A DNA stretch of 64,000 nt, from IMG/VR virus record IMGVR_UViG_3300035670_000127, positions 17,364 to 81,363 of that record; one strand, given 5' to 3'. The DNA comes from a virus. Made by a program: the position numbers and the translations under genes. This document shows, piece after piece, positions 1-64,000 of this stretch. Within the stretch, counting starts at the first letter, position 1; every line of letters begins with the position of its first letter. Below the pieces are notes generated by a model. That model searched no databases and was not told where the DNA came from. It was given only the letters and a program-made list of their open reading frames with translations.

Positions 1-3000
1 CACCTACCACTGCAATAGCTGAATCCTGGACTACTGTGAATTGACTATAAAGAAACGAACCTATCTGCCAACCGACGAAAAATGCCGCTAGGCCACCTGC
101 GGCTGTGGATACAGCTGTGAATGCACCTCCTAGTGAGACGAGACCCATAGAGATTGCAGTGAATGCACCCATTCCTACAACCTCCAAATTTTCCATAGCT
201 AAAGCAAATCCATCTGTTAGAGGTTGCAGTAAGCCAAAAGAGGCTAACATCTCCTCAAAATCTCGTTTAAACTTCTCCTTGATTTTGCTTAAATCAAATG
301 CCGACTCTAGGTTAGCTTGGGTTTGTTGCGTTTGTGCGCTATTGTCAGGTAACATCCCCATTTCTGAAGCGGAGGCATCCTGACTTGAAAACATAGTGAG
401 ACCCACAGTGCCAGCCACCGCGGCTGTCATTATTGCGGACTTCTTGCCTAACATCCCACTTAATCTTGAACCCGTGGTCGCGGCGGCAACTTCCCCTTGA
501 GTGGTGAACCGTGCCCAGAAATTGGCAGTGTATGCAGAGGCGGCAGTGAACGCACGTCCTATGAAACCACTGACTGGGGCAATAGCAGGGGCGGCTAAAC
601 CTCTAAACCGTGCCCAGAAATTGACAGTCGATGCCGATGCAACCGTTAGACTTCGGTTAAGTAACCCAGTCGTCGTCGCTATTGCCGCAGTCCCCATGGT
701 TTTGAAACTCGCCCAAGTGTTTATCATTAGGCCGCTTCCGGCAACCCACATTCTATTCAATAATCCCACACCACCTGACGTAGCCGTCTTTAATTTGGTT
801 ACGAATGAGGAGAATAGGATTGTAGAATGGGCACTTCCTGCAATCCACATTCTTTGAATAAAACCAGTTGCTGAAGTGGTTGCTAACGCCGCTTGTTGAC
901 GGAATCGTGTCCATAGACTTTGGATATTAGGTGACAATCTTTGATAAGAGGCGGATAGATAGGTCGAGGTGGTTGTTATCGTTGCCAACGCTTTGGTTTT
1001 AAACCCCTGCCATAGAATCGAACCACCTACAGTTCCCACTACAAACATGCGTTGCAAAACCATTCCCGTGCTACGTGCGGCAACAGTGGCAGACTGGGTA
1101 AAGGACGCCCACAAAACAGGAATGCGGGTCATAGACGCATTCCAAAGGTTTAGCATAAACGGCTTAAACCCGGCGATTGCGGCTGTCCCCATGGCTTTGA
1201 ATTTTAGCCATGCGGTATTCCATAAATTGACAAACGTTGCACCCATAACAGTCATACTGCGTTGCAACATCTGTCCAACCCCTGCTAACGCCGCTTTTGC
1301 GCTGAGTTTAAAACTCTCCCAAAAACGAATTGGATAGGCACTCGCCACGACCCACATTCGTTGCATATAACCTTGCATTGCAACCACGGCACTGCTATTT
1401 TTGAATGCAGTCCAAACACGATTCATCTGTGTGGTCGCGAAGGTGCTAATTGCGGTCCATGCCCGTCGCCAAATTGAAACAGTTTCATCTGCCGAACGGC
1501 GGCCACCGCTTCTTTGTGGAGGCGGTGGCGGTGGTACCGGAGCTTGTTGCTGACTCTGTTGACCCATTGGCAACCCCTGCATCCCACCTCCTTTATTTTT
1601 GGTCATTGCTTTTTTAATAGAGGAGGTAATCGCAGAGGAGATTCCGTAACTTAATGCACCAGCAAAAACGGCCGCTAACGCCACAGCCGCTGGTTTTCCT
1701 AAGTCCTCTACTTTCTGAAGTGCCCATTCCAAACCACTGGTGATACCACCTCCTATGGATTGGCCAAAATCACCAAATAGAGATACCAAACCACGGGTGA
1801 TTAAATCACCAAGCGCACGGCCAATTTCACTGATGCCGTTTTGTTTTATGGTCTCAATAAACGCCTTAACCTCGTCCTTATAATTAGCTAATGCACCCAG
1901 TGCCGTTGGAATAAAACTTAATACCAGGGTCAAGGGATTCGTGGCCTTTAACAACAATGGAACTAACGTCATAAAAACAGGGACGAAAGCCGCTATACCT
2001 GCTATACTTGCAATAGCAATTTTTGACATGCTATCAAGGTCTTTCCACCATTTTATAATTCCGCTGATAGCATCTCCTATTTCAGTTTTAAAAGCCCAAA
2101 CCGCCTGGATTCCATTGTACAAAAGACCCCATGAGAATTTACCGCCCGCAATCAATGCTATGTTAATCAATTCGTTCCCTAGCGATTTGATTAACTTCAA
2201 TTGGTCTTTTGAGAAAATAGGGTCTTGTTCCATCACCAATTCTTGACTGGCTTTAGCAATCCCTTTCACCCCATTCTCTGCACCTACGGCATCTTCTTTT
2301 ATTAACCCAAAGGACTGCCCTAACGCAATGAAGGCACTGGCATTTATCGCCGTCGCTTTGATGACAGTGTCGGCTGTCATCTGCATAGAAATTCCTAAGC
2401 TCTCTATCTTTTTAGTGGTGAAGCTAATCGCAACCGGAATAGACTCCTTGAAGTAATTTATCACCACACTGAGCTTATCATGCACCATGAATGCAATCTG
2501 AGAGAAAATACCACCGATTACATCACTTACTTTATTAAAAGCGAAGCCGATTTTTTGGGCAATAGACATCCCTTGGGTCGCCTCTTGAAACCCAATGAAT
2601 ATTGACTTTACCTTGGTTTGCAATGCATTGATTCGTTCTAGGAAGGGGGCTATGATTGCGGCGTTAAACGATTTAGAAATAGTCGCCCAGTATAACGCTG
2701 TTACCTCCGCTGTCTCGTCCCAAAAATTACGCACTGCATAAGAAATTTTTGGCCATATACTTGCGAACTTAGATAAAACCGGGATGACCCGTGCTAAGTA
2801 TATTTCAGTGATAATTGCACCCACCGTAGTGAGGGATGCGAGTATTGACTGAGCTGATAAAATAACGAGATTACGAATGGATAAGAATGCCGTTGCAATC
2901 GCAACACGGGTTAGTTGAATAGCCGTTGCTAATCTTTGACTGTGAATCACCATGTTTGCTATCGCAATGATATACCCTTCCGCAAAAACTGACAGTGTGA

Positions 3001-5323
3001 CACCGGATAAACCAATTAGGAGACCTGAGATAACTACCTTTTGAGTGGTATCAAGTTGATTGAAAAAGTTTATGGCCGTGTCACTCCAAATCTTAATTTC
3101 ATTTAGGGAACGGTTTAGATTTTCTGTTACTGACACCTCTGCAAAAGTAGGGTGCCAATACTCACTCACTGATGCAAATAAGTCACGTACTACATTATTA
3201 AATTCTCTCCCCTGACTCCTTATCCCGGCAAGCATTGTTTCAATTAATGCCTCTCCACTTTCGTATAGAGTAGAAAACGGCCCCTCCTTTGCATTGGAAT
3301 GGGGAAAGAGATTTGCCACATAATTGAATATACTTAACACCGAGTCATAAATGTCTTTACCGGCTTGTGCAATCCCAGAGGCAAAAGTTGTCACCAGAGC
3401 GCGACCAGCGGAACTCATATCTATCATCATCAATGTGGATAGATTTTGTTCAATTTGGTCAAGAAAACTGAAATTCATTGCCAGGCTAAACTGCGCGGCA
3501 AGGTAGGCTACGCTTTGAATAAGAGAGTTTATTGAACTTACAGCTAAAAAGATAACGGGCGTGAATAGCTTTATTCCTTCAACTAGCGGCACGATTCCAA
3601 TGCTAACTACTTTTCCTAAAACAGTCCCCAATGCGTAGGCCGTTGCCCCAAATACCATGAGAGGCTCTGTCTCTCCAAATAATTTACTTAATTCATTTGA
3701 CAGTGGGGCGAAGGCTTCACTTAAAATTTTTATTGAAGGTGCAAGGGCATCAAACAAACCTTCAAATGCGAGTTGAATGGGTTCAATACCGGCTAAGAAT
3801 CCGTCTTTAAATGCAGTAATGACGGGGACGACTGACTGAATAACATCGACTATAGCTTGGATACTGGCAGTGCCTAATCGCACGATAGGGCGAAGAATAG
3901 GGACGACTATATCGAAAATGGATAATGCCATTTCCTCCATATTGCCAGTCAATTGATTCCAGTCTCCTTTGAGGTTGTCTAACATCTTTTTAGAGGCTCG
4001 GTCTGCAAACCCTGTGCTATCAGTCACGGTGGTTCTGAACTCCTTAAATTCTGTCGTCATAACCTTAACTGCTTTACCGCCTTGAATCACAGTTTTTTCA
4101 AATTCCTTTGACTTCTTAGCCAACTCCAACATAGCAGGCGTTGCTTCGACCCCAAATAGGGTTTTGAAGGTATCTAATTTGTCAGCATCCGTCATCTTTT
4201 CGGTGACTTTATTCAAATCTGCCATGATGTCGGCAAAATCACGAATTTTACCTTTACTGTCAGAAACCTTTAACCCTAAGCCACCTATAGTCTCCGCGGC
4301 TTTATCGGTCGGCCCAGCTAACCTTAACATGGCCATTCGTAAAGCTGTGCCACCTGTGGTGTCGCCAATAGCAACGTTAGCTAACATACTGGTTGCCGCA
4401 GTGAGGGTTTGAATGGATTGGTTAGCCGCGGCAAAAACGGGGGCACTGTATTTCATACTCTCCCCTAACTCACCCACACCCACATTACTTGCATTTGCCG
4501 CTTTAGCAAATAAGTCGGCAACCATAGTTGATTCTTTTGTTTCCAACCCAAATGCACGTAGCATTTTTGCCGCAATCTCACTTGACGTTGCCAAGTCCTC
4601 ACCGGATGCCGAGGCTAAGTTCAATACGCCCGGCAAAGCTGACATGGTTTCATTAACTGTAAATCCTGCCCGTGCTAAATTAAGTCCGGCATCTCCCACC
4701 TGCGTCGCACTGAAAACAGATGCCTTGGCTAGGTCGCGCATCCCCCCCCCTAGCATACTCAATTGCTGGTCGGTTGCGTCTGATACAGCCGCTATAGTGG
4801 ACATCCTAGATTCAAATTCAGAACCAATGACAACGACCTTTTTAAAAGGTTCTGCCATTTGGCTAACTGAATCGATAATATTTTTTATGCTAAAGGCGAA
4901 TTGGCCTATGGAATTAATAGAGTCCTTAAAACTCTCCTTAACCCCATTCGAAAAATCTTTGATTTTAGAATTTAAAGAAGTGAGAGGTTTTAAAGAATCA
5001 GTGGCAGAATCTTTAATGGCAGTAAAGCCACCTGCCACCTCTTTCAATTGCTTATTGACATCGGCCATTTTCTCCTTAGTTCCCGTAAGCAACCCGGACT
5101 GTTTCTTAATTTCTTCAGATGACTGTCTATTGGCATTAGCCACTTCTTTAGCATTAGCCACAGCCGCGTTAGAGGAGGCCGCGGCGATTTTCGCCATCTC
5201 CTTTAAATAGCCTGCTATTTCTTTTAAAGAATCGAGTAATTCGTTATTTGCTTTTGATACGTTGCCAGTGTCGGCCTGAAACTTAACACTGACTACCATT
5301 GTGCTATTGCTTGCCGTGCTCAT
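1..5323 (-). CDS. Phage tail tape measure protein, TP901 family (3' end beyond window)
   Basis: Missing from the ORF track because it runs off the edge. ATG at 5323 with AGGTG RBS. Translation includes EFESRMSTIAAVSDAT...VFSATQVGDAGLNLARAGF...LPGVLNLASASG...LGESMKYSAPV...GGTALR...LDNLKGDW (TP901 core), with periodic Trp repeats at about 500-1500. Confidence 0.95.
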   Translation of the reverse strand, partial: MSTASNSTMVVSVKFQADTGNVSKANNELLDSLKEIAGYLKEMAKIAAASSNAAVANAKEVANANRQSSEEIKKQSGLLTGTKEKMADVNKQLKEVAGGFTAIKDSATDSLKPLTSLNSKIKDFSNGVKESFKDSINSIGQFAFSIKNIIDSVSQMAEPFKKVVVIGSEFESRMSTIAAVSDATDQQLSMLGGGMRDLAKASVFSATQVGDAGLNLARAGFTVNETMSALPGVLNLASASGEDLATSSEIAAKMLRAFGLETKESTMVADLFAKAANASNVGVGELGESMKYSAPVFAAANQSIQTLTAATSMLANVAIGDTTGGTALRMAMLRLAGPTDKAAETIGGLGLKVSDSKGKIRDFADIMADLNKVTEKMTDADKLDTFKTLFGVEATPAMLELAKKSKEFEKTVIQGGKAVKVMTTEFKEFRTTVTDSTGFADRASKKMLDNLKGDWNQLTGNMEEMALSIFDIVVPILRPIVRLGTASIQAIVDVIQSVVPVITAFKDGFLAGIEPIQLAFEGLFDALAPSIKILSEAFAPLSNELSKLFGETEPLMVFGATAYALGTVLGKVVSIGIVPLVEGIKLFTPVIFLAVSSINSLIQSVAYLAAQFSLAMNFSFLDQIEQNLSTLMMIDMSSAGRALVTTFASGIAQAGKDIYDSVLSIFNYVANLFPHSNAKEGPFSTLYESGEALIETMLAGIRSQGREFNNVVRDLFASVSEYWHPTFAEVSVTENLNRSLNEIKIWSDTAINFFNQLDTTQKVVISGLLIGLSGVTLSVFAEGYIIAIANMVIHSQRLATAIQLTRVAIATAFLSIRNLVILSAQSILASLTTVGAIITEIYLARVIPVLSKFASIWPKISYAVRNFWDETAEVTALYWATISKSFNAAIIAPFLERINALQTKVKSIFIGFQEATQGMSIAQKIGFAFNKVSDVIGGIFSQIAFMVHDKLSVVINYFKESIPVAISFTTKKIESLGISMQMTADTVIKATAINASAFIALGQSFGLIKEDAVGAENGVKGIAKASQELVMEQDPIFSKDQLKLIKSLGNELINIALIAGGKFSWGLLYNGIQAVWAFKTEIGDAISGIIKWWKDLDSMSKIAIASIAGIAAFVPVFMTLVPLLLKATNPLTLVLSFIPTALGALANYKDEVKAFIETIKQNGISEIGRALGDLITRGLVSLFGDFGQSIGGGITSGLEWALQKVEDLGKPAAVALAAVFAGALSYGISSAITSSIKKAMTKNKGGGMQGLPMGQQSQQQAPVPPPPPPQRSGGRRSADETVSIWRRAWTAISTFATTQMNRVWTAFKNSSAVVAMQGYMQRMWVVASAYPIRFWESFKLSAKAALAGVGQMLQRSMTVMGATFVNLWNTAWLKFKAMGTAAIAGFKPFMLNLWNASMTRIPVLWASFTQSATVAARSTGMVLQRMFVVGTVGGSILWQGFKTKALATITTTSTYLSASYQRLSPNIQSLWTRFRQQAALATTSATGFIQRMWIAGSAHSTILFSSFVTKLKTATSGGVGLLNRMWVAGSGLMINTWASFKTMGTAAIATTTGLLNRSLTVASASTVNFWARFRGLAAPAIAPVSGFIGRAFTAASAYTANFWARFTTQGEVAAATTGSRLSGMLGKKSAIMTAAVAGTVGLTMFSSQDASASEMGMLPDNSAQTQQTQANLESAFDLSKIKEKFKRDFEEMLASFGLLQPLTDGFALAMENLEVVGMGAFTAISMGLVSLGGAFTAVSTAAGGLAAFFVGWQIGSFLYSQFTVVQDSAIAVVG

Positions 5324-5447
5324 AGGTTCACCTGTCTTAGGGTTGCGTTTTAAATGATGTCCTTACTCTATAATTGTAATGTGCATTAATCACAAGAAAG
5401 AGGCTTTGACAAGATAAGTTTTAGGGTGAAAAAACTAACCTATTTTT

Positions 5448-5476
5448 TTGACAATAAACTAAGGCTTTGCTAGTAT
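5448..5476 (+). promoter_or_regulatory. sigma70-type promoter
   Basis: TTGACA-17-TAGTAT with extended TG, upstream of ORF 5551. Confidence 0.7.
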
Positions 5477-5550
5477 TATAGACTATATACTACTCCCTTT
5501 TTAAGGTGATTAGTAACCACTAACTTTGCACTTAACAAGAGGTACGCAAA

Positions 5551-5793
5551 ATGACACAAAACGAAAATACGGTGGGCTTACGCCTGACAGGTAAAACCGA
5601 CCCTTTGATAAGGGAGGCAATGAGACAATTGAATGCGACTGGACTCAGTATAGACTGGGACGATAAACCGCAACGAGAGAGTCATTACAGCTATATCGTT
5701 GGCCGACTGGCTTTGGATGGTGACTTCGGTAACGAGTCGCCACTACCCACTTATCAATTAAGACCTGAAATATTTCACGGGGCGAGGGTATAG
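5551..5793 (+). CDS. hypothetical protein
   Basis: ORF with AGAGG RBS downstream of promoter. Confidence 0.7.
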   Translation: MTQNENTVGLRLTGKTDPLIREAMRQLNATGLSIDWDDKPQRESHYSYIVGRLALDGDFGNESPLPTYQLRPEIFHGARV

Positions 5794-5797
5794 GGTT

Positions 5798-5986
5798 ATG
5801 GAATTGGGTAAATCGAATTCAGCTCCTGTCGGCAGTTTAAGCGCTTTGGAACTTGAGATAGAGGGGTTAGAGGCGTTAGCACGTCGCCTTGCTAATTTGG
5901 AGTTGCTTATCAAGTCTCAATTAGACTTCCTGACAGACGCGACGTCGCGCTTTTTGGAGGTGGAGAGGCAACGCGGTGAGAGGTAA
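5798..5986 (+). CDS. hypothetical coiled-coil protein
   Basis: Tightly coupled ORF followed by hairpin 5991-6029. Confidence 0.55.
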   Translation: MELGKSNSAPVGSLSALELEIEGLEALARRLANLELLIKSQLDFLTDATSRFLEVERQRGER

Positions 5987-6156
5987 AAAGACGCGGGCAG
6001 TAAAGAGGATTTAAGAAATCTGCCCGCGTTATACAATATCAAAATGATGTTCACGAGGTGTACGTTGGCAATATGGGGTTGCAGTGCATAAATATCAATC
6101 CATATCTAGTTTAAATCTAGTTACTGAATTTATTTTAACTTTTTTTCAAAAAAGAC

Positions 6157-6185
6157 TTGCATTTGTTTTTAGGAGGTGCTAGCAT
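6157..6185 (+). promoter_or_regulatory. sigma70-type promoter upstream of iscB
   Basis: TTGCAT-17-TAGCAT with extended TG; upstream TTTTTCAAAAAAGAC resembles the promoter at 14886. Confidence 0.55.
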
Positions 6186-6225
6186 AAACCACAGCATAAC
6201 ATTGGCGAGGAGACCATTACCTTTT
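6175..6225 (+). ncRNA. 3' remnant of IscB omega-RNA (HEARO-like)
   Basis: GTGCT..AAACC..TAACATTGGCGAGGAGACCATTAC immediately before iscB resembles the conserved omega-RNA 3' end; 5' part not recognisable. Confidence 0.5.
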
Positions 6226-6236
6226 TTATAAAGTGT

Positions 6237-7644
6237 ATGAATCAAGAAACATTAGTATTTACCACCTCTCCTAAAAAAGAGGTTAAAGTTAATCGGCCGG
6301 CCGTGTATGAAGCGGGGCCGATAGGTGGAGTATTTCTACTTAACCATGATAAGTCACCATTGATACCAGTCACCAATGACAGGGCGCGGTGGCTGTTAGA
6401 TAACAAACAGGCCGCTGTTTATCGGCGCTATCCATTTACTCTCATACTGAATAAGAGTCACCAATCCCTTGAACAAGCGTACCCAATCGAGTTCAAAGTT
6501 GACCCAGGTAGCAAAACAACTGGATTGGCTTTGGTTGCCTACATCGATGGAAAATATACCGTCATTTGGGCGGCGAATCTAAGGCATAGAGGTGATATTA
6601 AAAGTGGACTGGAATCCCGTCTGTCAATTCGACGTGGGAGACGCAACCGACATACTCGTTATCGCCCGGCGCGGTTTATGAATAGGGTAGGTTCTAAAAA
6701 GGAGGGTTGGTTAGCACTGTCATTGTTATCAAGGGTGCGTAACGTAGCCAACTGGTTAACGAAGCTAAGAAAGTACGTCCCCATCACTAGCGTCGCAGTG
6801 GAATCTGTGCGATTCGATATGCAAAAACTACGCAACCCAGAGATTAACGGGGTTGGCTATCAACAAGGCGAGTTAATGGGGTACGAGGTACGAGAGTATC
6901 TACTTGAAAAGTTTAATCGCAAGTGTGCTTATTGTGGAAAGGATGGCGTCAAAGAGAAGGGCGTCAAATTACAGATAGAACACGTCACCCCAAGGTCAAG
7001 AGGAGGCGCAGACTCAGTTTCCAACCTCGTCATTGCGTGTCAAAAATGCAATCAGAAAAAGGGGTCGCAGTCCATTGAGGAGTTTTTAGCAAGCCGCACC
7101 GACGACCTTAAAAAAAAATCAAGACCCAGTTAAAGACACCTTTGAAAGACGCGGCGGCGGTAAATGCAACCCGTTATAAAATTTTAGAGGTGTTGAAACA
7201 AAGCGGCCTACCAGTGACAGACTGGACTGGGGTGCGGACGAAAATGAATCGCATTAAACAAGGCTACCCTAAAGACCATTGGATTGATGCCGTTTGTGTG
7301 GGTGAGACTGGGGAGGCTGTTAGCATCCCTGATTCTTTAAAACCATTGCAAATCAAGGCAATGGGGCGAGGCAATCGTTTAATGCAAAGCCATGATGCTT
7401 ACGGGTTTCCTAATAAGAAACCTAATAACAAAGCCAAGCGAGTGCATGGGATACAGACGGGGATATAGTGGAAGTGGAAGGGGTAACCGGACGAGTATCT
7501 GCTATTTCAGTCAACTCGCACTCTGTCAGCATCCCAGTCGATGGTAAACGTAAATCCTTCTCTCTTAGAAAAAGAGAGGCTAAAATTATACAACGGACTG
7601 ATGGGTATAAGTACGATAGAATTAAGCAAGTGCCCTTTTTGTAA
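6237..7644 (+). pseudogene. iscB: IscB RNA-guided endonuclease (IS200/IS605, RRXRR-HNH) with two frameshifts
   Basis: PLIP, YPFTLIL, VDPGSKTTG, RRGRRNRHTRYRPARF, ESVRFD, YQQGELMGYEVREY, HNH, DAAAVNATR, HWIDA, QRTDGYKY. Frame breaks at A9 (7110-7118) and G4 (7459-7462); restored frame ends TAA 7644. Confidence 0.92.
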
Positions 7645-7840
7645 AGAGGGCGTAATGACGAGGCGTGTTATATAGGGAACGCATACCTATAAAGGTCGCA
7701 GTATCACGGTGGATCAACCGGGTGAGTTTTGCAACCTTTGTGAAGAGGGTATTCTAAATGGTGATGATTTAAAATCCACCTCTGAAATTATTGTGGAGTT
7801 TCAGAGGGTAGTGGACGAGGGTAAAGCAACTTTAACTTGA
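7601..7840 (+). pseudogene. YgiT/MqsA-type zinc finger protein with internal TAG
   Basis: MGISTIELSKCPFCKEGVMTRRVI*GTHTYKGRSITVDQPGEFCNLCEEGILNGDDLK; stop at 7673-7675. Confidence 0.7.
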
Positions 7841-7931
7841 GTTAAGGAGGTGTAGTAATCAGCTAGTTATTGTCTATTTTTTAACCCAGTGCGGACGCCA
7901 TATTTAACTGCCCATGGCGTCCGTTTTATAG

Positions 7932-7985
7932 GTTAAGAAGTGCGTCCCTCAATTAGGATTCATGCGGGTTGAGGAGGTGGGAAGG
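7932..7985 (+). repeat. ~55 bp intergenic direct repeat, copy 1
   Basis: GTTAAGAAGT..CCTCAA..ATGCGGGTTGAGGAGGTG.GAAGG, shared with 8650-8703. Confidence 0.8.
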
Positions 7986-8026
7986 AGGAGGGTTTGAGGG
8001 TTAAGAAGAATGAAAGGTAAGAAATT

Positions 8027-8647
8027 ATGAATGTAAAAAACTATGCAAGAATACTCTACTTTGGAAAGTATATATCTGTATTTTGCGATAGAGAGTGTCC
8101 ACCAGACGACCATACATTTGAAGGGCGAGATGGGCGACCTGAAACTCCAGACTCATTCCCGAACAAATGGTGTGTGAGACGGTGTGGGAAATGCGTTCTT
8201 TGCTATTTACATATCTTTGATGCGGATGGTACGTTACGCCGTGCGAAGTCAAATTCGTTTGCGCCGTCCAGTCCGGATGATTGGGAGCTTTTACCGGGGG
8301 TCAGGAAATGGTTTATAGATAATAAACCATTATGGGGGATTGCAAGCAATCAAGGAGGTGTTGCTTTTGGAAAGGTGAAGAGTGAATACGCTTATGAAGC
8401 ACTGCAAAGAACAGCAGCTTCATTAGGAGGGTTACCAAATGAGGCTATTCGTATGGAAACTTCCTTTGATAAAAGGAATCCACGACGCAAACCAAATCCA
8501 TGGATGTTGGTAGAGTTAATAGAACACTACAATATATCGTCCGAGAGGACATTGATGGTTGGTGATATGGAAAGTGATAAACAGGCGGCGGAAGCTGCTG
8601 GTTGTCATTACATTCATCCAAGAGATTTGTTTGGATGGGAAAATTGA
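8027..8647 (+). CDS. HAD-IIIA family phosphatase (GmhB/PNK-phosphatase-like)
   Basis: IFDADGTL, SNQGGV, RKPNPWML, MVGDMESD. Confidence 0.9.
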   Translation: MNVKNYARILYFGKYISVFCDRECPPDDHTFEGRDGRPETPDSFPNKWCVRRCGKCVLCYLHIFDADGTLRRAKSNSFAPSSPDDWELLPGVRKWFIDNKPLWGIASNQGGVAFGKVKSEYAYEALQRTAASLGGLPNEAIRMETSFDKRNPRRKPNPWMLVELIEHYNISSERTLMVGDMESDKQAAEAAGCHYIHPRDLFGWEN

Positions 8648-8649
8648 AA

Positions 8650-8703
8650 GTTAAGAAGTACCTCCTCAAGCCTCTATTTATGCGGGTTGAGGAGGTGAGA
8701 AGG
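8650..8703 (+). repeat. ~55 bp intergenic direct repeat, copy 2 (hairpin ACCTCCTCAA/TTGAGGAGGT)
   Basis: Matches 7932-7985. Confidence 0.8.
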
Positions 8704-8736
8704 GAGTTAATCTAAGCGTTATTTCAAAGGTGACAC

Positions 8737-9117
8737 ATGAATTTAAAATCGGAAAGAAAGAGGGTGAAAAAGTTAGATTTTCAAATAAATGAAAGAAGAA
8801 TGTTGGATGCTTACGAATTACATTTTAAATCATCTGGTTCTGACATATTCCTGTTTGATACACCTAGTAAAGAACTTGCATTCGCCGCTGAACTTATTGC
8901 AAACACCTATAGGGTTGGGGAAGGGAGGTATGAGGTCAGCGTAAATACTGACACAGACCGATACATAGTTTGCCCAAAGGAGTGGGTGAGTGAAGTCGAT
9001 GTGGTGGATGTTGATTCTCTTGAAAAAACGGGAACGGAAGCAATTCTGAAAGTTAAGGAGCACCTACCTAAAACGAAGATTAGAATTGATGAGAGAATGC
9101 GTATCATATTTTTTTAG
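8737..9117 (+). CDS. hypothetical protein
   Basis: ORF with AAGGTG RBS in operon. Confidence 0.75.
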   Translation: MNLKSERKRVKKLDFQINERRMLDAYELHFKSSGSDIFLFDTPSKELAFAAELIANTYRVGEGRYEVSVNTDTDRYIVCPKEWVSEVDVVDVDSLEKTGTEAILKVKEHLPKTKIRIDERMRIIFF

Positions 9118-9140
9118 ACTATCCGAAGAAGGAATTAATT

Positions 9141-9500
9141 ATGCCAACTAAACAAAGGTCAATTGGAATCAATCCCCTTTATGAAACTATAGATAAGGTA
9201 CTCTATGAAGCCCTTACTTCTTTACAGGAAGGCGGACTGATTTATGGGGAGGAACTTTTTAAAAAACTACAAAAAACCGAGGCGTTCAAGGGAGTTAGAA
9301 AGACTCAAAAAACCCTCTTAGGAATGGTTAGCCGTTCCTACAAAAGGGGACGGGCGGCTGGTCAATTCAAAGGAGTGGATAAAATAAATGTGAGGTTGTA
9401 CAATATCAATGGTACTGTGTCCAATATCGTTGCTTACGAAAGAGGAATAATCAATGAATCAGATTCAAATGTGGCAGACTCAGTTCCTGACGGTGGATAG
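9141..9500 (+). CDS. hypothetical protein (basic, possibly DNA-binding)
   Basis: ORF with AAGGA RBS. Confidence 0.7.
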   Translation: MPTKQRSIGINPLYETIDKVLYEALTSLQEGGLIYGEELFKKLQKTEAFKGVRKTQKTLLGMVSRSYKRGRAAGQFKGVDKINVRLYNINGTVSNIVAYERGIINESDSNVADSVPDGG

Positions 9501-10737
9501 GAGTCAAAACGAATTAGGAAGGGAGGCTATTATTCAGTTTTTAAGAAGCGGGCACTCGGTCTTTTTAACCGGCGGTGCCGGTAGTGGTAAGACCCACATG
9601 CTTAAACAAATAGTCTCTCAATTTCAGCAGGCCGCTATCTTAGCACCGACTGGAATTGCCGCGTCGAATGTCGGTGGGCAGACCATTCATAGCTTCTTTA
9701 ATCTGCCACCGCACTTGCAGAAACCTAGCGAATTGAATGTTAAAATCAAGAACGCATACCTCATTAAGAGGTTGCAGTTATTGGTGAATGACGAGATTAG
9801 CATGGTCAATCCGCTCCTTTTGGACTGCATAGATAATTTGATGCAACGAATAAGAGGTTGCGGTCTTCCGTTCGGTGGGTGTCCAGTCCTTTTTTGTGGT
9901 GACTTGGCACAGCTACCGCCCGTTATTCAAGATAAGAAAACAGGGGACGGGTTAAGTCAGCGAGAGGTGTTAAGCAAGATGGGTTACCCCTCTACTTTAG
10001 TTACTGATTCCAAAGCGTGGAGGAGTATAAAGTACGTGGTAGATTTGCAAGGGAGCTGGCGTCAAGATGGCGACCCGCATTTCTTTAACCTCCTTTCTGA
10101 TATACGAAACCACTTATTGGATAAGAAGAGGGACTCGTTAAGAAGTACCTTTTCTGAAATCAATAGTCAATGCGTGGGTCGTAACCTACCTCCTCAATTC
10201 ACTACCCTTGCCTCTACTAATAATCGAGTGCGAGAGATTAACGGTATTGAATTGGATAAGATGCAGGGGAAGGAATGTTGTTATGATGCCACTGTGGTAG
10301 GTGAATGGCGGGACGAATTTAGCCGGGCACCTCGACAGTTAATTCTTAAAGAAGGGGTGCAAGTAATATGTGTTGCTAACGACCCACTGAAGCAATTTGT
10401 GAACGGTTCAATTGCCGAGGTGGTCGAATTAGAACCGAAGGCGGTTTGGGTTAAGTTAGAGGATAAGCAAGTTATCAAAGTGCAACCTAATCGCTGGGAT
10501 AACTGGCAGTACAAGTGGGATGAGGAGAGTGGTCGAATGTCAGTCCAGTCAGCCGGCCACTTCATTCAACTCCCTTTTCAAGTGGGGTACGCCCTCACTA
10601 TTCACAGTTCCCAGGGACTGACTTTGAAACGAGTTAATTTTATGACAGAGCGGCTGTTTGATAAACGGTTAGCTTACGTCGCTTTGTCAAGATGTCCCAG
10701 TTTGCAGTCCCTGAGTTTGTCTCAATCGCTACATTAG
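9454..10737 (+). CDS. Pif1/RecD-like SF1B DNA helicase
   Basis: VFLTGGAGSGKT, LAPTGIAA, GQTIHSFF, DEISMV, PFGG, GDLAQLPP, YALTIHSSQGLTL, YVALSR. Confidence 0.95.
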   Translation: MNQIQMWQTQFLTVDRSQNELGREAIIQFLRSGHSVFLTGGAGSGKTHMLKQIVSQFQQAAILAPTGIAASNVGGQTIHSFFNLPPHLQKPSELNVKIKNAYLIKRLQLLVNDEISMVNPLLLDCIDNLMQRIRGCGLPFGGCPVLFCGDLAQLPPVIQDKKTGDGLSQREVLSKMGYPSTLVTDSKAWRSIKYVVDLQGSWRQDGDPHFFNLLSDIRNHLLDKKRDSLRSTFSEINSQCVGRNLPPQFTTLASTNNRVREINGIELDKMQGKECCYDATVVGEWRDEFSRAPRQLILKEGVQVICVANDPLKQFVNGSIAEVVELEPKAVWVKLEDKQVIKVQPNRWDNWQYKWDEESGRMSVQSAGHFIQLPFQVGYALTIHSSQGLTLKRVNFMTERLFDKRLAYVALSRCPSLQSLSLSQSLH

Positions 10738-10748
10738 AGGAGTTACTT

Positions 10749-10940
10749 ATGAGTTTACCGTACACTACCAGAGCCGCGGGTTTGGTTGCGTTTTTGGTGT
10801 TGGTTGCGGATTACTACCTTGTCAATTTTGGATGGTTAGAATGGCAATGGGGTAATTTGTTATTTGAGGTGTTTTGCCTCGTTTTGGCACTGCCAACCTT
10901 AACCGAGGGGTTCAATAAAGTGAGGGGGGTTAAGGAATGA
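10749..10940 (+). CDS. small membrane protein (2 TM)
   Basis: ATG after GAGGAG; two hydrophobic segments. Confidence 0.65.
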   Translation: MSLPYTTRAAGLVAFLVLVADYYLVNFGWLEWQWGNLLFEVFCLVLALPTLTEGFNKVRGVKE

Positions 10941-11341
10941 GGTTGTTATTTTTGATTCTCTTTTTGCCTCTCTTGACGGCCTGCCCTACCCAACCTGTGT
11001 GGGACGTGCAATTTGATTACAAACCGCCACCTGACAGTCAGTCGGCTTGTGTAGAGGGTTGCAATAAAACAGCGAAGCTCATAGGGTTGCAATGCACACT
11101 CTGCAATCAAAAGGAGTATAACTTGCGCCGGGATGGGTTTTTCCAAGCTAAAATGAAATGCACGAATCAAACGTGCCGTGATTTATTGGAATTAATTAGG
11201 CCAACGGCAGATTCTCATTATGAGGTATGCAATGACCAGTGTGACGACGATAAGGCTAAATTTAACGCCTGCTATGTGGGTTGCGGTGGGGAGGTCAAGG
11301 AGAGTAGGATGTGTGTAAGTAATTGTGGGAACGTGCAATAA
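10937..11341 (+). CDS. Cys-rich lipoprotein
   Basis: Signal peptide with LTAC lipobox; many paired Cys. Confidence 0.8.
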   Translation: MRLLFLILFLPLLTACPTQPVWDVQFDYKPPPDSQSACVEGCNKTAKLIGLQCTLCNQKEYNLRRDGFFQAKMKCTNQTCRDLLELIRPTADSHYEVCNDQCDDDKAKFNACYVGCGGEVKESRMCVSNCGNVQ

Positions 11342-11380
11342 AAAACGGCCTGTATTGATGCCACAATACAGGCCGTTTTT
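11341..11380. terminator. bidirectional rho-independent terminator
   Basis: AAAAACGGCCTGTATTG/CAATACAGGCCGTTTTT between convergent genes. Confidence 0.85.
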
Positions 11381-11382
11381 AT

Positions 11383-11577
11383 TTAGCCGTGCGTCAAGTA
11401 AAAGTTAAGAAGGGTACCCAACACCTCCTTATTGCTAAGGTGGCCGCTATCACTAGGTCTGCCCTTTTCCATTTTCGCCCTCGTCTTCTGTAAAAGGGCG
11501 GTAATGGGGTCTTTTTTTGGCCAAATAATCGACTTCAAGGGTTCTTGCTTCAGTTTTTGGTTTTCTTTCATTTGCAT
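11383..11577 (-). CDS. hypothetical protein
   Basis: ORF with GAGG RBS. Confidence 0.6.
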   Translation of the reverse strand: MQMKENQKLKQEPLKSIIWPKKDPITALLQKTRAKMEKGRPSDSGHLSNKEVLGTLLNFYLTHG

Positions 11578-11586
11578 ACCTCTTAG

Positions 11587-11970
11587 TTAGAACGGTATAA
11601 TATGGTTGTCTCGCACCTCTTCCATTTTGGAATGGAAGTGTTCCTTACACATTTCCCTTAACGCGGTGTCAATCTCCTCGTCAGTTTCAGCCTCGGCCTC
11701 CGCTACCCACTCCGGCGCGTCGTTTTGATACGCATGGTAAGTCAGGTCAATCGCTAGGAAGTAAAACCCGTCCCCTGCGAGTTTGCGCTTCTCGGTAAGC
11801 CAGTCACCCTCCTCTATACTCCAGTAGCCGCCGTGGTCGGGGTTATAAGTAAGGTAGCAAGGGGAGGATAGCGTTTGCAGAGGTTTCTTTTGAAACGCCT
11901 CAAATACCGATTCTAATGAATCACACCCCTGTTTATTGGCGGGGCATATACTGCATTTGTGGTCACACAT
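11587..11970 (-). CDS. hypothetical protein
   Basis: ORF with GAGG RBS. Confidence 0.7.
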   Translation of the reverse strand: MCDHKCSICPANKQGCDSLESVFEAFQKKPLQTLSSPCYLTYNPDHGGYWSIEEGDWLTEKRKLAGDGFYFLAIDLTYHAYQNDAPEWVAEAEAETDEEIDTALREMCKEHFHSKMEEVRDNHIIPF

Positions 11971-12052
11971 TTTTATTTATAACCTCTTTACTGATACACT
12001 GTGATTAATTAATATATAAATATATTATATATGTGTTCTGTGGCGTATACCA

Positions 12053-12087
12053 TAGAAAATATACCTATTGTGTAGGTATATTTTCTA
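12053..12087. terminator. hairpin/terminator
   Basis: TAGAAAATATACCTA/TAGGTATATTTTCTA inverted repeat after the ORF ending 12093. Confidence 0.6.
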
Positions 12088-12092
12088 TTTAT

Positions 12093-12371
12093 CTACGCTT
12101 CTGTGAGGGTTTCTACATACCCCTCTAAATTCTTCAGTTTTTCCAAAACCTCCGCGTCGTCTGCGAAATTCTCAATTCCCACCATATTTAAGTAGTCATC
12201 CATTACCTCGGTTTCCGTCAGTGTTTGTAATTCGTTCACTTCGTCAAGTACTTTATAGTAACTCCCTTTTTCTGTGCGATAATACATCCATCCAGTTTCG
12301 TCTACCCCTTTGTAAAAAATCTCAGTGGAAGTGGAGGTATTGTAAATTTTACCGTTTTTTACGATTTTCAT
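12093..12371 (-). CDS. conserved phage hypothetical protein
   Basis: NGKIYNT...YYRTEKGSYY pattern typical of small phage early proteins. Confidence 0.75.
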   Translation of the reverse strand: MKIVKNGKIYNTSTSTEIFYKGVDETGWMYYRTEKGSYYKVLDEVNELQTLTETEVMDDYLNMVGIENFADDAEVLEKLKNLEGYVETLTEA

Positions 12372-12416
12372 AAATCACCTTTTGTAGTATGTGGATTTTT
12401 GTTTTAGCAGTATTCC

Positions 12417-12461
12417 CTGCCCATATCCTATATATATGGGCAGTTTTTTATTTTTCAATAC
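12417..12461 (-). promoter_or_regulatory. GTATTGAAAAAT-class promoter with overlapping palindrome
   Basis: TTGAAA followed by TATATA; -10 overlapped by CTGCCCATAT/ATATGGGCAG inverted repeat. Confidence 0.5.
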
Positions 12462-12814
12462 TTTTTTATAAAAATATTTTTATATATTTTTTAGGCACGA
12501 GTTAGCTATGCTTATTTATTATAAATATAGAAATAGTATGCACAAGCTACCCTCCATTCATTCTGGAATAATAAGCGGCAGGTGGTGCCGGGCGACCTTA
12601 ATGGCAGACCGTTTTACGCACCCCATACAAAGCGATGGCGGTTATGATTACTGTGTTCTAAATTCGTTCAATATAGCCTCTAAAATTCGATTTTACCTAC
12701 ACGGGTGATGACAGGCACTACACAATCACTGATTTACTGAAATTGACGAAACCTCGCGTCATTACAGCGTTTTGTGTCTAGGATACGTCAAGTGCGTGTC
12801 TATGCAAAACTCGT

Positions 12815-13097
12815 TTTTGTATAGACTGTATAGACTCTGTCATCAACCCCTAGACGGTGAAAACCCGCGCCGTTATTGGCTTGTATGGACTGTATAGGGC
12901 CAACGGGTGTTTTTTCCATTTACTTATATATCCGGCGATATAAAATACTTTCTTCTATATTAATCATGTAATGTAGTGTATACACTCTATACAGTCCATA
13001 CAAGCCTTTAAATTCGTGCCTTCCCGTTGTATAGGGTTTAAACAGGTACTCTATACACCCTATACAGGTTTAAAGTAATGTTTTAAAGGGTTTGTTA
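12815..13097. repeat. Iteron-like locus A (candidate replication origin)
   Basis: Many TGTATAG/CTATACA motifs; perfect 20-bp IR 12878-12897/12987-13006 around an AT-rich core; directly downstream of helicase gene. Confidence 0.75.
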
Positions 13098-13112
13098 ATT
13101 GGTTTCTGTCTT

Positions 13113-14783
13113 TTATCCCTTCGCTTTCTCTTCTAAAATCCCCAGCCAATCCGTAGTCCAGTTCCTCTCGTTTTCCATCAAATCCTGACATATCACCCGT
13201 GCGACTTTAACCGGGTGCGTAGCCAGTAATTTAGCGACGTGGGATACCACTACCCCCTGCACCCCAGTGTGATATTCCATTGCCGTGCAAAGTTCCTCTG
13301 CCAGTTCTGCGATTGCCCCGTCAACTGATTCAGTCACCTCACTACCCAACCCTTCGTTTTTAAATGCGTACTCTACAATTGAGTTTTCAGTGCCCTCTAC
13401 TATCTTGAGTCCAATGAATCCCGACCTTGTCTTTTCGCCCGGCACCCTCATCTGCCTCTTTCTTTCTACACCGTCCACACCCAGAATGATGGTAATCACT
13501 TCCTCCAACTGAGTTGAAAAAGTATTGGTGCTAATCTGCCCCTTCCGCCCGTTTTGTTTGCACCAGCGAATGAAATTTGGATACAAATAGTTGTCTGCTA
13601 ACTCAAACATATTCTCCGTACTCACACCCAAAGCACCGACTTGCACTCTCACTTCAGGTGAAAACTCGACGTTTTGAGATAACCAAGCGATAAGTGGGTT
13701 GGTTTCGATCAGGGTTGCCATTTTGGCATCTTGGGAGGATTTCACTAGGTGGTCGGTATTGCGTAATAGGCTCTCCATTCGGCTAACATCCATCCCCAAT
13801 ACCCAGTTCAGCAAGCCAGGTATCTCACCCTCAAAATCCTCAGACAAATTACGCCGTTTTGAGGGGTGTACGACATGGTCAAGCCTCGCCGATATACGTC
13901 GCCGTGCAATTGCACTGGATGTATCTGAAAAATAAATGGGTGCATTGGCCGCGATAACAACCATGCCAGTGAATGTAAACGCCTCGTCCTGCTGTTTATT
14001 TTTCACCTCCTTTCGCAGCTTATCCTGCCCAGTGAGTGATTTAAAAATGGAACCCTCCCCACCGTATTTGGATGCGTCATTAATCAGAACCAGTCTCTTA
14101 CCTTGGATAGCCGCTGTCTCAAAACGGTTTTCTTCAAGGTATTTCATTGTGGTGATATAGTAATTGGGTTCGCCAATCATAGAGGTTAGCAATCGCGTTA
14201 ACGTCCCTTTCCCTGACCCGCCTGGACCTACGATTTCCATATACCGTTGCAAGTCATACCGCCCCAATAACACGGCCAGAAAGAAGGCACGAATCAACTC
14301 TATCAACTCCTTATCCCCTTTCGTTGCTTCGAGTAACCATTTATGAATGGTTGGGCACGTTGCATCCTTATTGAAATCGTAAGGCAACTGCCAGGTGATT
14401 CTATTCATAGGGTCGTGGGAGGGTGTAAATTCATGGGTGCGAATATTAAGAGTGCCATTAGGGAACGGTATGAGGTCAGGACATACTTCATTATCCCATT
14501 TATCAACGTAGAGGTCGCCCATCAGAAATTGGGTGACACCCTGTGCAAAATTAATACTAAAATCGGAGGTAAATCGTGAGTGGATAGCCTCCCGTATGAT
14601 TTGCTGAATGTGGACTTTTTTAGCCTTGGTCCAAACGGCGTCTTGATACATCCGCCATTCGCCGGTATCTGAATCAAACGCGAGTGTGGAGGCGAAAGAG
14701 GGCGCTAATTGTCTAGCTATTTCGTTTTGGCTAGGCTTTCTAGGAGAAGCGGCAGGTTTGCCATTTTGTGACTTTTTAGACAT
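13113..14783 (-). CDS. P4 alpha/D5-like SF3 helicase (phage/plasmid primase C-terminal family, no primase domain)
   Basis: D5_N (LIPFPNGTL, HDP), GPGGSGKGT, NRFETAAIQGKRLVLIND, FKSLTGQD, AAN, DTSSAIARR, C-terminal wHTH (LYPNFIRWC). Confidence 0.93.
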   Translation of the reverse strand: MSKKSQNGKPAASPRKPSQNEIARQLAPSFASTLAFDSDTGEWRMYQDAVWTKAKKVHIQQIIREAIHSRFTSDFSINFAQGVTQFLMGDLYVDKWDNEVCPDLIPFPNGTLNIRTHEFTPSHDPMNRITWQLPYDFNKDATCPTIHKWLLEATKGDKELIELIRAFFLAVLLGRYDLQRYMEIVGPGGSGKGTLTRLLTSMIGEPNYYITTMKYLEENRFETAAIQGKRLVLINDASKYGGEGSIFKSLTGQDKLRKEVKNKQQDEAFTFTGMVVIAANAPIYFSDTSSAIARRRISARLDHVVHPSKRRNLSEDFEGEIPGLLNWVLGMDVSRMESLLRNTDHLVKSSQDAKMATLIETNPLIAWLSQNVEFSPEVRVQVGALGVSTENMFELADNYLYPNFIRWCKQNGRKGQISTNTFSTQLEEVITIILGVDGVERKRQMRVPGEKTRSGFIGLKIVEGTENSIVEYAFKNEGLGSEVTESVDGAIAELAEELCTAMEYHTGVQGVVVSHVAKLLATHPVKVARVICQDLMENERNWTTDWLGILEEKAKG

Positions 14784-14885
14784 AATACTGTCCCTTTAGT
14801 TAAACTAAAAAATATGAAGGGCAGTATAAAGTATAAATATGGAGGGGAGGGTACTAAATTTTTTTGAAAAAGTTTCAAAAAACGC

Positions 14886-14914
14886 TTGACAATTTAGAAT
14901 TGTGTAGCTATACT
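14886..14914 (+). promoter_or_regulatory. sigma70 promoter for counter-transcript RNA
   Basis: TTGACA-17-TATACT. Confidence 0.85.
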
Positions 14915-14920
14915 ATAGGT

Positions 14921-15034
14921 ATAGTCAATAAGAAAAGCTGATTTGCCCTTCAATCAAAAATCGGTTTTTCCTTTGACTACCCTCCTAGAACCTGACGCAC
15001 TGCTTATGAAAGGAATTGCGTCAGGTTTTTTTTA
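14921..15034 (+). ncRNA. candidate cis-antisense (copy-control) RNA, ~110 nt
   Basis: Near-consensus promoter, long hairpin 14922-14979, CCCTCCT linker, terminator AACCTGACGCA/TGCGTCAGGTT plus T-run; no ORF. Confidence 0.7.
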
Positions 15035-15047
15035 TGCTTATGAACTT

Positions 15048-15076
15048 ATTATAGCATAAGTGAATCTGAAAGTCAA
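15048..15076 (-). promoter_or_regulatory. sigma70 promoter for helicase mRNA
   Basis: Minus strand TTGACT-17-TATAAT with extended TG, about 260 nt upstream of helicase ATG. Confidence 0.8.
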
Positions 15077-15092
15077 GGTTTGGATTGCACAA

Positions 15093-15132
15093 TAAAAAAG
15101 CGGTTATAGCATGTCTGCTTAATCGCTTTTTT
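15093..15132 (-). terminator. rho-independent terminator after WD40 gene
   Basis: AAAAAAGCGGTTA/TAATCGCTTTTTT. Confidence 0.7.
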
Positions 15133-15136
15133 ACCA

Positions 15137-16105
15137 TTATTTAATCCTACCCTTTAACCCCGTCAACTTCGGTATAATCCGAAGTCTAACCTCCCCCGTT
15201 TCCACATCCCAAATGCGCACGGTTCTATCCCATGAACCCGATGCGACGGATTTACCGTCCGGACTGAATGCCACCGAGGTCACCCAGTCACTGTGGCCTG
15301 TCAGGGTGTGAATCAATTGCCCGTCCTGAACTTCCCAAATCCGTACCGTTTTATCGTAGGAAGCGGAGGCAACTAATTCTCCATTTGGACTGAATGCGAC
15401 TGAGGTGACGATGTCGGTATGACCTTGCAATTCAATTTCTATATTCTCTTGCGAGAATAGACGAACCGTGTTATCTGTACAACCCATTGCCAGAATACCA
15501 TAGCAATTGAATGCAAGGGAGGTGGCATACCCAGTCACATTGTAATTAAGAATCCGATACTCTTTTTCGACATCCCATACGGAAACCACACCGTTCCTTG
15601 ATGCCGACACGAGTCTATTGCCGCTGTTATTAAATGCCACCGCCGCCACACCGACGTCGTGTCCTTTTAACTCAGTTACCTCGTCCGTAATGAGATTCCA
15701 TAATTTCAAATTATGAACTGCGTTATCGACCCCGATGGCAACCACCTTGTTATCCGGACTGAATGCGACGCTTGTGATTCCACAAGGATAGCCTTCTTCT
15801 TCCACTCGAATGGGAATGGGTGTTACGCAAAATTTGGTTAGGTACTTCCCGTCTCTGTCCCGAAGCATCACGGTATTATCTCTTGACCCGCTGGCAATAA
15901 TACCTAGACCATTAATAGCAATTGCCTCAATTGTAGAGTGATGACCGTCCATTTGCTGAATTATGTCGCCACTATTTATGTCGAATACACGGATTAGGCC
16001 GTCATTGCAACCAGCGACTAATTGGGAGTAAGCATTGAAGGTAATCGAGTTAATTCTATGAGTTTCACTTTCATAGAATGGTAGTCTGCATATATTGTGT
16101 GTCAT
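15137..16105 (-). CDS. WD40 repeat (7-bladed beta-propeller) protein
   Basis: Repeated GH..V.SVAFSPDG..ASGS.D.TVRIWD. Confidence 0.95.
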   Translation of the reverse strand: MTHNICRLPFYESETHRINSITFNAYSQLVAGCNDGLIRVFDINSGDIIQQMDGHHSTIEAIAINGLGIIASGSRDNTVMLRDRDGKYLTKFCVTPIPIRVEEEGYPCGITSVAFSPDNKVVAIGVDNAVHNLKLWNLITDEVTELKGHDVGVAAVAFNNSGNRLVSASRNGVVSVWDVEKEYRILNYNVTGYATSLAFNCYGILAMGCTDNTVRLFSQENIEIELQGHTDIVTSVAFSPNGELVASASYDKTVRIWEVQDGQLIHTLTGHSDWVTSVAFSPDGKSVASGSWDRTVRIWDVETGEVRLRIIPKLTGLKGRIK

Positions 16106-16307
16106 GTTTCAGTTTCCTCTGTGGAGGATAGAATTAAAGTCAATTCTCTCCTTATAATCTTGCCCGAATAAGTTTTCAACATCCTCGTTGTACCTTCTAA
16201 CCAATCCCTCTACCTCCTCAATATCCTTTCTTAGTCTGTCACAGTGACATAAAAGCAGTCTCTTCTCCTCAGGAATTGCGGATTTGTTCTTGCGTCCATT
16301 TCATGTT

Positions 16308-16508
16308 TCAGTTCCCTCTTTCTGATAATTGTAAAATACTCGCCTGATTCTCTAATGGGCATTCCAATACCCTTTTGAGTTCTTCTTTGATTTCATCCCT
16401 ACCTTGTTTTCGTTTAGCTTTTTTACGAGCCCTGTCACCTCCTCTAATTTCAGAGTATAAGCACCTTCCATCATCTACTCTGGCAGTTCTATTTGAGTAT
16501 GGTTTCAT
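16308..16508 (-). CDS. small basic hypothetical protein
   Basis: ORF within leftward operon. Confidence 0.6.
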   Translation of the reverse strand: MKPYSNRTARVDDGRCLYSEIRGGDRARKKAKRKQGRDEIKEELKRVLECPLENQASILQLSERGN

Positions 16509-16663
16509 AATTAAAGCCTAGATAGTCTTCTAATTGGCGTTCCAGTACCCTCCCTAGCCTACTAATCACGTAGCACATTCCTTGCCGACCATTTCTGTTT
16601 CACACCACTCAGGCTTTGGCAAACCGACGTGGTATCCCATGTTTATCTGTTAGCAAGAATGAT

Positions 16664-16906
16664 TTATAAATCATTATAAGCGTAGCTTGAATCAGAGGAT
16701 TTATAGAGAAACCGTCGCCTCCCAGACCATGCCAACCAACATTCTAAATCGGTCAACTCTTGCCATCGACGGAGTTGTAAAAATCTACTCTGCTTACTCC
16801 AACCTGTTTGCCATCCATAATACCCAGTTCTGTTTCTGGGTTTTAAATAGGTATCTTCGTGATACATATCGTTTGAATACCAAGGTTTTGCTATAATACT
16901 CGCCAT
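16664..16906 (-). CDS. hypothetical protein
   Basis: AGGAGG RBS. Confidence 0.55.
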   Translation of the reverse strand: MASIIAKPWYSNDMYHEDTYLKPRNRTGYYGWQTGWSKQSRFLQLRRWQELTDLECWLAWSGRRRFLYKSSDSSYAYNDL

Positions 16907-16964
16907 CCTCCTTTCCTCTTGTTAAACCCCGCCTTCGCTTTCGCAGTAGCGGGGTACTGTGTTT

Positions 16965-17570
16965 TTATTCTGGTATGCCGTAACGGCTTGTTATTTTCAC
17001 CCATGCTTTCAACGCCGCGATGGCGTCGTATCGCGGGTTATGCGGACTACCGTTTGGTGGAATTACACCCTCCTTCTTTAAGAAGGAATCCACTGAATGC
17101 GGATTCTCTCCTTTTAACAGGAGAAGCGTACCTACATCATGGATGCACATGGGTGACGGTTTTGGTGAGCTTGCATCCCAAATGTTGTATCCCTCTAGCA
17201 TCCCACGGTTTTTAAGGGATTGGGCAAAATACCCCTCAGATGCAATTGTGTTAAATAACCCCGTTTCCACCGGATTTGGACAATGTGCGATGACAACGAG
17301 TTGTTCGTCTACCGTCCCTACTTGCATGTCCAACCACCAATCTGAAAAGGATTGGTAAAGTTCGGTAGTGTCTTCCACCGTTTCAACAATCACCTGGCAC
17401 TGAGGCCAAACGTTTTCTTTTACCCACTGGTCTGGCCAGTGAGTCGGCTCTTCTGCGATTCTCTTTTCAAAGAGAATTTGAGAACCATCGGTGGTGTGAG
17501 TGACAACCGATATAGCGAATGCCTTGTCACGTAAAGCAAAAGTTTCTGCGTCAATCGATATTAATTTCAT
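16965..17570 (-). CDS. DEDDh 3'-5' exonuclease family protein
   Basis: ISIDAET, IHDV, HNPRYDA. Confidence 0.75.
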   Translation of the reverse strand: MKLISIDAETFALRDKAFAISVVTHTTDGSQILFEKRIAEEPTHWPDQWVKENVWPQCQVIVETVEDTTELYQSFSDWWLDMQVGTVDEQLVVIAHCPNPVETGLFNTIASEGYFAQSLKNRGMLEGYNIWDASSPKPSPMCIHDVGTLLLLKGENPHSVDSFLKKEGVIPPNGSPHNPRYDAIAALKAWVKITSRYGIPE

Positions 17571-17616
17571 TGTAGTTTCCTCTTACGTTTTGTGTTTAAA
17601 ACCTTGACGATGTTTG

Positions 17617-18015
17617 TCAGCTTGGGCATGCAATTCCAATTCTGCAATAGCCTTCTGTTTCTCGTTTCTTCTCCGCGTCTCTGCATGGTGCAATGCGTCT
17701 TTCCTTTCGGCTACGCTCCATAACAAGCACCGTCAAAGCGTTTGCTAATACCCCAGCCGCCACCCTCTCAATCGTACCTACGAAAGGAGAATTGGCGACT
17801 ACCTTATCTTGCAACTTAGCAATCACATCACCACCGCCTAAATGATTGCTAATCAATTGCACTGCCCTTTCAGTGGGTGTTACTCCAATCCTATCTGCCT
17901 CTGCGGCCAGGCAACCATACAACTTCGGATAAAGAGATAATTCTAAGTTATATGGGTCTGGTAAAGTGCAATGCACAGTGCCAGCTAATCCCGTCATCTC
18001 ATTGAACATATTCAC
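17617..18015 (-). CDS. hypothetical protein, possible ribbon-helix-helix N-terminus
   Basis: LELSLYPKLYGCLAAEADRIGVTP pattern. Confidence 0.55.
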   Translation of the reverse strand: MNMFNEMTGLAGTVHCTLPDPYNLELSLYPKLYGCLAAEADRIGVTPTERAVQLISNHLGGGDVIAKLQDKVVANSPFVGTIERVAAGVLANALTVLVMERSRKERRIAPCRDAEKKRETEGYCRIGIACPS

Positions 18016-18383
18016 ACCTCTCCATCCATTCTGTCACTCCTGCTATACAAGGTATGATTCAGTTTCTTAAATAAGACCGTAACCTTACCATTGTTATCGT
18101 ATCCTTTTTGCACGGATAGCAGGCATAAATGGATAGCAAAGCTAATATGTAACCACTTCTCCTCTGTTGGACTCAATCCTATACTTGCTGCACCCACTAC
18201 CGCATAATGCGACTGAATATAATTTATCACTTGCGATGGTAAGGTGTGCTCGTCCTCACCCATACAACATGCCCATAATTTATGTGACTGGGTAACCATA
18301 TCATCCCAGTCTAATACCCCTAAGGCACCGTAAACTTCACTTGCTAATATATAATTAGCACCATAGTAATTAATTACTCGCAT
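18012..18383 (-). CDS. AntA-like antirepressor/DNA-binding protein (divergent)
   Basis: ILASEVYGALGV...WLHISFAIHLCL resembles AntA V.A.EL..L / L..AKEL. Confidence 0.45.
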   Translation of the reverse strand: MRVINYYGANYILASEVYGALGVLDWDDMVTQSHKLWACCMGEDEHTLPSQVINYIQSHYAVVGAASIGLSPTEEKWLHISFAIHLCLLSVQKGYDNNGKVTVLFKKLNHTLYSRSDRMDGEV

Positions 18384-18397
18384 ATCACACCCTTTCG

Positions 18398-19246
18398 TTA
18401 AAATAATCCCGTTTGCTTCGCCTCATCTTTTTTGAGGGATGGAGGCAATTCCTTACACCCAAGCACCTCTTTATATTGGGTCGCGTTAATTGGGTGGGCA
18501 CTCTCAAAAACTGAGCCTAGCTGTTTCAAAAAGAAGTAAGTCCCGGCTACATGGCAAGCCGCCATTAAATCCACTGCCCAATCTAACAGCATGGGTCGCG
18601 CCTTCGCTTTTTGAGTGCGTTCTCCACCACAAACTACCCAGTCAACCTGACCTAATTGCGACCTATCAAACTCAATATGGGTTAGCATAGGTTCAATAGA
18701 TAGCCACATGTTTGTGGCACTGGAATTAACCAGTGAATCGATTTTATACACCTCCTCTTGACTGCAAATTGTCACCCCGACCCAAAGGTTAGGGATAGCT
18801 AAATCGTAGTGTTGCAACGATTCGTGCCTCTTAGTCAGAATAAGGAACTGCTGTTGCGGCCTCGTCCTGACAAAAGCTAATACCTTATTGACCACCTCGT
18901 CGGCCATAGACTGAGTTACTTTTTCTTTGCCGCCATCTAACTTTTCATCGAAGTGATAAAGATAAGTCGCCTCATTATAAAACTCCCTTAACCCTAGCAA
19001 ATCGCACATGTCGCCAATAAAAACAACTTCTTTTTTAGGCGCGTACCTGTTAGGATTATCCAACTCCCAACCTTTGATAGACGGCTTAAATCCAAATTGG
19101 CTATAATGAAGGTTGGGCATGTTAGACAGCCTCCTTTTTACGATAGCCTCTGCATAGCAGTTGTCACACCCATTAGATACTTTGACCATTCCGCAACCCG
19201 TAACTGGATTCCAAGTATGGTCACAGTATTCAATTTTCGTTGGCAT
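18398..19246 (-). CDS. Phage Gp37/Gp68 (DUF5131) radical SAM-like protein
   Basis: TKIEYCDHTWNPVTGC..VSNGCDNCYA, DMCDL, LTKR, SIEPML, WVVCGGE, FFLKQLG. Confidence 0.93.
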   Translation of the reverse strand: MPTKIEYCDHTWNPVTGCGMVKVSNGCDNCYAEAIVKRRLSNMPNLHYSQFGFKPSIKGWELDNPNRYAPKKEVVFIGDMCDLLGLREFYNEATYLYHFDEKLDGGKEKVTQSMADEVVNKVLAFVRTRPQQQFLILTKRHESLQHYDLAIPNLWVGVTICSQEEVYKIDSLVNSSATNMWLSIEPMLTHIEFDRSQLGQVDWVVCGGERTQKAKARPMLLDWAVDLMAACHVAGTYFFLKQLGSVFESAHPINATQYKEVLGCKELPPSLKKDEAKQTGLF

Positions 19247-19646
19247 TTTCGTTACCTCCAGTGCTTAATGTCGTTAGATGCCCTGAATCTAATATGATTA
19301 GACCGGCATCATGTAGCTTAGTATCTAATTGAATGATTTCGTCATCTGTGAATGTCTTCTTTAAGAATGACCTTACTCTGTATATAGTCCTCTTTCTTGC
19401 ATCCTCTTTTCTGATAACCTCCGCCTCTTCATCCGAATAAGGTTCGGCTCTGCAACTATCGCAACTAAATTTTGAACTAGGCATTGTATCTGTGCCATCT
19501 ATTCGTCTAAACCGATGGCCGCCCGCCTCAAAATAGTTTTTGGTGACATGATTCACTACATGAATCGATTTCTGTTGGCCGTGGTATGTACTCCACTTAA
19601 CCGCAATTACCTTGTCACCCCGTGATAAATCTTGGAATTTTGTCAT
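19230..19646 (-). CDS. hypothetical beta-barrel (KOW-like) phage protein
   Basis: GDKVI..V.HVT.N..FRR.DG; paralog of 19656-20045. Confidence 0.75.
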   Translation of the reverse strand: MTKFQDLSRGDKVIAVKWSTYHGQQKSIHVVNHVTKNYFEAGGHRFRRIDGTDTMPSSKFSCDSCRAEPYSDEEAEVIRKEDARKRTIYRVRSFLKKTFTDDEIIQLDTKLHDAGLIILDSGHLTTLSTGGNENANEN

Positions 19647-19655
19647 TTCACCTCC

Positions 19656-20045
19656 TCAATCTTGGTCGTTATCTTTACCCAATCCCCATGCGTTAGCTTC
19701 GGTAAGTATGTCATGCAATTTCAGCAACTCATCAGGTGTGAACCTCCTTATTAGGAATCCTTTTGTTTTCGATATAGCCCGCCGTTGCCGATTTTCAGAT
19801 TCAACTTCGTCGGCGAGTTCCTTTGTATAAGGAGTTGCCGAATAACTCCATGAGTCAGAAGTTCCACCTCCTTTTTCGTCACCATTATCTTTTCTAAACC
19901 GTGTCTGTGTTCCATGATAATCCACATCAAAGAAATGTGGTGTAATATGAATAACATTAGATACTGTTCTAAGACTGATGTAATTGCCGTAAGCGGTAAC
20001 TATCACCTTGTCACCAACTGACACGCTCTCAAATTTACGTTCCAT
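19656..20045 (-). CDS. hypothetical beta-barrel (KOW-like) phage protein
   Basis: VGDKVI..VIHIT..RFRKDNG; paralog of 19230-19646. Confidence 0.75.
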   Translation of the reverse strand: MERKFESVSVGDKVIVTAYGNYISLRTVSNVIHITPHFFDVDYHGTQTRFRKDNGDEKGGGTSDSWSYSATPYTKELADEVESENRQRRAISKTKGFLIRRFTPDELLKLHDILTEANAWGLGKDNDQD

Positions 20046-20112
20046 TTTAGCCTCTTAATTAAGTTAGTATCATCCTCTAATCCACTCACTAGAATGGACT
20101 AGAGGCTAACAG

Positions 20113-20448
20113 CTACCGTCTATTCGGCGACCTCCTCGGTTCAGCGACATCATGGGTCTTGTCAAAGGATTGAAAGTATTTTAAAATTGTGCCCCAATTC
20201 AAGTCTTCTTGTCTTTTTACAATTTCGGTTGCGTACTCAATCGGCATCCAAACCACTTCACCACTGCGTACCATGTTCACATCCTCGATAAGGTTGAGGT
20301 GATGGGTATTGCAAAGTACATCGATTGATCTGTATTGGTAAAACTTCGCTGTCGCATTGAGTGATACACACCACTCCAAATCGCCACCAACCATCTGTTT
20401 TTCCACCGGCAACACCTTTTGCATTGCATCGATTTTCACTTGATTCAT
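20113..20448 (-). CDS. AntA/AntB-like antirepressor (divergent)
   Basis: VLPV..VGG..VSL..F..LIEDVNM..MPIEYATEI. Confidence 0.5.
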   Translation of the reverse strand: MNQVKIDAMQKVLPVEKQMVGGDLEWCVSLNATAKFYQYRSIDVLCNTHHLNLIEDVNMVRSGEVVWMPIEYATEIVKRQEDLNWGTILKYFQSFDKTHDVAEPRRSPNRR

Positions 20449-20493
20449 AATAACTGCCCTTTTAGGTTAATTTGTTAAACACACTTAGCTTAT

Positions 20494-20509
20494 TTCACAG
20501 TTTATGCCA
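20494..20509 (-). promoter_or_regulatory. sigma54 (-24/-12)-like promoter
   Basis: TGGCATAAACTGTGAA just upstream of ORF 20448. Confidence 0.6.
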
Positions 20510-20513
20510 AAAC

Positions 20514-20552
20514 GAAAAAAGCTATTGGATTCAAATACATCCAATAGCTTTT
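20514..20552 (-). terminator. terminator after ftsK-like gene
   Basis: AAAAGCTATTGGAT/ATCCAATAGCTTTT with U-run on minus strand. Confidence 0.75.
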
Positions 20553-20571
20553 CATTGGTAGTGTCAAGGCA

Positions 20572-20602
20572 TGTGTCCAATTTTTGGACTACGCTTTACA
20601 CT
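20572..20602 (-). promoter_or_regulatory. candidate upstream activator sequence, copy 1
   Basis: AGTGTAAAGCGTAGTCCAAAAATTGGACACA, 29/31 identical to 55493-55523, containing palindrome GTCCAA-N3-TTGGAC. Confidence 0.7.
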
Positions 20603-22628
20603 TGCTAATTTCTGATTTTATATGGCCAATATACCTGTCTATAAGCCCGTCATTATCAGTGTGGTTTCTACTAAAAACAGGGGTGTGCAATCTCGTTACT
20701 TTGTCACCCGTATCTCTCAGCAATGCGTCCCCCGTTTCAATTAGCTTATTCGCAGGGAAGTTCGCCCCTCCAAAGGTATAAGCATCCTTCGGGCTGTTAA
20801 GCAAGAATGATAGCTTGGTCGACTCCTCTATCAATCTACTGCCACTCGCGCCAAATATCCCTTTCATTGCAAACGTGCCGACGGAGTAGAAAAAAATTCC
20901 GTACTTACGGCCAGTGGTGACAATACTAGCGATAATCGACCCCAGCCGCTCCCTAGTGCCTTTATCATTAAACAAGGCACCTACCTCCTCCAATACAATA
21001 AAGATAATAGGAAGCGTGTCTTTACCCTCTTTGGTCAACTTCGCATTTACCGTGGTGATGTGCTGACATTGATATTTCTGTAGCAATGCCACTCGATTCT
21101 GAAGCTCGTTAGCCAACTTCTCAAGCATTTTCACCGACTCAAGGTGAGAGGTTGCCGTCCCCTGAATAAAACTATCTTTTAGCGGCGCATACTTCATTGC
21201 CGTCGCCCCGTTTATATCACTGATATAATAGGCTAACTTGAGTCGCTTGGTCTTAATTGACCACAGCATTTGGTAAATCAAAATAGAGTGCAATAAGCTA
21301 CTTTTGCCACTCCCTTTACGTCCCACGATAAGAAGGTCTTGCAGTTTAAATCCGCACTTGATAACACGGTTAGCACCTACGTCTGTGCCTAGTAAAATTG
21401 GCAATTCAACACCTTTAGGAATTGATGCAATACTCCCTTTAATTAACTCCTTAAACAACACCGTTCCCCTGGCGTCGCTTGGTTTATTCACCACGTACAC
21501 GTAATGGCTATCCTGCACCTCAAAAGTGACATCGTTTTGACCTACCCCCATTAACCTAGCTATCTCCCCTTCTGCTTTACGCCACGTCTCCTGCTGGCCG
21601 ATAACAGCGGAGGTGGGAGACATGGTAAAACGAGTGGTAAAGATTCCATCGTGGCGGTTAAGGTCGGTGAAGCCTAACCCTAAAGTGATTAACCCGTCCC
21701 TTATCTTATCCTCTATTACATCTCCCTTGCTAGGGTTTGGTAATTGAGTGGTTAGTTTAGGTGACACGGCCTTAACCACTTGCAACTCCTTCTTAGGAGG
21801 TGCGGCCTTAGCCACTAGCCTGACTGGTTCTGTCACTTTAGGAGGTGCGGGCATAACAGGCGTGGTCACAATGTCTGTCAATACCGGCACCTCGTTTTGA
21901 AACGGTTTAGAAGTTATCCCAATCCTCTGGTGGCTGCTGCTGATTGGGTCGGCTGTTTCCTGAGTTAACGGCATGGGGTCTGTCGTTTCTATTGCCTGAG
22001 TTCGTTGGCCTCTCACTCGGTCTGCCCATGCGGGGAGCGTGAGAGGTGGGATTTTTTTTTTAACAGCGATTTGTATTCTATTCACTACCGGCTCCATACG
22101 GTGGCCATAGAGGTCGTAGCCCAAGACAAACATGCTTAGGCAACATACCGCAATAATCGCCAATCCCCCTAACATAACAAGCGACATAGTAACCCCAAAC
22201 CACTCGACTGGGTATAACCACACCTGCCCCACGATATTCAACATATTGCCACTTCTGTCAGTAGGGATAGGCCATTGATTCTCGATAATCTTAATCACCT
22301 CCCAACCCGATATGAAAAACTGGGTAACTATAAGGCTAACGCCTCCTTTTACCAGCACCCAAATTGTTTCGCCTTGAGTAATAATGGCCTGACATGACCC
22401 TAGCCAAAAGATGATAGACGACAGGATAATAAAAGTATCCAAATAGTATCTGCCAAATACCATCTCCAACGTCAAATAGACAGGTACTGCCACCGTACCC
22501 ACATCCCCAGGTGCGACATTGAGTGTGATAGCGTCTTGCAAATGCAACATCCCTTTGATATACCAGAAAGATATATACGAGACAATTGCACAACCCGCAA
22601 GAACTTTAATCGATCCATGTTTTTCCAT
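20589..22628 (-). CDS. FtsK/SpoIIIE-family DNA translocase, membrane anchored
   Basis: N-terminal TM helices, Pro-rich linker, alpha domain, LPILLG.D, LLIVGRKGSGKS, IFIVLEEVG, GRKYGI, L..TGDALL. Confidence 0.85.
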   Translation of the reverse strand: MEKHGSIKVLAGCAIVSYISFWYIKGMLHLQDAITLNVAPGDVGTVAVPVYLTLEMVFGRYYLDTFIILSSIIFWLGSCQAIITQGETIWVLVKGGVSLIVTQFFISGWEVIKIIENQWPIPTDRSGNMLNIVGQVWLYPVEWFGVTMSLVMLGGLAIIAVCCLSMFVLGYDLYGHRMEPVVNRIQIAVKKKIPPLTLPAWADRVRGQRTQAIETTDPMPLTQETADPISSSHQRIGITSKPFQNEVPVLTDIVTTPVMPAPPKVTEPVRLVAKAAPPKKELQVVKAVSPKLTTQLPNPSKGDVIEDKIRDGLITLGLGFTDLNRHDGIFTTRFTMSPTSAVIGQQETWRKAEGEIARLMGVGQNDVTFEVQDSHYVYVVNKPSDARGTVLFKELIKGSIASIPKGVELPILLGTDVGANRVIKCGFKLQDLLIVGRKGSGKSSLLHSILIYQMLWSIKTKRLKLAYYISDINGATAMKYAPLKDSFIQGTATSHLESVKMLEKLANELQNRVALLQKYQCQHITTVNAKLTKEGKDTLPIIFIVLEEVGALFNDKGTRERLGSIIASIVTTGRKYGIFFYSVGTFAMKGIFGASGSRLIEESTKLSFLLNSPKDAYTFGGANFPANKLIETGDALLRDTGDKVTRLHTPVFSRNHTDNDGLIDRYIGHIKSEISKCKA

Positions 22629-22640
22629 AACCTTAACCTC

Positions 22641-23243
22641 CTAATAGTAGTGATGAATGACATTCCCCTTGTTACCCCCTCCTCTACGGCGGTTGCCGTG
22701 CGACTGGTTAGGGCTATACACAAAGTAGGTTAGGGCACTGATTGCCATGGCGATAGCGACTGCCAAAATAAACATAATTGCAAGGAGGTGCTCTTCGGTT
22801 GACCAAGTGGGTCTCAGTGCGACAGACTCCTCAATCATGCGGCTTAACGTGCCGCTACCTATGTATCCACCCGCATTGACCACCTCCTTTTCATTGAGGG
22901 TATAAGAGTAGGTAAAGTAGCTGGGCATCCAACTCGTTGGAATAGAAGTGGCTTGCAAGTACACATTCCAAGCTCCCGCTATCGTCGACGCGGCGACTGC
23001 TATCACCAGAAAGACAGCAATAACAAATGCTCTCCATACGGGTTTTGAGAATGACAACATAATAATGAACGCGAGGGTGGTAAGCATGGGGACGACATAC
23101 CCCACTCCCCCAAAAAGCAAAGTGAGTACCCTAGTTAGAGGTTCAAATGCCCCTGCATACAGGGAGGTAGTGAGACCGAGGCTTCCTACTATAACAAGCC
23201 CGTTGGCTATGGAAAAAAAATTTTTTTGCGATTTATTACTCAT
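22641..23243 (-). CDS. membrane protein resembling FtsK N-terminal 4TM domain
   Basis: 4 TM helices; LFGGVGYVVP and AGGYIG motifs. Confidence 0.6.
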   Translation of the reverse strand: MSNKSQKNFFSIANGLVIVGSLGLTTSLYAGAFEPLTRVLTLLFGGVGYVVPMLTTLAFIIMLSFSKPVWRAFVIAVFLVIAVAASTIAGAWNVYLQATSIPTSWMPSYFTYSYTLNEKEVVNAGGYIGSGTLSRMIEESVALRPTWSTEEHLLAIMFILAVAIAMAISALTYFVYSPNQSHGNRRRGGGNKGNVIHHYY

Positions 23244-23275
23244 AAAATCCTCTTTAAAATGAAACGGTTACGGGA

Positions 23276-23436
23276 GGTTGACACAAATTGCGTTAGTTTG
23301 TGTTCGGTTGACACAGGTTGACACAGTTTGACGCAATCTGCTATTATTTTACACAAGTTGATACAGTTTAACACAATTTGTGTCAACCTGTGTTAATTTA
23401 GCACAAATTGACGCAATCTGTGTCAACTTGTGTAAA
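23276..23436. repeat. parC-like centromere 1: 10-bp-phased TTGACACA/TTGACGCA repeats
   Basis: About 16 degenerate decamers in both orientations directly upstream of parM. Confidence 0.8.
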
Positions 23437-23491
23437 GTATCGTATAAAAATTTTTACCTGTCAAGGTATATTAAAAAGAGGGTTTATAAAC

Positions 23492-24646
23492 ATGCAGAAT
23501 TTATCTGAAATATTACTACATGGAATCACCAACGGGTTAAGAAAACCGAATATTGTTTTCGGAGGCGTCGACGCTGGGAATGGTTATTCAAAGGGGCTGT
23601 TTTACGTTTTAGTAAACAACCGCTATCAGGTGGTTGAAGTATGTATCCCATCGATAGTCGCCGCGGGTCGAATCGAGACTAATCCGTTCCTTGCTAGTAA
23701 TGAGGGGATTCAAGAGAAGCTATTGCAACTAACCAGCGGTGATGGCCTCCCTTTCACAGTGGCAATGGACATGTCCGTCGATGCAAACAAAATGAATGCG
23801 CTACCAACTGGAGGAGATGTGTATCAATCCTCTATCGCACGAGGCGCATTGGTTCACGCCGTTATTACGAAAGCATTGACTAGCATCGATGCTAATTTTG
23901 GAGGTCAGGAAATCACCTGCTATTTAGCGGGTACGACCATGGCGAGTAACTATTGGGTGGATAATGGTTTGCAAAAAAATCAGCAACGAATCGCAGAGGT
24001 TGCCGCGGCTATTGGGTCTCCTTTCAGTACCTCTAATCAGTACCCAATTATCAATATTGCCCGTACCGAGGTCTTTGGAGAGACTTTGGCCGCAATGTTA
24101 TCTGTTACCATCGATGAGAATGGAAACAATAACGGGGAGTATGCAGATGGTAGTGAAATTGTCTTTGTTGACGTCGGACATACGGACACTGTGATTTTGG
24201 TTGCGGAGATTAAAAACGGTCTCCCAAACATTATCAAACGTCAATCTATCCGAATGGGGATAGGTAGTGGTGTGTTAGAGGTCGTAGCGCATCGCGTCGG
24301 ACATGTCACCGAAAAACCAGTATCCGCCGAACTAGGTTTATTATCTCGTCCTTCGGTAAAACATCGTGGCCGGACGATAGATTTGCTTCCCTTCCAAAAG
24401 GAGGCAATGAACGGGTTAAGTCAACAAGTGCTAGGCTACATATCCAAAGCGATAGGTAGGGGTGATGATTTTGATGCGACTTACTTGGTCGGCGGTTTCC
24501 CACAAGTCGCCATCAAGTTATTCGGGCCGGGTTACTTTACCAATTACGGGCAGATACATAACTTGCAAGTGCCCGACCTGCCCATCTATGCCAACGCACG
24601 GGGCGCATTGCGGGGGCTCATTAAACGAATTATCAACAAGAGGTAG
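23492..24646 (+). CDS. parM: ParM/StbA actin-like plasmid segregation ATPase
   Basis: GVDAGNGYSK, IPS, GETLAA, FVDVGHTDT, YLVGG, ANARG; ATG 23492 with AGAGGG RBS. Confidence 0.88.
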   Translation: MQNLSEILLHGITNGLRKPNIVFGGVDAGNGYSKGLFYVLVNNRYQVVEVCIPSIVAAGRIETNPFLASNEGIQEKLLQLTSGDGLPFTVAMDMSVDANKMNALPTGGDVYQSSIARGALVHAVITKALTSIDANFGGQEITCYLAGTTMASNYWVDNGLQKNQQRIAEVAAAIGSPFSTSNQYPIINIARTEVFGETLAAMLSVTIDENGNNNGEYADGSEIVFVDVGHTDTVILVAEIKNGLPNIIKRQSIRMGIGSGVLEVVAHRVGHVTEKPVSAELGLLSRPSVKHRGRTIDLLPFQKEAMNGLSQQVLGYISKAIGRGDDFDATYLVGGFPQVAIKLFGPGYFTNYGQIHNLQVPDLPIYANARGALRGLIKRIINKR

Positions 24647-24652
24647 GAAACG

Positions 24653-25066
24653 ATGCCTAAACAACGAATGACTAAACAAAGAAGGAAGGCGAAAGGAGCG
24701 GCCAAAGTGAGACGACTTAATTTGAATTTACATCCTGAGACAAACCAGCGACATGCGCTGATAGCACACCTATTAGACAGAATGGGTATCCCCACTTCGC
24801 AGGCAACTTACGAGGTGCTGTTAGAGTGGGCACTAGACACAGCGAGACTGATAGCTAAGGAGAAGTATAGGCTTGATGACATGACAATTAAACACATGTC
24901 GCCAGGCGATTTACTAAGGGTAATCACAGACGATTACGTCCCTCCAATTGCCACCGTCAAGGTGGTCCGTGAGACGACAGTTATTCCGCAAATTCCAACT
25001 GAAAGAGGACAATACAATGAAATTCAGACTGACACTAGCGACGACTTTGACATTGACAGCATTTAA
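24653..25066 (+). CDS. putative ParR-like centromere-binding adaptor
   Basis: Directly after parM; RRLNLNLHP beta-strand, basic N-terminus, acidic tail DDFDIDSI. Confidence 0.6.
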   Translation: MPKQRMTKQRRKAKGAAKVRRLNLNLHPETNQRHALIAHLLDRMGIPTSQATYEVLLEWALDTARLIAKEKYRLDDMTIKHMSPGDLLRVITDDYVPPIATVKVVRETTVIPQIPTERGQYNEIQTDTSDDFDIDSI

Positions 25067-25793
25067 TGTCTATGCACAAGCGTATGACATTTGCACGACG
25101 CCGAATGGAGGTACTACCTTTTGCAAAACAGCGGCACCTTCTAACATAATACCGCAACCCATGGCTTCGGCCAGCTTTATGCCGCAGGTGGCACCAATAA
25201 CACCGCCGCCGGTTCAAATGGCAACCCCACAAGCGGCCACGGCGCCGTGGTGGTGCAGTAATGGGAGGCCACAGAATCCAACTGAAGCGACTATTTGCCA
25301 AAACCCGTCGCTACATGCGTGGGATTCAGCTTACAACCAAGTGTGGAAGACCTTGCCGTCAAGTAGTAGGCCAACGAAGGCGACCTTAGCAGACCGCGAT
25401 AAACATGGCACGGATGTAGCGGCTATCCAATCATGGTATATGTCTGCTATTCAACAAATGCAACAACAACCAGCGACTCCCACTGCTGAGCAACCAGTCG
25501 CATTGAGTAGTGGGGCGGCAACCTTCGATTGGTGCCGGAAAAGACTCAATGAATCTGAAAGAGTCTTATGTCAAGTCGGCACCGATGAATTGGCGAACTT
25601 GGATAGACAATTGCAAGCCGCATTTAATCAAAAAAAAGCGGCTTTAAAAGGGAAGCCGGGCGAACTGGTTAGTCAGCAACGGGAGTGGATAAAGCAAAGG
25701 AACTCGATTGTATCCGCAGGTGTTTCCAACCCACAGGCGGTTCAATTACAACTAAAACAGGCTTACAGCCAACGGCTCAGTGAATTACAATAA
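25017..25793 (+). CDS. secreted protein with two LprI-like (lysozyme inhibitor) domains
   Basis: Signal peptide MKFRLTLATTLTLTAFNVYA; WC..PTEATIC..L..WD..Y and FDWC..ERVLC..LANLDRQL..QQREWIKQRN. Confidence 0.75.
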   Translation: MKFRLTLATTLTLTAFNVYAQAYDICTTPNGGTTFCKTAAPSNIIPQPMASASFMPQVAPITPPPVQMATPQAATAPWWCSNGRPQNPTEATICQNPSLHAWDSAYNQVWKTLPSSSRPTKATLADRDKHGTDVAAIQSWYMSAIQQMQQQPATPTAEQPVALSSGAATFDWCRKRLNESERVLCQVGTDELANLDRQLQAAFNQKKAALKGKPGELVSQQREWIKQRNSIVSAGVSNPQAVQLQLKQAYSQRLSELQ

Positions 25794-25815
25794 CTTTTAA
25801 AGAAAGGAGGGTGAT

Positions 25816-26472
25816 ATGAATCAAACAACGAACTTACTAATGATTATCATAACCCTCCTTTCTTTATTAATGCTTGATAACGGTGCCGGTGTACTGCAAA
25901 CTTCAGCGGCATCCAAAGAGGTAAAAGCCACTCTCTATCTGACCCAAGTAAATGCCTCCCTTAGCTACCCACAATCTAACTATATCAGCGGACTGGGTTA
26001 TATCGGTGGGGGAGATATGAAGTCGTTATTAGGTAGTTATGAGGGGTATCGTAATTGCAGGTATAGTGATACCAAAGGGATTCCAACGATAGGTATTGGG
26101 TGGAATTTGGAGGCGAACCGTGGGATTACGGGTCGATTAATTGGTGTTAGTATGCCTAATTGCATAAACGACGGGGAGGTCAACACACTGTATGAATATA
26201 GCGTCAACCGCGCTACCGACGAGTTATACGATTACCTCCCATGGGCACGTAATTTACCGGTCGGTGTGAGAGAGGTACTGGTTAGAATGTCGTTCAATAT
26301 GGGGATTGGCAACGATAGCCGCGGCCTCCTTAGTTTTAAGAATACCCTGGCCATGCTGAAAAGAGGTGACTATCGAGGGGCGGCGGAAGGGTTTAGAAAT
26401 TCTCAATGGTGCCGTGATGTCAAATCGCGGCGGTGCAATGAGGAAGCGGATAGAATAGCAAGAGGAGTTTAA
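25816..26472 (+). CDS. GH24 (T4-type) lysozyme with N-terminal signal/anchor
   Basis: YEGYR..YSDTKGIPTIGIGWNL (E-D-T), LVRMSFNMG, FKNTL, SQWCRDV..R. Confidence 0.92.
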   Translation: MNQTTNLLMIIITLLSLLMLDNGAGVLQTSAASKEVKATLYLTQVNASLSYPQSNYISGLGYIGGGDMKSLLGSYEGYRNCRYSDTKGIPTIGIGWNLEANRGITGRLIGVSMPNCINDGEVNTLYEYSVNRATDELYDYLPWARNLPVGVREVLVRMSFNMGIGNDSRGLLSFKNTLAMLKRGDYRGAAEGFRNSQWCRDVKSRRCNEEADRIARGV

Positions 26473-26474
26473 TA

Positions 26475-27380
26475 ATGGAAACCACACAAACTACACAAAC
26501 CACAGACGGTCAACATATTCATGTCCACATTCACCTCTCACCTAATGAGGTGGTATCAATACCAGGAAGCAAGGGCGAGGGTGTGACAGAAACTAAAAAA
26601 GAGACACCGAAGGCAACACATCTTAACTCTCTTTTGACTGTTTTTATCATGGTGTTGCTAACCGCGGTTTTACATAAGTACGGGTTAGTTAATTTGGGTG
26701 ATGTGGGGTTAAATCTCAATGAGTTAAAAGTCGCTTTGAACCCGTTCCCATCGTCCCCATTGCCTCCACCGTTAATGTCGTCACCTCCCACGAATAGCGG
26801 CGGGTTGCAGGCCGTGAATTACAGTCCCGCGGTATTAACAACTCAGCAGTGCATAGCAAGCGGGGTGTCCCTCCAGTTAAGTGGGTACTCAGTTCCCGCT
26901 TCGGATAGCAACATAGCGGGACTACCTAAAGAAGTATGCCACAATGGTTGCATCTATACCGTAGTGGAGAATGAGTCGGGGGTTGGAATTGAGGGAGGTA
27001 AAATGAGATTCGTAGGTCGGTTTATGCCGGTCCCACGGGCTTGCAACGAAGGCAACCTAATTGAAAATAACGGAATGCAAAAGGCGAGTTTGACTATCAT
27101 TCCTTTATTGTATGGATACAAGTCATTGTGGGAATATTTTACGGGCGGCGACCCTGCGAGTGAACCGAGTGGCAAAGCAATACCACACATTCAAATCCCC
27201 TTTGTTGAAAAAAAGATTGAGGAGGCACGGATTAAGGTGGGCGAGTGGGTTAAGGCACTGACTAAATGGATAGTTATCTTTATCGGGGGGGGTGTGATTC
27301 TGATTGGATTATTCACTAATAGATTAAGTAGGTTAATCCTTATTATAACAGGTGTTACTGCGGTATGGTATGTCTATTAG
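26475..27380 (+). CDS. membrane protein, hypothetical
   Basis: One N-proximal and two C-terminal TM segments with Cys-containing central domain. Confidence 0.8.
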   Translation: METTQTTQTTDGQHIHVHIHLSPNEVVSIPGSKGEGVTETKKETPKATHLNSLLTVFIMVLLTAVLHKYGLVNLGDVGLNLNELKVALNPFPSSPLPPPLMSSPPTNSGGLQAVNYSPAVLTTQQCIASGVSLQLSGYSVPASDSNIAGLPKEVCHNGCIYTVVENESGVGIEGGKMRFVGRFMPVPRACNEGNLIENNGMQKASLTIIPLLYGYKSLWEYFTGGDPASEPSGKAIPHIQIPFVEKKIEEARIKVGEWVKALTKWIVIFIGGGVILIGLFTNRLSRLILIITGVTAVWYVY

Positions 27381-27386
27381 GGAGAT

Positions 27387-27425
27387 AAAAAAAGCCCCGC
27401 TGTTTTTGAAACAGGGGGCTTTTTT
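27387..27425. terminator. bidirectional terminator
   Basis: AAAAAAAGCCCC..GGGGCTTTTTT between convergent genes. Confidence 0.85.
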
Positions 27426-27436
27426 ATTGGTGGTGA

Positions 27437-27937
27437 TTAGGATTCTTTCCCAAGCCATTGGTCTCTCATTCTTTCATACTTCTTGAACCTTTCGGGTTCA
27501 AACAACCTACATAATTCCATTTCTTCTCCTTTTATCCATGCGAATGGGGCTCTTTCAGCACCATCTCCGAAGTAGTGGCCCAAATTTTTGACCACGAATC
27601 CTTCGTGGTCTTCCAGCGCAACCATATAAACGGTTTCGGCTGGTGCGCCTATCCTTGCCACAACAACTTGTCCGCACCTCACCCCTCCTTTTGGGGTTGC
27701 GGAGTACGGTGTGTATCCGGTTTCCTCGCACACCTTATGGACAAGCTGAATTGCAGGGGTGATGAGTCGATTTAAATCTGCGAAATGAGGGAGTCGTGTT
27801 ATCTTGTCAACCCTTATGATCCTGTCATCTTCATCACAAATGAGTCTCTCGAACCCGCGATGACGGTAAGAGAGTTCTACTGCATGGGTTTCCGTTTTTT
27901 CAAACGAAAATAAATCTGAAAAGCTGTCTAAAAACAT
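27437..27937 (-). CDS. hypothetical protein
   Basis: ORF with AGAGGA RBS. Confidence 0.75.
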   Translation of the reverse strand: MFLDSFSDLFSFEKTETHAVELSYRHRGFERLICDEDDRIIRVDKITRLPHFADLNRLITPAIQLVHKVCEETGYTPYSATPKGGVRCGQVVVARIGAPAETVYMVALEDHEGFVVKNLGHYFGDGAERAPFAWIKGEEMELCRLFEPERFKKYERMRDQWLGKES

Positions 27938-28015
27938 GGTCGTTTCCTCTTTATTTTATTGGCGATAGTTAGGTTAGAAAATCACGTCCTCTTTTGGGGT
28001 TTGTTAAATTGGTTA

Positions 28016-28068
28016 GTGTTACTCTAAAATCACCCTGTGCCGGTCCCACGGAGTGACTTTAGACTAGC
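28016..28068. repeat. palindromic intergenic repeat, copy 1
   Basis: GTGTTACTCTAAAATCAC...GTGACTTTAGA. Confidence 0.8.
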
Positions 28069-28070
28069 GG

Positions 28071-28310
28071 CTAATCACCGTTAGAAAACAGCACCGTATC
28101 TGCCGCGTAATACCTCCCTTTGTCGTGCCAAAACGCGGTGATTCTATCCATTCCTTCGCAAAATCCGAAGGATGCAATGACCGTTTGGCCATTCGTTAAT
28201 TCCACCTCTCGCTTAAAGAACTTCGGCGGGAGTGCGTTTAAAAAGGAATCAAACTCCTCCTCTGTTACCTCTACAATCTTTCCTTCTTGAATCTCTTTCC
28301 AGTTAATCAT
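28071..28310 (-). CDS. small phage protein (DUF1419-like)
   Basis: EVTEEEFDSFLNALPP...FGFCEG...TAFW. Confidence 0.65.
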   Translation of the reverse strand: MINWKEIQEGKIVEVTEEEFDSFLNALPPKFFKREVELTNGQTVIASFGFCEGMDRITAFWHDKGRYYAADTVLFSNGD

Positions 28311-28330
28311 ACTGTAGTCCTCGTTTATTG

Positions 28331-28374
28331 GTGTTACTCTAAAGTCACCTCTAACCGAGTGACTTTAGAGTAAC
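28331..28374. repeat. palindromic intergenic repeat, copy 2
   Basis: GTTACTCTAAAGTCAC/GTGACTTTAGAGTAAC perfect 16-bp IR. Confidence 0.85.
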
Positions 28375-28379
28375 GGCTA

Positions 28380-28775
28380 TTACCGAGATGCCATGCAAGC
28401 CGCATCCGAGTTCCTGTGAGCTTTTCTTATGAGACCCATCGTTTTGGAATTTTTTGGGAGTGGTGATAAAACGAAGTTGCCTTCGTGCGTCATCACCTCC
28501 AATACCTCCTTCTCTTTCACCGTCTTTGTAATCCCGTTGCCTTCGTAATAGGTTTGCCAAGTCACTCGGCAACCTTCATAGGTATCCCCAGATACAAACC
28601 CAAACCCACATTCACCCGACAAGATAATCCATGCCACCGTTCTGGCGGTTTTTTCAGATACGGTGACTCCTTGTTTTCTTGATTCTCTCAAGATACTTCT
28701 AACGTAAACTTGAGTTGCTTCCTTAGAGTAAGAGGCGGATTGTTCTGCTAATGTTTCTGCTAGTGAGTATTTCAT
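28380..28775 (-). CDS. hypothetical protein
   Basis: ATG 28775 with AAGGTG RBS. Confidence 0.7.
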   Translation of the reverse strand: MKYSLAETLAEQSASYSKEATQVYVRSILRESRKQGVTVSEKTARTVAWIILSGECGFGFVSGDTYEGCRVTWQTYYEGNGITKTVKEKEVLEVMTHEGNFVLSPLPKNSKTMGLIRKAHRNSDAACMASR

Positions 28776-28804
28776 GTAACACCTTGTTAATTTTTGAGGT
28801 AGCT

Positions 28805-28864
28805 GCCTCGTCAGCACCGGGAGTCAATTCTCGGTGGACTCCCCAAACATCGGGGAGTTTCGGC
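28805..28864 (-). ncRNA. type II hammerhead ribozyme
   Basis: GCC-GAAA-CUCCCC(loop)GGGGAG-UC^CACCGAGA(loop)UCCCGGUG-CUGACGA-GGC; complete core and three stems. Confidence 0.88.
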
Positions 28865-29111
28865 TATTTATTTTGGGATGCAAGTTGAATTGCATCCGCT
28901 GGACTAACCCTATACCATTTGTTTGGGAAGTGTACCCACATCGGGGAATCCAATACTATTGCTACGAAGCGACTTAAAACAGCACAAATTCCATTCTCTC
29001 GGTTTATAAATCCTTATGCAGTCTCGCGACTCTATATCCATACACTTTACGCTTAACCGTGTCTCATCCGCGCTTCGCTGGCAATTGATAATTTTTTAGA
29101 TTGTTACTTCA

Positions 29112-29147
29112 GTGTTACTCTAAAATCACCTCTAAACGAGATGATTT
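29112..29147. repeat. palindromic intergenic repeat, copy 3
   Basis: GTGTTACTCTAAAATCACCTCTAAACGAGATGATTT. Confidence 0.75.
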
Positions 29148-29201
29148 CGTGGTTATTCGTTTGTAGTTACTTCGCTATCCATATAATAAGTCCATCCCTA
29201 A

Positions 29202-29519
29202 ATTTTTCAATACACTTTACTTTAAATATTTTCTATACTAAAGTTTTCGTGTTATACTTTTTATTATTCAAGTATTGTGCCACACGCCAAAAGCTAATGA
29301 AAATGCGCCTGTAGCGAATGTGGCGGTTTTCACTTTTATGACATTTTGTCAGCCTGTATTAGCATACTAATCGTGGGTCGGCGCATAAATAAAGGGTTTG
29401 CGGTATATTTGGCTGTTATGGCATTTTGTCACCTAGTCCAAGAAAGTTAATGGTGACGCGGGTTTTGATTATGACAAAATGTCAAAGCGATATTTTATAA
29501 GTAAAGTGTATTGAAAAAT
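29202..29519. promoter_or_regulatory. divergent control region bounded by a perfect 21-bp inverted repeat, with three TGACA-N3-TGTCA operators
   Basis: AAGTAAAGTGTATTGAAAAAT at 29499-29519 (+) and 29202-29222 (-); palindromes at 29339-29351, 29419-29431, 29472-29484. Confidence 0.75.
29267..29282 (-). promoter_or_regulatory. sigma54 (-24/-12)-like promoter
   Basis: TGGCACAATACTTGAA. Confidence 0.55.
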
Positions 29520-29579
29520 ATCAGATTGGCACTATATTATAATCAATAAAATAATTCACATAAGCGCGGGTGTACACGC

Positions 29580-30938
29580 ATGAAAAAAGTAGCTAAGGTG
29601 CTGATTGTATCACCAAATCATCAGTTGTCATTACACATCGGGGGTGTGGTAAAAAGGTGTGGTTATAGCGCACGGGTTATCTCGTCCGCTTTTGATATGA
29701 ATGAATTGGATGAATACCAATTCGTTCTGGTTGACGAAGAATTTGTAGAGTTTGCAAGTGAGGGTTGGATTATCCTTTGCCGACAAGAAACCGCTGATTA
29801 TCACCGTCAAAACGGCCTTATTCCTATCGTTAAGCCGTGCCTGCCCCATGATATTTACCGGTGCTTAGGGGTGTCCCCACCTAGCTTGTTAGTGGGCAGT
29901 TCCGAAGCGATGGTGTTGCTTCGGAAAATGGTTAGCAGACTTGCACCCCACGGGTTGCCTATTTACATTCATGGTGAGACGGGCGTGGGTAAAGAAGTGG
30001 TTGCAATGGAATTGCACAACCTGTCAGGCCGTCAGGGGGAGTTGGTCGTGGTCAATTGCGCCGGCTTTAGCAATGAGCTGTTAGCAAGCGAGTTGTTTGG
30101 ACATGAAAAAGGCTCTTTCACGGGCGCGGATAAGGAGAAGAAGGGGTTATTTGAACTGGCGCACGGCGGAACTATCTTTTTAGATGAGATAGGTGATATG
30201 CCTCTCCAGTGCCAGGCGAAGTTATTGAGGGTTTTGGAAAATGGTACTTTCATGCGGGTGGGAGGGACTAAACAACTTTCCTCCAATGCCCGCGTGGTGT
30301 GCGCAACCCATTACTCGCTTCCTCAATTGGTTAAGGAGAAGCAATTTAGGGGTGACTTATACCAACGGTTAAACGGCTTTACGATTAACATACCACCTCT
30401 TAGGGAACGGCTAGGTGACGTGCCCGGACTGGTTCAGTCATTCCTGCCGGGCGTCGGCTTTACTGGGGAGGCAATGCAATACATGCAATCGCTTCGCTGG
30501 CCGGGCAATGTCAGGGAACTGAAACAGGTCTGCCAACGGATTGAGATTTTTAGGGATGGGGAGGTGACTAAGGGTGTGGTCAAGATGGTCACCGACATTG
30601 ACATCGTGGTTAATGATGCACTCCCACTACCTGAGTCCAAAGGAGGGGATCATCAAGAGATTATCGGTGCGTTAGCTAACCTCACTGCGACGCTATCTAG
30701 TATGCAAGCCGGCGGGGCAGTCAAGACAGTGGTGGCAGTTGAAAAAGAAGAGAGGTCGGTTAATAATGGTGTGGTGTTGAGATTTAACGGTGTACCCACT
30801 CGAAACGACGTAATGAGGGCTTACTTCAAGGAGGTTTACGACCTTTGCGGGGGTAACATGAAACGAGTGGCAGAGGCAATGGGTATCTCTCGCACCACGT
30901 TGTACACAATGAGAAGCGAGTTAGAGTTAGAGGAATAA
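29580..30938 (+). CDS. sigma54-dependent transcriptional activator (NtrC-family bEBP)
   Basis: Degenerate REC, GETGVGKE, ELFGHEKGSFTGA, GGTIFLDEIGD, QAKLLRVLE, WPGNVREL, Fis-type HTH. Confidence 0.96.
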   Translation: MKKVAKVLIVSPNHQLSLHIGGVVKRCGYSARVISSAFDMNELDEYQFVLVDEEFVEFASEGWIILCRQETADYHRQNGLIPIVKPCLPHDIYRCLGVSPPSLLVGSSEAMVLLRKMVSRLAPHGLPIYIHGETGVGKEVVAMELHNLSGRQGELVVVNCAGFSNELLASELFGHEKGSFTGADKEKKGLFELAHGGTIFLDEIGDMPLQCQAKLLRVLENGTFMRVGGTKQLSSNARVVCATHYSLPQLVKEKQFRGDLYQRLNGFTINIPPLRERLGDVPGLVQSFLPGVGFTGEAMQYMQSLRWPGNVRELKQVCQRIEIFRDGEVTKGVVKMVTDIDIVVNDALPLPESKGGDHQEIIGALANLTATLSSMQAGGAVKTVVAVEKEERSVNNGVVLRFNGVPTRNDVMRAYFKEVYDLCGGNMKRVAEAMGISRTTLYTMRSELELEE

Positions 30939-30942
30939 AGGT

Positions 30943-31452
30943 ATGACTACCACAGAAAGAAGTAAGGGATTGATAGAAAGGGAGATGTTGAAGTTCCTTA
31001 GAAAACATCCACAGGCCGAGCTATTTTCAAGGGAGGCTATACTGGGTGAAGTTTTCACAAAAGGGGAATCTAACCTGTTAACACGGGTGCTAAAAAAGCA
31101 TGGGTTCTATCCAATCAATTCACCGCAAGGGAGGCTTTGGAGCCGCAAGCCGCGTGGTGAAAAGTGGATTAACCCAAGGAGGGCGGTTTTAGAGGCGGTA
31201 TTGGATTTATATCTAAGAAGCGAGAACCCAGAGGAGGTCACGACTCAAGAGTTCCTAACCCGCTTTTTACCCGATGCCGTGGCAACCCGGATGTCTGATA
31301 AACACCTCCTTGCAAGGATTTTGGAGAGTAAGGGATGGGCTAGGAAAAGTGAGGCTATGCCGCTTCTGAGAGGCACTCGAACGGCAATGGCTAGGGTGTG
31401 GATTAAACCTAAACCAAGACCCAAAAGACAGGAGGTTAAACCAGTAGAATAA
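30943..31452 (+). CDS. putative DNA-binding protein with tandem winged-helix-like repeats
   Basis: Two repeats ending L.RVL..HGF / LARIL..KGW..RVW, like C-terminal domains of VirE/primase-helicases. Confidence 0.55.
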   Translation: MTTTERSKGLIEREMLKFLRKHPQAELFSREAILGEVFTKGESNLLTRVLKKHGFYPINSPQGRLWSRKPRGEKWINPRRAVLEAVLDLYLRSENPEEVTTQEFLTRFLPDAVATRMSDKHLLARILESKGWARKSEAMPLLRGTRTAMARVWIKPKPRPKRQEVKPVE

Positions 31453-31458
31453 GTGAGA

Positions 31459-31488
31459 GGCCGTCAGCTAAATTGACGGCCATTTTTT
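31459..31488 (+). terminator. rho-independent terminator
   Basis: GGCCGTCA/TGACGGCC followed by ATTTTTT. Confidence 0.7.
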
Positions 31489-32338
31489 ATTGCCCAGAGG
31501 CGGTGGCAAAATCGGCTTTGACAGTGGGTTGTATATAAGCTGGTAGGGTACTCACTCTGCTTTGTATTGCCTCGTTTGCTACTTGAGTGCCTCCCAGTCC
31601 CTTCGCATAGTTGAACCCAGGGGAAGTGCCGACTGGAATAGATTCTGTTTTGCCAGTGTGGGGATTGGTATGGGTATAAGTGTCCTTCATACTCACTTGT
31701 TTAGTCTCCCCATTTTTCCCCTTGTAGGTCATCTTATCGTTATCCGGGTCGAATGGGGTTAAGCCGTGCCTTTCCATTTGAGAGACTGAAAAACTCCTTA
31801 ATTCGCAACGGCAACGGTGGTGAAAAGGCGGACCCCCGCGACTACCCCATTGCTGAATAGTCATACTCACACCTCCCATCATTGCACAATTGCCACATGT
31901 CCTTGCGCCGCCAGCCGTCATTAGGCTGGCATAAGGGCGAGTGTCAGCCGTCTCCCGCATACGTTGCATAATCCCTGCATTTAACGCGGTGTGTAAATTC
32001 GTCTCATAAACCACCTCTGCGCGGCGTGCGATTCCCTCGCGGGGTTGGAATCCAGTTTTCTCTGCAATGGCCTTAAAATCGCGTTTAAAGTCGGCTAACG
32101 TGCCTCCGTTAGTCAACACGTTGTTTAGACTTTCGTGTACTTGTGTAATCGCGTCGGCACGTACCATTCCGGTTACATAAAAAGTTGTTTCTTGCAAGGC
32201 CGCTGCTACCTGCCCACGCATTTCAACTGGAATATCTAGTTTATTATTCAGTGTGTCAATCGCCTCGGTAAACTGCACCGTTTGCCAATCAAAATTACTG
32301 CCAGTGGATTGGGTTAAATTAGTTTCGTTAGGGTTCAT
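31487..32338 (-). CDS. phage head morphogenesis protein (Mu gpF/SPP1 gp7 family)
   Basis: FTEAI, GGTLADFK, VVYETNL.TA.NAG, PPFHHRCRC, PGFNY. Confidence 0.9.
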   Translation of the reverse strand: MNPNETNLTQSTGSNFDWQTVQFTEAIDTLNNKLDIPVEMRGQVAAALQETTFYVTGMVRADAITQVHESLNNVLTNGGTLADFKRDFKAIAEKTGFQPREGIARRAEVVYETNLHTALNAGIMQRMRETADTRPYASLMTAGGARTCGNCAMMGGVSMTIQQWGSRGGPPFHHRCRCELRSFSVSQMERHGLTPFDPDNDKMTYKGKNGETKQVSMKDTYTHTNPHTGKTESIPVGTSPGFNYAKGLGGTQVANEAIQSRVSTLPAYIQPTVKADFATASGQ

Positions 32339-32402
32339 TTAAGTCACCTAGAGGGTTTGGTTAATTGATTGCTTGTCTTTGGGTAGAATACCCCTTTAGA
32401 AA

Positions 32403-32780
32403 ATCTGTATAGACTGTATGCAGTCGGTTAATCGAACCCCATACACGGAACCCTGCATATCTACAAGCCCCTATCCGTGCGGGTTTCCACCGTATAGGGT
32501 TCGATAATGGAGTGCATACGGTCCTATACAAATTCACTTTTGTATTGGCCAACCCCATACTGGCAGTTTCATAAGAAACCTAGCAACGGCGCGGTGTTTA
32601 GTTAAATTAACCTCGCTGTCAGTGCGTATAGGGTTGTATGCCGTAGTGGGTCTGTATAGACTGAAAACAGGATTTTACCGAATCCTAGAGTGCCCTGTTT
32701 ATGCGGGTCTAGGGGATTCGATAATTGCGTTTAAAGACCCTATTTTTACCAAACCCTATACAAGTCTATACAGTCTATAC
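32403..32780. repeat. Iteron-like locus B
   Basis: TGTATAGACTGTAT and CCCTATACA motifs; TACAAGCCCCTATCCGTGCGGGTTTCC is the reverse complement of 49849-49875. Confidence 0.75.
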
Positions 32781-34589
32781 ACTCACATCCGCCCATTGTT
32801 TTTCCTTTTCGTACCCCAATAGCCATGCCAAAACCATCGATTCAGTCAAGGCGGTTTGCGCCTCTTTACGTGGGAGTTGATAGAATCGGATTAACTGAGT
32901 TTGTAGGTCGGCGACCGAGTCGGCTTTTTCAACTATGTCCACTAATCGTTCTAAGTCTTTAGCTAAGAAACGGCTGTAGCTTTTTGCCGACCTTAGTTTG
33001 ATAATATCCAGTGGGTCATTAGGGGATAAGGTACTCACCCAATCTCTATTCCCGGCACTGTATTCATGACCACATTCACCGCATTGGCAACCCTCCCCAT
33101 GGTATGCTGAAAACGCCACCGTGTCTCGATGTTCAAGGTCGTCAGGAAGTGCGAGACCATCTTCAATTTGTCTCTCTTCTTGAGGTAGGTCGGCCTCTAC
33201 CACATCTTGAACCGTTGGTTCATTGCTATCTGATTCACTGCCAACCTGAGAGGATTCAGTCACCACCTGAGTCGCTTCCTCTAGCGAATCCCATTCACCC
33301 TCATACCCAGGTAAAATCGCCTCACCTTTGGTTGCTAATTCTACTTGCAATCTATCGCTTACAAATTGCAATGGTAAGGGTAGGTACTTACGGATAATAT
33401 CAAAACTCTCAGCCGCGGTCTTTTTAGCCTCACTTTCCTCGTAAAACTCAAAATAAGGAGATCTAACCTTCTCTCCAAAGTTAAACCGCGTGACTAAGAA
33501 AAAGAGGTGATTCATAGTGGAGGCTATCATCTTACGATGCGCCTCGGTGACCATCCCTTCGGATTCCAAATGAGTAGCGGCGGCGGCCCGTGAGCCTTGG
33601 TCTGTGATTTCAACTCCTAAAGTAGAGGATAGAATCGCTTTGGATAACTCACTATTCACTAGGTCAATAAAGCCACTGTGAATCATTTTCTCACTCGTCT
33701 TAGCCTCCATAAATTCGACGGCGACGTTATCCGGGACGGCGGCGCAAGCCGAATCTAACATGTTGCTTAACTGATTCAGAATGGTATCAATTGCCTCCGC
33801 TTTGGTGCCGGGTGGGTATTTACCAATTGCCCATGGACTGCCATGCCGTTCGATAAATTTGACATAATACTCCATCACCATGCGCTTGAAATTCACTAGC
33901 CAATAGCAGGAGGATAGAGCGGCAAAACCGTAGGGATTATCCACTGTCGCACGGTGGCGAGTAAGGAGGTAATTATTGGGGTGCAAGGGTTCACCTAAGA
34001 AGTTCCCACGAGTCCTGACCAAAGGGAGGCCGTAAGGTGTGAATAACACCCGTCGCCTGGGCACGTCAATCAATTCGATAGGTAACAGATACTTGCCTTT
34101 GTAATCCCAAACAATCTCCTTTAAATCAAAACCATAAAGGACGCATTCATAAACCTTAAAATAGAAGTCATCCCAGCTAAAGTTAGGGGAGGGTGGCGTA
34201 TCCAAAATCTTTTCACACAATGCCGCGGCCAGCTTATCTACTTTACGCAACCCGCCCGGCTGTACGTGCGTCTCAAAACGTACTAAACCGGCATACATTC
34301 TTTGGATAATGCCAGCGACATGCGCATCCTCTGCCAACCTCTCATACACGGGCACGGTCTGGGCGTACCCTAGCCTAGCCAACGTTGGGTCGGGGTTAAG
34401 GACGTAAGGGAGAGCGTGAATGAAGTCAGGGTCGTTGTCGACGCTAGTGACTCGTTGCCCGGTCATCTCCCCAGTTGTATTCTCTTCCCCTTGTTGATAG
34501 GTTGGGATAGATAACGTTGGAAACGGCGCACTGAATTGATAGGCTTTTATTAACGAATCGTAAAGACTGGGTCGGTTAATGCTTTTCAT
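32775..34589 (-). CDS. portal protein (Mu gp29/DUF935 family)
   Basis: EDAHVAG, LYGF..EIVW, NPYG, FIERHGSPW.IGKY, ELSKAIL..TL, GSRAAA..H. Confidence 0.93.
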   Translation of the reverse strand: MKSINRPSLYDSLIKAYQFSAPFPTLSIPTYQQGEENTTGEMTGQRVTSVDNDPDFIHALPYVLNPDPTLARLGYAQTVPVYERLAEDAHVAGIIQRMYAGLVRFETHVQPGGLRKVDKLAAALCEKILDTPPSPNFSWDDFYFKVYECVLYGFDLKEIVWDYKGKYLLPIELIDVPRRRVLFTPYGLPLVRTRGNFLGEPLHPNNYLLTRHRATVDNPYGFAALSSCYWLVNFKRMVMEYYVKFIERHGSPWAIGKYPPGTKAEAIDTILNQLSNMLDSACAAVPDNVAVEFMEAKTSEKMIHSGFIDLVNSELSKAILSSTLGVEITDQGSRAAAATHLESEGMVTEAHRKMIASTMNHLFFLVTRFNFGEKVRSPYFEFYEESEAKKTAAESFDIIRKYLPLPLQFVSDRLQVELATKGEAILPGYEGEWDSLEEATQVVTESSQVGSESDSNEPTVQDVVEADLPQEERQIEDGLALPDDLEHRDTVAFSAYHGEGCQCGECGHEYSAGNRDWVSTLSPNDPLDIIKLRSAKSYSRFLAKDLERLVDIVEKADSVADLQTQLIRFYQLPRKEAQTALTESMVLAWLLGYEKEKQWADVSV

Positions 34590-34591
34590 AT

Positions 34592-34936
34592 TTAGGTTAC
34601 CTCTTTAGGTACGCTTCGCTTCAGCTCCCCATTGGCTTGCATGTACTCAACTAAGAGGTTCACGGCGGTACTCAATACACCGTCTTTTAGAGTGTACACG
34701 TTAGACAGTAGCTGGTGTTGCATGTCATCAATTCGCCGCATAACATACTTCTTTTTTTCTGCGCTACTGATGTCCAAACGAGCCGCCTCCCTAATCAGTT
34801 CATAGATAAGGGATTGTATGTCAGGGGTAATCAGTTTGTTGATAAGCAACCAAAGGAGGTCGGTATCATTTTGTGCATTAACCAACCCCTTTAACCACAC
34901 CCATATCAACTTCAAATAATAGCTAAGAGTCTGCAT
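34592..34936 (-). CDS. hypothetical protein (lysis cassette-associated)
   Basis: ATG after GAGGAG; S.AEKK..V pattern of holin-like proteins. Confidence 0.6.
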   Translation of the reverse strand: MQTLSYYLKLIWVWLKGLVNAQNDTDLLWLLINKLITPDIQSLIYELIREAARLDISSAEKKKYVMRRIDDMQHQLLSNVYTLKDGVLSTAVNLLVEYMQANGELKRSVPKEVT

Positions 34937-35444
34937 TTTGCTTCTCCTCTTTGAATTTACATTTCGCACATTTGCACTTACGGCACTTAGATTGATGCCA
35001 GTTACTTTGGGTATATAATCGTCCCTTTAGAATCCGTGTAATAATCCCTTCCTTGCTATGGGGGTCGGTGGACTCATAAAAATTCAGTTCTAAATTGACT
35101 TGGAAAATGAGGTATAGTAACACGATGCCCTGGATACTCTCCAATAGAGTCCACAATACATCAAGCGTATCACCAATTAACCCGCCGCTACCTTGCAACA
35201 CCCAGCTCGTTTCTAGGAGGGCATACATGATAGTATAGAAAATGATAAGCACCACCCCGCGTCCCCGTTCCTGTTTGGTGATAGCGGGATTCTCCCACTT
35301 CTTTCTATTCATACGATACAGCGTGTAGATTCCAAAAGAAGCGGTGATTAGAAACAGTATGATGTTCCCTACCCCATTAGGGAATGCGAATAATAGCACT
35401 CCAATGGCAATTAAAAAATAGAGCGTCTGCCAATTAATATTCAT
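34923..35444 (-). CDS. multi-pass membrane protein
   Basis: Four hydrophobic helices, C-terminal Cys cluster. Confidence 0.7.
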   Translation of the reverse strand: MNINWQTLYFLIAIGVLLFAFPNGVGNIILFLITASFGIYTLYRMNRKKWENPAITKQERGRGVVLIIFYTIMYALLETSWVLQGSGGLIGDTLDVLWTLLESIQGIVLLYLIFQVNLELNFYESTDPHSKEGIITRILKGRLYTQSNWHQSKCRKCKCAKCKFKEEKQNADS

Positions 35445-35842
35445 TTGTCCTTACCTCTATTTGAATCATCAGTGGTGAGGGTTGTTTGCACTGGTGATTG
35501 GTCGACGTCGGTACGCTTTACGCTAGTTCCTCCCATTTCAATAGTCCCCTTCATATTATCAAACCGCCTCCTTAATAAAAAGAGAGCCTCATCGTGAAAA
35601 GCACCGGATAATACCGTAAATCCCATTTGCAGTTTAACATCCACAAAGCCTGCGAGTAGGATATAGATAGTGGGTGACACAAAGCTAACTGACAATATGA
35701 TTCGTCCTACTTGAAACCCGTTTCTAAAATCCTTTTTGGAGAGTGCGTTGACGAATGCACCTAGCAACCCTAATGTACATGAAATAGCTAAATTTACAAT
35801 ATGGTCGTGGTTTTCATTAATTAATTCCAGAATCACATCCAT
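35441..35842 (-). CDS. putative holin
   Basis: Three short TM helices, charged C-terminus, in late operon. Confidence 0.55.
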   Translation of the reverse strand: MDVILELINENHDHIVNLAISCTLGLLGAFVNALSKKDFRNGFQVGRIILSVSFVSPTIYILLAGFVDVKLQMGFTVLSGAFHDEALFLLRRRFDNMKGTIEMGGTSVKRTDVDQSPVQTTLTTDDSNRGKDK

Positions 35843-35854
35843 TTAAATCTCCCT

Positions 35855-36214
35855 TTAATTTTTATCACCTGCCCGTTTCAAAGTGCGATTCCATACCGTG
35901 GTGAATCGTGGAACGTTCAATTGGCAGCCACGGTATTGCATAAGGAGTAGGGTGCGCGACTCAGTGGGCAGGGAGAGTAAAATTTGATAGATAGGATTAT
36001 TGTGGTTACGTTGTAAAGTCGCCTCCTTTTTAGGGATTCGTAGCTTGGTAGTGAGTAGGCAAATTTGCAAGGTACGGTCAATTCCAATAAGTGACACGAG
36101 AGGTCGAATCGCCTTTGGGAAGCAATCCGTGTCCACTCGTTCGAAAAAGACCTGTACCTTGTATTGCATACAGGCCGACATCATACCTTGTAATTCCTTA
36201 CTTATGCTTTTCAT
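35855..36214 (-). CDS. Mor/C-like transcription regulator (Mu-like)
   Basis: FPKAIRPLVSLIGIDRTL..LRIPK..YRGCQLNVPR. Confidence 0.65.
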   Translation of the reverse strand: MKSISKELQGMMSACMQYKVQVFFERVDTDCFPKAIRPLVSLIGIDRTLQICLLTTKLRIPKKEATLQRNHNNPIYQILLSLPTESRTLLLMQYRGCQLNVPRFTTVWNRTLKRAGDKN

Positions 36215-36641
36215 TCAACACCCGTCTCGCTTCGCGTTCCATAATCTCTATACCCTCTATCATCAATAAGGACACACGTCCGAAGCCATAACGCTCTCGC
36301 ACCTCTTCCTCTGGGGAGAGGTGATAAAGATTCACTTTGGCGTACAAAACCGACCAGTCCAATCCCAGAATGCCCCCCATGGCACCGTATAACCAATGAC
36401 TGGATACACGTTGCCAAAAGAGGAAGGTTTCCCAGTTTTTAGGGAGGATATGACATTCGTCAGGGGTTGCCATTTGCCTAAATTGTTCGGCTAACTTAGC
36501 CGCGGTATCGGGGTCAACAAGGAGGTTAATATCAGACTCAACCTCCTCTATAGGTTTATCGTCGCCCCCTTGACCGCTGGCCCAATAATTGGCAACCTCA
36601 ACTAAATTATCCTCCTCAAATTGATTGCGGTACGACCCTAC
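36198..36641 (-). CDS. tail assembly chaperone GT (DUF1799), -1 frameshift extension
   Basis: ILPKNWET..F..SSHW..GAMGG..GLDW..GIEIMERE; frame open up to the slippery site at 36641. Confidence 0.85.
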   Translation of the reverse strand, partial: VGSYRNQFEEDNLVEVANYWASGQGGDDKPIEEVESDINLLVDPDTAAKLAEQFRQMATPDECHILPKNWETFLFWQRVSSHWLYGAMGGILGLDWSVLYAKVNLYHLSPEEEVRERYGFGRVSLLMIEGIEIMEREARRVLNEKHK

Positions 36642-37144
36642 TTTTTTTTGTCGGGTTGGTGAATATTAATGACATTCTTTGAGTAGTATTCCACTACTTG
36701 CTGAACCGTGGTGACAAAGCTAAAGAAGGCGTCTAACACCTCCCCTTGCATAGCGTCGCCTTTCTTTAATTGGGCAGTCACTTTACGAGTAATGGGTTTA
36801 TCATACTCGTCTTTCAGTGGGTTGCCGTCGCCGTCGGTTTCCGGAACTGACAGGTCAATAACCAGTCCGTCCTCACTCAATACCACGACCTCTGTGCAAA
36901 CCTCTAATACAGCCTTTTTGTTAGACCGCAGGGTATCTACAAATTTTCGTTTAGGGGCTTTGACTACCTCGCCGCCCTCGTCAACTGTGTCCTCTGTGTC
37001 AACCATCTCGCCGATGTACTCACCCCATTTTTCGGCATCCATCACATAAAACTTGACTCCTAACATGACAGCATTTCGTTCGCCGCGACCTAAGCTAATC
37101 TTGACGCTTTTCTGATTCGTGATATTACTAAATGTTAAAGGCAT
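36638..37144 (-). CDS. tail assembly chaperone G
   Basis: Follows tail tube; ends GAC AAA AAA AAG TAG; ATG 37144 with AGAGG RBS. Confidence 0.8.
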   Translation of the reverse strand: MPLTFSNITNQKSVKISLGRGERNAVMLGVKFYVMDAEKWGEYIGEMVDTEDTVDEGGEVVKAPKRKFVDTLRSNKKAVLEVCTEVVVLSEDGLVIDLSVPETDGDGNPLKDEYDKPITRKVTAQLKKGDAMQGEVLDAFFSFVTTVQQVVEYYSKNVINIHQPDKKK

Positions 37145-37217
37145 ATTTGAACCTCTTGTAATGAAATAAATTGAGGTTAATGCCAGCGACTTTATCACTA
37201 GCATTAACCAGTCGACA

Positions 37218-38714
37218 CTAGACAAAAAGGATATAGAACTCGTCGTCTCCTTTGTTGCCAGTGCAAGTGAAATTTAAGTTATAGACTACCAGTTCCTCAC
37301 GGTCTCCTAATTCTGGCATGTCCAACTGAGCATAAGGGATAACCACTTTAAATCGGTTGCCGTGCGTACTCCCAAACAAAGCCTCAATCCTTAACTTGGT
37401 GCCGGCTTTCGCAATTGCGATAGGGTTAAAGTCAGCCAACGAGGAGGGTGCAAGCGGGTCAATTGAACCCGTGGGTTTCCGTCCCGTGATACCGACACTG
37501 GACATACCGTTAGCATCAGATAGGTCCATGTGTTTAGTGACGGTGTTGGCTAATTTCAGTTCCAACTTACTGCACGCCATCAAAGTGGGAGACAAGTCGC
37601 CAATTACGATGGTTGCACCCATAAGAGGGAACGGTAAAATACTAGGTACGGTTGCTGTTGGGGGGCTGGTATCGGTGGGGTCGGTGTAAAGACCTGTCAA
37701 GGCAAAGGAGGCGGTGGCCAATTTACCCACTTCAAAGGTAAACGTCGGGTCGGCTCGCATTCCAGTTGAAATATGCTTCATTAGGTCTCGTACATAATGC
37801 AGTGTCATTGATTCCATTTCACTGCATGAACTGGTTGGCACGTACACAATACCATCAGACGCCGTTGCCACCGTGGCAGAGCCTCCCCCCGCCCCTGTCA
37901 CTGCACCGATTCCAAAGCTCCCCGTGGTAACAACCGTCAAGGTTGCGGCCCCGCCTCCGCCCGTCTTCGCATCCAATAGCGTCCCAGTCACCGCCGCGGT
38001 GCCGGTATAAGTGCCCGCCGTCCACCCTAAAGTGGCGAGTGCGTTAGGACTGCCAGCGGCTAAAATAAAGGTTTGTGTACCTCCTGCCGTGGTTGTGCGA
38101 ATGCCGACGTAATTGGTGCTGGCATACGCCTCCACACCTGTTACGTTCGCCGTGCCCAATTGGGCATTAATTTCAGTGACCACTTCAGCTACATTTGCAC
38201 ATGCACTGTCAAGGGTGACCTCGGTGGCCCCGGCGTTATTCACGTTAATAGAAAAGGTTTGCGACGTGCCACTCCAATCGTGTCCACTAGACAAGTTAAC
38301 CGTGCCGACGTGCGTTGCTTTCGTGGCCGCTTGGGTTATCGTTTCAGTGGTGACCCAGCTTCCTGTACTGCCCGTGCAAGTGAGTAAGTAGGCCGCTTTT
38401 TTCACTAACCCACTGGCTTGCATTAAGTCGTCATAGAAAGGAGCTTGCACCTTGTTACTTTGGTCAACTCCACCTCCTAAAAATTCAACTGCAATCGTAG
38501 AGGTAGCCGACATCGCACCACTGAGTTTGCCAACTGGGGAGAAGTTAGGCATCATCATGGTACGCTCTTGCATATCATTTTCCATTTTAAAGTCGGCACC
38601 GCTATTCACTGGGATAGTGGTATATCCACTTAATGGGTCGACTCCGTATTGGGATTCAAGGACGGTTAACGCTCCTATTTTTTTGGACATCAGTCCACAA
38701 TTTTGAAAGGCCAT
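37218..38714 (-). CDS. major tail tube protein with inserted domain
   Basis: ESQYGVDP, LMQASGL, VYVPTS..SMTLHY, GRKPTGSIDP, HGNRF, GDDE. Confidence 0.85.
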   Translation of the reverse strand: MAFQNCGLMSKKIGALTVLESQYGVDPLSGYTTIPVNSGADFKMENDMQERTMMMPNFSPVGKLSGAMSATSTIAVEFLGGGVDQSNKVQAPFYDDLMQASGLVKKAAYLLTCTGSTGSWVTTETITQAATKATHVGTVNLSSGHDWSGTSQTFSINVNNAGATEVTLDSACANVAEVVTEINAQLGTANVTGVEAYASTNYVGIRTTTAGGTQTFILAAGSPNALATLGWTAGTYTGTAAVTGTLLDAKTGGGGAATLTVVTTGSFGIGAVTGAGGGSATVATASDGIVYVPTSSCSEMESMTLHYVRDLMKHISTGMRADPTFTFEVGKLATASFALTGLYTDPTDTSPPTATVPSILPFPLMGATIVIGDLSPTLMACSKLELKLANTVTKHMDLSDANGMSSVGITGRKPTGSIDPLAPSSLADFNPIAIAKAGTKLRIEALFGSTHGNRFKVVIPYAQLDMPELGDREELVVYNLNFTCTGNKGDDEFYILFV

Positions 38715-38731
38715 GGTTTAATTCCTCAAGG

Positions 38732-39526
38732 TTAAAAAGTCACTGGCTTAGGTCGGTTTCTATAACTACAAATTTGAGAGGTACAAGAGAACTGGTCAAG
38801 CCAGTGATATGAGTCCAGTTCTAAACCGTAAGCCGTCCCGCCGCGGTAGGTTAAGGGCATGGTAGGACGGTCAAATTCAGTGGTAGGGAGTTGCCAGCCC
38901 AGCAGGGAGTCCACTATCTTAGTATGCAATGCCCAAATAATATCCATTGAGTTCACGCCATACTCATCTGTCACATTGTCTGCCACTAACAGGATTCCAA
39001 AATAGTCCTCCACCTGCTGTCGCACTTCATACCCTAACGTCTGATTAGCAGTGGACTGAGTGCGTAATCGCATCACAAAAACCGCTGGTGTGGAGGCCAC
39101 TTGGTCTTCGGTTAGAAGCCCTCTAAAGTCAGTCGTGCCCTCTACTTGAGTCACCTCGTTTTTGAAGTCATCAATGGCGATTTGACCATAGAGGTCTTCC
39201 CTTAGTTTCAACACAATATTACGCCTGGCGGTGGAGGCTAAGGTCTGATTAAAAGTCGGCTGTAACTCTAACGTGCCTGCTAACTCTAAGGAGGGGTTGG
39301 TTAATAAGTTTATGTCACTTATTAACGTCACCTCCCCTGCTAGGGTTTGGGTACTCAATTCATAGTTTTGTGTCTCACCCGTACTAGATTGCCTCCCACT
39401 TGCACGGCGACTGACTATGGGAGTGTCGGTGGCAGACGCGGCACTGGCCGACCTGCTATTGAGGTCGGCTTGTGCAATTGCACCCGCTGTCACAGTCGCG
39501 CTGGAGGTGGAGGTGAAATTAATCAT
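38732..39526 (-). CDS. tail terminator/completion protein (Mu gp37-like)
   Basis: TPAVFV, FGILLV, LLGWQ, WLDQF; position before tube. Confidence 0.7.
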   Translation of the reverse strand: MINFTSTSSATVTAGAIAQADLNSRSASAASATDTPIVSRRASGRQSSTGETQNYELSTQTLAGEVTLISDINLLTNPSLELAGTLELQPTFNQTLASTARRNIVLKLREDLYGQIAIDDFKNEVTQVEGTTDFRGLLTEDQVASTPAVFVMRLRTQSTANQTLGYEVRQQVEDYFGILLVADNVTDEYGVNSMDIIWALHTKIVDSLLGWQLPTTEFDRPTMPLTYRGGTAYGLELDSYHWLDQFSCTSQICSYRNRPKPVTF

Positions 39527-39903
39527 ATCGTGTCGATGTTAATCACTATATCCCCACTGTCAAAAAACAGCGGTTTACCGGGCGTAAGTACCGCGGGGTT
39601 GGTCAGAGGAGCGGCCCATAGAATCTTATCGGCATCGGCGTCCAGGATACCGATATAGGTGATGGTGACCTCGGTAGGGGGGCCTGCGAAAAAGACTGGA
39701 CTATTCACACCCGTACCATCAAACGTAATCACCTTGCGTTCATAACCCACGTAAGACGCTTCCTGACTTGCATTGTTTTCTCTAATTCCGTCGCTTCCTG
39801 TATAGGCCGCTATGTGTAAAGTGGTAGGGAGTGCAAACGCATCTGCCCCTTGAACCAATTTCTTTAATTTATTTGCAGTGTAAGCCGTGAATATGCCTGC
39901 CAT
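39523..39903 (-). CDS. virion structural protein
   Basis: EASYVGYER..ITF..ITYIGILDA; paralog of 39913-40296. Confidence 0.7.
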   Translation of the reverse strand: MAGIFTAYTANKLKKLVQGADAFALPTTLHIAAYTGSDGIRENNASQEASYVGYERKVITFDGTGVNSPVFFAGPPTEVTITYIGILDADADKILWAAPLTNPAVLTPGKPLFFDSGDIVINIDTI

Positions 39904-39912
39904 AATGAAGCC

Positions 39913-40296
39913 CTATATATCTGTCAACTCCAGTGTGATTTTACCAGTCTCATACCAAAGCGGTTGACCTATTAAAGGAGTGACTGGCAGTTCAAAAGGA
40001 ATAGCTATTAAGATTCTATCCACCTCCTCCATCGTGCCTACTAAGGCTTGGTGCGTGATACTCACTTCGGTGGCAAAACCGTCAAAATGAAACGGCTTGC
40101 TTATCATACTTTCGTCAAATAGCACCGGCTGTTTCTGATAGTTGACGTCGGCCACCTCGCCCGTCGGGGTATCTGTCTCAATGCCGTTGCCACTGGTATA
40201 AAGCGCGAGTCTCAAATTGGTGACAGGTGGGAGTGTTTCAATTCCAAGGAGGTGTTTAACTAACCTCTCTTTCATATAATCTGTGATAATTGCCAT
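39913..40296 (-). CDS. virion structural protein
   Basis: LALYT..GEV..NYQKQPV.F; paralog of 39523-39903. Confidence 0.7.
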   Translation of the reverse strand: MAIITDYMKERLVKHLLGIETLPPVTNLRLALYTSGNGIETDTPTGEVADVNYQKQPVLFDESMISKPFHFDGFATEVSITHQALVGTMEEVDRILIAIPFELPVTPLIGQPLWYETGKITLELTDI

Positions 40297-40302
40297 ATTT
40301 TC

Positions 40303-40743
40303 TTATCCTCTCAAACGTAGGAATTTTTCAATGATACGTTGCGCTTCGTCTATGTCATCTTGATTAATGCCTAAATAGGGTCGCGCAGGTAAATTCAGTC
40401 TATGTCCTTTTCCGGTTCGCCCACCGTATTGGTGAATACGTGCATACACTGGAAAATTGCCGACTCCTATTTCAACCTCATCTTTACTCGCTTTATAGTT
40501 AATAGCTTGTCTTAGCATTCCTTTATCCACTAGCGTTTTACCGCCGTCGCGGATGGCGCGTTTTGACTTTAGCCACGGTTTGCCATCGGGGTCGACTCCT
40601 TTGTCAAAACGCATGGCAATCTCTGTCATCATATACTCCCCTATTTCTTTAAAGGGGTAGCTAAGGTCGCGGATGCGTGAATTTAATTCCCGTATTCCTT
40701 TCTCACTTCTATTTGTATCCACTTCTATCTGTAGCGGGACCAT
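40303..40743 (-). CDS. phage virion morphogenesis/tail completion protein (Mu gpG, P2 S-like)
   Basis: RFDKGVDPDGKPW, L..GML, YARIHQYGG, LPARPYLG. Confidence 0.92.
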   Translation of the reverse strand: MVPLQIEVDTNRSEKGIRELNSRIRDLSYPFKEIGEYMMTEIAMRFDKGVDPDGKPWLKSKRAIRDGGKTLVDKGMLRQAINYKASKDEVEIGVGNFPVYARIHQYGGRTGKGHRLNLPARPYLGINQDDIDEAQRIIEKFLRLRG

Positions 40744-41258
40744 GCGATTTTACTTACACTCTGTTTAACTGAAAAAGGAGGAGAAAGGGAAGGGTAGGTT
40801 AGGGTGATGTTAGCTTCCTCTTCTCCTAAACTGAGTCCTCCGCGGTTGCCAGTGGTGATACCGTCTAACCAGCTAATTGAAGTATCGTAGGCCGACTTAA
40901 TCGTGGCACTGGGTTTATGCGCGGCTAGGAGGTAGCGTGCGATAAAATTGGTATGCCGTCTTAATAACTCAAGGTTTGCTGAGAGGAGGTCGTCACTCAA
41001 AGGGACTTGATAGCGGCGTATGAGGTAGGCGTTCACCACACTCTCAGCCGCTGTAATATTCTCCTCTAACCGCGTCAATGCACCCTGCCCTAATTCCAAT
41101 TGTTCATTGGAAAAAGAAGAGGTGTCGCCACCTGTAATGATTGCCCTTAGCACGGCGGCTGGGACTACCTTAATCACCACCGTGTCGATTGGGGAGGCGT
41201 ACTTAGTAAGCCGTTGGACTCCAAATTGTTGCATCATTGCAAGCGGCGACGTGTACAT
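40725..41258 (-). CDS. head-tail connector (Mu gp36/DUF1320)
   Basis: VNAYLIRRYQVPL, IARYLL, Y...ISWL..I. Confidence 0.88.
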   Translation of the reverse strand: MYTSPLAMMQQFGVQRLTKYASPIDTVVIKVVPAAVLRAIITGGDTSSFSNEQLELGQGALTRLEENITAAESVVNAYLIRRYQVPLSDDLLSANLELLRRHTNFIARYLLAAHKPSATIKSAYDTSISWLDGITTGNRGGLSLGEEEANITLTYPSLSPPFSVKQSVSKIAWSRYR

Positions 41259-41270
41259 GGGGTATGCCTC

Positions 41271-42389
41271 TTAAACCGCCTTGATACTAGCGAAGCATTC
41301 GGGCCGCACCATGATGGGCAGAGGTGCCGACTGAATCATTAGCATTTGTGCAGACGGTTCCTCAGTGAACCACGTTTTTGGAAACCGTGACATAGCGTAT
41401 AGGTTATTACGTGGTAAAGTGGGGAGGGTGTTAGGCATACGGGAAGCATTGGTGGTGGCCGTCGGGCTTTGAAAATCTTGAATAGCACCGTAAGCAAAAA
41501 TATTACGGGCGCCGCTAAAACCGATGAAGATTTTATCCGCCGGCATCATGTCACAAGTGTTGCCATTATCATCTTCATAATACTGGTTGTAAGCATACAA
41601 ATTGAGACCACCCATGCCTTTAAGGGTACCTAAAAACTCAGCCCCATTGGCTTGAATGACAGTAGGGTTAATCACGCCTAAGTCCACTCGCAGTGTGTTT
41701 AGAAGGGAGGTGGCATTAGCAGAGATTTTCGGGTGCGACAAAAAGGCATCGCGGACATTTCGACCCATGATAACGAAGTCAGCCGGGCCCATTTTACCGT
41801 CTTGCTGAATAAGGCGTTGCCATGCGGTAAAGAGTGCAATCGGGTCGCTGTTAGAACTGCTAAATAGGTCGTTGCCGGTGAGGATGATTTTGTGGGTCGA
41901 CGGCATCTCGTAGTCTATTATCTCGTTAACACCGTCTCCTCCAATGGTGATAGACCCCGTATCAAGTAACTGGCTAATCATCCATTCCTCACGGCGAGAG
42001 ATACGGTCACTCAGGTCTTGCAGTTCCCAACCCAGTAATTCCATTGCCCGTTGCTGTTGATTAAACGCCCCGCCCGTGGTAAATGGCAGTTCACCTGGTA
42101 GACGGTTAAGAGCATCAATCGCTTGCAGACTCTTTTTCGCCTTGACTAAAGGAGGCCGATAAATTTTGGTGCTAATGGGTAATTTTTCCACATTAGGGGC
42201 GACGGTGTTACTGGCAACAAATGGTGCGAGGCGCCGGCTACCGATAAGCTCATCAATAGCCACCGATAGGGTTTGCGATTGTTGCGTCTCCTTAAACAAA
42301 AAGTCGCGCAAAAAAGTAGAGAGCGGTGGGATAGTTTTAACCGCGCTCAGTAGCGTAATGGGGTTAAGTAATAATTCAGTGACAGTCAT
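41271..42389 (-). CDS. major capsid protein (lambda gpE family)
   Basis: FLRDFLF, LAPFV, RREEWM, YGAI, IQSAPLP. Confidence 0.93.
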   Translation of the reverse strand: MTVTELLLNPITLLSAVKTIPPLSTFLRDFLFKETQQSQTLSVAIDELIGSRRLAPFVASNTVAPNVEKLPISTKIYRPPLVKAKKSLQAIDALNRLPGELPFTTGGAFNQQQRAMELLGWELQDLSDRISRREEWMISQLLDTGSITIGGDGVNEIIDYEMPSTHKIILTGNDLFSSSNSDPIALFTAWQRLIQQDGKMGPADFVIMGRNVRDAFLSHPKISANATSLLNTLRVDLGVINPTVIQANGAEFLGTLKGMGGLNLYAYNQYYEDDNGNTCDMMPADKIFIGFSGARNIFAYGAIQDFQSPTATTNASRMPNTLPTLPRNNLYAMSRFPKTWFTEEPSAQMLMIQSAPLPIMVRPECFASIKAV

Positions 42390-42412
42390 AATTTAGTTCC
42401 TCTCTCGTCTCG

Positions 42413-43057
42413 TTAAGTCGTCTGAAAGGCTACGGCGTGAATGCCTAAAGCCCGTAATGGCCATTTCACAGTACCGAAGGTATGACCCGTTCCGTAGCTA
42501 AGGTCGCGGGCGTTAACCCTCCCTGCTAATAAGACAGGGGCAGTTTGTTCGGCGGAGGTTGCGTCGGTATCTTGCAGTAGGATAGCCACTGGCGTAGCTG
42601 ACCCGTCCACCGCGGCACTGGCTGACAATTTGTAGTTAGAGGCTAGGACTGGTACGGTGATAACGTCATCAGTTGCAAACGCCGTCCCGCCCGCCGTGAT
42701 GGTAAATATCAAGTGGGTCGTGGTCTGCTGGGAGCCGGTGGCAATCGTAGTACTAATCACGTTGCCTAGTGGGTCGGTTAATGTGAATTTAGCAGTGCTT
42801 CCCGACGTAGGTGCCGTGTTGCAAATAAGACCGTACACACCCCCAATCACTTGTGCGCCGAGACTAATCGACCCTATCGTGCCGTTGCCGGTATTGTCAG
42901 CACCGTAAGCAGGAGTGCCAGCGGCGGTGGCGATTCGACCTAGCACTGCACCAGCGGTTAGGTTGCCCGTGGTGATAATGCCCGACTCAGTATGAATAGG
43001 GTAGTTGCCGTCTAGGAGATTGGAAGGTGCTAATTCAACTTTCGTGTATAGGTTCAT
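42413..43057 (-). CDS. head decoration protein (lambda gpD-like) with inserted domain
   Basis: LTAGAVLG, DGSATPVAIL..D.DA, LRALGI. Confidence 0.88.
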   Translation of the reverse strand: MNLYTKVELAPSNLLDGNYPIHTESGIITTGNLTAGAVLGRIATAAGTPAYGADNTGNGTIGSISLGAQVIGGVYGLICNTAPTSGSTAKFTLTDPLGNVISTTIATGSQQTTTHLIFTITAGGTAFATDDVITVPVLASNYKLSASAAVDGSATPVAILLQDTDATSAEQTAPVLLAGRVNARDLSYGTGHTFGTVKWPLRALGIHAVAFQTT

Positions 43058-44271
43058 GGGTGCATTCCTCTATAGGTAGGGGTAAATGCCGTCGGCGGTT
43101 GTCGGTAGCCGGCTGTGATATGTTGCACAACCTCGTTAAATTGTTGTGCGGGGTCGGCGACAGGCATGGCGGTGTAATCGTGCCGACTGTTTTGATATTG
43201 AGTAGGGAGCTTCTCTAAAAGAGACTTAAAGAAATCGACGGGTCTCGCTTCGATCATTTGCCCACTCTCGTTTTGATACGTCACTTTCTTAGCGGCCAAT
43301 TTGGGATTAACCGAAGCGGCGTAGGCAAAAATAGGATTGGGGCTGTCAATTCGTTCTAAGAAGCAAATGAAGTCGGCAATCCCGTCGAGTAGGGCGGGGG
43401 TGACTTTACCGGCGGCTTGCAATTGACTCACGAATAACTGGGCACTGGCAAGCATTGCTTCGGCGGCGGAGGCGACCCCTTGATTTAACAAGAGTTGCCT
43501 TTCGTGCTCACTCATTATCACCATGCCGGGCGGCGGGGTAGCTGGCGCCGGCGGTTTCATGGGTTTGGGCGGGGGAGGTGGACTGGCGTCGGCAACCACT
43601 GGGGGTTGGTCGATTGCCAATTCGTAATTGAGAGGTTCTTTTTCGTTGGCGGCTTGTGGGTCGCCCGTCTTTTTTGGTGGAGTGGCGGCTTCAGAAACAG
43701 TTTTGTCAGGCTGTTTAGTTTCCGTTTCCATTGCCACTTCTTTACCGTCAGGTTGTTTGATAGGCATGGCCATAGTTAATTCTCCTGTCATTAAGGATAA
43801 GGGTTGAGTCGGTGAGGCTTCGGGGGACGGTACGGGGAACTCGTGGGAGCTTATATACCGTTTAAATTGAATCGCGGGTTGCAATTCTATTGCGGGGGGG
43901 ACGGCACCTAGAAAAGCTAGGTGACCTAATTCAAAACCGCGGTCTGTCTGGTCTATCCTGACAGAGCGATTGGGATATTGTTTGTTTTTAAAACTGATTG
44001 CAAATGTTTCTAATACATTTGCTAATTTTGCGTAGAGTCTGTCACCTTCTTTTTTGAGGTGAGAGACCCATCCATAGGCGGGAGAAGCGTCCGAAGTTTG
44101 ATGGCCTAAGACGATTGGAACGGAGAAGGTATTAGGTTGAAAGTTGGCCACTATGTCGTCAAGGTTGCCCTCTGTCCAAGTGGTCTCGTTGCCCTGGCTA
44201 TCAATATGTTTGCCAGCCCTAAAAACCTCCATCCATTCAAACAGCTCAGGCACCGTGTCTTGAATATTCAT
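43054..44271 (-). CDS. prohead protease/scaffold (Mu gpI-like)
   Basis: EVFRAGKH, PIVLGH..PAYGWV, YPNRSV, HLAFLGAVPPA. Confidence 0.9.
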   Translation of the reverse strand: MNIQDTVPELFEWMEVFRAGKHIDSQGNETTWTEGNLDDIVANFQPNTFSVPIVLGHQTSDASPAYGWVSHLKKEGDRLYAKLANVLETFAISFKNKQYPNRSVRIDQTDRGFELGHLAFLGAVPPAIELQPAIQFKRYISSHEFPVPSPEASPTQPLSLMTGELTMAMPIKQPDGKEVAMETETKQPDKTVSEAATPPKKTGDPQAANEKEPLNYELAIDQPPVVADASPPPPPKPMKPPAPATPPPGMVIMSEHERQLLLNQGVASAAEAMLASAQLFVSQLQAAGKVTPALLDGIADFICFLERIDSPNPIFAYAASVNPKLAAKKVTYQNESGQMIEARPVDFFKSLLEKLPTQYQNSRHDYTAMPVADPAQQFNEVVQHITAGYRQPPTAFTPTYRGMHP

Positions 44272-44358
44272 TCGGTGTGCCTTTTAGCTTGCTTTAATAC
44301 TATATTATATAGTGTGATAGGTTTTTTTCACTTTGTCAATAGGTAGTGAAAAAATATT

Positions 44359-45384
44359 TTACAAGAGGCGATATTGTTTTGGTGACGGGGTTTCGTTTGA
44401 GGTCACGTCGGTCTCACTGGCATCGTCAACGGTGCCCGTTGCTATCCTTTGACGGGCAATTTCAAAGTAACCTGGGTCTAATTCTATCCCAATGAAGTCG
44501 CGACCTAAATTTTGACAGGCCAAGCCCGTGGTGCCACTGCCCATGAAGGGGTCTATGATGACCTCGCCCGGCTTTGTAGTCAAGTCGGCTAACCATTCCA
44601 TTAATTTGATAGGTTTAACCGTCGGGTGTTTGATATTGTACTCGCCTTTGCCTTCGCCGGAGGGGTCGTAGCCGACTAGATTGTGTGGCAGAAATGAAAC
44701 AAGGTTTTGAGGTGGCTTACCCATTACAACTGCACCCAAAACAATAGTATTTGCTGGCACTCTTTTCATTCGTCGTTGTTTGTTGAAACTTGCATTTTGT
44801 TCATTGTTGCGTGAAAAATCCTCAATTAAAAATTGTTTAATAGATGTATTATTTTGCTTTGCTTCTAAATAACGAAGTGCCTCCTCATATTTCATTTTGT
44901 CACGATAGGGAGTTATCACTTTATTAAAAGCCCCTTTAATACCGCTAAGGTTCGTAATATCCGCCATGCTTTCAATAAAATCAAGATAGGGTATCCTAGT
45001 CTCGTTAAATCGCTTGTTATCCCCCTTGCACACTATCATTATATTCTCATACACTCTCCCCATGTCCCCCATTGGGGATGACCGGAACCGCTTATACCAT
45101 ATCACCTCATTCTTATACCTAAAGAGCTTAAACGCTTCGGTATTCCAGAGGGTGAGGGTGGGCTGACGCCCAAAGTAAATAAGGAAGCAATTCGGCTTCA
45201 GAATACGGTAGCACTCTTGAAGGAAGCGGGGTATGTCAATGCCTGTCTCGATTTTATGTTTCAAAATACCGTAGGGCGGGTCCGTCACCACCGCGTCCAC
45301 TGACTCATCGGGCAGTGACTTCAAAACTTCAAAGCAATCCCCACGGTAAAGTGTAGATTGCTTAACTTGATATTTGTCTGTCAT
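44359..45384 (-). CDS. DNA methyltransferase (N6A/N4C, beta class)
   Basis: TDPPY, HPTVKP, DPFMGSGTTG, GIELD. Confidence 0.95.
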   Translation of the reverse strand: MTDKYQVKQSTLYRGDCFEVLKSLPDESVDAVVTDPPYGILKHKIETGIDIPRFLQECYRILKPNCFLIYFGRQPTLTLWNTEAFKLFRYKNEVIWYKRFRSSPMGDMGRVYENIMIVCKGDNKRFNETRIPYLDFIESMADITNLSGIKGAFNKVITPYRDKMKYEEALRYLEAKQNNTSIKQFLIEDFSRNNEQNASFNKQRRMKRVPANTIVLGAVVMGKPPQNLVSFLPHNLVGYDPSGEGKGEYNIKHPTVKPIKLMEWLADLTTKPGEVIIDPFMGSGTTGLACQNLGRDFIGIELDPGYFEIARQRIATGTVDDASETDVTSNETPSPKQYRLL

Positions 45385-45914
45385 TCAGACTCCTCTTTCA
45401 AATTCTTTTCTAACAGCCGGCCTAGTAACCATAGCAGGTCGGCCAACCTATTCAAGTACACAGGCACGTATGGATTAACATACTCTCCTGTTTCTTTTAA
45501 TGCAACCACATTGCACTCTGCACGGCGGCAAATGGTACGGGCGACTTCTAAAACAGCAACGTCTAGTCTATCGCCAGGCACTGACCATTCATAGCGTACC
45601 CCTTGAGATTCAATAGCGGCGACGTGTTTATCAAGGGACTGGACTATCTCTAGCCCGACCTTTTCTTGAATACTTGTGCCTTCAATAGGGGTTGCCAGTG
45701 AGGCGCCTAAGTTGAATAAATCATATTGCACCATCTTAATGATACATGCAACTTTTTTATCACTGCAAAGCGCACGGGCGACTCCCAGCTGGGCGACTAA
45801 TTCGTCAAGGCTACCCATTGCAATAATCCGTGGGGAGGCTTTAGAAACCCGTCCCTCTGCTATCAATCCAGTCAGGCCGTCGTCGCCTTTTCTAGTCACA
45901 ATCGATTTTGGCAT
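45381..45914 (-). CDS. pduO: PduO-type ATP:cob(I)alamin adenosyltransferase
   Basis: TRKGDDGLTGL..RVSK, GSLDEL, Q..LF.LG..LA, ARTICRRAE, YLNRLADLLW. Confidence 0.92.
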   Translation of the reverse strand: MPKSIVTRKGDDGLTGLIAEGRVSKASPRIIAMGSLDELVAQLGVARALCSDKKVACIIKMVQYDLFNLGASLATPIEGTSIQEKVGLEIVQSLDKHVAAIESQGVRYEWSVPGDRLDVAVLEVARTICRRAECNVVALKETGEYVNPYVPVYLNRLADLLWLLGRLLEKNLKEESE

Positions 45915-45978
45915 AATTGATTCCTTATGGCAATACCTATTCTCTTAGGGTTTGGAAAATAGGTATTGTCTCTCACTG

Positions 45979-47985
45979 TTAGTTGATTAAGTCTATACTG
46001 CATTGCCCTGATTTGCAATCTTCGGATTCGGCTGCAACCCGTCGGTCAAATTGTCTGTCTAAATTGGTGTTATCCCAATCAATCGACTTGATTAATTCCG
46101 AACGCCGTTGGTATTCGGCGGCTGTCACTGGGGTTTGTGGGAGGTACGACTTGTTATCAATACTATCATAATTTTCGTATTTAAGCATAAATGCAGTGCT
46201 CACGTAGTCATCCCAATTTCGATAAATCCAGTTGGCCATGCCGTCAAGCTCTGGTTCCGTAAAAGTGACGGTGCTACTTACGCTGGTGCCGGAGTAGTTT
46301 CTTATTAGCACTTGATAGCGATTAAGTTGGTCAAGTGCCGTCTCAGCGCACATGTCGATACCAGCCGCATTCGTCTGCCATTTGAAATCACCTTCCCAAT
46401 GAATTGGAAACCCAATGATTACTGAACCCTCTATGTGAGGATTGGGTCGCACTTCAAGGCCGTGCGATTCTAGTAACGGCACCACCGGATCCGAGCCTGC
46501 AAAATTAACATAGTTAATTAAGTGTTTTGCAATTGGATGGTGTGTACCCTCAGATGTCATAAATATACCTTTGCCGACGGTGCCATCTGGTTTAACTGTT
46601 GTGTACGTTGCGGAATGAGGTAAATCTAATTCGTCTGCCATGTCATTAGCACCCTGAATCACGGCCTGCCGCAAACCCCTTAATTCTTCAGGACGATGAT
46701 ATATGCCGCTTTGTACAATACCAGAGATACCTGCACCAATATGGTGGTCGCGTTCGTTATTCCGCGACCACCTTGGGTCTAAAATCCCATCGTCTAACTT
46801 GACGAGAGTTTGGCGGTAGGCAACCCTGGCCGCTAGGTAAGCCACGCGCCGTTGTTGTTGATAGGTGCCTATGTTGGCGTTAATCGTGACTTGGTTGCAA
46901 AGGCCAAAAAAATCTAATAATTGTTCGCCGCATGGATTAACACCCTTGCAATGTGTAAAGCGACGTTGCGCCGCCTCTAGGTTAATAAACCCAGGTTCGC
47001 TTCCTCCGCCTTCATAGATGAGTTGAAATAACTCACGAATGGTACTCAGGGACGGTCTGGAACTAAACAGTAACGAGTGATTCGCAATGTAACGATGGCT
47101 AGTCAAGGGATTATCATAATACCTGTCCTTGGAGTGGATAAAACCGTTTCGTTCCTCATGACCGTAAGGCAATTGCATCAAGGCCGCCGACCTGCGACTT
47201 GATAAAATGGTTGCGCTTAACCCCACCACATCTATAATATCTATCGCTGTTAAAGGTTTTTGTACGCGGTTGTTTAACAGCATGGCAATTTTCAGATAAG
47301 AGTCGGCAATTCTTTGGTCGCCACTCGTTTTCCACTGATACCCCGAAGTCTGTTGACCTGCACCCCGAATATTGGAAAAATCCAATACAAGCTCAGTGGC
47401 GCGGATTTCTACACCATTAAATTGATGTGTCAGGAGTATTCCAAAAGCCTCCGCCCATGCAACGGCACTGTCACCCACACTGATTGTCCACACGCCATTC
47501 TCTAAAGTTTGCGTGTTAAAGGTACGTCCCTTCTCTATACGGGTGGAACGAATCACACTGACTTTGGGGATGTAGTGGGAGAATCCAAAAATACCCCCAG
47601 TCCGCGGTTGCACAGAGACACCGCAACCTTGCAATAATAACCATAATGCGTTAACTGCATTGTCGGGCGTATGAACCTCTAATAGTGAGCAATTGAAGCT
47701 CGTCACCTCAACTTCCCGTGATTTAGCTGTCCCGCCTAGCCAATTCACACGCCCCGCCGAACTCCACATCCGTTGGGCTTTATAGTGGGTGTATTCGGCT
47801 ATCTCAGAACGCTCCTTTGCGTTAAGTTCTCGACCTAGTTGTCGTTGCCATAAGTAAGCGTCGTGCTCTGCTGTGCGGTTTAGCATATCCATATACGTTT
47901 CTTGCACACCATCGGGTTTCATTCGTAAATATTTTTGGCGTAAAATCGTTTCTGCGCGTGCCAGCATAGAAAAATTGTATTCCAT
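45979..47985 (-). CDS. nrdJ: class II (AdoCbl-dependent) ribonucleotide reductase, monomeric RTPR-like
   Basis: FNCS, SRRSA, EPGFIN, NPCGE, LCN, TTVKPDGT, YLPQ, C-terminal CKSGQC. Confidence 0.92.
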   Translation of the reverse strand: MEYNFSMLARAETILRQKYLRMKPDGVQETYMDMLNRTAEHDAYLWQRQLGRELNAKERSEIAEYTHYKAQRMWSSAGRVNWLGGTAKSREVEVTSFNCSLLEVHTPDNAVNALWLLLQGCGVSVQPRTGGIFGFSHYIPKVSVIRSTRIEKGRTFNTQTLENGVWTISVGDSAVAWAEAFGILLTHQFNGVEIRATELVLDFSNIRGAGQQTSGYQWKTSGDQRIADSYLKIAMLLNNRVQKPLTAIDIIDVVGLSATILSSRRSAALMQLPYGHEERNGFIHSKDRYYDNPLTSHRYIANHSLLFSSRPSLSTIRELFQLIYEGGGSEPGFINLEAAQRRFTHCKGVNPCGEQLLDFFGLCNQVTINANIGTYQQQRRVAYLAARVAYRQTLVKLDDGILDPRWSRNNERDHHIGAGISGIVQSGIYHRPEELRGLRQAVIQGANDMADELDLPHSATYTTVKPDGTVGKGIFMTSEGTHHPIAKHLINYVNFAGSDPVVPLLESHGLEVRPNPHIEGSVIIGFPIHWEGDFKWQTNAAGIDMCAETALDQLNRYQVLIRNYSGTSVSSTVTFTEPELDGMANWIYRNWDDYVSTAFMLKYENYDSIDNKSYLPQTPVTAAEYQRRSELIKSIDWDNTNLDRQFDRRVAAESEDCKSGQCSIDLIN

Positions 47986-48015
47986 TTTTAAATTCCCCTT
48001 ATAGTCTCGTTAATT

Positions 48016-48327
48016 CTAGTTATTCTCTTTTTGTGATTTACTACATTCTGATTCTAGCCAACTCAGTGCCGCTTCATAAACGGTAACCGGGTTAGCACCC
48101 TCTTTTATACGAACCTCTAAACCACGCACCAGTCGCCTTGCTAATTCCATTGGGTCAGGGTGGGAAATAAGGAGGTTTCGTATATACTTACTATTGCCAA
48201 AATCGTGCCCAAATAGGTTGGTTGTGTGGGCTTTGATGAGGTCAACACCGTCATCTGCAATCTCGTAATGACTGACAGGTCGAACGGTTCTGTCCTCTGC
48301 CAGTCGGCAATACTTTACTCGCTTCAT
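48016..48327 (-). CDS. hypothetical protein
   Basis: ORF translationally coupled in operon. Confidence 0.7.
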   Translation of the reverse strand: MKRVKYCRLAEDRTVRPVSHYEIADDGVDLIKAHTTNLFGHDFGNSKYIRNLLISHPDPMELARRLVRGLEVRIKEGANPVTVYEAALSWLESECSKSQKENN

Positions 48328-49763
48328 TTTGGGGTTGCCTCTCCTAATCTGTTTTCAGCACGGGCTAACTCACGGCCAACGTAAAGCGCATGGGATATAT
48401 CTGAAATAGCCTCGTCGCGTGCCAATTCTCGTTCTATCTCTTCACTTGTTGAACCGCGGTATTCTTTTATCACGGCCCCTTGATAGGTGTGTTGAACCAC
48501 TATTTGAGAGGTTGTCTTATCCACTGTCACCATCATGTTGCCATAGGGGTCGAGTTGTAATTCAACTCTCTTTTCTTTAGAGGCTACTCGACTGGCACGG
48601 TCAAGGCTGTCTTCACTGATACTAATTGAGTGGCTAAAGATGGTGATGGCACCCGGCTCCATGCCCGTCCCTTTGGCAACGTAATGAAGGATAGCTATGA
48701 GACCGTACATATTCTCTAACCACGCATCCATTGCGTTATGGGTTCTAAAGGAAGCGGTTAGGGTTAGTTTGCCTTCAAAGTATCTGAAAAAAAGCGAGAC
48801 TAGGCATGGGCAATGATGTCCCTCTGGCAAGTCTTTACTATTATCCCATAACGAGATATAAACATGACGCGATTCATTATCCTCTTGCAACCGTTTAATT
48901 GCAATAGCGAGTGAGTCCACTACTCGACCATGATAGCTAAAGTAACCACGAATGCGGTTGCCATAAGTGTACGGTTGGTCATTGGGAGAGGGGTCTAGGA
49001 TTTGATTCTGGTATTCTAGGAAGTGGGTAGTGGAGAAACCGTACTCCTCTAAATCACTCATGTCAATTGCCGTGTCAGTCACCGTCACCTTGACGTTTTG
49101 CAACTCGCGGCGACCTCCTTTCTTTAATCTCACCGCATGGCCAAAACGCATCAATCTAAATACCACTTCACGCCATGCCTTGATAGGGGTTGATTCCAGG
49201 ATACTATGATGCCGTGGGTCAGACGGATAACGTGTCACTTTAAGCCTTGAGAGTGGAATATTAACCCTATCTAGGTCGCCGTGGCATTCAGGGTTGGGTA
49301 ATTGTTGGAACGCTTCTTTTATCCTCTCTATTGATTCACTGAGTCGCCCCATTGGTAGGAGGTGTAATCCGTATTTGAAGTCGGCGGGTGTAACTAGGTT
49401 ATCAATCATGCGTTGGCTACCTTTGATACGGTATGCCGGGCTACCTAAATAGGTGACCTCCTCAATGCCCAGTTGAAAGAAATTTAGCAGGTCTTCGCGT
49501 GATCCAGAAAGGTTTTGACCCACGATTAAAAGATGGCGGATTTGAGGATTCCATAGCAGGTTTCTAAGTAATTCAGGTAGGCCGTTGCCATAAAGGTTGC
49601 CTATCGTTGCTATACGGGAGGTGTGAATGGATAAATCAATGCCCGCAGTCCAAAGCGACTTGACCATCTGTTTAATGGGGGTCCATAGAGTCACTATACC
49701 TACGTCCCCACTGGGATTTATCACTCTAATTTTGTCAGGGTAGTGTAGGGGTTCAAATTTCAT
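48324..49763 (-). CDS. MtrA-like/thymidylate synthase/DUF4346 fusion protein
   Basis: N-term GNLYG.GL..LLRNLL.NPQIRHL (MtrA-like); YTYGNRIR, SRH, PCL, FRTHN..AW.EN, SHSI (TS); C-term DPYG, HALYVGRELARAE. Confidence 0.85.
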   Translation of the reverse strand: MKFEPLHYPDKIRVINPSGDVGIVTLWTPIKQMVKSLWTAGIDLSIHTSRIATIGNLYGNGLPELLRNLLWNPQIRHLLIVGQNLSGSREDLLNFFQLGIEEVTYLGSPAYRIKGSQRMIDNLVTPADFKYGLHLLPMGRLSESIERIKEAFQQLPNPECHGDLDRVNIPLSRLKVTRYPSDPRHHSILESTPIKAWREVVFRLMRFGHAVRLKKGGRRELQNVKVTVTDTAIDMSDLEEYGFSTTHFLEYQNQILDPSPNDQPYTYGNRIRGYFSYHGRVVDSLAIAIKRLQEDNESRHVYISLWDNSKDLPEGHHCPCLVSLFFRYFEGKLTLTASFRTHNAMDAWLENMYGLIAILHYVAKGTGMEPGAITIFSHSISISEDSLDRASRVASKEKRVELQLDPYGNMMVTVDKTTSQIVVQHTYQGAVIKEYRGSTSEEIERELARDEAISDISHALYVGRELARAENRLGEATPK

Positions 49764-49787
49764 TCTTCAAATATCCTCTTAGATTAT

Positions 49788-50370
49788 GTGTATAGACTTG
49801 TGTAGTTTTGTATAGGCTGTATAGGGCCTGTCATCACAGCCCTATACACGGAAACCCGCACGGATAGGGGCTTGTATGGACTGTATGGGGTTAGCGGGCA
49901 TTTTTTTCACTTGCTTATATATTTGGGCAATGCTTTTTTTACATTTCAAAATAATATATGTGTGTATACACCCCTATACACCCTATACAGTCCATACAAG
50001 CCTTTATTCATGCGGGGTTCCACCGTCTAGGGGTCGATTAGCTAACTGCTTACAGTCTATACAGACTCCCTGAAAGGGTATTCTAACAAACCCTTTAAAC
50101 AAGCCACTCTTAGCTAAATCGCACACTTTGTAAGTAGGCTTGCGTAGAGTGTACGGGGTAGCCTTAAAGGCTTTTTGCAAAGTCTTACTCGAAACCTCAA
50201 AAAACCTAGATACCAAGCCACTCTCAGTGAGATTTACCAAACCCTCAAATATCCAAAAAACCGTTTGTATAGGGTTGGCCGAAAAGCTAGGCAGTAAGCC
50301 ACTCTCAGCCAATTTTGGATAAAACGCTAAAACAGCCCTACTTTAAACCTGTATAGGGTTAGTCTATACA
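49788..50370. repeat. Iteron-like locus C (second origin-like element)
   Basis: Same architecture as locus A: GGCTTGTATGGACTGTAT (49869-49886) / ATACAGTCCATACAAGCC (49985-50002) around an AT-rich core, plus further shared blocks. Confidence 0.78.
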
Positions 50371-50477
50371 GGTAAAAAATATGGTCATTGACCAATTGAC
50401 TTATTGGGTGAAGTATTGTACTCTATAATAATAGAGTCACGGCACTTGACATAACACCCTTTTAATCAGATAAAACT

Positions 50478-51632
50478 ATGAATTTAGAACTAACCAAAAA
50501 AGAGATTCTCCCACCTTTAAAAATAGTCGGCGGCGTGATAGAAACGAAACAAGTCATGTCTATTATGAGTCATTACCTCCTACGCACCGAGGGCGCCGTA
50601 TTGACTATCATAGGGGGTGACAATGAAGTTGAAATGCAACACACGATTCCAGTTGAAACTGGCAACGATTTTAGTGTCACCCTCCCCCGTAAGGTTTTAG
50701 ATGTAATTCGTTCGTTGCCAGACGGCAGTGATGTGTCTATCAAAAGCAAGGGTGATTCTGACTCTGGACAGGTCGTGGTTGCCTCCGGTAAAAGCCGCTT
50801 CACTTTAGCTACCCTCTCAGCCGAGGACTACCCTAACAGCCCTGACATACAGGCGTCTGCGCCTTCTAAAAAGAAAGGGAAGGATAAGGGAACGGTGACT
50901 CAATTTACCCTCCCACAAGCCGATTTAAAGACATACCTATCAAGGGTGGCATTTTGCATTGCCTCCAATGATGTGCGATACTATTTAATGGGTGTGAAAT
51001 TAGAACTGCACGACGACCAGCTATCCCTAGCCGCAACGGATGGCCATCGTCTCGCTGTTGCCAGTGCTGAATTGGAGACCAATAGCACGACGGGCGACAT
51101 AGATGTGATAGTCCCACGAAAGGCCGTTTTGGAACTGTTAAAGTTACTGGGCGACGAGGGTGAGGTAACGGCGCTATGTAGTCCTACTCATTGCAAATTC
51201 ATTATTCGTGATAACCTCACTCTCGTTAGCAAGTTGATTGATGGTAGCTACCCTGACTGGCAGAGCGTCATTCCCCAAAACGCGGGCATGTTAGTCGTAG
51301 CTGACACAGCTCAGTTAAAACAGGCAATTCAAAGGGTGATGTTGCTTTCCAATGAAAAGTACAAAGGAGTGCGACTGACGCTAGGTGAAAACCTCCTGAC
51401 TTTGAACGCTAGGAATCCTAACCAAGAGGAGGCCAGCGAGGAGTTAGAAGTGGTTTATACAGGCGACGCTTTAGAGATTGGGTTCAATGGGCAATACCTG
51501 TTAGAGGTGCTAAGTACCATCCCCACCGCGAAGACTCGACTGGCATTCACCGATTCAAATTCCAGCGTACTCATTACCCCACCCGACGAGCATCAGTTAA
51601 TGCAATGGATAGTGATGCCGATGCGATTATAG
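50478..51632 (+). CDS. dnaN: DNA polymerase III beta sliding clamp
   Basis: SRFTL, DVRYYLMG, ATDGHRL, IVPRKAV.EL, SKLIDG.YPD, IGFN, IVMPMRL. Confidence 0.97.
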   Translation: MNLELTKKEILPPLKIVGGVIETKQVMSIMSHYLLRTEGAVLTIIGGDNEVEMQHTIPVETGNDFSVTLPRKVLDVIRSLPDGSDVSIKSKGDSDSGQVVVASGKSRFTLATLSAEDYPNSPDIQASAPSKKKGKDKGTVTQFTLPQADLKTYLSRVAFCIASNDVRYYLMGVKLELHDDQLSLAATDGHRLAVASAELETNSTTGDIDVIVPRKAVLELLKLLGDEGEVTALCSPTHCKFIIRDNLTLVSKLIDGSYPDWQSVIPQNAGMLVVADTAQLKQAIQRVMLLSNEKYKGVRLTLGENLLTLNARNPNQEEASEELEVVYTGDALEIGFNGQYLLEVLSTIPTAKTRLAFTDSNSSVLITPPDEHQLMQWIVMPMRL

Positions 51633-51700
51633 CACTTGAAAACGGGCAGGGACGCCCTTAGCTTAAAACCACATAAAAAACGTAAAGTCTGTAAATTACT

Positions 51701-52066
51701 ATGAAAGAAAAGTTTAGTCACTCTAAAATTAAAGCCGCTATCAAGGGTAGCGGGGGTGTGAAGTTAAGAGTATGTAAGGCTATTAATATATCTCGTCCCC
51801 ACCTTGACCATTTATTAAAGAAATGGCCTGACTTGCAAGCCGCTATAGAAGCTGAAAAGGAGGATATGGTTGACATGTATGAATCAACACTACATACTAT
51901 TGCCATTAAAGAAAAGGACATAAAAGCTATTATGTTTTATTTACGCTACTCAAAAGCTGGCCGCAACCGTGGCTACGGCATTGAGTCCGAAACCCCTAAA
52001 GGAGGCAACGTTAACGCCATCCTAGAAGGATTAGCTAATAAAATTGAACAAGGTGGAGACGAATAA
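51701..52066 (+). CDS. terminase small subunit (putative)
   Basis: HTH N-terminus, AIMFYL..K...RGY; upstream of terL. Confidence 0.75.
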   Translation: MKEKFSHSKIKAAIKGSGGVKLRVCKAINISRPHLDHLLKKWPDLQAAIEAEKEDMVDMYESTLHTIAIKEKDIKAIMFYLRYSKAGRNRGYGIESETPKGGNVNAILEGLANKIEQGGDE

Positions 52067-52068
52067 TT

Positions 52069-52686
52069 ATGCCTTATAAACAAGATAAACGCAATGCCAA
52101 CCGCGGGACCGACCGCGGTCGTGACGAGTTAAGACAGTCCCTTAAACGTCTCGGTGCAGGCCGTTCGGTTCTAGTGGATAAGAATGGTGTTGCTATCGCA
52201 GGCAATAAAACTTTGGAAGCCGCCACTGAGCTTGGTTTAACTAAAACACTGGAAGTTGAGACCGATGGTAACACATTGGTCGTGGTGAAAAGAATTGACC
52301 TTGACTTAGAAACTGATATTAAGGCGAGAGAGATGGCTTTTGCAGACAACAAGATAGGTCAAGATAACCAAAACTGGGACCCGGAGATACTCAAAACTGA
52401 CTTGGCGTTATTAGACAGCGACTTCTTGAATGGGTTATGGAAAGAGGATGATTTATCCGTCCTTTCAGTTATCGGTGATGATATAGAGAAGTCAGGTACA
52501 TTAAGTCCTCAATGGGGTAAAATAGGTGATACAAATACAATCAAATGCTTGATTGGAGAGACTGAATTTAGAGTCTCTGAATCCTCCTACATGGCTTTTA
52601 TGGAATCAGTTGAAAGGTTTATGCCTGAGCTATCCCAAAAAAATTCAGCACAAAAGGTATTTGAGGATGCGTTTCGCGATAATTGA
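52069..52686 (+). CDS. ParB-like N-terminal domain protein
   Basis: NAN..SL.RLGAGRSVLVD, IAGNKT..AA, AFADNK, WD. Confidence 0.8.
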   Translation: MPYKQDKRNANRGTDRGRDELRQSLKRLGAGRSVLVDKNGVAIAGNKTLEAATELGLTKTLEVETDGNTLVVVKRIDLDLETDIKAREMAFADNKIGQDNQNWDPEILKTDLALLDSDFLNGLWKEDDLSVLSVIGDDIEKSGTLSPQWGKIGDTNTIKCLIGETEFRVSESSYMAFMESVERFMPELSQKNSAQKVFEDAFRDN

Positions 52687-53956
52687 TGTGACCGGTAAAG
52701 CCGACGATCCACGCTTTGATGGTATGGCAGTTAGATACCTAAAATACGAATTAGAACGACTAGGAGCCACCGTAGTTAACTTACCCCAATTAGCCGACAT
52801 AGTATTGCTATCCAGTGTAAGCGCGGCTCACTGGAAATCAGTACCCTCCCTCATTAAGAAAAACGGTATCCGACGCAATAGGCAAAAAATCATACTAGGA
52901 GGCCAATGTTCGACCTCTCCAAAATCTTTTGAGGATTATGTCGATATTATTTGTGTAGGGGAGGGTCGCAGGTTTATAGAGACATTAGTAAATGGCGGAT
53001 TTAATGAAGCCGCCAAATTACCTAACAGTTGGATAAAAGGGGAGGATAGAGAAGTTATACCAGACTATGACTTCCCTTACGATATTCCACCTATTAAGTG
53101 CCTTGACGGGCAGACGCGAATATTTGCATCAAGGGGTTGCAAAAAGAAATGCCTATTTTGTCAAATTGGCTGGGATAGAGAGTATACAGAAAACAGTCCA
53201 GAAAGAGTAGCATACTTAGAAAAACAACTTATCACTAACAGACATAAAATCAACTATGTAACCAATGATTTACCTAGCCTGAGCTTCTTTAATCAACTGA
53301 ATCATTACGAGCATTTTTCTGGGAGCTACTCTCACTTAAAAATAATGCTACAGGAAATCGGATTAAAATCCCTATATAGCAAAATGGGTGATAACCCTTC
53401 TATAAGGATAGGTGTAGAGGCAAGTAGCGAAAGACTAAGGAGGTTCATTGGTAAGCCAATAAAAACTAAAGATTTACTTGAAACAAGTTGCCTTTTGCTT
53501 AACTACGGTTTCAAGGTCAAGTGGTTTATGATTCTAGGGTTGCCTGGCGAAACAGACGATGATTTTATGGAGCTAAGAGAGTGCGTAAATTACGTTAAGC
53601 ATAATGTAACCAGAGGGTTATTAAGAATTAACTTTACGGCATTCCAACCCTTTCCGTCTACTCCTTTATGTATCCCTCCTTTAGAGGATTCATACCAAAC
53701 ACGGATTGATAGTTTTTATGATTGGTTTTTTGAAAAGAGCGGCTACACTTGCAGAGTGCAACTTTTAAGAGGCTGCAAGCCCGCCTCACGCCTAGAACAA
53801 GCCATGGGTATTATGAGTTGCACTGAAGAGGAATTACGTCGCGGCTGGTTATTTCATGACCCTCCTAATTGGAGAGTCAGGTATGCCTACCGCGATAAAA
53901 TCAGAATAGCCTATAACGCTTATGCCAAAAAGACTGGGTTGCCAGTCGGCAAATAA
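52667..53956 (+). CDS. B12-binding-type radical SAM protein
   Basis: IILGG, VGEG, SRGCKKKCLFC, IGVE..SERLR, MILGLPGET, F.P.PSTP. Confidence 0.88.
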   Translation: MRFAIIDVTGKADDPRFDGMAVRYLKYELERLGATVVNLPQLADIVLLSSVSAAHWKSVPSLIKKNGIRRNRQKIILGGQCSTSPKSFEDYVDIICVGEGRRFIETLVNGGFNEAAKLPNSWIKGEDREVIPDYDFPYDIPPIKCLDGQTRIFASRGCKKKCLFCQIGWDREYTENSPERVAYLEKQLITNRHKINYVTNDLPSLSFFNQLNHYEHFSGSYSHLKIMLQEIGLKSLYSKMGDNPSIRIGVEASSERLRRFIGKPIKTKDLLETSCLLLNYGFKVKWFMILGLPGETDDDFMELRECVNYVKHNVTRGLLRINFTAFQPFPSTPLCIPPLEDSYQTRIDSFYDWFFEKSGYTCRVQLLRGCKPASRLEQAMGIMSCTEEELRRGWLFHDPPNWRVRYAYRDKIRIAYNAYAKKTGLPVGK

Positions 53957-53959
53957 CTT

Positions 53960-55243
53960 ATGCCATGGAAAATCCCAGCCCGTAGCACCCTCCCACACCG
54001 CTCTATCCTAACCTCCGCTGACCCTGACGGGTCGCGGTTAAACCTTTGGGTAGGGTCGGTGCGTTCGGGCAAAACCATCACCTCCTTACTCGCCTTTCTG
54101 AAATGGCTAAACCATGCACCGCCGGGTCCACTCGCCATCACTGGCAACACGAGTGACACGATTAACCGTAATATCCTACTCCCCTTAATGGACTTTTTAG
54201 GAGGTGAGCCGCTCTGTGATTTTTCCGTGGGGAGACGAATAGGGAAGTTATTTAACCGCACGGTGCATATCGTATCCGGCAACGATGAGTCCAGTTACAA
54301 GCGATTGCAAGGGGCGACCTTCGCTGGCGCCTACTGCGACGAGGTGACAACCTATCCTAAATCATTCTGGCTAATGCTACTCAGTCGCCTGTCATTAAGA
54401 GGCGCGAGACTATTCGGCACGACCAACCCAGACGTGCCAACCCATTGGCTAAAGACTGAGTTTATAGATAACGAGGAGGTGGATAACAAACGGGTCTTTC
54501 AATTCAGTTTATACGACAATCCATTCCTAGACCCTGACTACATTCACTCCTTAGAAACTGAGTACACTGGGGTTTGGAAAAAGAGATACATAGAGGGGCT
54601 TTGGGTAGCTGGGAGTGGGGTGATTTACGATTGCTTTGGGGAGGCTAACATCATTGCAGATAGTAAGCAATACCTATCGCGTTGCCAACGGGTGTGGGCA
54701 GGCTGTGACTACGGTACCGTCAATCCCCTGGCGTTCGGTTTATTTGGACTGGACTATGACGGGCAAACGATATACCAGTTTGCAGAATATTACTACGATT
54801 CTAAACAAACTGGTATCCAAAAAAGTGATGACGATTACGTCGTGGCCATTCAAGAATTTTTAGAAGGGTTGGGGATGCAAGTGAGTACCCTTGACGGCAT
54901 GTACGTCGACCCCTCCGCCGCTTCTTTTATCCTAGCTTTACGGCAAGCCGATGTACCTGTCATTCCTGCCCATAACGCGGTATTAGATGGCATTCAACAC
55001 GTCTATACACTTCTCTCTAAAAAACAACTCCTTATTGATGTGGGGTGTGTCAACACCATCAAACAACTCTATAGTTATTCGTGGGATACTCGCGCATCCA
55101 ATCGTGGTAAAGAACAACCTCTTAAATCAGATGACCACGCGGTGGACTGCCTTCGCTATGCGCTTTGGTCAACTAAAATTAGAGAATCGGATTACACCGG
55201 CCTAGAAGGAATTGTCACCCGTCCCCGTACTAGGAGGGGTTAG
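53960..55243 (+). CDS. terL: terminase large subunit (PBSX family)
   Basis: GSVRSGKT, YCDEVT, TTNP, DNPFL, DYGTVNP, VDPSAA, DDHAVDCLRYA. Confidence 0.96.
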   Translation: MPWKIPARSTLPHRSILTSADPDGSRLNLWVGSVRSGKTITSLLAFLKWLNHAPPGPLAITGNTSDTINRNILLPLMDFLGGEPLCDFSVGRRIGKLFNRTVHIVSGNDESSYKRLQGATFAGAYCDEVTTYPKSFWLMLLSRLSLRGARLFGTTNPDVPTHWLKTEFIDNEEVDNKRVFQFSLYDNPFLDPDYIHSLETEYTGVWKKRYIEGLWVAGSGVIYDCFGEANIIADSKQYLSRCQRVWAGCDYGTVNPLAFGLFGLDYDGQTIYQFAEYYYDSKQTGIQKSDDDYVVAIQEFLEGLGMQVSTLDGMYVDPSAASFILALRQADVPVIPAHNAVLDGIQHVYTLLSKKQLLIDVGCVNTIKQLYSYSWDTRASNRGKEQPLKSDDHAVDCLRYALWSTKIRESDYTGLEGIVTRPRTRRG

Positions 55244-55415
55244 GGTCGCAGTGGAGGTGATAAAAAGTCGCCTCCACCTCCTTTGGCCTACCCTCTTTTT
55301 CCATCCCTTGAATTGCATACCGAATGAAGGGCGACTCGACCTCAATAATCGACCCGCAACCCTTGCATAACATCACGGTATCATTACGCTTTGAAAGCAT
55401 GTCTAGTTGAAACAT
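55230..55415 (-). CDS. small Zn-finger-like hypothetical protein
   Basis: CKGC...HLHC. Confidence 0.55.
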   Translation of the reverse strand: MFQLDMLSKRNDTVMLCKGCGSIIEVESPFIRYAIQGMEKEGRPKEVEATFYHLHCDPNPS

Positions 55416-55449
55416 ATACCTATCTCTAATCGTGGTTTTATATCACTAT

Positions 55450-55465
55450 TTCAAAATCAGTGCCA
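55450..55465 (-). promoter_or_regulatory. sigma54 (-24/-12)-like promoter
   Basis: TGGCACTGATTTTGAA upstream of ORF 55415. Confidence 0.6.
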
Positions 55466-55492
55466 CCTTATAATAATTATCTATTCCTTAAC

Positions 55493-55523
55493 AGTGTAAA
55501 GCGCAGTCCAAAAATTAGACACA
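55493..55523 (+). promoter_or_regulatory. candidate upstream activator sequence, copy 2
   Basis: AGTGTAAAGCGCAGTCCAAAAATTAGACACA, 29/31 identical to 20572-20602 (-). Confidence 0.7.
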
Positions 55524-55586
55524 GGAATGGATACTGACACACCACTACCATACCAAACCCCGCATGGCTAGTGATAAATTCCTGAG

Positions 55587-55602
55587 TGGCATAAGGATTG
55601 AA
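55587..55602 (+). promoter_or_regulatory. sigma54 (-24/-12)-like promoter
   Basis: TGGCATAAGGATTGAA upstream of recombination/replication operon. Confidence 0.6.
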
Positions 55603-55643
55603 ATACATTAGACATTATCGTCAACAAAACAAAACAAAAGCGT

Positions 55644-55859
55644 ATGACAAAAGCAATAATGCAACGTTACGCGCCGCCCCAAAGCGAAGACACCCTCTTA
55701 GTTGTAGTTCCAGTGGGTGCGGTAGGGGAGGCGATAATAATTGGGGTACTGAATAGCAACGGTTTTAATTCAGTGCCTAAACAAAAACGATTCCGTATAA
55801 ACGGCTTGTTGCCAAACGGGATATTTAATTTAGAGGATTATTTACCATGTTCGATTTGA
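55644..55859 (+). CDS. hypothetical protein
   Basis: First ORF of rightward operon. Confidence 0.5.
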   Translation: MTKAIMQRYAPPQSEDTLLVVVPVGAVGEAIIIGVLNSNGFNSVPKQKRFRINGLLPNGIFNLEDYLPCSI

Positions 55860-56176
55860 ATCAGAAAGTTGCCTCCGCTGGGGAGTTGTACGACCTCCTT
55901 AGTGACACGGCTAGGGTGTTAAATAATGGGATGCCACCTGACCCGACGCCAGAAATATTACAAATGGAGAGTGACCTAAGACTGCGTATCGCGGGAGGTA
56001 TTATCAATATACTACGGGATGCCAACCTACCTGTTACTACCTTGGTTACAGAAACAGTCGGTGATGAGCCTGTTACCTATCCTGCGACCATCATTGGCTT
56101 GTTGTATAGGGGTCAGTATGATGACTTTATCACCGCGGTTCAAAAAATTAAGGCGGGGGAGGCGGGTCAAGTATGA
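55847..56176 (+). CDS. hypothetical protein
   Basis: GAGGA RBS; coupled to next gene. Confidence 0.7.
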   Translation: MFDLNQKVASAGELYDLLSDTARVLNNGMPPDPTPEILQMESDLRLRIAGGIINILRDANLPVTTLVTETVGDEPVTYPATIIGLLYRGQYDDFITAVQKIKAGEAGQV

Positions 56177-56967
56177 TTTACCATCCCACTGAAAAACAAA
56201 AGCCGCTTCATTTTAGCGGCTTGTCTATCCTCCTAAATAAGAGTCCAGCGCATTATGCCGCGGCCAAATTCTTTAGAGAGGATAGGGATAGCCAATCCTT
56301 TAAAATCGGACGGGCTTTTCACTACCTGTTACTGGAATGCACCCCAGAGGAGCGTCGGGCTTACTTTGATAAGTTTTGGGTTATGCCAGAGGGTCTCACT
56401 TTACGGCATAAAAAAGGCAAGGAATTTGCCGCAACCCACGACCCACTACTTAGATTAACCCCGTCGGTTAGAAAACAGCACCGTGTCTATACTGACATGA
56501 TAGCCGCTTGTGAAGCCTCGCCGCTGGTAGCGAAGTTTCTAACCACTCCAAAGGAGTTAAGGGAGGTGAAGTTAGAGTGGTATGACCCATTCTTGGGGCT
56601 TGATTGTGCAGGCCGTGCCGACCTCATTTTATTAGAGGAGAATCAACGCTATCGGATAGTGGACTTCAAAACCACCGAGGATTGCAGTATCCAAAAATTT
56701 GGCCGCAGTGTGGAAAAATATATGTATCACATGCAAGCGGCCATGTATAGGGAGGGGTTGCAATTTGAGTACGGGTTAGACTACCTACCCAGCTACTCGA
56801 TTGTGGCAATTGAAAAAGTCCCACCTTTTGCTTTACAGGTGTACTCACTCAGTGAATCAATTCTTGAGGTTGGGAGTCAGTTGTATAAACGTGCAGCTGA
56901 GATTTATAGCGGCTGTTTAAAGTCTGGGCAATGGCCTTCTTATAGCACTGAATCTATCGTGTTATGA
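56173..56967 (+). CDS. RecE/ExoVIII-like PD-(D/E)XK exonuclease (DUF3799)
   Basis: SPAHY, GRAFH, GRADL, VDFKTT, YHMQAAMY, EK.PP, WPSY. Confidence 0.9.
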   Translation: MIYHPTEKQKPLHFSGLSILLNKSPAHYAAAKFFREDRDSQSFKIGRAFHYLLLECTPEERRAYFDKFWVMPEGLTLRHKKGKEFAATHDPLLRLTPSVRKQHRVYTDMIAACEASPLVAKFLTTPKELREVKLEWYDPFLGLDCAGRADLILLEENQRYRIVDFKTTEDCSIQKFGRSVEKYMYHMQAAMYREGLQFEYGLDYLPSYSIVAIEKVPPFALQVYSLSESILEVGSQLYKRAAEIYSGCLKSGQWPSYSTESIVL

Positions 56968-56985
56968 TAGCCTAAAGAGGAACGA

Positions 56986-57819
56986 ATGATGACGTTAGAA
57001 CAAAACCCTTATCAAGCAGGATACTCGATTATCCCTGACACAGAAAGTAGGCAACCACAAGGGACGGATTTCTTAGATGACTGGCAGTTAAAGGCATTAG
57101 GTAGCCCGACCCCTAAACCACTGATACGAGCCCGTAAAGGACAGGGCGGGAAGGTGTTTTATTATGTTCCTACCAGTTTCGTGATAGGCATATTAAACCG
57201 CCACTTTAGAGGGAACTGGTCAACGCAATTGGATGTTATCCATATACCCAGTCCAATTAAGAAAGGAGTGGATGACAATGTAGTGGTTAAGATTAGGTTG
57301 ACGGCTGTAGCCAATGGTATTTCCGTCACAAAGGAGCAGTTTGGTGAACAGGTCATCCCAATTAGTGATAGCGGCTCATTAGGTATGAGCTTAGGGGATG
57401 CACTCAAGGCGGCGGGCAGTGACGCTTTGAGAAAGGCGGCCTCTTTATTCGGAGTCGCAATTGACTTGTACAACCCCGTAAAAACTGATGGCCCACAAGT
57501 AGTCAATGTGGAATCAAAGTATGAGGCATTTCCACAAGGGATTTATGAGTCTCCTGAACTCCCAAGAGAGAGCATAGAATTTACCCAGCGACGGGCGGCG
57601 TTGCAACTGATGGTGAATCAGTTACCTGACATACCTAGAAAACGGTTTGAACGTATGCTAGTGAATATCACAGAAAAGCTGGCGACCACTGGTGCAAAAA
57701 CCTTTACCCTTGATAACGTGCCGCAAGAAGTGCTTGCTAACTTAGAAAACTGGGTAACGAAGGCAATTGAACCGACACAGATAGCCACCGAAGCAGAAAT
57801 GAATGTCGGTGCTCCGTAA
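56986..57819 (+). CDS. Rad52/22-family (Sak-like) ssDNA annealing protein
   Basis: RKGQGG..YYV, LN..F..NW, KAAGSDALRKAA..FGVAIDLY. Confidence 0.9.
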   Translation: MMTLEQNPYQAGYSIIPDTESRQPQGTDFLDDWQLKALGSPTPKPLIRARKGQGGKVFYYVPTSFVIGILNRHFRGNWSTQLDVIHIPSPIKKGVDDNVVVKIRLTAVANGISVTKEQFGEQVIPISDSGSLGMSLGDALKAAGSDALRKAASLFGVAIDLYNPVKTDGPQVVNVESKYEAFPQGIYESPELPRESIEFTQRRAALQLMVNQLPDIPRKRFERMLVNITEKLATTGAKTFTLDNVPQEVLANLENWVTKAIEPTQIATEAEMNVGAP

Positions 57820-57874
57820 TTAACCACCGCCTCCTGACTAAGTCGGGAGGCTATCACAAACAAATGAGGTCTTT

Positions 57875-58129
57875 ATGACATTTAACGAGTATGTAGTAAA
57901 GTATTGTACTAATAGAGGCATGTGGCCTGACCAAGCTGAAAAGGTACTGGAGAACATGCGGCAGACGCAGGCAACGATTGGTTTTGACGACTTGCGTTGG
58001 CAAGACCATATTGAAGGTTATCCACCTATGCTTATGATAGGCTTTGGTTTGAACATCAAAACAGCGGCATTAAAGTTTATTGACGAAACAATACCGCAAG
58101 CTTTTTTCAGACCTCTTTTCGCTGATTAA
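57875..58129 (+). CDS. hypothetical protein
   Basis: GAGG RBS. Confidence 0.7.
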   Translation: MTFNEYVVKYCTNRGMWPDQAEKVLENMRQTQATIGFDDLRWQDHIEGYPPMLMIGFGLNIKTAALKFIDETIPQAFFRPLFAD

Positions 58130-58293
58130 GATGCAACCTACAATACCCTGAGACGACGGCATACCATTCTAAACTATACTACTCAGCCGCTTGATTCAAT
58201 AAGGGGGCGGCTTCCTATAAGTGCCCTTACTTAAAAAATTAACCGCCTCCCCTGCGTTATGCAGTGGGGGCATCCATAAGAGACTAATAAAGT

Positions 58294-58608
58294 ATGAAAC
58301 ATGCGTTACTAATTGGGTGTGACGGGAAGTATCTAAAAAGCATCAAAACAGTCCTGGCAAGCTATGAAATATCAGTCATTCGTCATGTCGAAGGCAGGCA
58401 TAGACATGAACAATCACGAGTGACTGTCAACATCCCACAAAAGACCGACTTAATGATTATATTCACTGATTACTTGGGTCATAATATAATGAATTTGTAC
58501 CGTGACGCGGTAAAAGGTACGGGAGTAAAGACTATCCTCTGTAAGAGGTCTGCACCGTTATTAAATCAGCATTTGGAGAAACTATATGCTACAGAAACGA
58601 CGGTTTGA
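58294..58608 (+). CDS. DUF2325 family protein
   Basis: LLIG.D, IP..TDL.IIFTDYLGHN, CKRS. Confidence 0.85.
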   Translation: MKHALLIGCDGKYLKSIKTVLASYEISVIRHVEGRHRHEQSRVTVNIPQKTDLMIIFTDYLGHNIMNLYRDAVKGTGVKTILCKRSAPLLNQHLEKLYATETTV

Positions 58609-59590
58609 TGTGGGTTTCGTAAGGGGGTTGACTCATTCAATTGATTTACCGTCCTTAATGAGTCGGTATAATATTGAATTAGTTAGAAAAGGAAAGGTAT
58701 TCAAAGCCCGTTGCCCATTCCATGATGACAGCACACCCTCCTTTGTGATAGGGGAAGGTTCATCACATTATCATTGCTTTGGATGCGGTGCAAAAGGCAA
58801 TGCCCTGTCATTTCTGATAACCTATGCTAACCTTGATTACGTCAAGGCGGTTCAAGAGTTGTCAGGATTCGTGGGCAGGGAACTGGTTTATGAAGGAGGG
58901 AATGGGTTGGGTAATGCGGTGACTCACTCAAGCAACACCGTCTTTACCAAACCCCCTCGCCCCAAAACAGTCAAGCTACTCGAACCGTATGCACCCGTGT
59001 TGCCAAAGGAGTCGCATCGCTTTATCCCTAAGTCTCACTTTGAACTGGGAGAGCCGATTAATGTGTGGTGGTATACTGATTCATACCTAGTGTATTTATT
59101 CCCTTATCAGTATGATGCGCAAGGCAATAAGAAAAAGGAGTTTCGACCTGTGCATTGGCAACCTTTTAAACAGCGGTGGGTTTTTGGAGACCCTAGTGAC
59201 TGTCTATTGCCTCTCTACAAGATTAACGAACTGACAGAGGGGCAAAAGATAATTTTCTGCGAAGGTGAGAAGGCCGCGGATGCCGCCAGTTATTACTTTA
59301 AAACGGGCTTGTGTACAACCACCGCCCATGGTTCTAAATCACCCTCGCGCTCTGATTTTGAACCCGTAGTTGGCCATGAGGTGTTGATATTTCCTGACAA
59401 TGATTTACCGGGATGGTTGTATGCCTGTGAAGTGGCTAGTTTATGCAAGCGGGCAGGGGCTAGGGAGGTTAAGGTTGTTTATTGGGATTGTGGTCAGGTA
59501 CCAGCGAAGTGGGATTTAGCCGACCCACTAGAGGCTGGTTGGAGTAAGGGGAGGTTAGTTAACTCTGTTAAGGTATTTAATTATGAGTAA
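58586..59590 (+). CDS. primase: CHC2 zinc finger plus TOPRIM domain
   Basis: CPFHDDSTPSF..HCFGCG; PLY, CEGEKAADA, FPDND.PG, WDLAD. Confidence 0.9.
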   Translation: MLQKRRFDVGFVRGLTHSIDLPSLMSRYNIELVRKGKVFKARCPFHDDSTPSFVIGEGSSHYHCFGCGAKGNALSFLITYANLDYVKAVQELSGFVGRELVYEGGNGLGNAVTHSSNTVFTKPPRPKTVKLLEPYAPVLPKESHRFIPKSHFELGEPINVWWYTDSYLVYLFPYQYDAQGNKKKEFRPVHWQPFKQRWVFGDPSDCLLPLYKINELTEGQKIIFCEGEKAADAASYYFKTGLCTTTAHGSKSPSRSDFEPVVGHEVLIFPDNDLPGWLYACEVASLCKRAGAREVKVVYWDCGQVPAKWDLADPLEAGWSKGRLVNSVKVFNYE

Positions 59591-59945
59591 CTTTACGGTA
59601 GGCCAGAAACGGCTGTCGCTTAACAGCGATAAGCCGGATGATTTAGAAATAATCAAAGGGAGTGGAGGTCAACTGAACACGCCACACTTATTAACTGTAA
59701 CTAAAACAAGTAAGCAAATGGCAACACTTGTTGATAGACATGCTAATAAGTATTATTTTTCACTGAAGACAGGGAGAGAGAATGGTGGTGTGCGTTATAC
59801 CCGTCTAGCGACTAAGGAGGAATTGAAGGAATTGGAATCCATTCTCTCCTATAATGCAGAGGTGTCAAGGATACGTGAGTTGTTAGAAGACCCGCAATAT
59901 TGGCCTCTGCTTATAAGGATGTTTAACCTTTCTAGCGCGGGTTGA
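59583..59945 (+). CDS. hypothetical beta-barrel phage protein
   Basis: VGQK..TVTK..FSLKTGRE; distantly like 19230/19656. Confidence 0.65.
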   Translation: MSNFTVGQKRLSLNSDKPDDLEIIKGSGGQLNTPHLLTVTKTSKQMATLVDRHANKYYFSLKTGRENGGVRYTRLATKEELKELESILSYNAEVSRIRELLEDPQYWPLLIRMFNLSSAG

Positions 59946-60110
59946 CACAAACTGCGTTAATTTGCGTTAACCTAACGCAATTTTTGTTAAATTATGTCAA
60001 CCCGCGCTAAATTAACACACTTAAACACAGAATGCGTTAATCTGTGTTAATTTGACACAAACTGACAACAAGCTAACGCAGGTTGACACAAATTAGCACA
60101 AATTGCGTCA
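59940..60110. repeat. parC-like centromere 2: 10-bp-phased TTGACACA/TTAACGCA repeats
   Basis: Same decamer family as 23276-23436 (e.g. GGTTGACACAAA, TTAGCACAAATTG). Confidence 0.8.
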
Positions 60111-60123
60111 GAGAGGGTAAAGA

Positions 60124-60414
60124 GTGAGGCAGTACGCCAAGAAAATAGACACACTTCAAACTGAAGTGGTGAGTGCATTAAGAAAAATCGGTGCTAGTGT
60201 CACTATCCTAAGTGCCGTGGGCAGGGGGGTACCGGACTTGCTAGTTGGCTTTAGGGGAGTGAATTTTTTAATTGAGGTCAAGTCACACTCAAAAGCGAAG
60301 CTCACACCAGACCAAGTGGTATTTTTTGGGACGTGGTGTGGACAAGTGAGTGTGGTTTATTCGGTGGAGGAGGCTATCAGTTTAGTCACCTCTGGAAAAA
60401 AGGATATGCAATAA
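60124..60414 (+). CDS. VRR-NUC-like nuclease / Holliday junction resolvase
   Basis: G.GVPDLLVG, LIEVK, LTPDQ..F. Confidence 0.85.
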   Translation: MRQYAKKIDTLQTEVVSALRKIGASVTILSAVGRGVPDLLVGFRGVNFLIEVKSHSKAKLTPDQVVFFGTWCGQVSVVYSVEEAISLVTSGKKDMQ

Positions 60415-60427
60415 AGAGGTATTATCA

Positions 60428-60685
60428 ATGTTTAAGAAAGTGCCATATACAAAAGGGTCAAAGGCTGGCAAAGGAGGCGGGTCAAATTGGGCTACGTCTT
60501 ATTCTCTGCGAAAAGGTCAAGGTCAAAAAGAGAGTATTAACATGGCCGACCTACGCAAACAAAACCTCCACTCTCTTAACGCCTTACGCATCCTGAGTGG
60601 TGAAGAAGGGGTGGAATTAGATGATGCAATCACAATCCAACGAAACCGTGTCGCTACTCAAAAGCCGGCGACGCTATCACCCTAA
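60428..60685 (+). CDS. hypothetical protein
   Basis: AGAGG RBS. Confidence 0.55.
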   Translation: MFKKVPYTKGSKAGKGGGSNWATSYSLRKGQGQKESINMADLRKQNLHSLNALRILSGEEGVELDDAITIQRNRVATQKPATLSP

Positions 60686-60815
60686 GACAGGGGCACGGAT
60701 TTTAAAAGTAACCATTCGCCTCTATCCAGAGGAGCTGACTTTTTTGGAGACAGAGGCGAATCAACAAGGTATGAGTGTAGGTCAACTCATTAAACAAAAA
60801 CTTTTACAGAGGTAA
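60621..60815 (+). CDS. ribbon-helix-helix (CopG-like) protein
   Basis: VTIRLYPEEL..L..EA...GMSVGQLIK. Confidence 0.6.
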   Translation: MMQSQSNETVSLLKSRRRYHPKTGARILKVTIRLYPEELTFLETEANQQGMSVGQLIKQKLLQR

Positions 60816-60821
60816 AGAGGC

Positions 60822-61340
60822 ATGGCAAAAGGAGTCAACATAGTCACACTGATTGGGTATTTGGGTCACGACCCAGAATCTAAGGTATCGCAGTCGGGCG
60901 GGGTGGTTGTAAAGCTCAGTGTGGCAACCAATTATTCGGTTAAGGGGGCAGACGGGCAATGGACTGAAGAGACTGAATGGCACCGCGTAATCGTATTTGG
61001 GAGGTCCGCGGAGTTTTGTAGAGACCACCTAAGAAAGGGTAGTCAAGTTTATATCGATGGCCGTCTGCAAACCCGTAAGTATCAAGACCAACAGGGGCAG
61101 GAGAGAACGATAACTGAGATTGTGGCCAATGAGGTACTGGGTGTCGGTGGCAAAGGGGGAGGTCAAAACGAAGCCGTCCCTAATGGCAATGGAGGTGGTA
61201 ATCCGCAAGCTGACTCAAGGGCGCCGCGAGGTGGCAATGGTGGTCAACAATACAGACAACCAGCCCCTCCACCTCAGTTACCTGCACCTCAGTCGCCACC
61301 ACCCATAAATCCAAAAATGGATGACGATATACCCTTTTAG
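60822..61340 (+). CDS. ssb: single-stranded DNA-binding protein
   Basis: GVNIVTLIGYLGHDPE, TEWHRV, KGSQVYIDGRLQTR, DDDIPF. Confidence 0.97.
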   Translation: MAKGVNIVTLIGYLGHDPESKVSQSGGVVVKLSVATNYSVKGADGQWTEETEWHRVIVFGRSAEFCRDHLRKGSQVYIDGRLQTRKYQDQQGQERTITEIVANEVLGVGGKGGGQNEAVPNGNGGGNPQADSRAPRGGNGGQQYRQPAPPPQLPAPQSPPPINPKMDDDIPF

Positions 61341-61341
61341 A

Positions 61342-61674
61342 TTACATCTCGCGCCCGGTATTGGGTTCTACTCGACGGGCGAGGTCATCCCAAATTTCTG
61401 AAAAGGAATAGAGTTTTGTAGAGGTGGCTGGCAATCGGACCCCTACATGCTTTTCAGTCCAGTCCCCTATCGCTTTTTCAACTATTTCACGGGTGGATAT
61501 TTCTGTCATTCTGGCAGTGAATATCCACACCTTATGCCCCTCCTTTAACCACCCCTGCACCCGTTTAACCATCGCAGGGATAGGTTCACCAATTTTAGTA
61601 GGTGACTCCCATTCAGTGTAGTAAGCCAGAGTGGCATCTAAGTCAACCGCTATCGTTTTCGTTTTCATAGTCAT
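61342..61674 (-). CDS. HAD-superfamily hydrolase
   Basis: IAVDLDATLA, IGEPIP, IFTAR, WDD. Confidence 0.85.
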   Translation of the reverse strand: MTMKTKTIAVDLDATLAYYTEWESPTKIGEPIPAMVKRVQGWLKEGHKVWIFTARMTEISTREIVEKAIGDWTEKHVGVRLPATSTKLYSFSEIWDDLARRVEPNTGREM

Positions 61675-61678
61675 TCCT

Positions 61679-62047
61679 TTAGCTAATCACGGTGTAGGAG
61701 GCGACAGCGGTCATGGTTAAGTCATTACTACCCCTAACAGGATTAATAATGAGTTTATCCCCAGTTTCTAAAACTAGGTAGTTATTGGGTATTGAACCGT
61801 CCTTTGTAATCATTTCGTAATAGCCAGGAGCGGCTGGTATGTAGGTAAAGATAGTGTAGGCACTCCCACCGCTTTTTTGAATTTTGATATTAACTGGGGT
61901 GCTAGTATAATTACCGGTAGAATAATTGCAAACTATCGACTTAACCACCGTCTGCCCGGTGGCGGTGAATAAATCAGCGGTTGGACTGGGGGTGCCGCTA
62001 GTGGCTGTTACTGAAGCAACAGCTGATTTGAGAGTATAAGTTGCCAT
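61679..62047 (-). CDS. virion-associated beta-rich protein
   Basis: VKSIVCN, LVLETGDKL pattern; end of tail operon. Confidence 0.7.
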   Translation of the reverse strand: MATYTLKSAVASVTATSGTPSPTADLFTATGQTVVKSIVCNYSTGNYTSTPVNIKIQKSGGSAYTIFTYIPAAPGYYEMITKDGSIPNNYLVLETGDKLIINPVRGSNDLTMTAVASYTVIS

Positions 62048-62061
62048 AATTTAACCTCTTG

Positions 62062-62664
62062 TTAGAATAAGAAACAATCGCAAAGGATTGACCGGGTAAA
62101 GGACAGCTCTCTTTGCAAATCGAGTATTGTTTGCCCAGTGAAGCCCGTGTTGTCACTGTTAATGCGGACGACGCTATCGGACGCCCGATTTGCAGTGAGG
62201 TTTGCATAAACCTGTGCGTAAGTTAAGCCAGTGAACGCATCGCCTGCACCGTTAATTGTCACCACTGATAACGCGGGGCCAATCGCTGGGATATTGGGTC
62301 CCCCTTGAACCACGCTTTGCACATATTGTTGCATAACGGCGGTGGTGGAAAATAGCGAGAATGTACTTAGTAGGTTGGCTTGTGCGTAGTTAGTGTTAAC
62401 ATTGTCAATTTGGGTTTTGTAGGTTGCTATCGTATTGGTGTTGTTAGTGACCTGCGACTGTAAAGCCGAATCACCACTGCTAATTTGACTCTCTACATGT
62501 GACTCTAACCATGTCAAGGTGGTGGCTAAATTAGCTTGCCCATGCGTCGCGTTAGCGTTATCAATTTGGGTTGCGTACCCTTGGGTTGTATCAACAAAGG
62601 TATACCAATTTGAATACCACTGACTGCCAATCGTAGGGTTGCGGAAACTTGAAAAATCTGCCAT
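62062..62664 (-). CDS. putative tail fibre/tail-associated protein
   Basis: Coiled-coil N-rich protein in tail operon; ATG overlaps upstream TAA. Confidence 0.6.
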   Translation of the reverse strand: MADFSSFRNPTIGSQWYSNWYTFVDTTQGYATQIDNANATHGQANLATTLTWLESHVESQISSGDSALQSQVTNNTNTIATYKTQIDNVNTNYAQANLLSTFSLFSTTAVMQQYVQSVVQGGPNIPAIGPALSVVTINGAGDAFTGLTYAQVYANLTANRASDSVVRINSDNTGFTGQTILDLQRELSFTRSILCDCFLF

Positions 62665-63500
62665 TAGATTACCTCTCTTAAAGTGAAACTGCAACTGCGG
62701 AGACACACATCGTTTTTAGACAATTCACTCCATTCTGATAGTAAAGCAAACATCGTATGATGCCGGCGTAATGTTTGGGCGGCTGTGGGGTAAATGGATA
62801 CTAGCAAGGGGATTGATTTACCATTAATATACTTCAAATCCAATAGGTTTAACTCGTCACTCTCACTTAGATAATCAAACTTGACCCCCATGCTACGCCA
62901 TGAGGGCTTCTTTTCAGTGTATATCCCACCACTTTCTAATGCCGTTTGGCGACTCTCATCCTCTCGTTTGAGGGTATAACCAAAGGAGATATTGGATGCC
63001 TCCGGTTGCCAGTATGAACCGATGCGTAAAATGCCCGCTTGATAGTAACTACCTGTCGTCCCGGATAACGTGACTTTGAATGACTTCGCCGGGATACTTT
63101 CAAAAAAGTAGATAGAGTAGCGAGTCATAAACCCCTCACTACTAAACCCTCCAAAATAGAGACCAAAATGCTCTCCAAAATTGTAAGTTGGACTCGTTGC
63201 ATCCCACTGGTTGTCATACAATAACGTGGTTTGTGCGTCATCTGCATACAGTTGTAATCGCACTTGCGCCACGAAACTTAAATTGTGATTATACAGGCAC
63301 AGGTAGGAAACGGGTCTTAAATAGTCAAGATTGCCAGTCAAGGTTTGATTACTTGCGCTGGTTGACCGCCACACCAAAAAGGGTTGGTTATTAAGTAAAT
63401 TTGACGACGGCATCCCAGATTGCTGACTGGTTGCCGTAACTGAGGTTGCCCAGTTTTGCCAAGCGAGACGAATAAAATGACTGGTATCCATTAGAACCAC
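62664..63500 (-). CDS. minor tail protein
   Basis: NL....VWRST, LYNHNLS, IGSYWQP..N.SFG. Confidence 0.75.
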   Translation of the reverse strand: MVLMDTSHFIRLAWQNWATSVTATSQQSGMPSSNLLNNQPFLVWRSTSASNQTLTGNLDYLRPVSYLCLYNHNLSFVAQVRLQLYADDAQTTLLYDNQWDATSPTYNFGEHFGLYFGGFSSEGFMTRYSIYFFESIPAKSFKVTLSGTTGSYYQAGILRIGSYWQPEASNISFGYTLKREDESRQTALESGGIYTEKKPSWRSMGVKFDYLSESDELNLLDLKYINGKSIPLLVSIYPTAAQTLRRHHTMFALLSEWSELSKNDVCLRSCSFTLREVI

Positions 63501-63985
63501 CCCTCTATTTCAGTGAGACCATCTTTCATATTGGCCTTGAGTATTTGAATGTTTTTGCCAGTGAGACCGTACCTGTTAGCCACTATCTGAATCACGTCGC
63601 CGGGCAAACCTAAAAAAACAGGCGTGCTAAATGTGCATAGATAGCGCGGTTGTTTTAGGATAGTGAACCGTAAATTGGCCTCCGTCGTGGCATAACGCGG
63701 TGTGAGAATCTCAACCGGGCAAGTCACCACGGGTTGGTTATTATTGGCCGCACTGGATGCGTATACATCTGCCCGTAACTTCTTATTGACGTTATCAATC
63801 GATGTGATTGGCCAGGTCCCACGGTTTTTGGCAACACACCCCCTAAAAATCTTTAACCCGTCCCCTATTTGAACCCCACTTAGGTCGGGTGTCCCAGAAA
63901 AGGTAAAATCTACTGAGCTCCCTGACACGAAAGTAATAGCCGTGCAAGTGAGGTTCATTAGGTAGCTATCTATAATACTCTGCAT
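63491..63985 (-). CDS. minor tail protein
   Basis: Beta-rich; GDVI..NRYGL..EGW C-terminus typical of tail proteins. Confidence 0.65.
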   Translation of the reverse strand: MQSIIDSYLMNLTCTAITFVSGSSVDFTFSGTPDLSGVQIGDGLKIFRGCVAKNRGTWPITSIDNVNKKLRADVYASSAANNNQPVVTCPVEILTPRYATTEANLRFTILKQPRYLCTFSTPVFLGLPGDVIQIVANRYGLTGKNIQILKANMKDGLTEIEGWF

Positions 63986-64000
63986 TTGTTCCCCGTCAAC

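What the first reader, a model, noticed from the sequence alone, without database searches (positions are those of the whole stretch)
14783..15076. Antisense RNA and pseudoknot-capable leader controlling the replication helicase
Seen: convergent near-consensus promoters, TTGACT-17-TATAAT (-, 15076-15048) for a ~260-nt helicase leader and TTGACA-17-TATACT (+, 14886-14914) for a ~110-nt two-hairpin terminated RNA fully complementary to that leader. Two long-range complementarities cross each other: 14944-14952 (hairpin loop) with 14815-14823, and 14978-14985 with 14846-14853. Known: IncI/IncB plasmids use a counter-transcript to block a long-range pseudoknot needed for rep translation. Inference: an analogous copy-number control acting on a P4/D5-type helicase.
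Basis: partly seen in the sequence, partly recalled or inferred. Interest (0 to 1): 0.8.

Follow-up and report, generated by a model that had tools for sequence, protein, structure and literature searches.

The report
Antisense RNA brake on phage helicase
A freshwater tailed phage carries, inside the long untranslated leader of its replication helicase gene, a small backward-reading RNA gene that most likely throttles helicase synthesis by making the leader refold over the ribosome-binding site, a design well known from plasmids.

Summary
Only 4 such strong promoter matches occur in the 64-kb window.

The same layout precedes 53-60% identical helicases in two other phage lineages (L007/L083 and L082), with no detectable sequence similarity to the window's spacer. 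Their long-range helix shows 3 compensatory double changes and no broken pair.

In all three lineages the downstream arm of that helix also matches the ribosome-binding site. This fits a three-part switch: the antisense RNA covers an upstream pre-emptor, and the freed arm closes the start site.

The nearest described mechanism is pSK41 RNAI, more than IncI/IncB, because no leader peptide is present. Plasmid-style copy control is plausible but unproven. The record is a tailed phage with no integrase or ParA/ParB, with iterons beside the helicase gene and a weak actin-like partition hit.

No RNA data exist for this sequence. Earlier notes of this scan describe the same kind of cassette on other phage DNA. 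I class it as a new member of a known kind.

The parts
13113..14783 (-). Replication helicase gene, 556 aa: D5_N + DUF5906 (P4-alpha/D5-type SF3 helicase) without a primase domain
   Evidence: ORF list. Pfam D5_N 7.5e-17, DUF5906 1.2e-14, Pox_D5 0.0016 (below its cut-off). The start is conserved in a 10-protein alignment.
14784..14800 (-). Ribosome-binding region (AAAGGGACAGUAUU before the AUG), the sequestered element
   Evidence: It is paired with the 14815-14826 arm in the leader MFE. Mean unpaired probability over -14..+3 is 0.16.
14815..14826 (-). Arm B' (UACUGCCCUUCA), which can pair either with the RBS or with B upstream
   Evidence: 9 of 9 complement to 14944-14952. Duplex with B is -14.5 kcal/mol, against -11.9 for the local RBS hairpin. 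Arm versus RBS P = 0.0025 in 2000 shuffles.
14846..14853 (-). Arm A' (UACCCUCC), 3' partner of the conserved long-range helix
   Evidence: It lies 67 nt past the antisense TSS, against 70 and 68 nt in L007 and L082.
14886..14914 (+). Antisense promoter TTGACA-17-TATACT
   Evidence: 11 of 12. In the contigs of 3 other metagenome runs (X3, X5, X6) C14913 reads A, giving TATAAT. The same hexamers and spacing occur in L007, L083 and L082.
14921..15033 (+). Predicted 113-nt counter-transcript: hairpin 1, 7-nt single-stranded spacer CCCUCCU, terminator hairpin + U8. The 5' end is inferred from the -10 box.
   Evidence: Fold -40.4 kcal/mol, z -6.9. No Rfam family matches. No ORF with an RBS (read).
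14922..14979 (+). sRNA hairpin 1 with a 13-nt loop GCCCUUCAAUCAA
   Evidence: z -6.2 for the 60-nt piece. The 1-nt deletions at 14930 and 14971 in 3 natural variants fall on opposite sides of its internal loop.
14944..14952 (-). B (UGAAGGGCA in the leader), a candidate pre-emptor lying in the target of the sRNA loop
   Evidence: No listed difference in X3, X5 or X6.
14978..14985 (-). A (GGAGGGUA in the leader), 5' partner of the conserved long-range helix; complementary to the sRNA spacer
   Evidence: It lies a few nt 3' of the terminator-complement hairpin, as in L007 and L082.
14987..15033 (+). Intrinsic terminator of the counter-transcript (11-bp perfect stem core 14989-14999/15017-15027, then T8)
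   Evidence: (I5).
15048..15076 (-). Helicase leader promoter TTGACT-17-TATAAT with TG extension
   Evidence: 11 of 12. No listed difference in 3 natural variants. TTGACT-17-AATAAT/GATAAT in L007, L082 and L083.
14784..15041 (-). About 258-nt untranslated helicase leader (5' end inferred)
   Evidence: Fold z -5.7. No AUG upstream of the start codon.
15093..15133 (.). Two-way terminator-like hairpin flanked by A6/T6, which insulates the cassette from the upstream WD40 gene
   Evidence: Inverted repeat I3; own terminator finder. L007 and L083 have an equivalent hairpin before their leader promoter (read).
12814..13067 (.). Iteron-like TGTATAG repeats in two inverted blocks around an AT-rich centre, just downstream of the helicase gene (candidate origin)
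   Evidence: TGTATAGGTC repeats sit at the same place in L083, and related repeats in L082.

Best explanation
This is a replication-control cassette of an approximately 81-kb tailed phage. A strong promoter (15076-15048, - strand) makes a helicase mRNA with a leader of about 258 nt. A convergent strong promoter inside that leader (14886-14914, + strand) makes a non-coding RNA of about 113 nt, which ends at its own terminator and is fully complementary to leader positions 1 to about 121.

The leader works as a three-part switch:
- A downstream arm (B', 14826-14815 in the window; A' in the relatives L007/L083/L082) can pair with the ribosome-binding site and start codon. That closes the start site.
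- The same arm can instead pair with an upstream 'pre-emptor' that lies inside the antisense target: B at 14952-14944 in the window, helped by helix A:A'; A in the relatives. That leaves the start site open.
- When the counter-transcript binds the nascent leader, through its 13-nt loop and single-stranded spacer, it takes the pre-emptor away. The arm then folds onto the start site and helicase translation falls.

Because the RNA's dose follows template number, this gives negative feedback on the replication initiator.

Shown from sequence: all the signals, the folds, the conservation of the layout, and the compensatory changes in the long-range helix.
Inferred: that the RNA is made, the direction of the effect, and the kinetics.
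For: Signals and fold.

Same layout in relatives: leader promoter, complement of the antisense terminator, element A, hairpin, antisense promoter, element A', RBS. It occurs upstream of 53-60% identical helicases in L007, L083 and L082. blastn finds no similarity between these spacers and the window's.

Specificity: among 95 helicase loci with at least 200 nt of upstream DNA (114 examined, 19 too short), only these 3 have an antisense promoter plus terminator. Of 128 generic matches to the leader-promoter pattern in IMG/VR loci, none has the full layout.

Long-range helix: it is beyond chance in every lineage. Window: best helix P = 0.0195, both helices together P = 0.002. L007 and L082: 0 of 2000 shuffles. 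It sits at equivalent positions, A at +56/+65/+65 and A' 67/70/68 nt past the antisense TSS.

Covariation: A:A' is 12 bp in L007/L083 and 15 bp in L082. 3 of the 12 shared pairs changed on both sides and none is broken. RNAalifold finds the same helix.

Arm versus RBS: the arm matches the RBS window -20..+6 with P = 0.0025 (window), 0 of 2000 (L007) and 0.019 (L082). Masking the antisense-covered part makes the arm pair with the RBS in L007, L083 and L082; the unpaired probability falls from 0.48 to 0.32 and from 0.62 to 0.36.

Constraint on the non-coding leader: L007 and L083 versus L082 are 80-82% identical over the leader, against 72% over the 2.8-kb module.

Natural variants: contigs from three other metagenome runs span the spacer. 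They turn the antisense -10 into TATAAT, keep the sRNA fold at -39 to -43 kcal/mol through paired deletions in its internal loop, and show no listed change in B, B', the RBS or the leader promoter.

Replication context: iterons lie next to the helicase gene in 3 lineages.
Against: There is no expression evidence. No RNA run holds the stretch, so the RNA is predicted, not seen.

Comparative depth is thin. There are three lineages, two of them 82% identical to each other, plus three near-identical variants of the window, whose difference lists are incomplete (30 differences were not shown).

In the window the RBS is predicted closed in both states, with unpaired probability 0.16 free and 0.24 masked. 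The folding program cannot model the B:B' pseudoknot, so the window's switch rests on complementarity alone: P = 0.02, and not significant in the cruder tests. B is mostly paired in the nascent-leader ensemble.

Hairpin 1 is not stable in L007 (z -0.9) and only modestly so in L082 (z -2.4). Its pairs shift register between lineages rather than covary column by column.

One relative (L006, helicase 57% identical) has no cassette, so the control is dispensable.

The SD in the window (AAGGGA) is weak, and the host and its use of SD sequences are unknown.
Confidence: 0.55

Rival explanations
1. The antisense RNA is real, but it works without a refolding switch. Either the 113-bp RNA duplex triggers nuclease cleavage and decay of the helicase mRNA, or the two convergent promoters about 130 bp apart simply interfere with each other's transcription. 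The long-range helices would then serve mRNA stability or be incidental.
For: Full complementarity over about 121 nt and convergent strong promoters. In the window the RBS is predicted closed whether or not the target is masked. pIP501 shows that convergent transcription matters in such cassettes (passage in PMC5703833).
Against: It does not explain why the downstream arm is complementary both to an element inside the antisense target and to the RBS in three lineages. It also does not explain the 3 compensatory changes in A:A'.
Confidence: 0.15
2. Transcription attenuation of the pT181/pIP501 type: binding of the antisense RNA lets a terminator form in the leader, so transcripts stop before the helicase gene.
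For: The pre-emptor logic is the same as in pT181 (passage in PMC5703833). In the window the arm-RBS hairpin is followed by UUAUGUCU, 5 U in 8 (read).
Against: In L007/L083 and L082 the induced hairpin includes the start codon and is followed by GCCAGCC... and GUCAACAAAA..., not a U run. The hairpin loops are 17-23 nt long. The terminator scan finds no - strand terminator in the leader.
Confidence: 0.07
3. ColE1/pSYSA-type primer control: the leader transcript itself primes or activates replication, and the counter-transcript controls that RNA rather than helicase translation.
For: In the cyanobacterial plasmid pSYSA, an abundant asRNA of about 150 nt overlaps the transcript just upstream of the primase-helicase Rep gene slr7037. 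That transcript is proposed to prime replication (PMC9978351: abstract and section 23 read). The helicase here has no primase domain. Its nearest annotated relatives are cyanobacterial plasmid proteins at 33-38% identity.
Against: The phage has its own DnaG-type primase gene. The iteron-like candidate origin lies at the other end of the helicase gene, 1.7 kb from the leader. The arm-RBS complementarity in three lineages is not explained.
Confidence: 0.07
4. The small RNA mainly acts in trans on host or other phage mRNAs, for example through its C-rich loop and spacer as an anti-SD, and its overlap with the helicase leader is secondary.
For: In the window the loop (GCCCUUCA) and spacer (CCCUCCU) resemble anti-SD seeds.
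Against: The spacers of the L007 and L082 RNAs are not C-rich, so the anti-SD look is not conserved, whereas complementarity to the cis partner is. No second target copy is found in the 81-kb record.
Confidence: 0.05
5. No discrete RNA is made: the promoter-like and terminator-like signals are chance or serve DNA-level functions.
For: No transcript data. Promoter scans are consensus matches only.
Against: Two of the only four 11-of-12 matches in 128 kb of strand lie here, convergent. The promoter-to-terminator unit recurs in sequence-unrelated form in other lineages. The -10 is even closer to consensus in natural variants.
Confidence: 0.08

Closest known systems
pSK41 RNAI / rep leader (staphylococcal RepA_N plasmids), as reviewed in PMC5703833 (passages read)
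   Same: The antisense RNA is complementary to the rep leader about 100 nt upstream of the start site. It has two stem-loops separated by a short single-stranded spacer (8 nt there, 7 nt in the window). Binding is proposed to induce a stem-loop that sequesters the RBS, without attenuating transcription.
   Different: There is no sequence or Rfam relation. The initiator is a D5_N/DUF5906 SF3 helicase, not RepA_N. The RNA is longer (113-125 nt against about 83 nt). The carrier is a tailed phage, probably of a freshwater bacterium. In the window the pre-emptor lies in the target hairpin loop and crosses a second helix. Nothing has been tested experimentally here.
pT181 RNAI with pre-emptor and stem-loop IV (passage in PMC5703833)
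   Same: It is a three-element leader. The 5' arm of the start-proximal stem-loop pairs with an upstream pre-emptor unless the counter-transcript takes the pre-emptor away.
   Different: pT181's main effect is transcription termination at stem-loop IV. In L007/L083/L082 the induced hairpin is not followed by a U run.
IncI-alpha / IncB (ColIb-P9 repZ-Inc RNA, pMU720 repA-RNAI) pseudoknot control. Summary passage in PMC8053102; the primary papers were seen only as references.
   Same: The counter-transcript targets a hairpin in the rep leader. Long-range pairing between that hairpin's loop and a sequence next to the RBS competes with antisense binding. The window's 14944-52/14815-23 pair has this geometry.
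   Different: There is no leader-peptide gene. In the relatives the conserved long-range helix uses a single-stranded spacer target, not a loop. Here the arm is an RBS sequestrator rather than a direct activator. The initiator family is unrelated.
ColE2 RNAI / Rep leader (passage in PMC5304414)
   Same: [quoted passage not shown] There is no leader peptide (that detail is recalled, not read). The paper also describes control modules as exchangeable units separate from the rep gene, which fits the presence, absence and divergence of the cassette among related helicases here.
   Different: Rep there is a primase. I did not read the details of the ColE2 leader structure.
pSYSA asRNA1 / ssr7036 upstream of slr7037 (CyRepA1) in Synechocystis 6803 (PMC9978351: abstract and section 23 read)
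   Same: An abundant antisense RNA is encoded just upstream of a primase/helicase-type replication gene, in a group of replicons (cyanobacterial plasmids) that holds this helicase's nearest annotated relatives.
   Different: asRNA1 overlaps a small protein-coding gene, has three stem-loops, and is proposed to control a primer RNA in ColE1 fashion. Here the target is a non-coding leader with an RBS switch. I did not test homology to Slr7037 itself.

Membership tests
IncI-alpha/IncB-type pseudoknot control | Counter-transcript complementary to a hairpin of the rep mRNA leader | tested here: met
   A 113-nt predicted RNA lies wholly inside the leader. Its expression has not been shown.
IncI-alpha/IncB-type pseudoknot control | Leader-peptide gene (repY/repB type) whose translation is coupled to rep and is blocked by the antisense RNA (PMC8053102 passage) | tested here: not met
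   There is no AUG in the window's leader. The only long frame (TTG at 14878, 53 codons) has no RBS and is shifted by indels in X3, X5 and X6. The AUG in L007's element A is absent from L082.
IncI-alpha/IncB-type pseudoknot control | Pseudoknot between the target hairpin's loop and a sequence beside the rep RBS, needed for translation | tested here: inconclusive
   Complementarity is 9 of 9, with P = 0.0195, and it crosses A:A'. There is no covariation, as no listed difference touches either arm in 3 close variants. It is absent as a loop interaction in L007/L082.
IncI-alpha/IncB-type pseudoknot control | Sequence or covariance-model membership of the RNA | tested here: not met
   cmscan of 13000-17000 against Rfam 15 at E up to 10 returned 4 matches, all well below their gathering scores, and none to a plasmid counter-transcript family.
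pSK41-type RNAI control (works-like comparison) | Antisense target about 100 nt upstream of the start site, not overlapping the RBS | tested here: met
   The target ends 138 nt (window), 117 nt (L007) and 111 nt (L082) before the AUG.
pSK41-type RNAI control (works-like comparison) | Two stem-loops separated by a short single-stranded spacer | tested here: met
   Window. L082 is similar. In L007 hairpin 1 is weak, z -0.9.
pSK41-type RNAI control (works-like comparison) | Antisense binding induces a stem-loop that sequesters the RBS | tested here: inconclusive
   In silico this holds for L007, L083 and L082, and the arm-RBS complementarity is significant in all three lineages. In the window the fold shows the RBS closed in both states. 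No experiment has been done.
pSK41-type RNAI control (works-like comparison) | RepA_N initiator and homologous RNA | tested here: not met
   The protein is D5_N + DUF5906, and there is no Rfam match. It is therefore an analogue, not a member.
pT181/pIP501-type attenuation | The induced stem-loop is an intrinsic terminator (followed by a U run) upstream of the start codon | tested here: not met
   The induced hairpins include the start codon and lack a U run in L007/L083/L082. No - strand terminator was found in the leader.
P4-alpha / D5-type primase-helicase | D5_N domain plus SF3 helicase core | tested here: met
   PF08706 7.5e-17 and PF19263 1.2e-14.
P4-alpha / D5-type primase-helicase | N-terminal primase domain fused to the helicase | tested here: not met
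   The 556-aa protein has no primase family hit. A separate DnaG-type zinc-ribbon primase gene lies at window 58586-59590. More distant relatives carry DUF3854, Toprim or Prim-Pol domains.
Phage-plasmid (needed for 'copy-number control') | Partition system and autonomous replicon, with no integrase | tested here: inconclusive
   No Phage_integrase, Resolvase, CbiA/ParA or ParB_N hit in the 81-kb record, which CheckV rates 92% complete. The 412-aa ORF at 23408-24646 hits the actin-like MreB-like_C family at 3e-07. There are iterons beside the helicase gene. A plasmid state has not been shown.

The most novel reading that the evidence does not exclude
The cassette could be an exchangeable RNA 'identity tag' for a family of approximately 80-kb freshwater phage-plasmids. 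In the plasmid prophage it would set copy number. It would also act as an RNA-based incompatibility or superinfection barrier, because a resident's counter-transcript would shut off the helicase of any incoming phage that shares the same leader. That selection would explain three observations: phages with 53-60% identical helicases carry cassettes of identical architecture but no detectable sequence similarity; one relative (L006) has none; and the window lineage has rebuilt the switch with a loop pseudoknot.
Probability: 0.2. Interest if true: 0.7.

Novelty: new member of a known kind. Interest (0 to 1): 0.45.

Why it matters
Counter-transcript control of replication initiators is textbook biology for plasmids. 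In my searches of the held library I found no paper describing it for the replication helicase of a tailed phage.

Here the design is seen in three phage lineages from lake and other environmental metagenomes. The evidence is comparative rather than a single-sequence fold.

If the RNA is made, three things follow:
- It gives a simple, testable handle on how these uncultured phages limit replication.
- It is a possible marker of a plasmid-like prophage state.
- It is a compact, portable RNA switch (promoter, 113-nt RNA, 258-nt leader) that could be tested in cyanobacterial or other hosts.

It also shows that plasmid-type control modules travel with P4/D5-type helicase replicons across the plasmid-phage boundary.

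Tried and rejected
Searches for relatives that gave little:
- Exact-peptide scans for close relatives of the helicase found none in viral contigs or genome contigs. An alignment-based query was needed.
The contigs encoding the closest proteins, P0002-P0005 and P0008-P0010, could therefore not be fetched.
- L005 (91% identical) is cut at residue 70 and has no upstream DNA.
- Two pattern scans of IMG/VR for more cassette lineages added nothing. L121 is identical to L082 over the stretch read. Of 128 generic promoter matches, none had the full layout.

RNA families and expression:
- Rfam gave no credible hit.
- No RNA holder is listed for the stretch, so expression could not be examined.

Statistical and structural tests that failed or were unclear:
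- For the window, global duplex energy and longest Watson-Crick run against shuffles were not significant.
- A rank control was confounded by windows overlapping the upstream partner, and I set it aside.
- MAFFT cannot align the window's RNA with the L007/L082 RNAs in a meaningful way.
- Hairpin 1 shows a register shift, not column-wise covariation.
- A 7-bp AU-rich match between the loop and a downstream site in L007/L082 scores no better than the shuffles, and I dropped it.

Readings considered and rejected:
- Type I toxin-antitoxin: no small ORF lies on either strand of the spacer.
- Riboswitch or another known cis element: no Rfam hit.

Not done:
- Host identity was not pursued. The only pointers are the cyanobacterial plasmid relatives of the helicase and freshwater sources.
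- Papers PMC1170848 and PMC93579 are not held, so the IncI/IncL-M primary work is cited only through reference lists and a review passage.
- Supplementary files were not opened.
- The claim that this is not in print for tailed phages rests on searches only.


Full report
WHAT IS THERE

The window belongs to an 81,363-base IMG/VR virus record that CheckV rates 92% complete. It encodes a portal, major head protein, head protease, large terminase, ribonucleotide reductase and a thymidylate-synthase-like protein. It also encodes a beta clamp and a Mu-F-like protein, and a DnaG-type primase. It is therefore a tailed phage.

The gene under study (13113-14783, - strand, 556 aa) carries D5_N and DUF5906, the P4-alpha/D5 type of SF3 helicase, and has no primase domain. 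Upstream lies a 353-bp spacer (14784-15136) and then a WD40-repeat gene.

The spacer holds the following:
- a two-way terminator-like hairpin at 15093-15133;
- the leader promoter TTGACT-17-TATAAT with a TG extension, at 15076-15048;
- the complement of a strong hairpin plus A8;
- a convergent promoter TTGACA-17-TATACT at 14886-14914.

The unit from the + strand promoter to its terminator gives a 113-nt RNA with two hairpins and a 7-nt spacer (-40.4 kcal/mol, z -6.9). It has no ORF with an RBS and no Rfam match.

CHECK OF THE OBSERVATION

All coordinates are right. In the whole 64-kb window only 4 sites match the sigma-70 consensus at 11 of 12 or better, and two of them are this convergent pair. 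Thirty shuffles gave a mean of 1.2.

Both complementarities exist and cross each other. With GC-weighted helices and 2000 shuffles, the better one (14944-52 with 14815-23) has P = 0.0195, and the two together P = 0.002. Cruder measures were not significant for the window, so on its own sequence the case is moderate.

COMPARATIVE EVIDENCE

The helicase has few close relatives. Those with upstream DNA are L007 and L083 (nearly identical to each other), L082 (with L121, an identical copy over the stretch read) and L006.

L007/L083 and L082 have the same order of parts as the window:
- an insulating hairpin;
- TTGACT-17-nATAAT with TG;
- the complement of an antisense terminator directly after the start;
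- element A;
- a hairpin region;
- the antisense promoter TTGACA-17-TATACT;
- element A';
- the RBS.

They yield RNAs of 124-125 nt. blastn finds no similarity between these spacers and the window's, while L007 and L082 are 81.6% identical over 255 nt. That is more than the 72% seen between L083 and L082 over the whole 2.8-kb module.

The layout is specific. It occurs in 3 of 95 helicase loci with enough upstream DNA, out of 114 examined; start sites of the distant ones are crude estimates. It occurs in 0 of 128 generic promoter-pattern matches. L006 lacks it: its helicase start overlaps the stop of a 111-codon upstream gene, and no promoter-like site is found nearby.

THE SWITCH

In every lineage the leader's predicted fold closes a long-range helix. 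One partner is an element a few nucleotides 3' of the terminator-complement hairpin. The other lies 67-70 nt past the antisense start.

Between L007/L083 and L082 this helix is 12 and 15 bp long. It has 3 pairs changed on both sides (U-A to C-G, A-U to G-C, A-U to C-G) and none broken. RNAalifold recovers it.

The upstream partner is exactly the part of the leader that faces the single-stranded spacer of the small RNA. When the antisense-covered part is masked, the downstream arm pairs with the RBS and start codon in L007, L083 and L082. The arm-RBS match is beyond chance in all three lineages: P = 0.0025, 0 of 2000, and 0.019.

In the window the RBS-closing arm is B' (14826-14815). Its alternative partner is B (14952-14944), in the apical part of the antisense target hairpin. 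The duplex energies are -14.5 kcal/mol for B:B' against -11.9 for the RBS hairpin. The positional equivalent of the relatives' helix, A:A', is also present, and the two cross.

NATURAL VARIANTS

Contigs from three other metagenome runs (freshwater and lake water) span the whole spacer:
- The antisense -10 reads TATAAT.
- Two 1-nt deletions fall on opposite sides of the internal loop of hairpin 1.
- A TC insertion in A shifts its 8-bp pairing onto the neighbouring C-rich repeat in two of the variants.
- No listed change touches B, B', the RBS or the leader promoter.

Refolding in a script keeps the RNA at -39 to -43 kcal/mol. These lists are incomplete and the variants are close, so this is consistency, not proof.

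MECHANISM AND RIVALS

The best reading is negative feedback on helicase translation by a counter-transcript that removes a pre-emptor. I put this at 0.55.

Rivals are weaker for these reasons:
- Attenuation is unlikely, because the induced hairpins include the start codon and lack a U run.
- Primer control of the pSYSA/ColE1 kind is weakened by a separate primase gene, and by iterons at the far end of the helicase gene in three lineages.
- Duplex-triggered decay or promoter interference may add to the effect but do not explain the arm.
- A trans-acting role is not conserved.

COMPARISON WITH WHAT IS KNOWN

The closest described mechanism is pSK41 RNAI. It has two stem-loops with a short spacer and a target about 100 nt upstream, and it induces RBS sequestration. 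pT181 has the same pre-emptor logic (PMC5703833).

IncI/IncB control shares the competition between antisense binding and a loop pairing near the RBS, but it needs a leader peptide (PMC8053102), which is absent here. None of these is a family the cassette belongs to: the initiator and the RNA are unrelated.

LIFESTYLE

No integrase, resolvase, ParA or ParB was found. An actin-like ATPase hit, preceded by one of the window's four strong promoter matches, and the iterons make a plasmid prophage possible. This is not shown, so 'copy-number control' stays an inference.

EARLIER NOTES OF THIS SCAN

After I had reached the pSK41 comparison, a look-up showed that the scan had already described the same kind of cassette on an 83-kb phage and on other phages. 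Neighbouring notes on this genome had proposed the iterons and the partition genes. I checked the iterons and the actin-like hit myself, and only partly.

VERDICT

The cassette is a new member of a known kind of control, in a new carrier. Interest is moderate.

Noticed in passing
window 12814-13067: Iteron-like TGTATAG(A/G)C repeats lie in two inverted blocks around an AT-rich centre, directly downstream of the helicase gene. TGTATAGGTC repeats sit at the same place in L083 and related ones in L082, but not in L006. This is a likely origin bound by the helicase's C-terminal part.
   Followed up: partly
window 23318-24646: One of the window's four 11-of-12 promoter matches (TTGACA-18-TATTAT at 23318, + strand) precedes a 412-aa ORF with a weak actin-like (MreB-like_C, 3e-07) hit. 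It is a possible ParM-type partition gene in a phage with no integrase, ParA or ParB hit.
   Followed up: partly
window 58586-59590: A separate 334-aa gene carries a DnaG-type zinc ribbon (PF01807, 7.8e-27). Primase and SF3 helicase are therefore split in this phage, whereas more distant relatives of the helicase are fused to DUF3854, Toprim or Prim-Pol domains.
   Followed up: partly
L006 2667-3002 and 2995-4785: A relative with a 57% identical helicase has no antisense cassette. Its helicase start overlaps the stop of a 111-codon upstream gene. By eye, the C-terminal part of that gene resembles the gene that ends just before the cassette in L007/L083, as if the cassette were inserted between the two genes.
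   Followed up: partly
window 15137-16105: A 322-aa WD40 beta-propeller gene lies directly upstream of the cassette in a phage genome. In run X3 the contig replaces 31 bases near its 3' end (15144-15176) with 346 other letters.
   Followed up: no
window 6237-7133: An ORF with RRXRR (3.4e-59) and HNH domains, i.e. IscB-like, inside the phage.
   Followed up: no
window 14835-14849 and 14810-14824: Two direct copies of AAATATG(A/G)AGGG(C/G)AG in the leader DNA give two C-rich arms, A' and B'. The natural TC insertion after 14979 moves the A pairing from one C-rich stretch to the next.
   Followed up: partly

Follow-up and report, generated by a model that had tools for sequence, protein, structure and literature searches.

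The 81,363-bp genome analysed here belongs to an uncultured phage, encodes an NtrC-type activator (bEBP) and carries four promoter-like sites that lie between genes, share one pattern and point toward the next gene. We give about an even chance to the reading that the host sigma-54 polymerase reads these sites as TGGCAY-N5-(T/G)TGAA promoters and that the phage bEBP opens them.

Four intergenic sites and the genes behind them

The pattern TGGCAYNNNNNNTGAA has exactly four matches in the window (the whole stretch of DNA that was analysed, 64,000 nt) against 0.28 expected, and none of 100 dinucleotide shuffles reached four, and a scan of the whole genome (81,363 bp) returned the same four matches and no further ones. 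All four exact matches are intergenic and none lies within an ORF, in a genome whose coding share is 92-94% and non-coding share 6-8% according to a greedy ORF map. Every site is oriented toward the next gene; a start codon follows 24-45 nt downstream of the motif in three of the four, and the extension TGAAATA is present in three. The preliminary description of this DNA had claimed four intergenic, gene-directed TGGCAY-N6-TGAA sites, and the claim held in the window, across the genome and in the comparison with ORFs.

Site 1, 20494-20509, minus strand: TGGCATAAACTGTGAA(AT), candidate -24/-12 promoter; predicted +1 near 20483, ATG of a 111-aa gene at 20448
Site 2, 29267-29282, minus strand: TGGCACAATACTTGAA(TA); predicted +1 near 29256; a ~400-nt leader comes first, then a hammerhead ribozyme and three small ORFs
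Site 3, 55450-55465, minus strand: TGGCACTGATTTTGAA(AT); predicted +1 near 55439, with a single 61-aa ORF (55415-55230) downstream
Site 4, 55587-55602, plus strand: TGGCATAAGGATTGAA(AT); predicted +1 near 55613, ATG at 55644

Sites 3 and 4 are divergent. The units behind the other sites are given below; their contents agree with what had been described earlier, namely RecE-like, Rad52, primase and SSB genes behind site 4 and the 20.4-15.1 kb operon behind site 1.

15137-20448, minus strand: operon behind site 1, mostly of no known function (phrog_2045, a beta-propeller repeat protein)
27437-28865, minus strand: unit behind site 2, a type II hammerhead ribozyme (28797-28865) followed by ORFs of 145, 79 and 166 aa, for none of which a family match was found
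55644-61340, plus strand: operon behind site 4, with 71-aa and 109-aa ORFs, a RecE/exonuclease VIII-like protein, a Rad52-family protein, small ORFs, a primase and SSB; profile matches of its proteins are to phrog_412 (5.1e-45), primase families, phrog_44 (1.9e-44) and Rad52_Rad22 (9e-9)

In relatives the sites are conserved: site 1 is unchanged in both relative loci (L149 and L150), and the core of site 2 has no listed change in the contigs of runs X3, X10 and X16, the last of which has one change in the spacer of this site (T29275C).

The activator and the palindromes upstream of the sites

The activator gene, the palindromic elements and the other control signals of these regions are located as follows.

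29580-30938, plus strand: bEBP gene, 452 aa, recognised by Pfam matches and alignment to FlrA/FleQ
29511-29555, plus strand: sigma70-like promoters before the bEBP gene, TTGAAA-16/18 and TTGGCA-18-AATAAT
29339-29351, 29419-29431 and 29472-29484: three TGACA-(A/T)3-TGTCA palindromes between site 2 and the bEBP gene
29183-29210, minus strand: sigma70-like promoter TTGAAA-16-TATTAT (10/12), in tandem with and downstream of site 2
20572-20602, minus strand: 31-bp element, copy A, with the perfect palindrome GTCCAAAAATTGGAC; centre at ~-99 from site 1; contains the stop codon of an FtsK-like gene
55493-55523, plus strand: 31-bp element, copy B, its palindrome with one mismatch, between the divergent sites 3 and 4; centre at ~-100 from site 4 and ~-74 from site 3
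20516-20553, minus strand: hairpin resembling a terminator, followed by a run of T; lies downstream of the 31-bp element and upstream of site 1

The product of 29580-30938 is, judged by its sequence, an intact NtrC-type bEBP and is predicted to activate E-sigma54 as an ATPase. For its N-terminal domain of ~100 aa no Pfam match was found; next comes the AAA+ sigma-54 interaction domain, which carries the GSFTGA loop, and the C-terminus holds a Fis-type HTH. In Pfam, Sigma54_activat (PF00158) is matched at 7.9e-62 over 167 of its 168 profile positions, AAA_lid_14 at 1.2e-10 and HTH_8 at 4.7e-5 (23.5 bits, the cut-off being 22); the PDB matches of the isolated C-terminus were weak and none was informative for the HTH. 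FlrA, FleQ, NtrC1 and PspF are matched with E-values of 1e-55 to 1e-60, and the AAA+ core comes closest to the host flagellar regulators FlrA and FleQ. The alignment to these two contains GETGVGKE, GHEKGSFTGA, TIFLDEIGDM and WPGNVREL, the phage GSFTGA falling on their GAFTGA. By alignment to the solved proteins, Walker A, Walker B and the sensor/arginine motifs (GETGVGKE, TIFLDEIGDM, RVVCATH and WPGNVREL) are intact, and they do not vary among the natural variants. Seven natural variants with 92-97% identity keep every motif (variant P0002 carries the canonical GAFTGA and five other close variants GSFTGA), and the protein is under clear constraint. The GSFTGA loop, Walker motifs and Fis HTH noted earlier for this NtrC-family activator are all in place. 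No sigma-54 gene was found in the phage, no sigma or RNA polymerase domain was present among the 30 window proteins scanned with Pfam (~99 ORFs were called), and no kinase was noticed among the proteins scanned. Since the phage record closes on itself and has no sigma-54 gene, the sigma-54 would need to be that of the host.

Site 1 comes after the terminator-like hairpin, and no sigma70-like promoter was found in its neighbourhood (20300-20750), both of which speak for the favoured reading. Before the bEBP gene, TTGGCAC is changed to TTGACAC in runs X3 and X10, which marks it as a -35 box and rules it out as a -24 box; in the same runs in which this look-alike mutates, the core of site 2 has no listed change.

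The 29/31 identity of the two copies of the 31-bp element, and their ends 63 and 64 bp upstream of TGGCAT at sites 1 and 4, were reproduced as described earlier. The DNA between element and promoter is unrelated at the two loci, and an equal distance despite unrelated intervening DNA argues that element and promoter act together, at an enhancer-like distance (~-100). The palindrome GTCCAA-N3-TTGGAC, previously assigned to both copies, is exact in copy A, whereas copy B reads TTAGAC, as does copy A in relative L150; the palindrome pattern alone, at two mismatches, is found 3 times against 2.55 expected and does not depart from chance. That the 31-bp element is the enhancer of the phage bEBP is a guess. 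The triple TGACA palindrome, at ~-89, -169 and -222 from site 2, is a second candidate enhancer, or an operator. With up to one mismatch TGACA-N3-TGTCA has 7 matches against 1.86 expected, and the only 3 that are intergenic are those beside the bEBP gene; the change G29421A makes the middle copy a perfect palindrome in runs X3, X10 and X16, whose other listed changes leave the three cores untouched. The 31-bp element is missing at site 2 and the TGACA palindromes are missing at sites 1, 3 and 4, and since the two types are split among the sites in this way, a single activator with a single enhancer does not cover all four. Either palindrome is thus named here as a candidate for the enhancer of the phage bEBP.

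How the sites may be read

The consensus of sigma-54 promoters is TGGCAC-N5-TTGCW, in which the C at -12 is near-invariant and found in all textbook cases. A perfect -24 box TGGCAY (GG at -25/-24) is present in all four sites, as are the GG-N10-G spacing (ten bases from GG to the G at -13) and a T at -14, while T at -15 is present in three; GC at -13/-12 is replaced by GA in all four. The combination of sigma-54 spacing with GA for GC, pointed out in the preliminary description, is accordingly common to the whole set. The canonical form TGGCAY-N5-TTGC has no match anywhere in the 81,363-bp genome, and the second conserved block of the sites is TGAAAT(A), which to our knowledge is no known sigma-54 element. 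With a sigma-54 matrix built from 36 unique canonical sites of other bEBP-bearing phage contigs, the sites did not score above chance, the best real score (11.98) falling short of 13.10, the average of the best scores in 20 shuffled genomes; sites 2, 3 and 4 ranked 1st, 3rd and 6th, and site 1 fell outside the top 15. When the -12 column of this matrix was masked, sites stood at ranks 1, 2 and 4, and the observed first to fourth scores were reached by 45, 14, 2 and 7 of 200 shuffles, which is no more than modest support for the sigma-54 reading. The proposal that the phage relies on host RpoN and an activator of its own is thus borne out as regards the intact bEBP, the promoter-like set and the operons, but not by the independent canonical matrix, which stayed at chance level.

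In the mechanism that we favour, the bEBP gene would be transcribed early from ordinary sigma70-type promoters, while host E-sigma54 would sit in closed complexes on TGGCAY-N5-(T/G)TGAA, a form of the consensus in which A takes the place of C at -12. The phage bEBP, bound to an upstream palindrome, would then open these complexes by ATP hydrolysis via its GSFTGA loop, and four units would be switched on: the recombination/replication operon behind site 4, the 20.4-15.1 kb operon behind site 1, the 61-aa gene behind site 3 and the leader-ribozyme-small-gene unit behind site 2. With A at -12 and an A/T-rich stretch after it, the -12 'lock' of the closed complex would be weaker and opening easier, an idea that has its basis in mutational work on -12 elements. 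What the sequence shows is the motif set with its placement, the intact bEBP and the lack of a sigma-54 gene in the phage; from these we infer the reading by sigma-54, the activation by the phage rather than a host bEBP, the palindrome used as enhancer, and the timing. A more far-reaching proposal, which we regard as unlikely, is that TGGCAY-N5-TTGAA(AT) forms a private phage class of sigma-54 promoters in which the consensus C at -12 has been deliberately replaced, so that E-sigma54 would dock by the -24 box in a closed complex tuned to the full-length activator of the phage, a complex that would open more easily or else be shielded from the host sigma-54 regulon; in a bolder version, covered by the same low estimate, the host would be without a canonical sigma-54 and the activator would use a different or divergent partner.

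A possible but less probable alternative is that the four sites are read by an alternative sigma factor of the host or by an unrecognised phage factor, and that the bEBP is a host-takeover protein switching on host sigma-54 genes (flagellar or envelope genes, for example) rather than phage genes. In its favour are the lack of a significant match to the canonical matrix, the conserved TGAAAT block, foreign to sigma-54 promoters, the proximity of the AAA+ core to the host flagellar regulators FlrA and FleQ, and the many ORFs here that have no match, about 87% of PHROG families being without known function. However, a recurrent motif that opens with the exact -24 box, correctly spaced from TTG, would be an unlikely coincidence in a genome that carries a bEBP, no -10 element was found that keeps a distance of 16-18 bp to one of the two blocks (at site 1 none was found), and the Pfam scan of 30 window proteins gave no sigma or RNA polymerase domain.

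It is unlikely that the sites are sigma-54 promoters driven by a host activator of the FleQ/FlrA type via the 31-bp element, with the phage bEBP binding only the triple TGACA palindrome and controlling site 2 and its own gene. Two different palindromes do lie at different sites, and GTCCAAAAATTGGAC resembles the FleQ box as quoted in PMC6120874, GTCaNTAAAtTGAC, being one base longer. This resemblance is nevertheless loose, a phage with its own bEBP hardly needs that of the host, and the HTH of the phage bEBP is without an informative match.

Less likely again is a cyanobacterial host without sigma-54, in which the bEBP would work with an unknown partner or be a decaying passenger gene. Palindrome avoidance, a typical trait of phages whose hosts, like cyanobacteria, are rich in restriction systems, is extreme in this genome, and the best plasmid matches of the P4-type primase are cyanobacterial (33-38% identity), in a plasmid collection that is biased because it holds cultured organisms only. 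rpoN is described as rare in cyanobacteria (PMC12316311). On the other side, every named clamp relative among the 120 matches listed is gammaproteobacterial, the best of them being sulfur bacteria (such as Thiomargarita, Thiotrichaceae and Thioploca; 42-47%), and no cyanobacterial name occurs among these 120; RpoN is present in all five gammaproteobacterial genomes whose clamp is most like that of the phage; among named relatives of the bEBP, the best E-values belong to proteobacterial ones; and the constraint on the bEBP in seven variants is at odds with a passenger gene. As far as sequence goes, clamp and bEBP look gammaproteobacterial and the primase looks like those of cyanobacterial plasmids. 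That the four matches are a functionless chance pattern is highly improbable: the pattern was defined after the sites had been seen, but none of the 100 shuffles gave four matches, all four lie correctly oriented in the 6-8% of non-coding DNA, three share a further ATA, and the sites are conserved in relatives.

Comparison with known systems

Textbook phage gene timing relies on sigma-70 appropriation, phage sigma factors or phage RNA polymerases, and a phage with its own enhancer-binding ATPase and sigma-54-type promoters before its replication genes would, if the favoured reading is true, represent a fourth strategy. Phage development would then depend on a component of the host that is dispensable to many bacteria, which would bear on host range and resistance. 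Most work on the function of the -12 element has until now used engineered mutants, and the uniform C-to-A change at -12 provides a natural, compact test set; the activator, four promoters and two candidate enhancers are small enough to be rebuilt as reporters in a laboratory rpoN+/rpoN- pair. The MotA/AsiA system of T4 is similar in that an activator encoded by the phage switches on a middle class of genes whose promoters carry a special box upstream, but it appropriates sigma-70, uses a -30 box with a normal -10 and no ATPase, and does not have the -24/-12 geometry.

The preliminary description knew of no such strategy from characterised phages. Host sigma-54 use has in fact been published for Pseudomonas phage YuA, the development of which is called 'strictly dependent on the host sigma54 factor' (PMC5053324) and for which ONT-cappable-seq gave one sigma54-like promoter region (bioRxiv 10.1101/2023.10.13.562163), whereas our literature search found no published case of a phage-encoded true bEBP. 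YuA is therefore alike in expressing phage genes through host sigma-54, and differs in that the passages on YuA in these two sources mention no phage-encoded bEBP. Htm (Gp204) of Mosigvirus AV110 has a bEBP-like AAA+ fold and is proposed to act on the sigma-54 polymerase (bioRxiv 10.64898/2026.10.06.757011); according to its authors it is without a GAFTGA loop and a DNA-binding domain, both of which the present bEBP has.

Bacterial sigma-54/bEBP systems (NtrC-glnAp2, the flagellar genes of FleQ/FlrA, PspF-pspA) share with the phage the -24 TGGCAY, GG-N10-G and TTG at -15 to -13, an activator that combines an AAA+ domain and GAFTGA-type loop with a Fis-type HTH, the presence of palindromes ~75-100 bp upstream, and two promoters that diverge from one upstream element. 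Unlike these, the present set is in a phage genome, has A at -12 in all four sites, and involves an N-terminal domain without a Pfam family. Canonical sigma-54 promoters were matched 56 times, with ~3 matches expected, in a further 66 viral loci that encode a bEBP (820,520 bp), and many of these matches lie ~50 nt past the bEBP gene, which argues that phage bEBPs travel with phage sigma-54 promoters; the GA form does not occur as an intergenic site in these 66 loci, both of its matches lying within ORFs of L011. The IMG/VR loci L013-L066 thus likewise combine a virus-borne bEBP with sigma-54-type promoters on the same virus. Their bEBPs, however, are short and match only residues ~104-330 (the AAA+ core) of the present one, which is full length with an HTH, and their promoters are the canonical TTGGCAYG-N4-(C/T)TGCT, whereas those of the present phage carry GA.

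A four-site motif between genes

The motif on which the regulatory reading depends is found at four positions in the window.

20494-20509 (-): site 1, TGGCAY-N6-TGAA
29267-29282 (-): site 2, same motif
55450-55465 (-): site 3, same motif
55587-55602 (+): site 4, same motif

Four matches compare with 0.28 expected, none of 100 shuffles reached four, and a scan of the whole 81,363-bp genome yielded no match beyond these. On a greedy ORF map, by which the genome is 92-94% coding, all four lie between genes and none within ORFs, each directed into the next gene. The count, intergenic placement and orientation given in the preliminary description were thus all confirmed, and the equal frequency inside ORFs that it had named as counting against its proposal was not seen. 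With the GG placed at -25/-24, the predicted starts would give leaders of ~35 nt at site 1, ~24 nt at site 3 and ~31 nt at site 4, and of ~440 nt at site 2.

Compared with the sigma-54 consensus TGGCAC-N5-TTGCW, the sites have T at -15 in three of four cases and TG at -14/-13 in every case; the A found at -12 in all four is the sole systematic departure. The motif is extended to TGAAATA at three of the four sites, and the TGAAAT block is conserved, yet it is no known sigma-54 element. A sigma-70 reading, in which TGGCA or TTGAAA would serve as a -35 box, was rejected because no -10 lies at a consistent 16-18 bp across the four sites. Around site 1 (20300-20750) no sigma70-like site was found, and the motif is the only promoter-like feature downstream of a terminator-like hairpin.

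Relatives recovered from metagenomes bear on two of the sites. At site 1, the stretch from the terminator to the ATG is unchanged in two relatives and the gene body beyond it diverges, but since the end of the upstream gene is equally conserved in both, this conservation is weak evidence. At site 2, contigs of three runs from different studies have no change in the site letters, and one in the spacer, among the differences listed, a comparison in which some bins were without cover and 18 further differences lie beyond those listed, so that it is not proof of identity. A look-alike TTGGCAC before the activator gene reads TTGACAC, a perfect sigma-70 -35 box, in contigs of metagenome runs X3 and X10. 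As site 2 is unchanged among the differences listed and the look-alike is mutated, the GG appears to be held only where a sigma-54 reading needs it.

Several other non-coding elements were recorded in the course of the survey.

20046-20112 (-): hairpin-forming stretch between a 111-aa gene and the next gene
28797-28865 (-): type II hammerhead ribozyme (RF02276, 48.6 bits; gathering score 37)
28016-28044, 28331-28359 and 29112-29140: 29-nt repeat, 72-93% identity
23265-23433 and 59932-60108: two non-coding TTGACACA/TTAACACA-type repeat arrays, ~36.6 kb apart
12816-13010, 32404-32670 and 49809-50006: arrays of TGTATAGAC-type repeats

The hairpin-forming stretch is conserved in two relatives (L149 and L150), where the flanking coding sequence diverges. 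Site 2 lies ~400 nt upstream of the ribozyme, which overlaps the GTG codon called as the start of a 145-aa ORF and is covered by contig pieces from three runs, in which the leader between site 2 and the ribozyme is mosaic, with segments replaced or skipped. One copy of the 29-nt repeat occupies each non-coding gap of the unit behind site 2. Two of the three TGTATAGAC-type loci have in common a terminator-like stretch of 71 nt and, at 97% identity, another of 32 nt, and these arrays may form a regulatory or origin system of their own.

The activator and the candidate enhancers

29580-30938 (+): gene for the NtrC-family sigma-54 activator (bEBP), 452 aa
20572-20602 (-): 31-bp element, copy A, upstream of site 1
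55493-55523 (+): 31-bp element, copy B

The 452-aa product matches Pfam Sigma54_activat (7.9e-62), with an AAA lid and HTH_8 above the cut-off, and its Walker A, Walker B and sensor motifs and its GSFTGA loop align with those of FlrA, FleQ, NtrC1 and PspF; Pfam and the alignment together bear out the NtrC-family assignment, with Walker motifs, GSFTGA and Fis-type HTH, made at the outset. No Pfam family matched the first ~100 residues. By its domains and motifs the product is predicted to be a complete enhancer-binding protein. Every motif is retained in six to seven natural variants (92-97% identity), of which one has the canonical GAFTGA; this argues that the gene is under selection. No sigma-54 domain was found in the phage with three Pfam models, two of them taken to E 10 and the third at the default threshold, and because the genome is closed (see below) no sigma-54 gene would lie beyond the end of the record. 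Most matches to the bEBP in a cultured-phage collection came from bacterial contigs carrying a wrong label or from metagenome records without annotation, and no case was drawn from them.

The duplication of the 31-bp element was likewise confirmed: its two copies are identical at 29 of 31 positions and end 63 and 64 bp ahead of sites 1 and 4, copy B lying between the divergent sites 3 and 4. The DNA separating element and promoter is unrelated at sites 1 and 4, with the terminator-like hairpin at site 1. The palindrome that had been described in the element is perfect in copy A, whereas in copy B it is imperfect. The preliminary description treated the element as the site to which the bEBP binds, and the fixed distance to two promoters supports a functional link of this candidate enhancer. 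A FleQ box as quoted in PMC6120874 bears a loose likeness to the palindrome, which is a lead and not a test. Elsewhere, three tandem copies of TGTCCAATTTTTGGA, the palindrome core of the element, occur within an ORF of another viral contig (L151:7954-8020); this contig was rejected as a clue to the palindrome binder, being unrelated, with the 17-nt core in an ORF and no shared regulator.

A second candidate is a set of three TGACA-(A/T)3-TGTCA palindromes in the gap that separates site 2 from the bEBP gene, to which all intergenic matches of this pattern are confined. The middle palindrome, imperfect in the phage, is perfect in three runs, and none of the listed changes touches a core. In the same region (29183-29555), mirror-image sigma70-like promoters that share a 21-bp element flank the three TGACA-N3-TGTCA palindromes in a switch-like layout, and one of these promoters faces the bEBP gene. 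Since the palindromes lie between mirror-image promoters, one of which would drive the bEBP, they may equally be the operators of a switch. The TGACA palindromes are absent at sites 1, 3 and 4, and the 31-bp element is absent at site 2; the occurrence of different palindromes at different sites suggests that two distinct DNA-binding proteins probably act at the two kinds of element.

Sigma-54 promoters of other viral bEBP loci

Relatives of the phage bEBP are encoded in 66 other IMG/VR loci, 820,520 bp in total. TGGCAY-N5-TTGC has 56 matches there against ~3 expected from base odds, though the loci are mutually related and the matches are therefore not independent events. Among loci L013-L066, dozens of contigs carry a canonical TTGGCAYG-N4-(C/T)TGCT ~50 nt past the end of a short bEBP gene and in its orientation, and further copies are found elsewhere in these loci. 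Virus-borne bEBPs thus accompany virus-borne sigma-54 promoters.

Evidence against a sigma-54 reading of the four sites came from a matrix of the 36 unique canonical sites in these loci, which was scanned over the phage genome. Site 2 ranked first, site 3 third and site 4 sixth, with site 1 outside the top 15, and the best real score (11.98) fell short of the mean of the best scores in 20 shuffled genomes (13.10). When the -12 column was masked, sites stood at ranks 1, 2 and 4, and the observed first to fourth scores were reached by 45, 14, 2 and 7 of 200 shuffles. Support from the canonical model is thus modest at best, and it is the recurrence of the phage's own motif that carries the statistical weight. 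Third under the masked matrix was TTTTGGCATGGCTATTGGGG at 32812-32833 (-), in the 3′ end of the portal gene, which may be an internal site or a chance match. No intergenic site with GA at -12 was found in the other bEBP loci examined, including L002-L012; one of these, L011, was considered as a second phage with the GA form and rejected, its two matches sitting inside ORFs.

The phage, its host and known systems

The IMG/VR record is 81,363 bp long (45.6% G+C), the window being its bases 17364-81363. Its first 145 bases are repeated at its right end with one mismatch (genome 1-145 versus 81219-81363; window 63856-64000), which indicates a closed genome, circular or terminally redundant, that is effectively complete; the collection labels the record 'linear, 92% complete'. 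Judged from its sequence, the virus is a tailed phage. Structural and packaging genes found were those for a major head protein, portal, protease and terminase, and the others included a clamp, a class II ribonucleotide reductase, primases, SSB and RecE-like and Rad52-like proteins. Two candidates were rejected, namely 45979-47985 as portal, for which searches indicate ribonucleotide reductase, and 48324-49763 as terminase, which is thymidylate-synthase-like. One further ORF is conspicuous by its length.

Window up to 5323, genome 1528-22686 (-): uninterrupted ORF of 7,052 aa

Contigs from runs on subsurface, lake-water, freshwater and wetland samples contain DNA of the phage or of close kin, and no RNA run is among those listed as carrying it. 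Using the exonuclease or the phrog_2045 protein as query, no close relative was found in IMG/VR, and among cultured phages the only matches at the DNA level were of 116 bp and put down to chance.

As to the host, the named relatives of the clamp are all gammaproteobacterial (42-47% identity), many of them sulfur bacteria (Thiomargarita, Thiotrichaceae, Thioploca, Marithrix), with no cyanobacterial name among the 120 listed; the named bEBP relatives of best E-value are proteobacterial, and RpoN is present in all five gammaproteobacterial genomes with the most similar clamp. The P4-type primase has its best plasmid matches in cyanobacteria (33-38% identity), which, according to PMC12316311, seldom have rpoN. 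Because the plasmid collection covers cultured organisms only, the clamp was weighed above the primase. No host signal came from capsid or portal searches, and when genome contigs were scanned with the bEBP all matches were generic bacterial bEBPs (33-49% identity), which offered no clue to the host. A clamp search of 400 genomes of one class had matches in 382 (38-46% identity for those listed) and did not narrow the host; the tally takes in four genomes flagged as unpublished (G301, G044, G146 and G313), on which no claim is based. GATC is avoided genome-wide (14 seen versus 225 expected under a Markov model or 312 from base odds), and 18 6-bp palindromes are absent, each expected 0.4-19 times and all except CGATCG at least 3.7 times. 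Avoidance this extreme suggests that the host belongs to a lineage with many restriction systems.

The preliminary description had proposed that the phage runs its middle genes with host RpoN and its own bEBP. The observation itself holds, and the interpretation is only partly supported: the most likely mechanism, in our view and with about even confidence, is that host E-sigma54 acts together with the phage-encoded activator on four promoters that deviate from the consensus at -12. In a full-text literature search no phage came up that encodes a true bEBP, equipped with both GAFTGA loop and HTH, to control phage sigma-54 promoters. According to PMC5053324, which cites YuA, phage use of sigma-54 is rare and not unprecedented, and a later TSS study reports one sigma54-like promoter in YuA (bioRxiv 10.1101/2023.10.13.562163). 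Htm, a protein of a T4-like phage, shares a bEBP-like fold with the phage bEBP but, as its authors state, is without a GAFTGA loop and without a DNA-binding domain (bioRxiv 10.64898/2026.10.06.757011).
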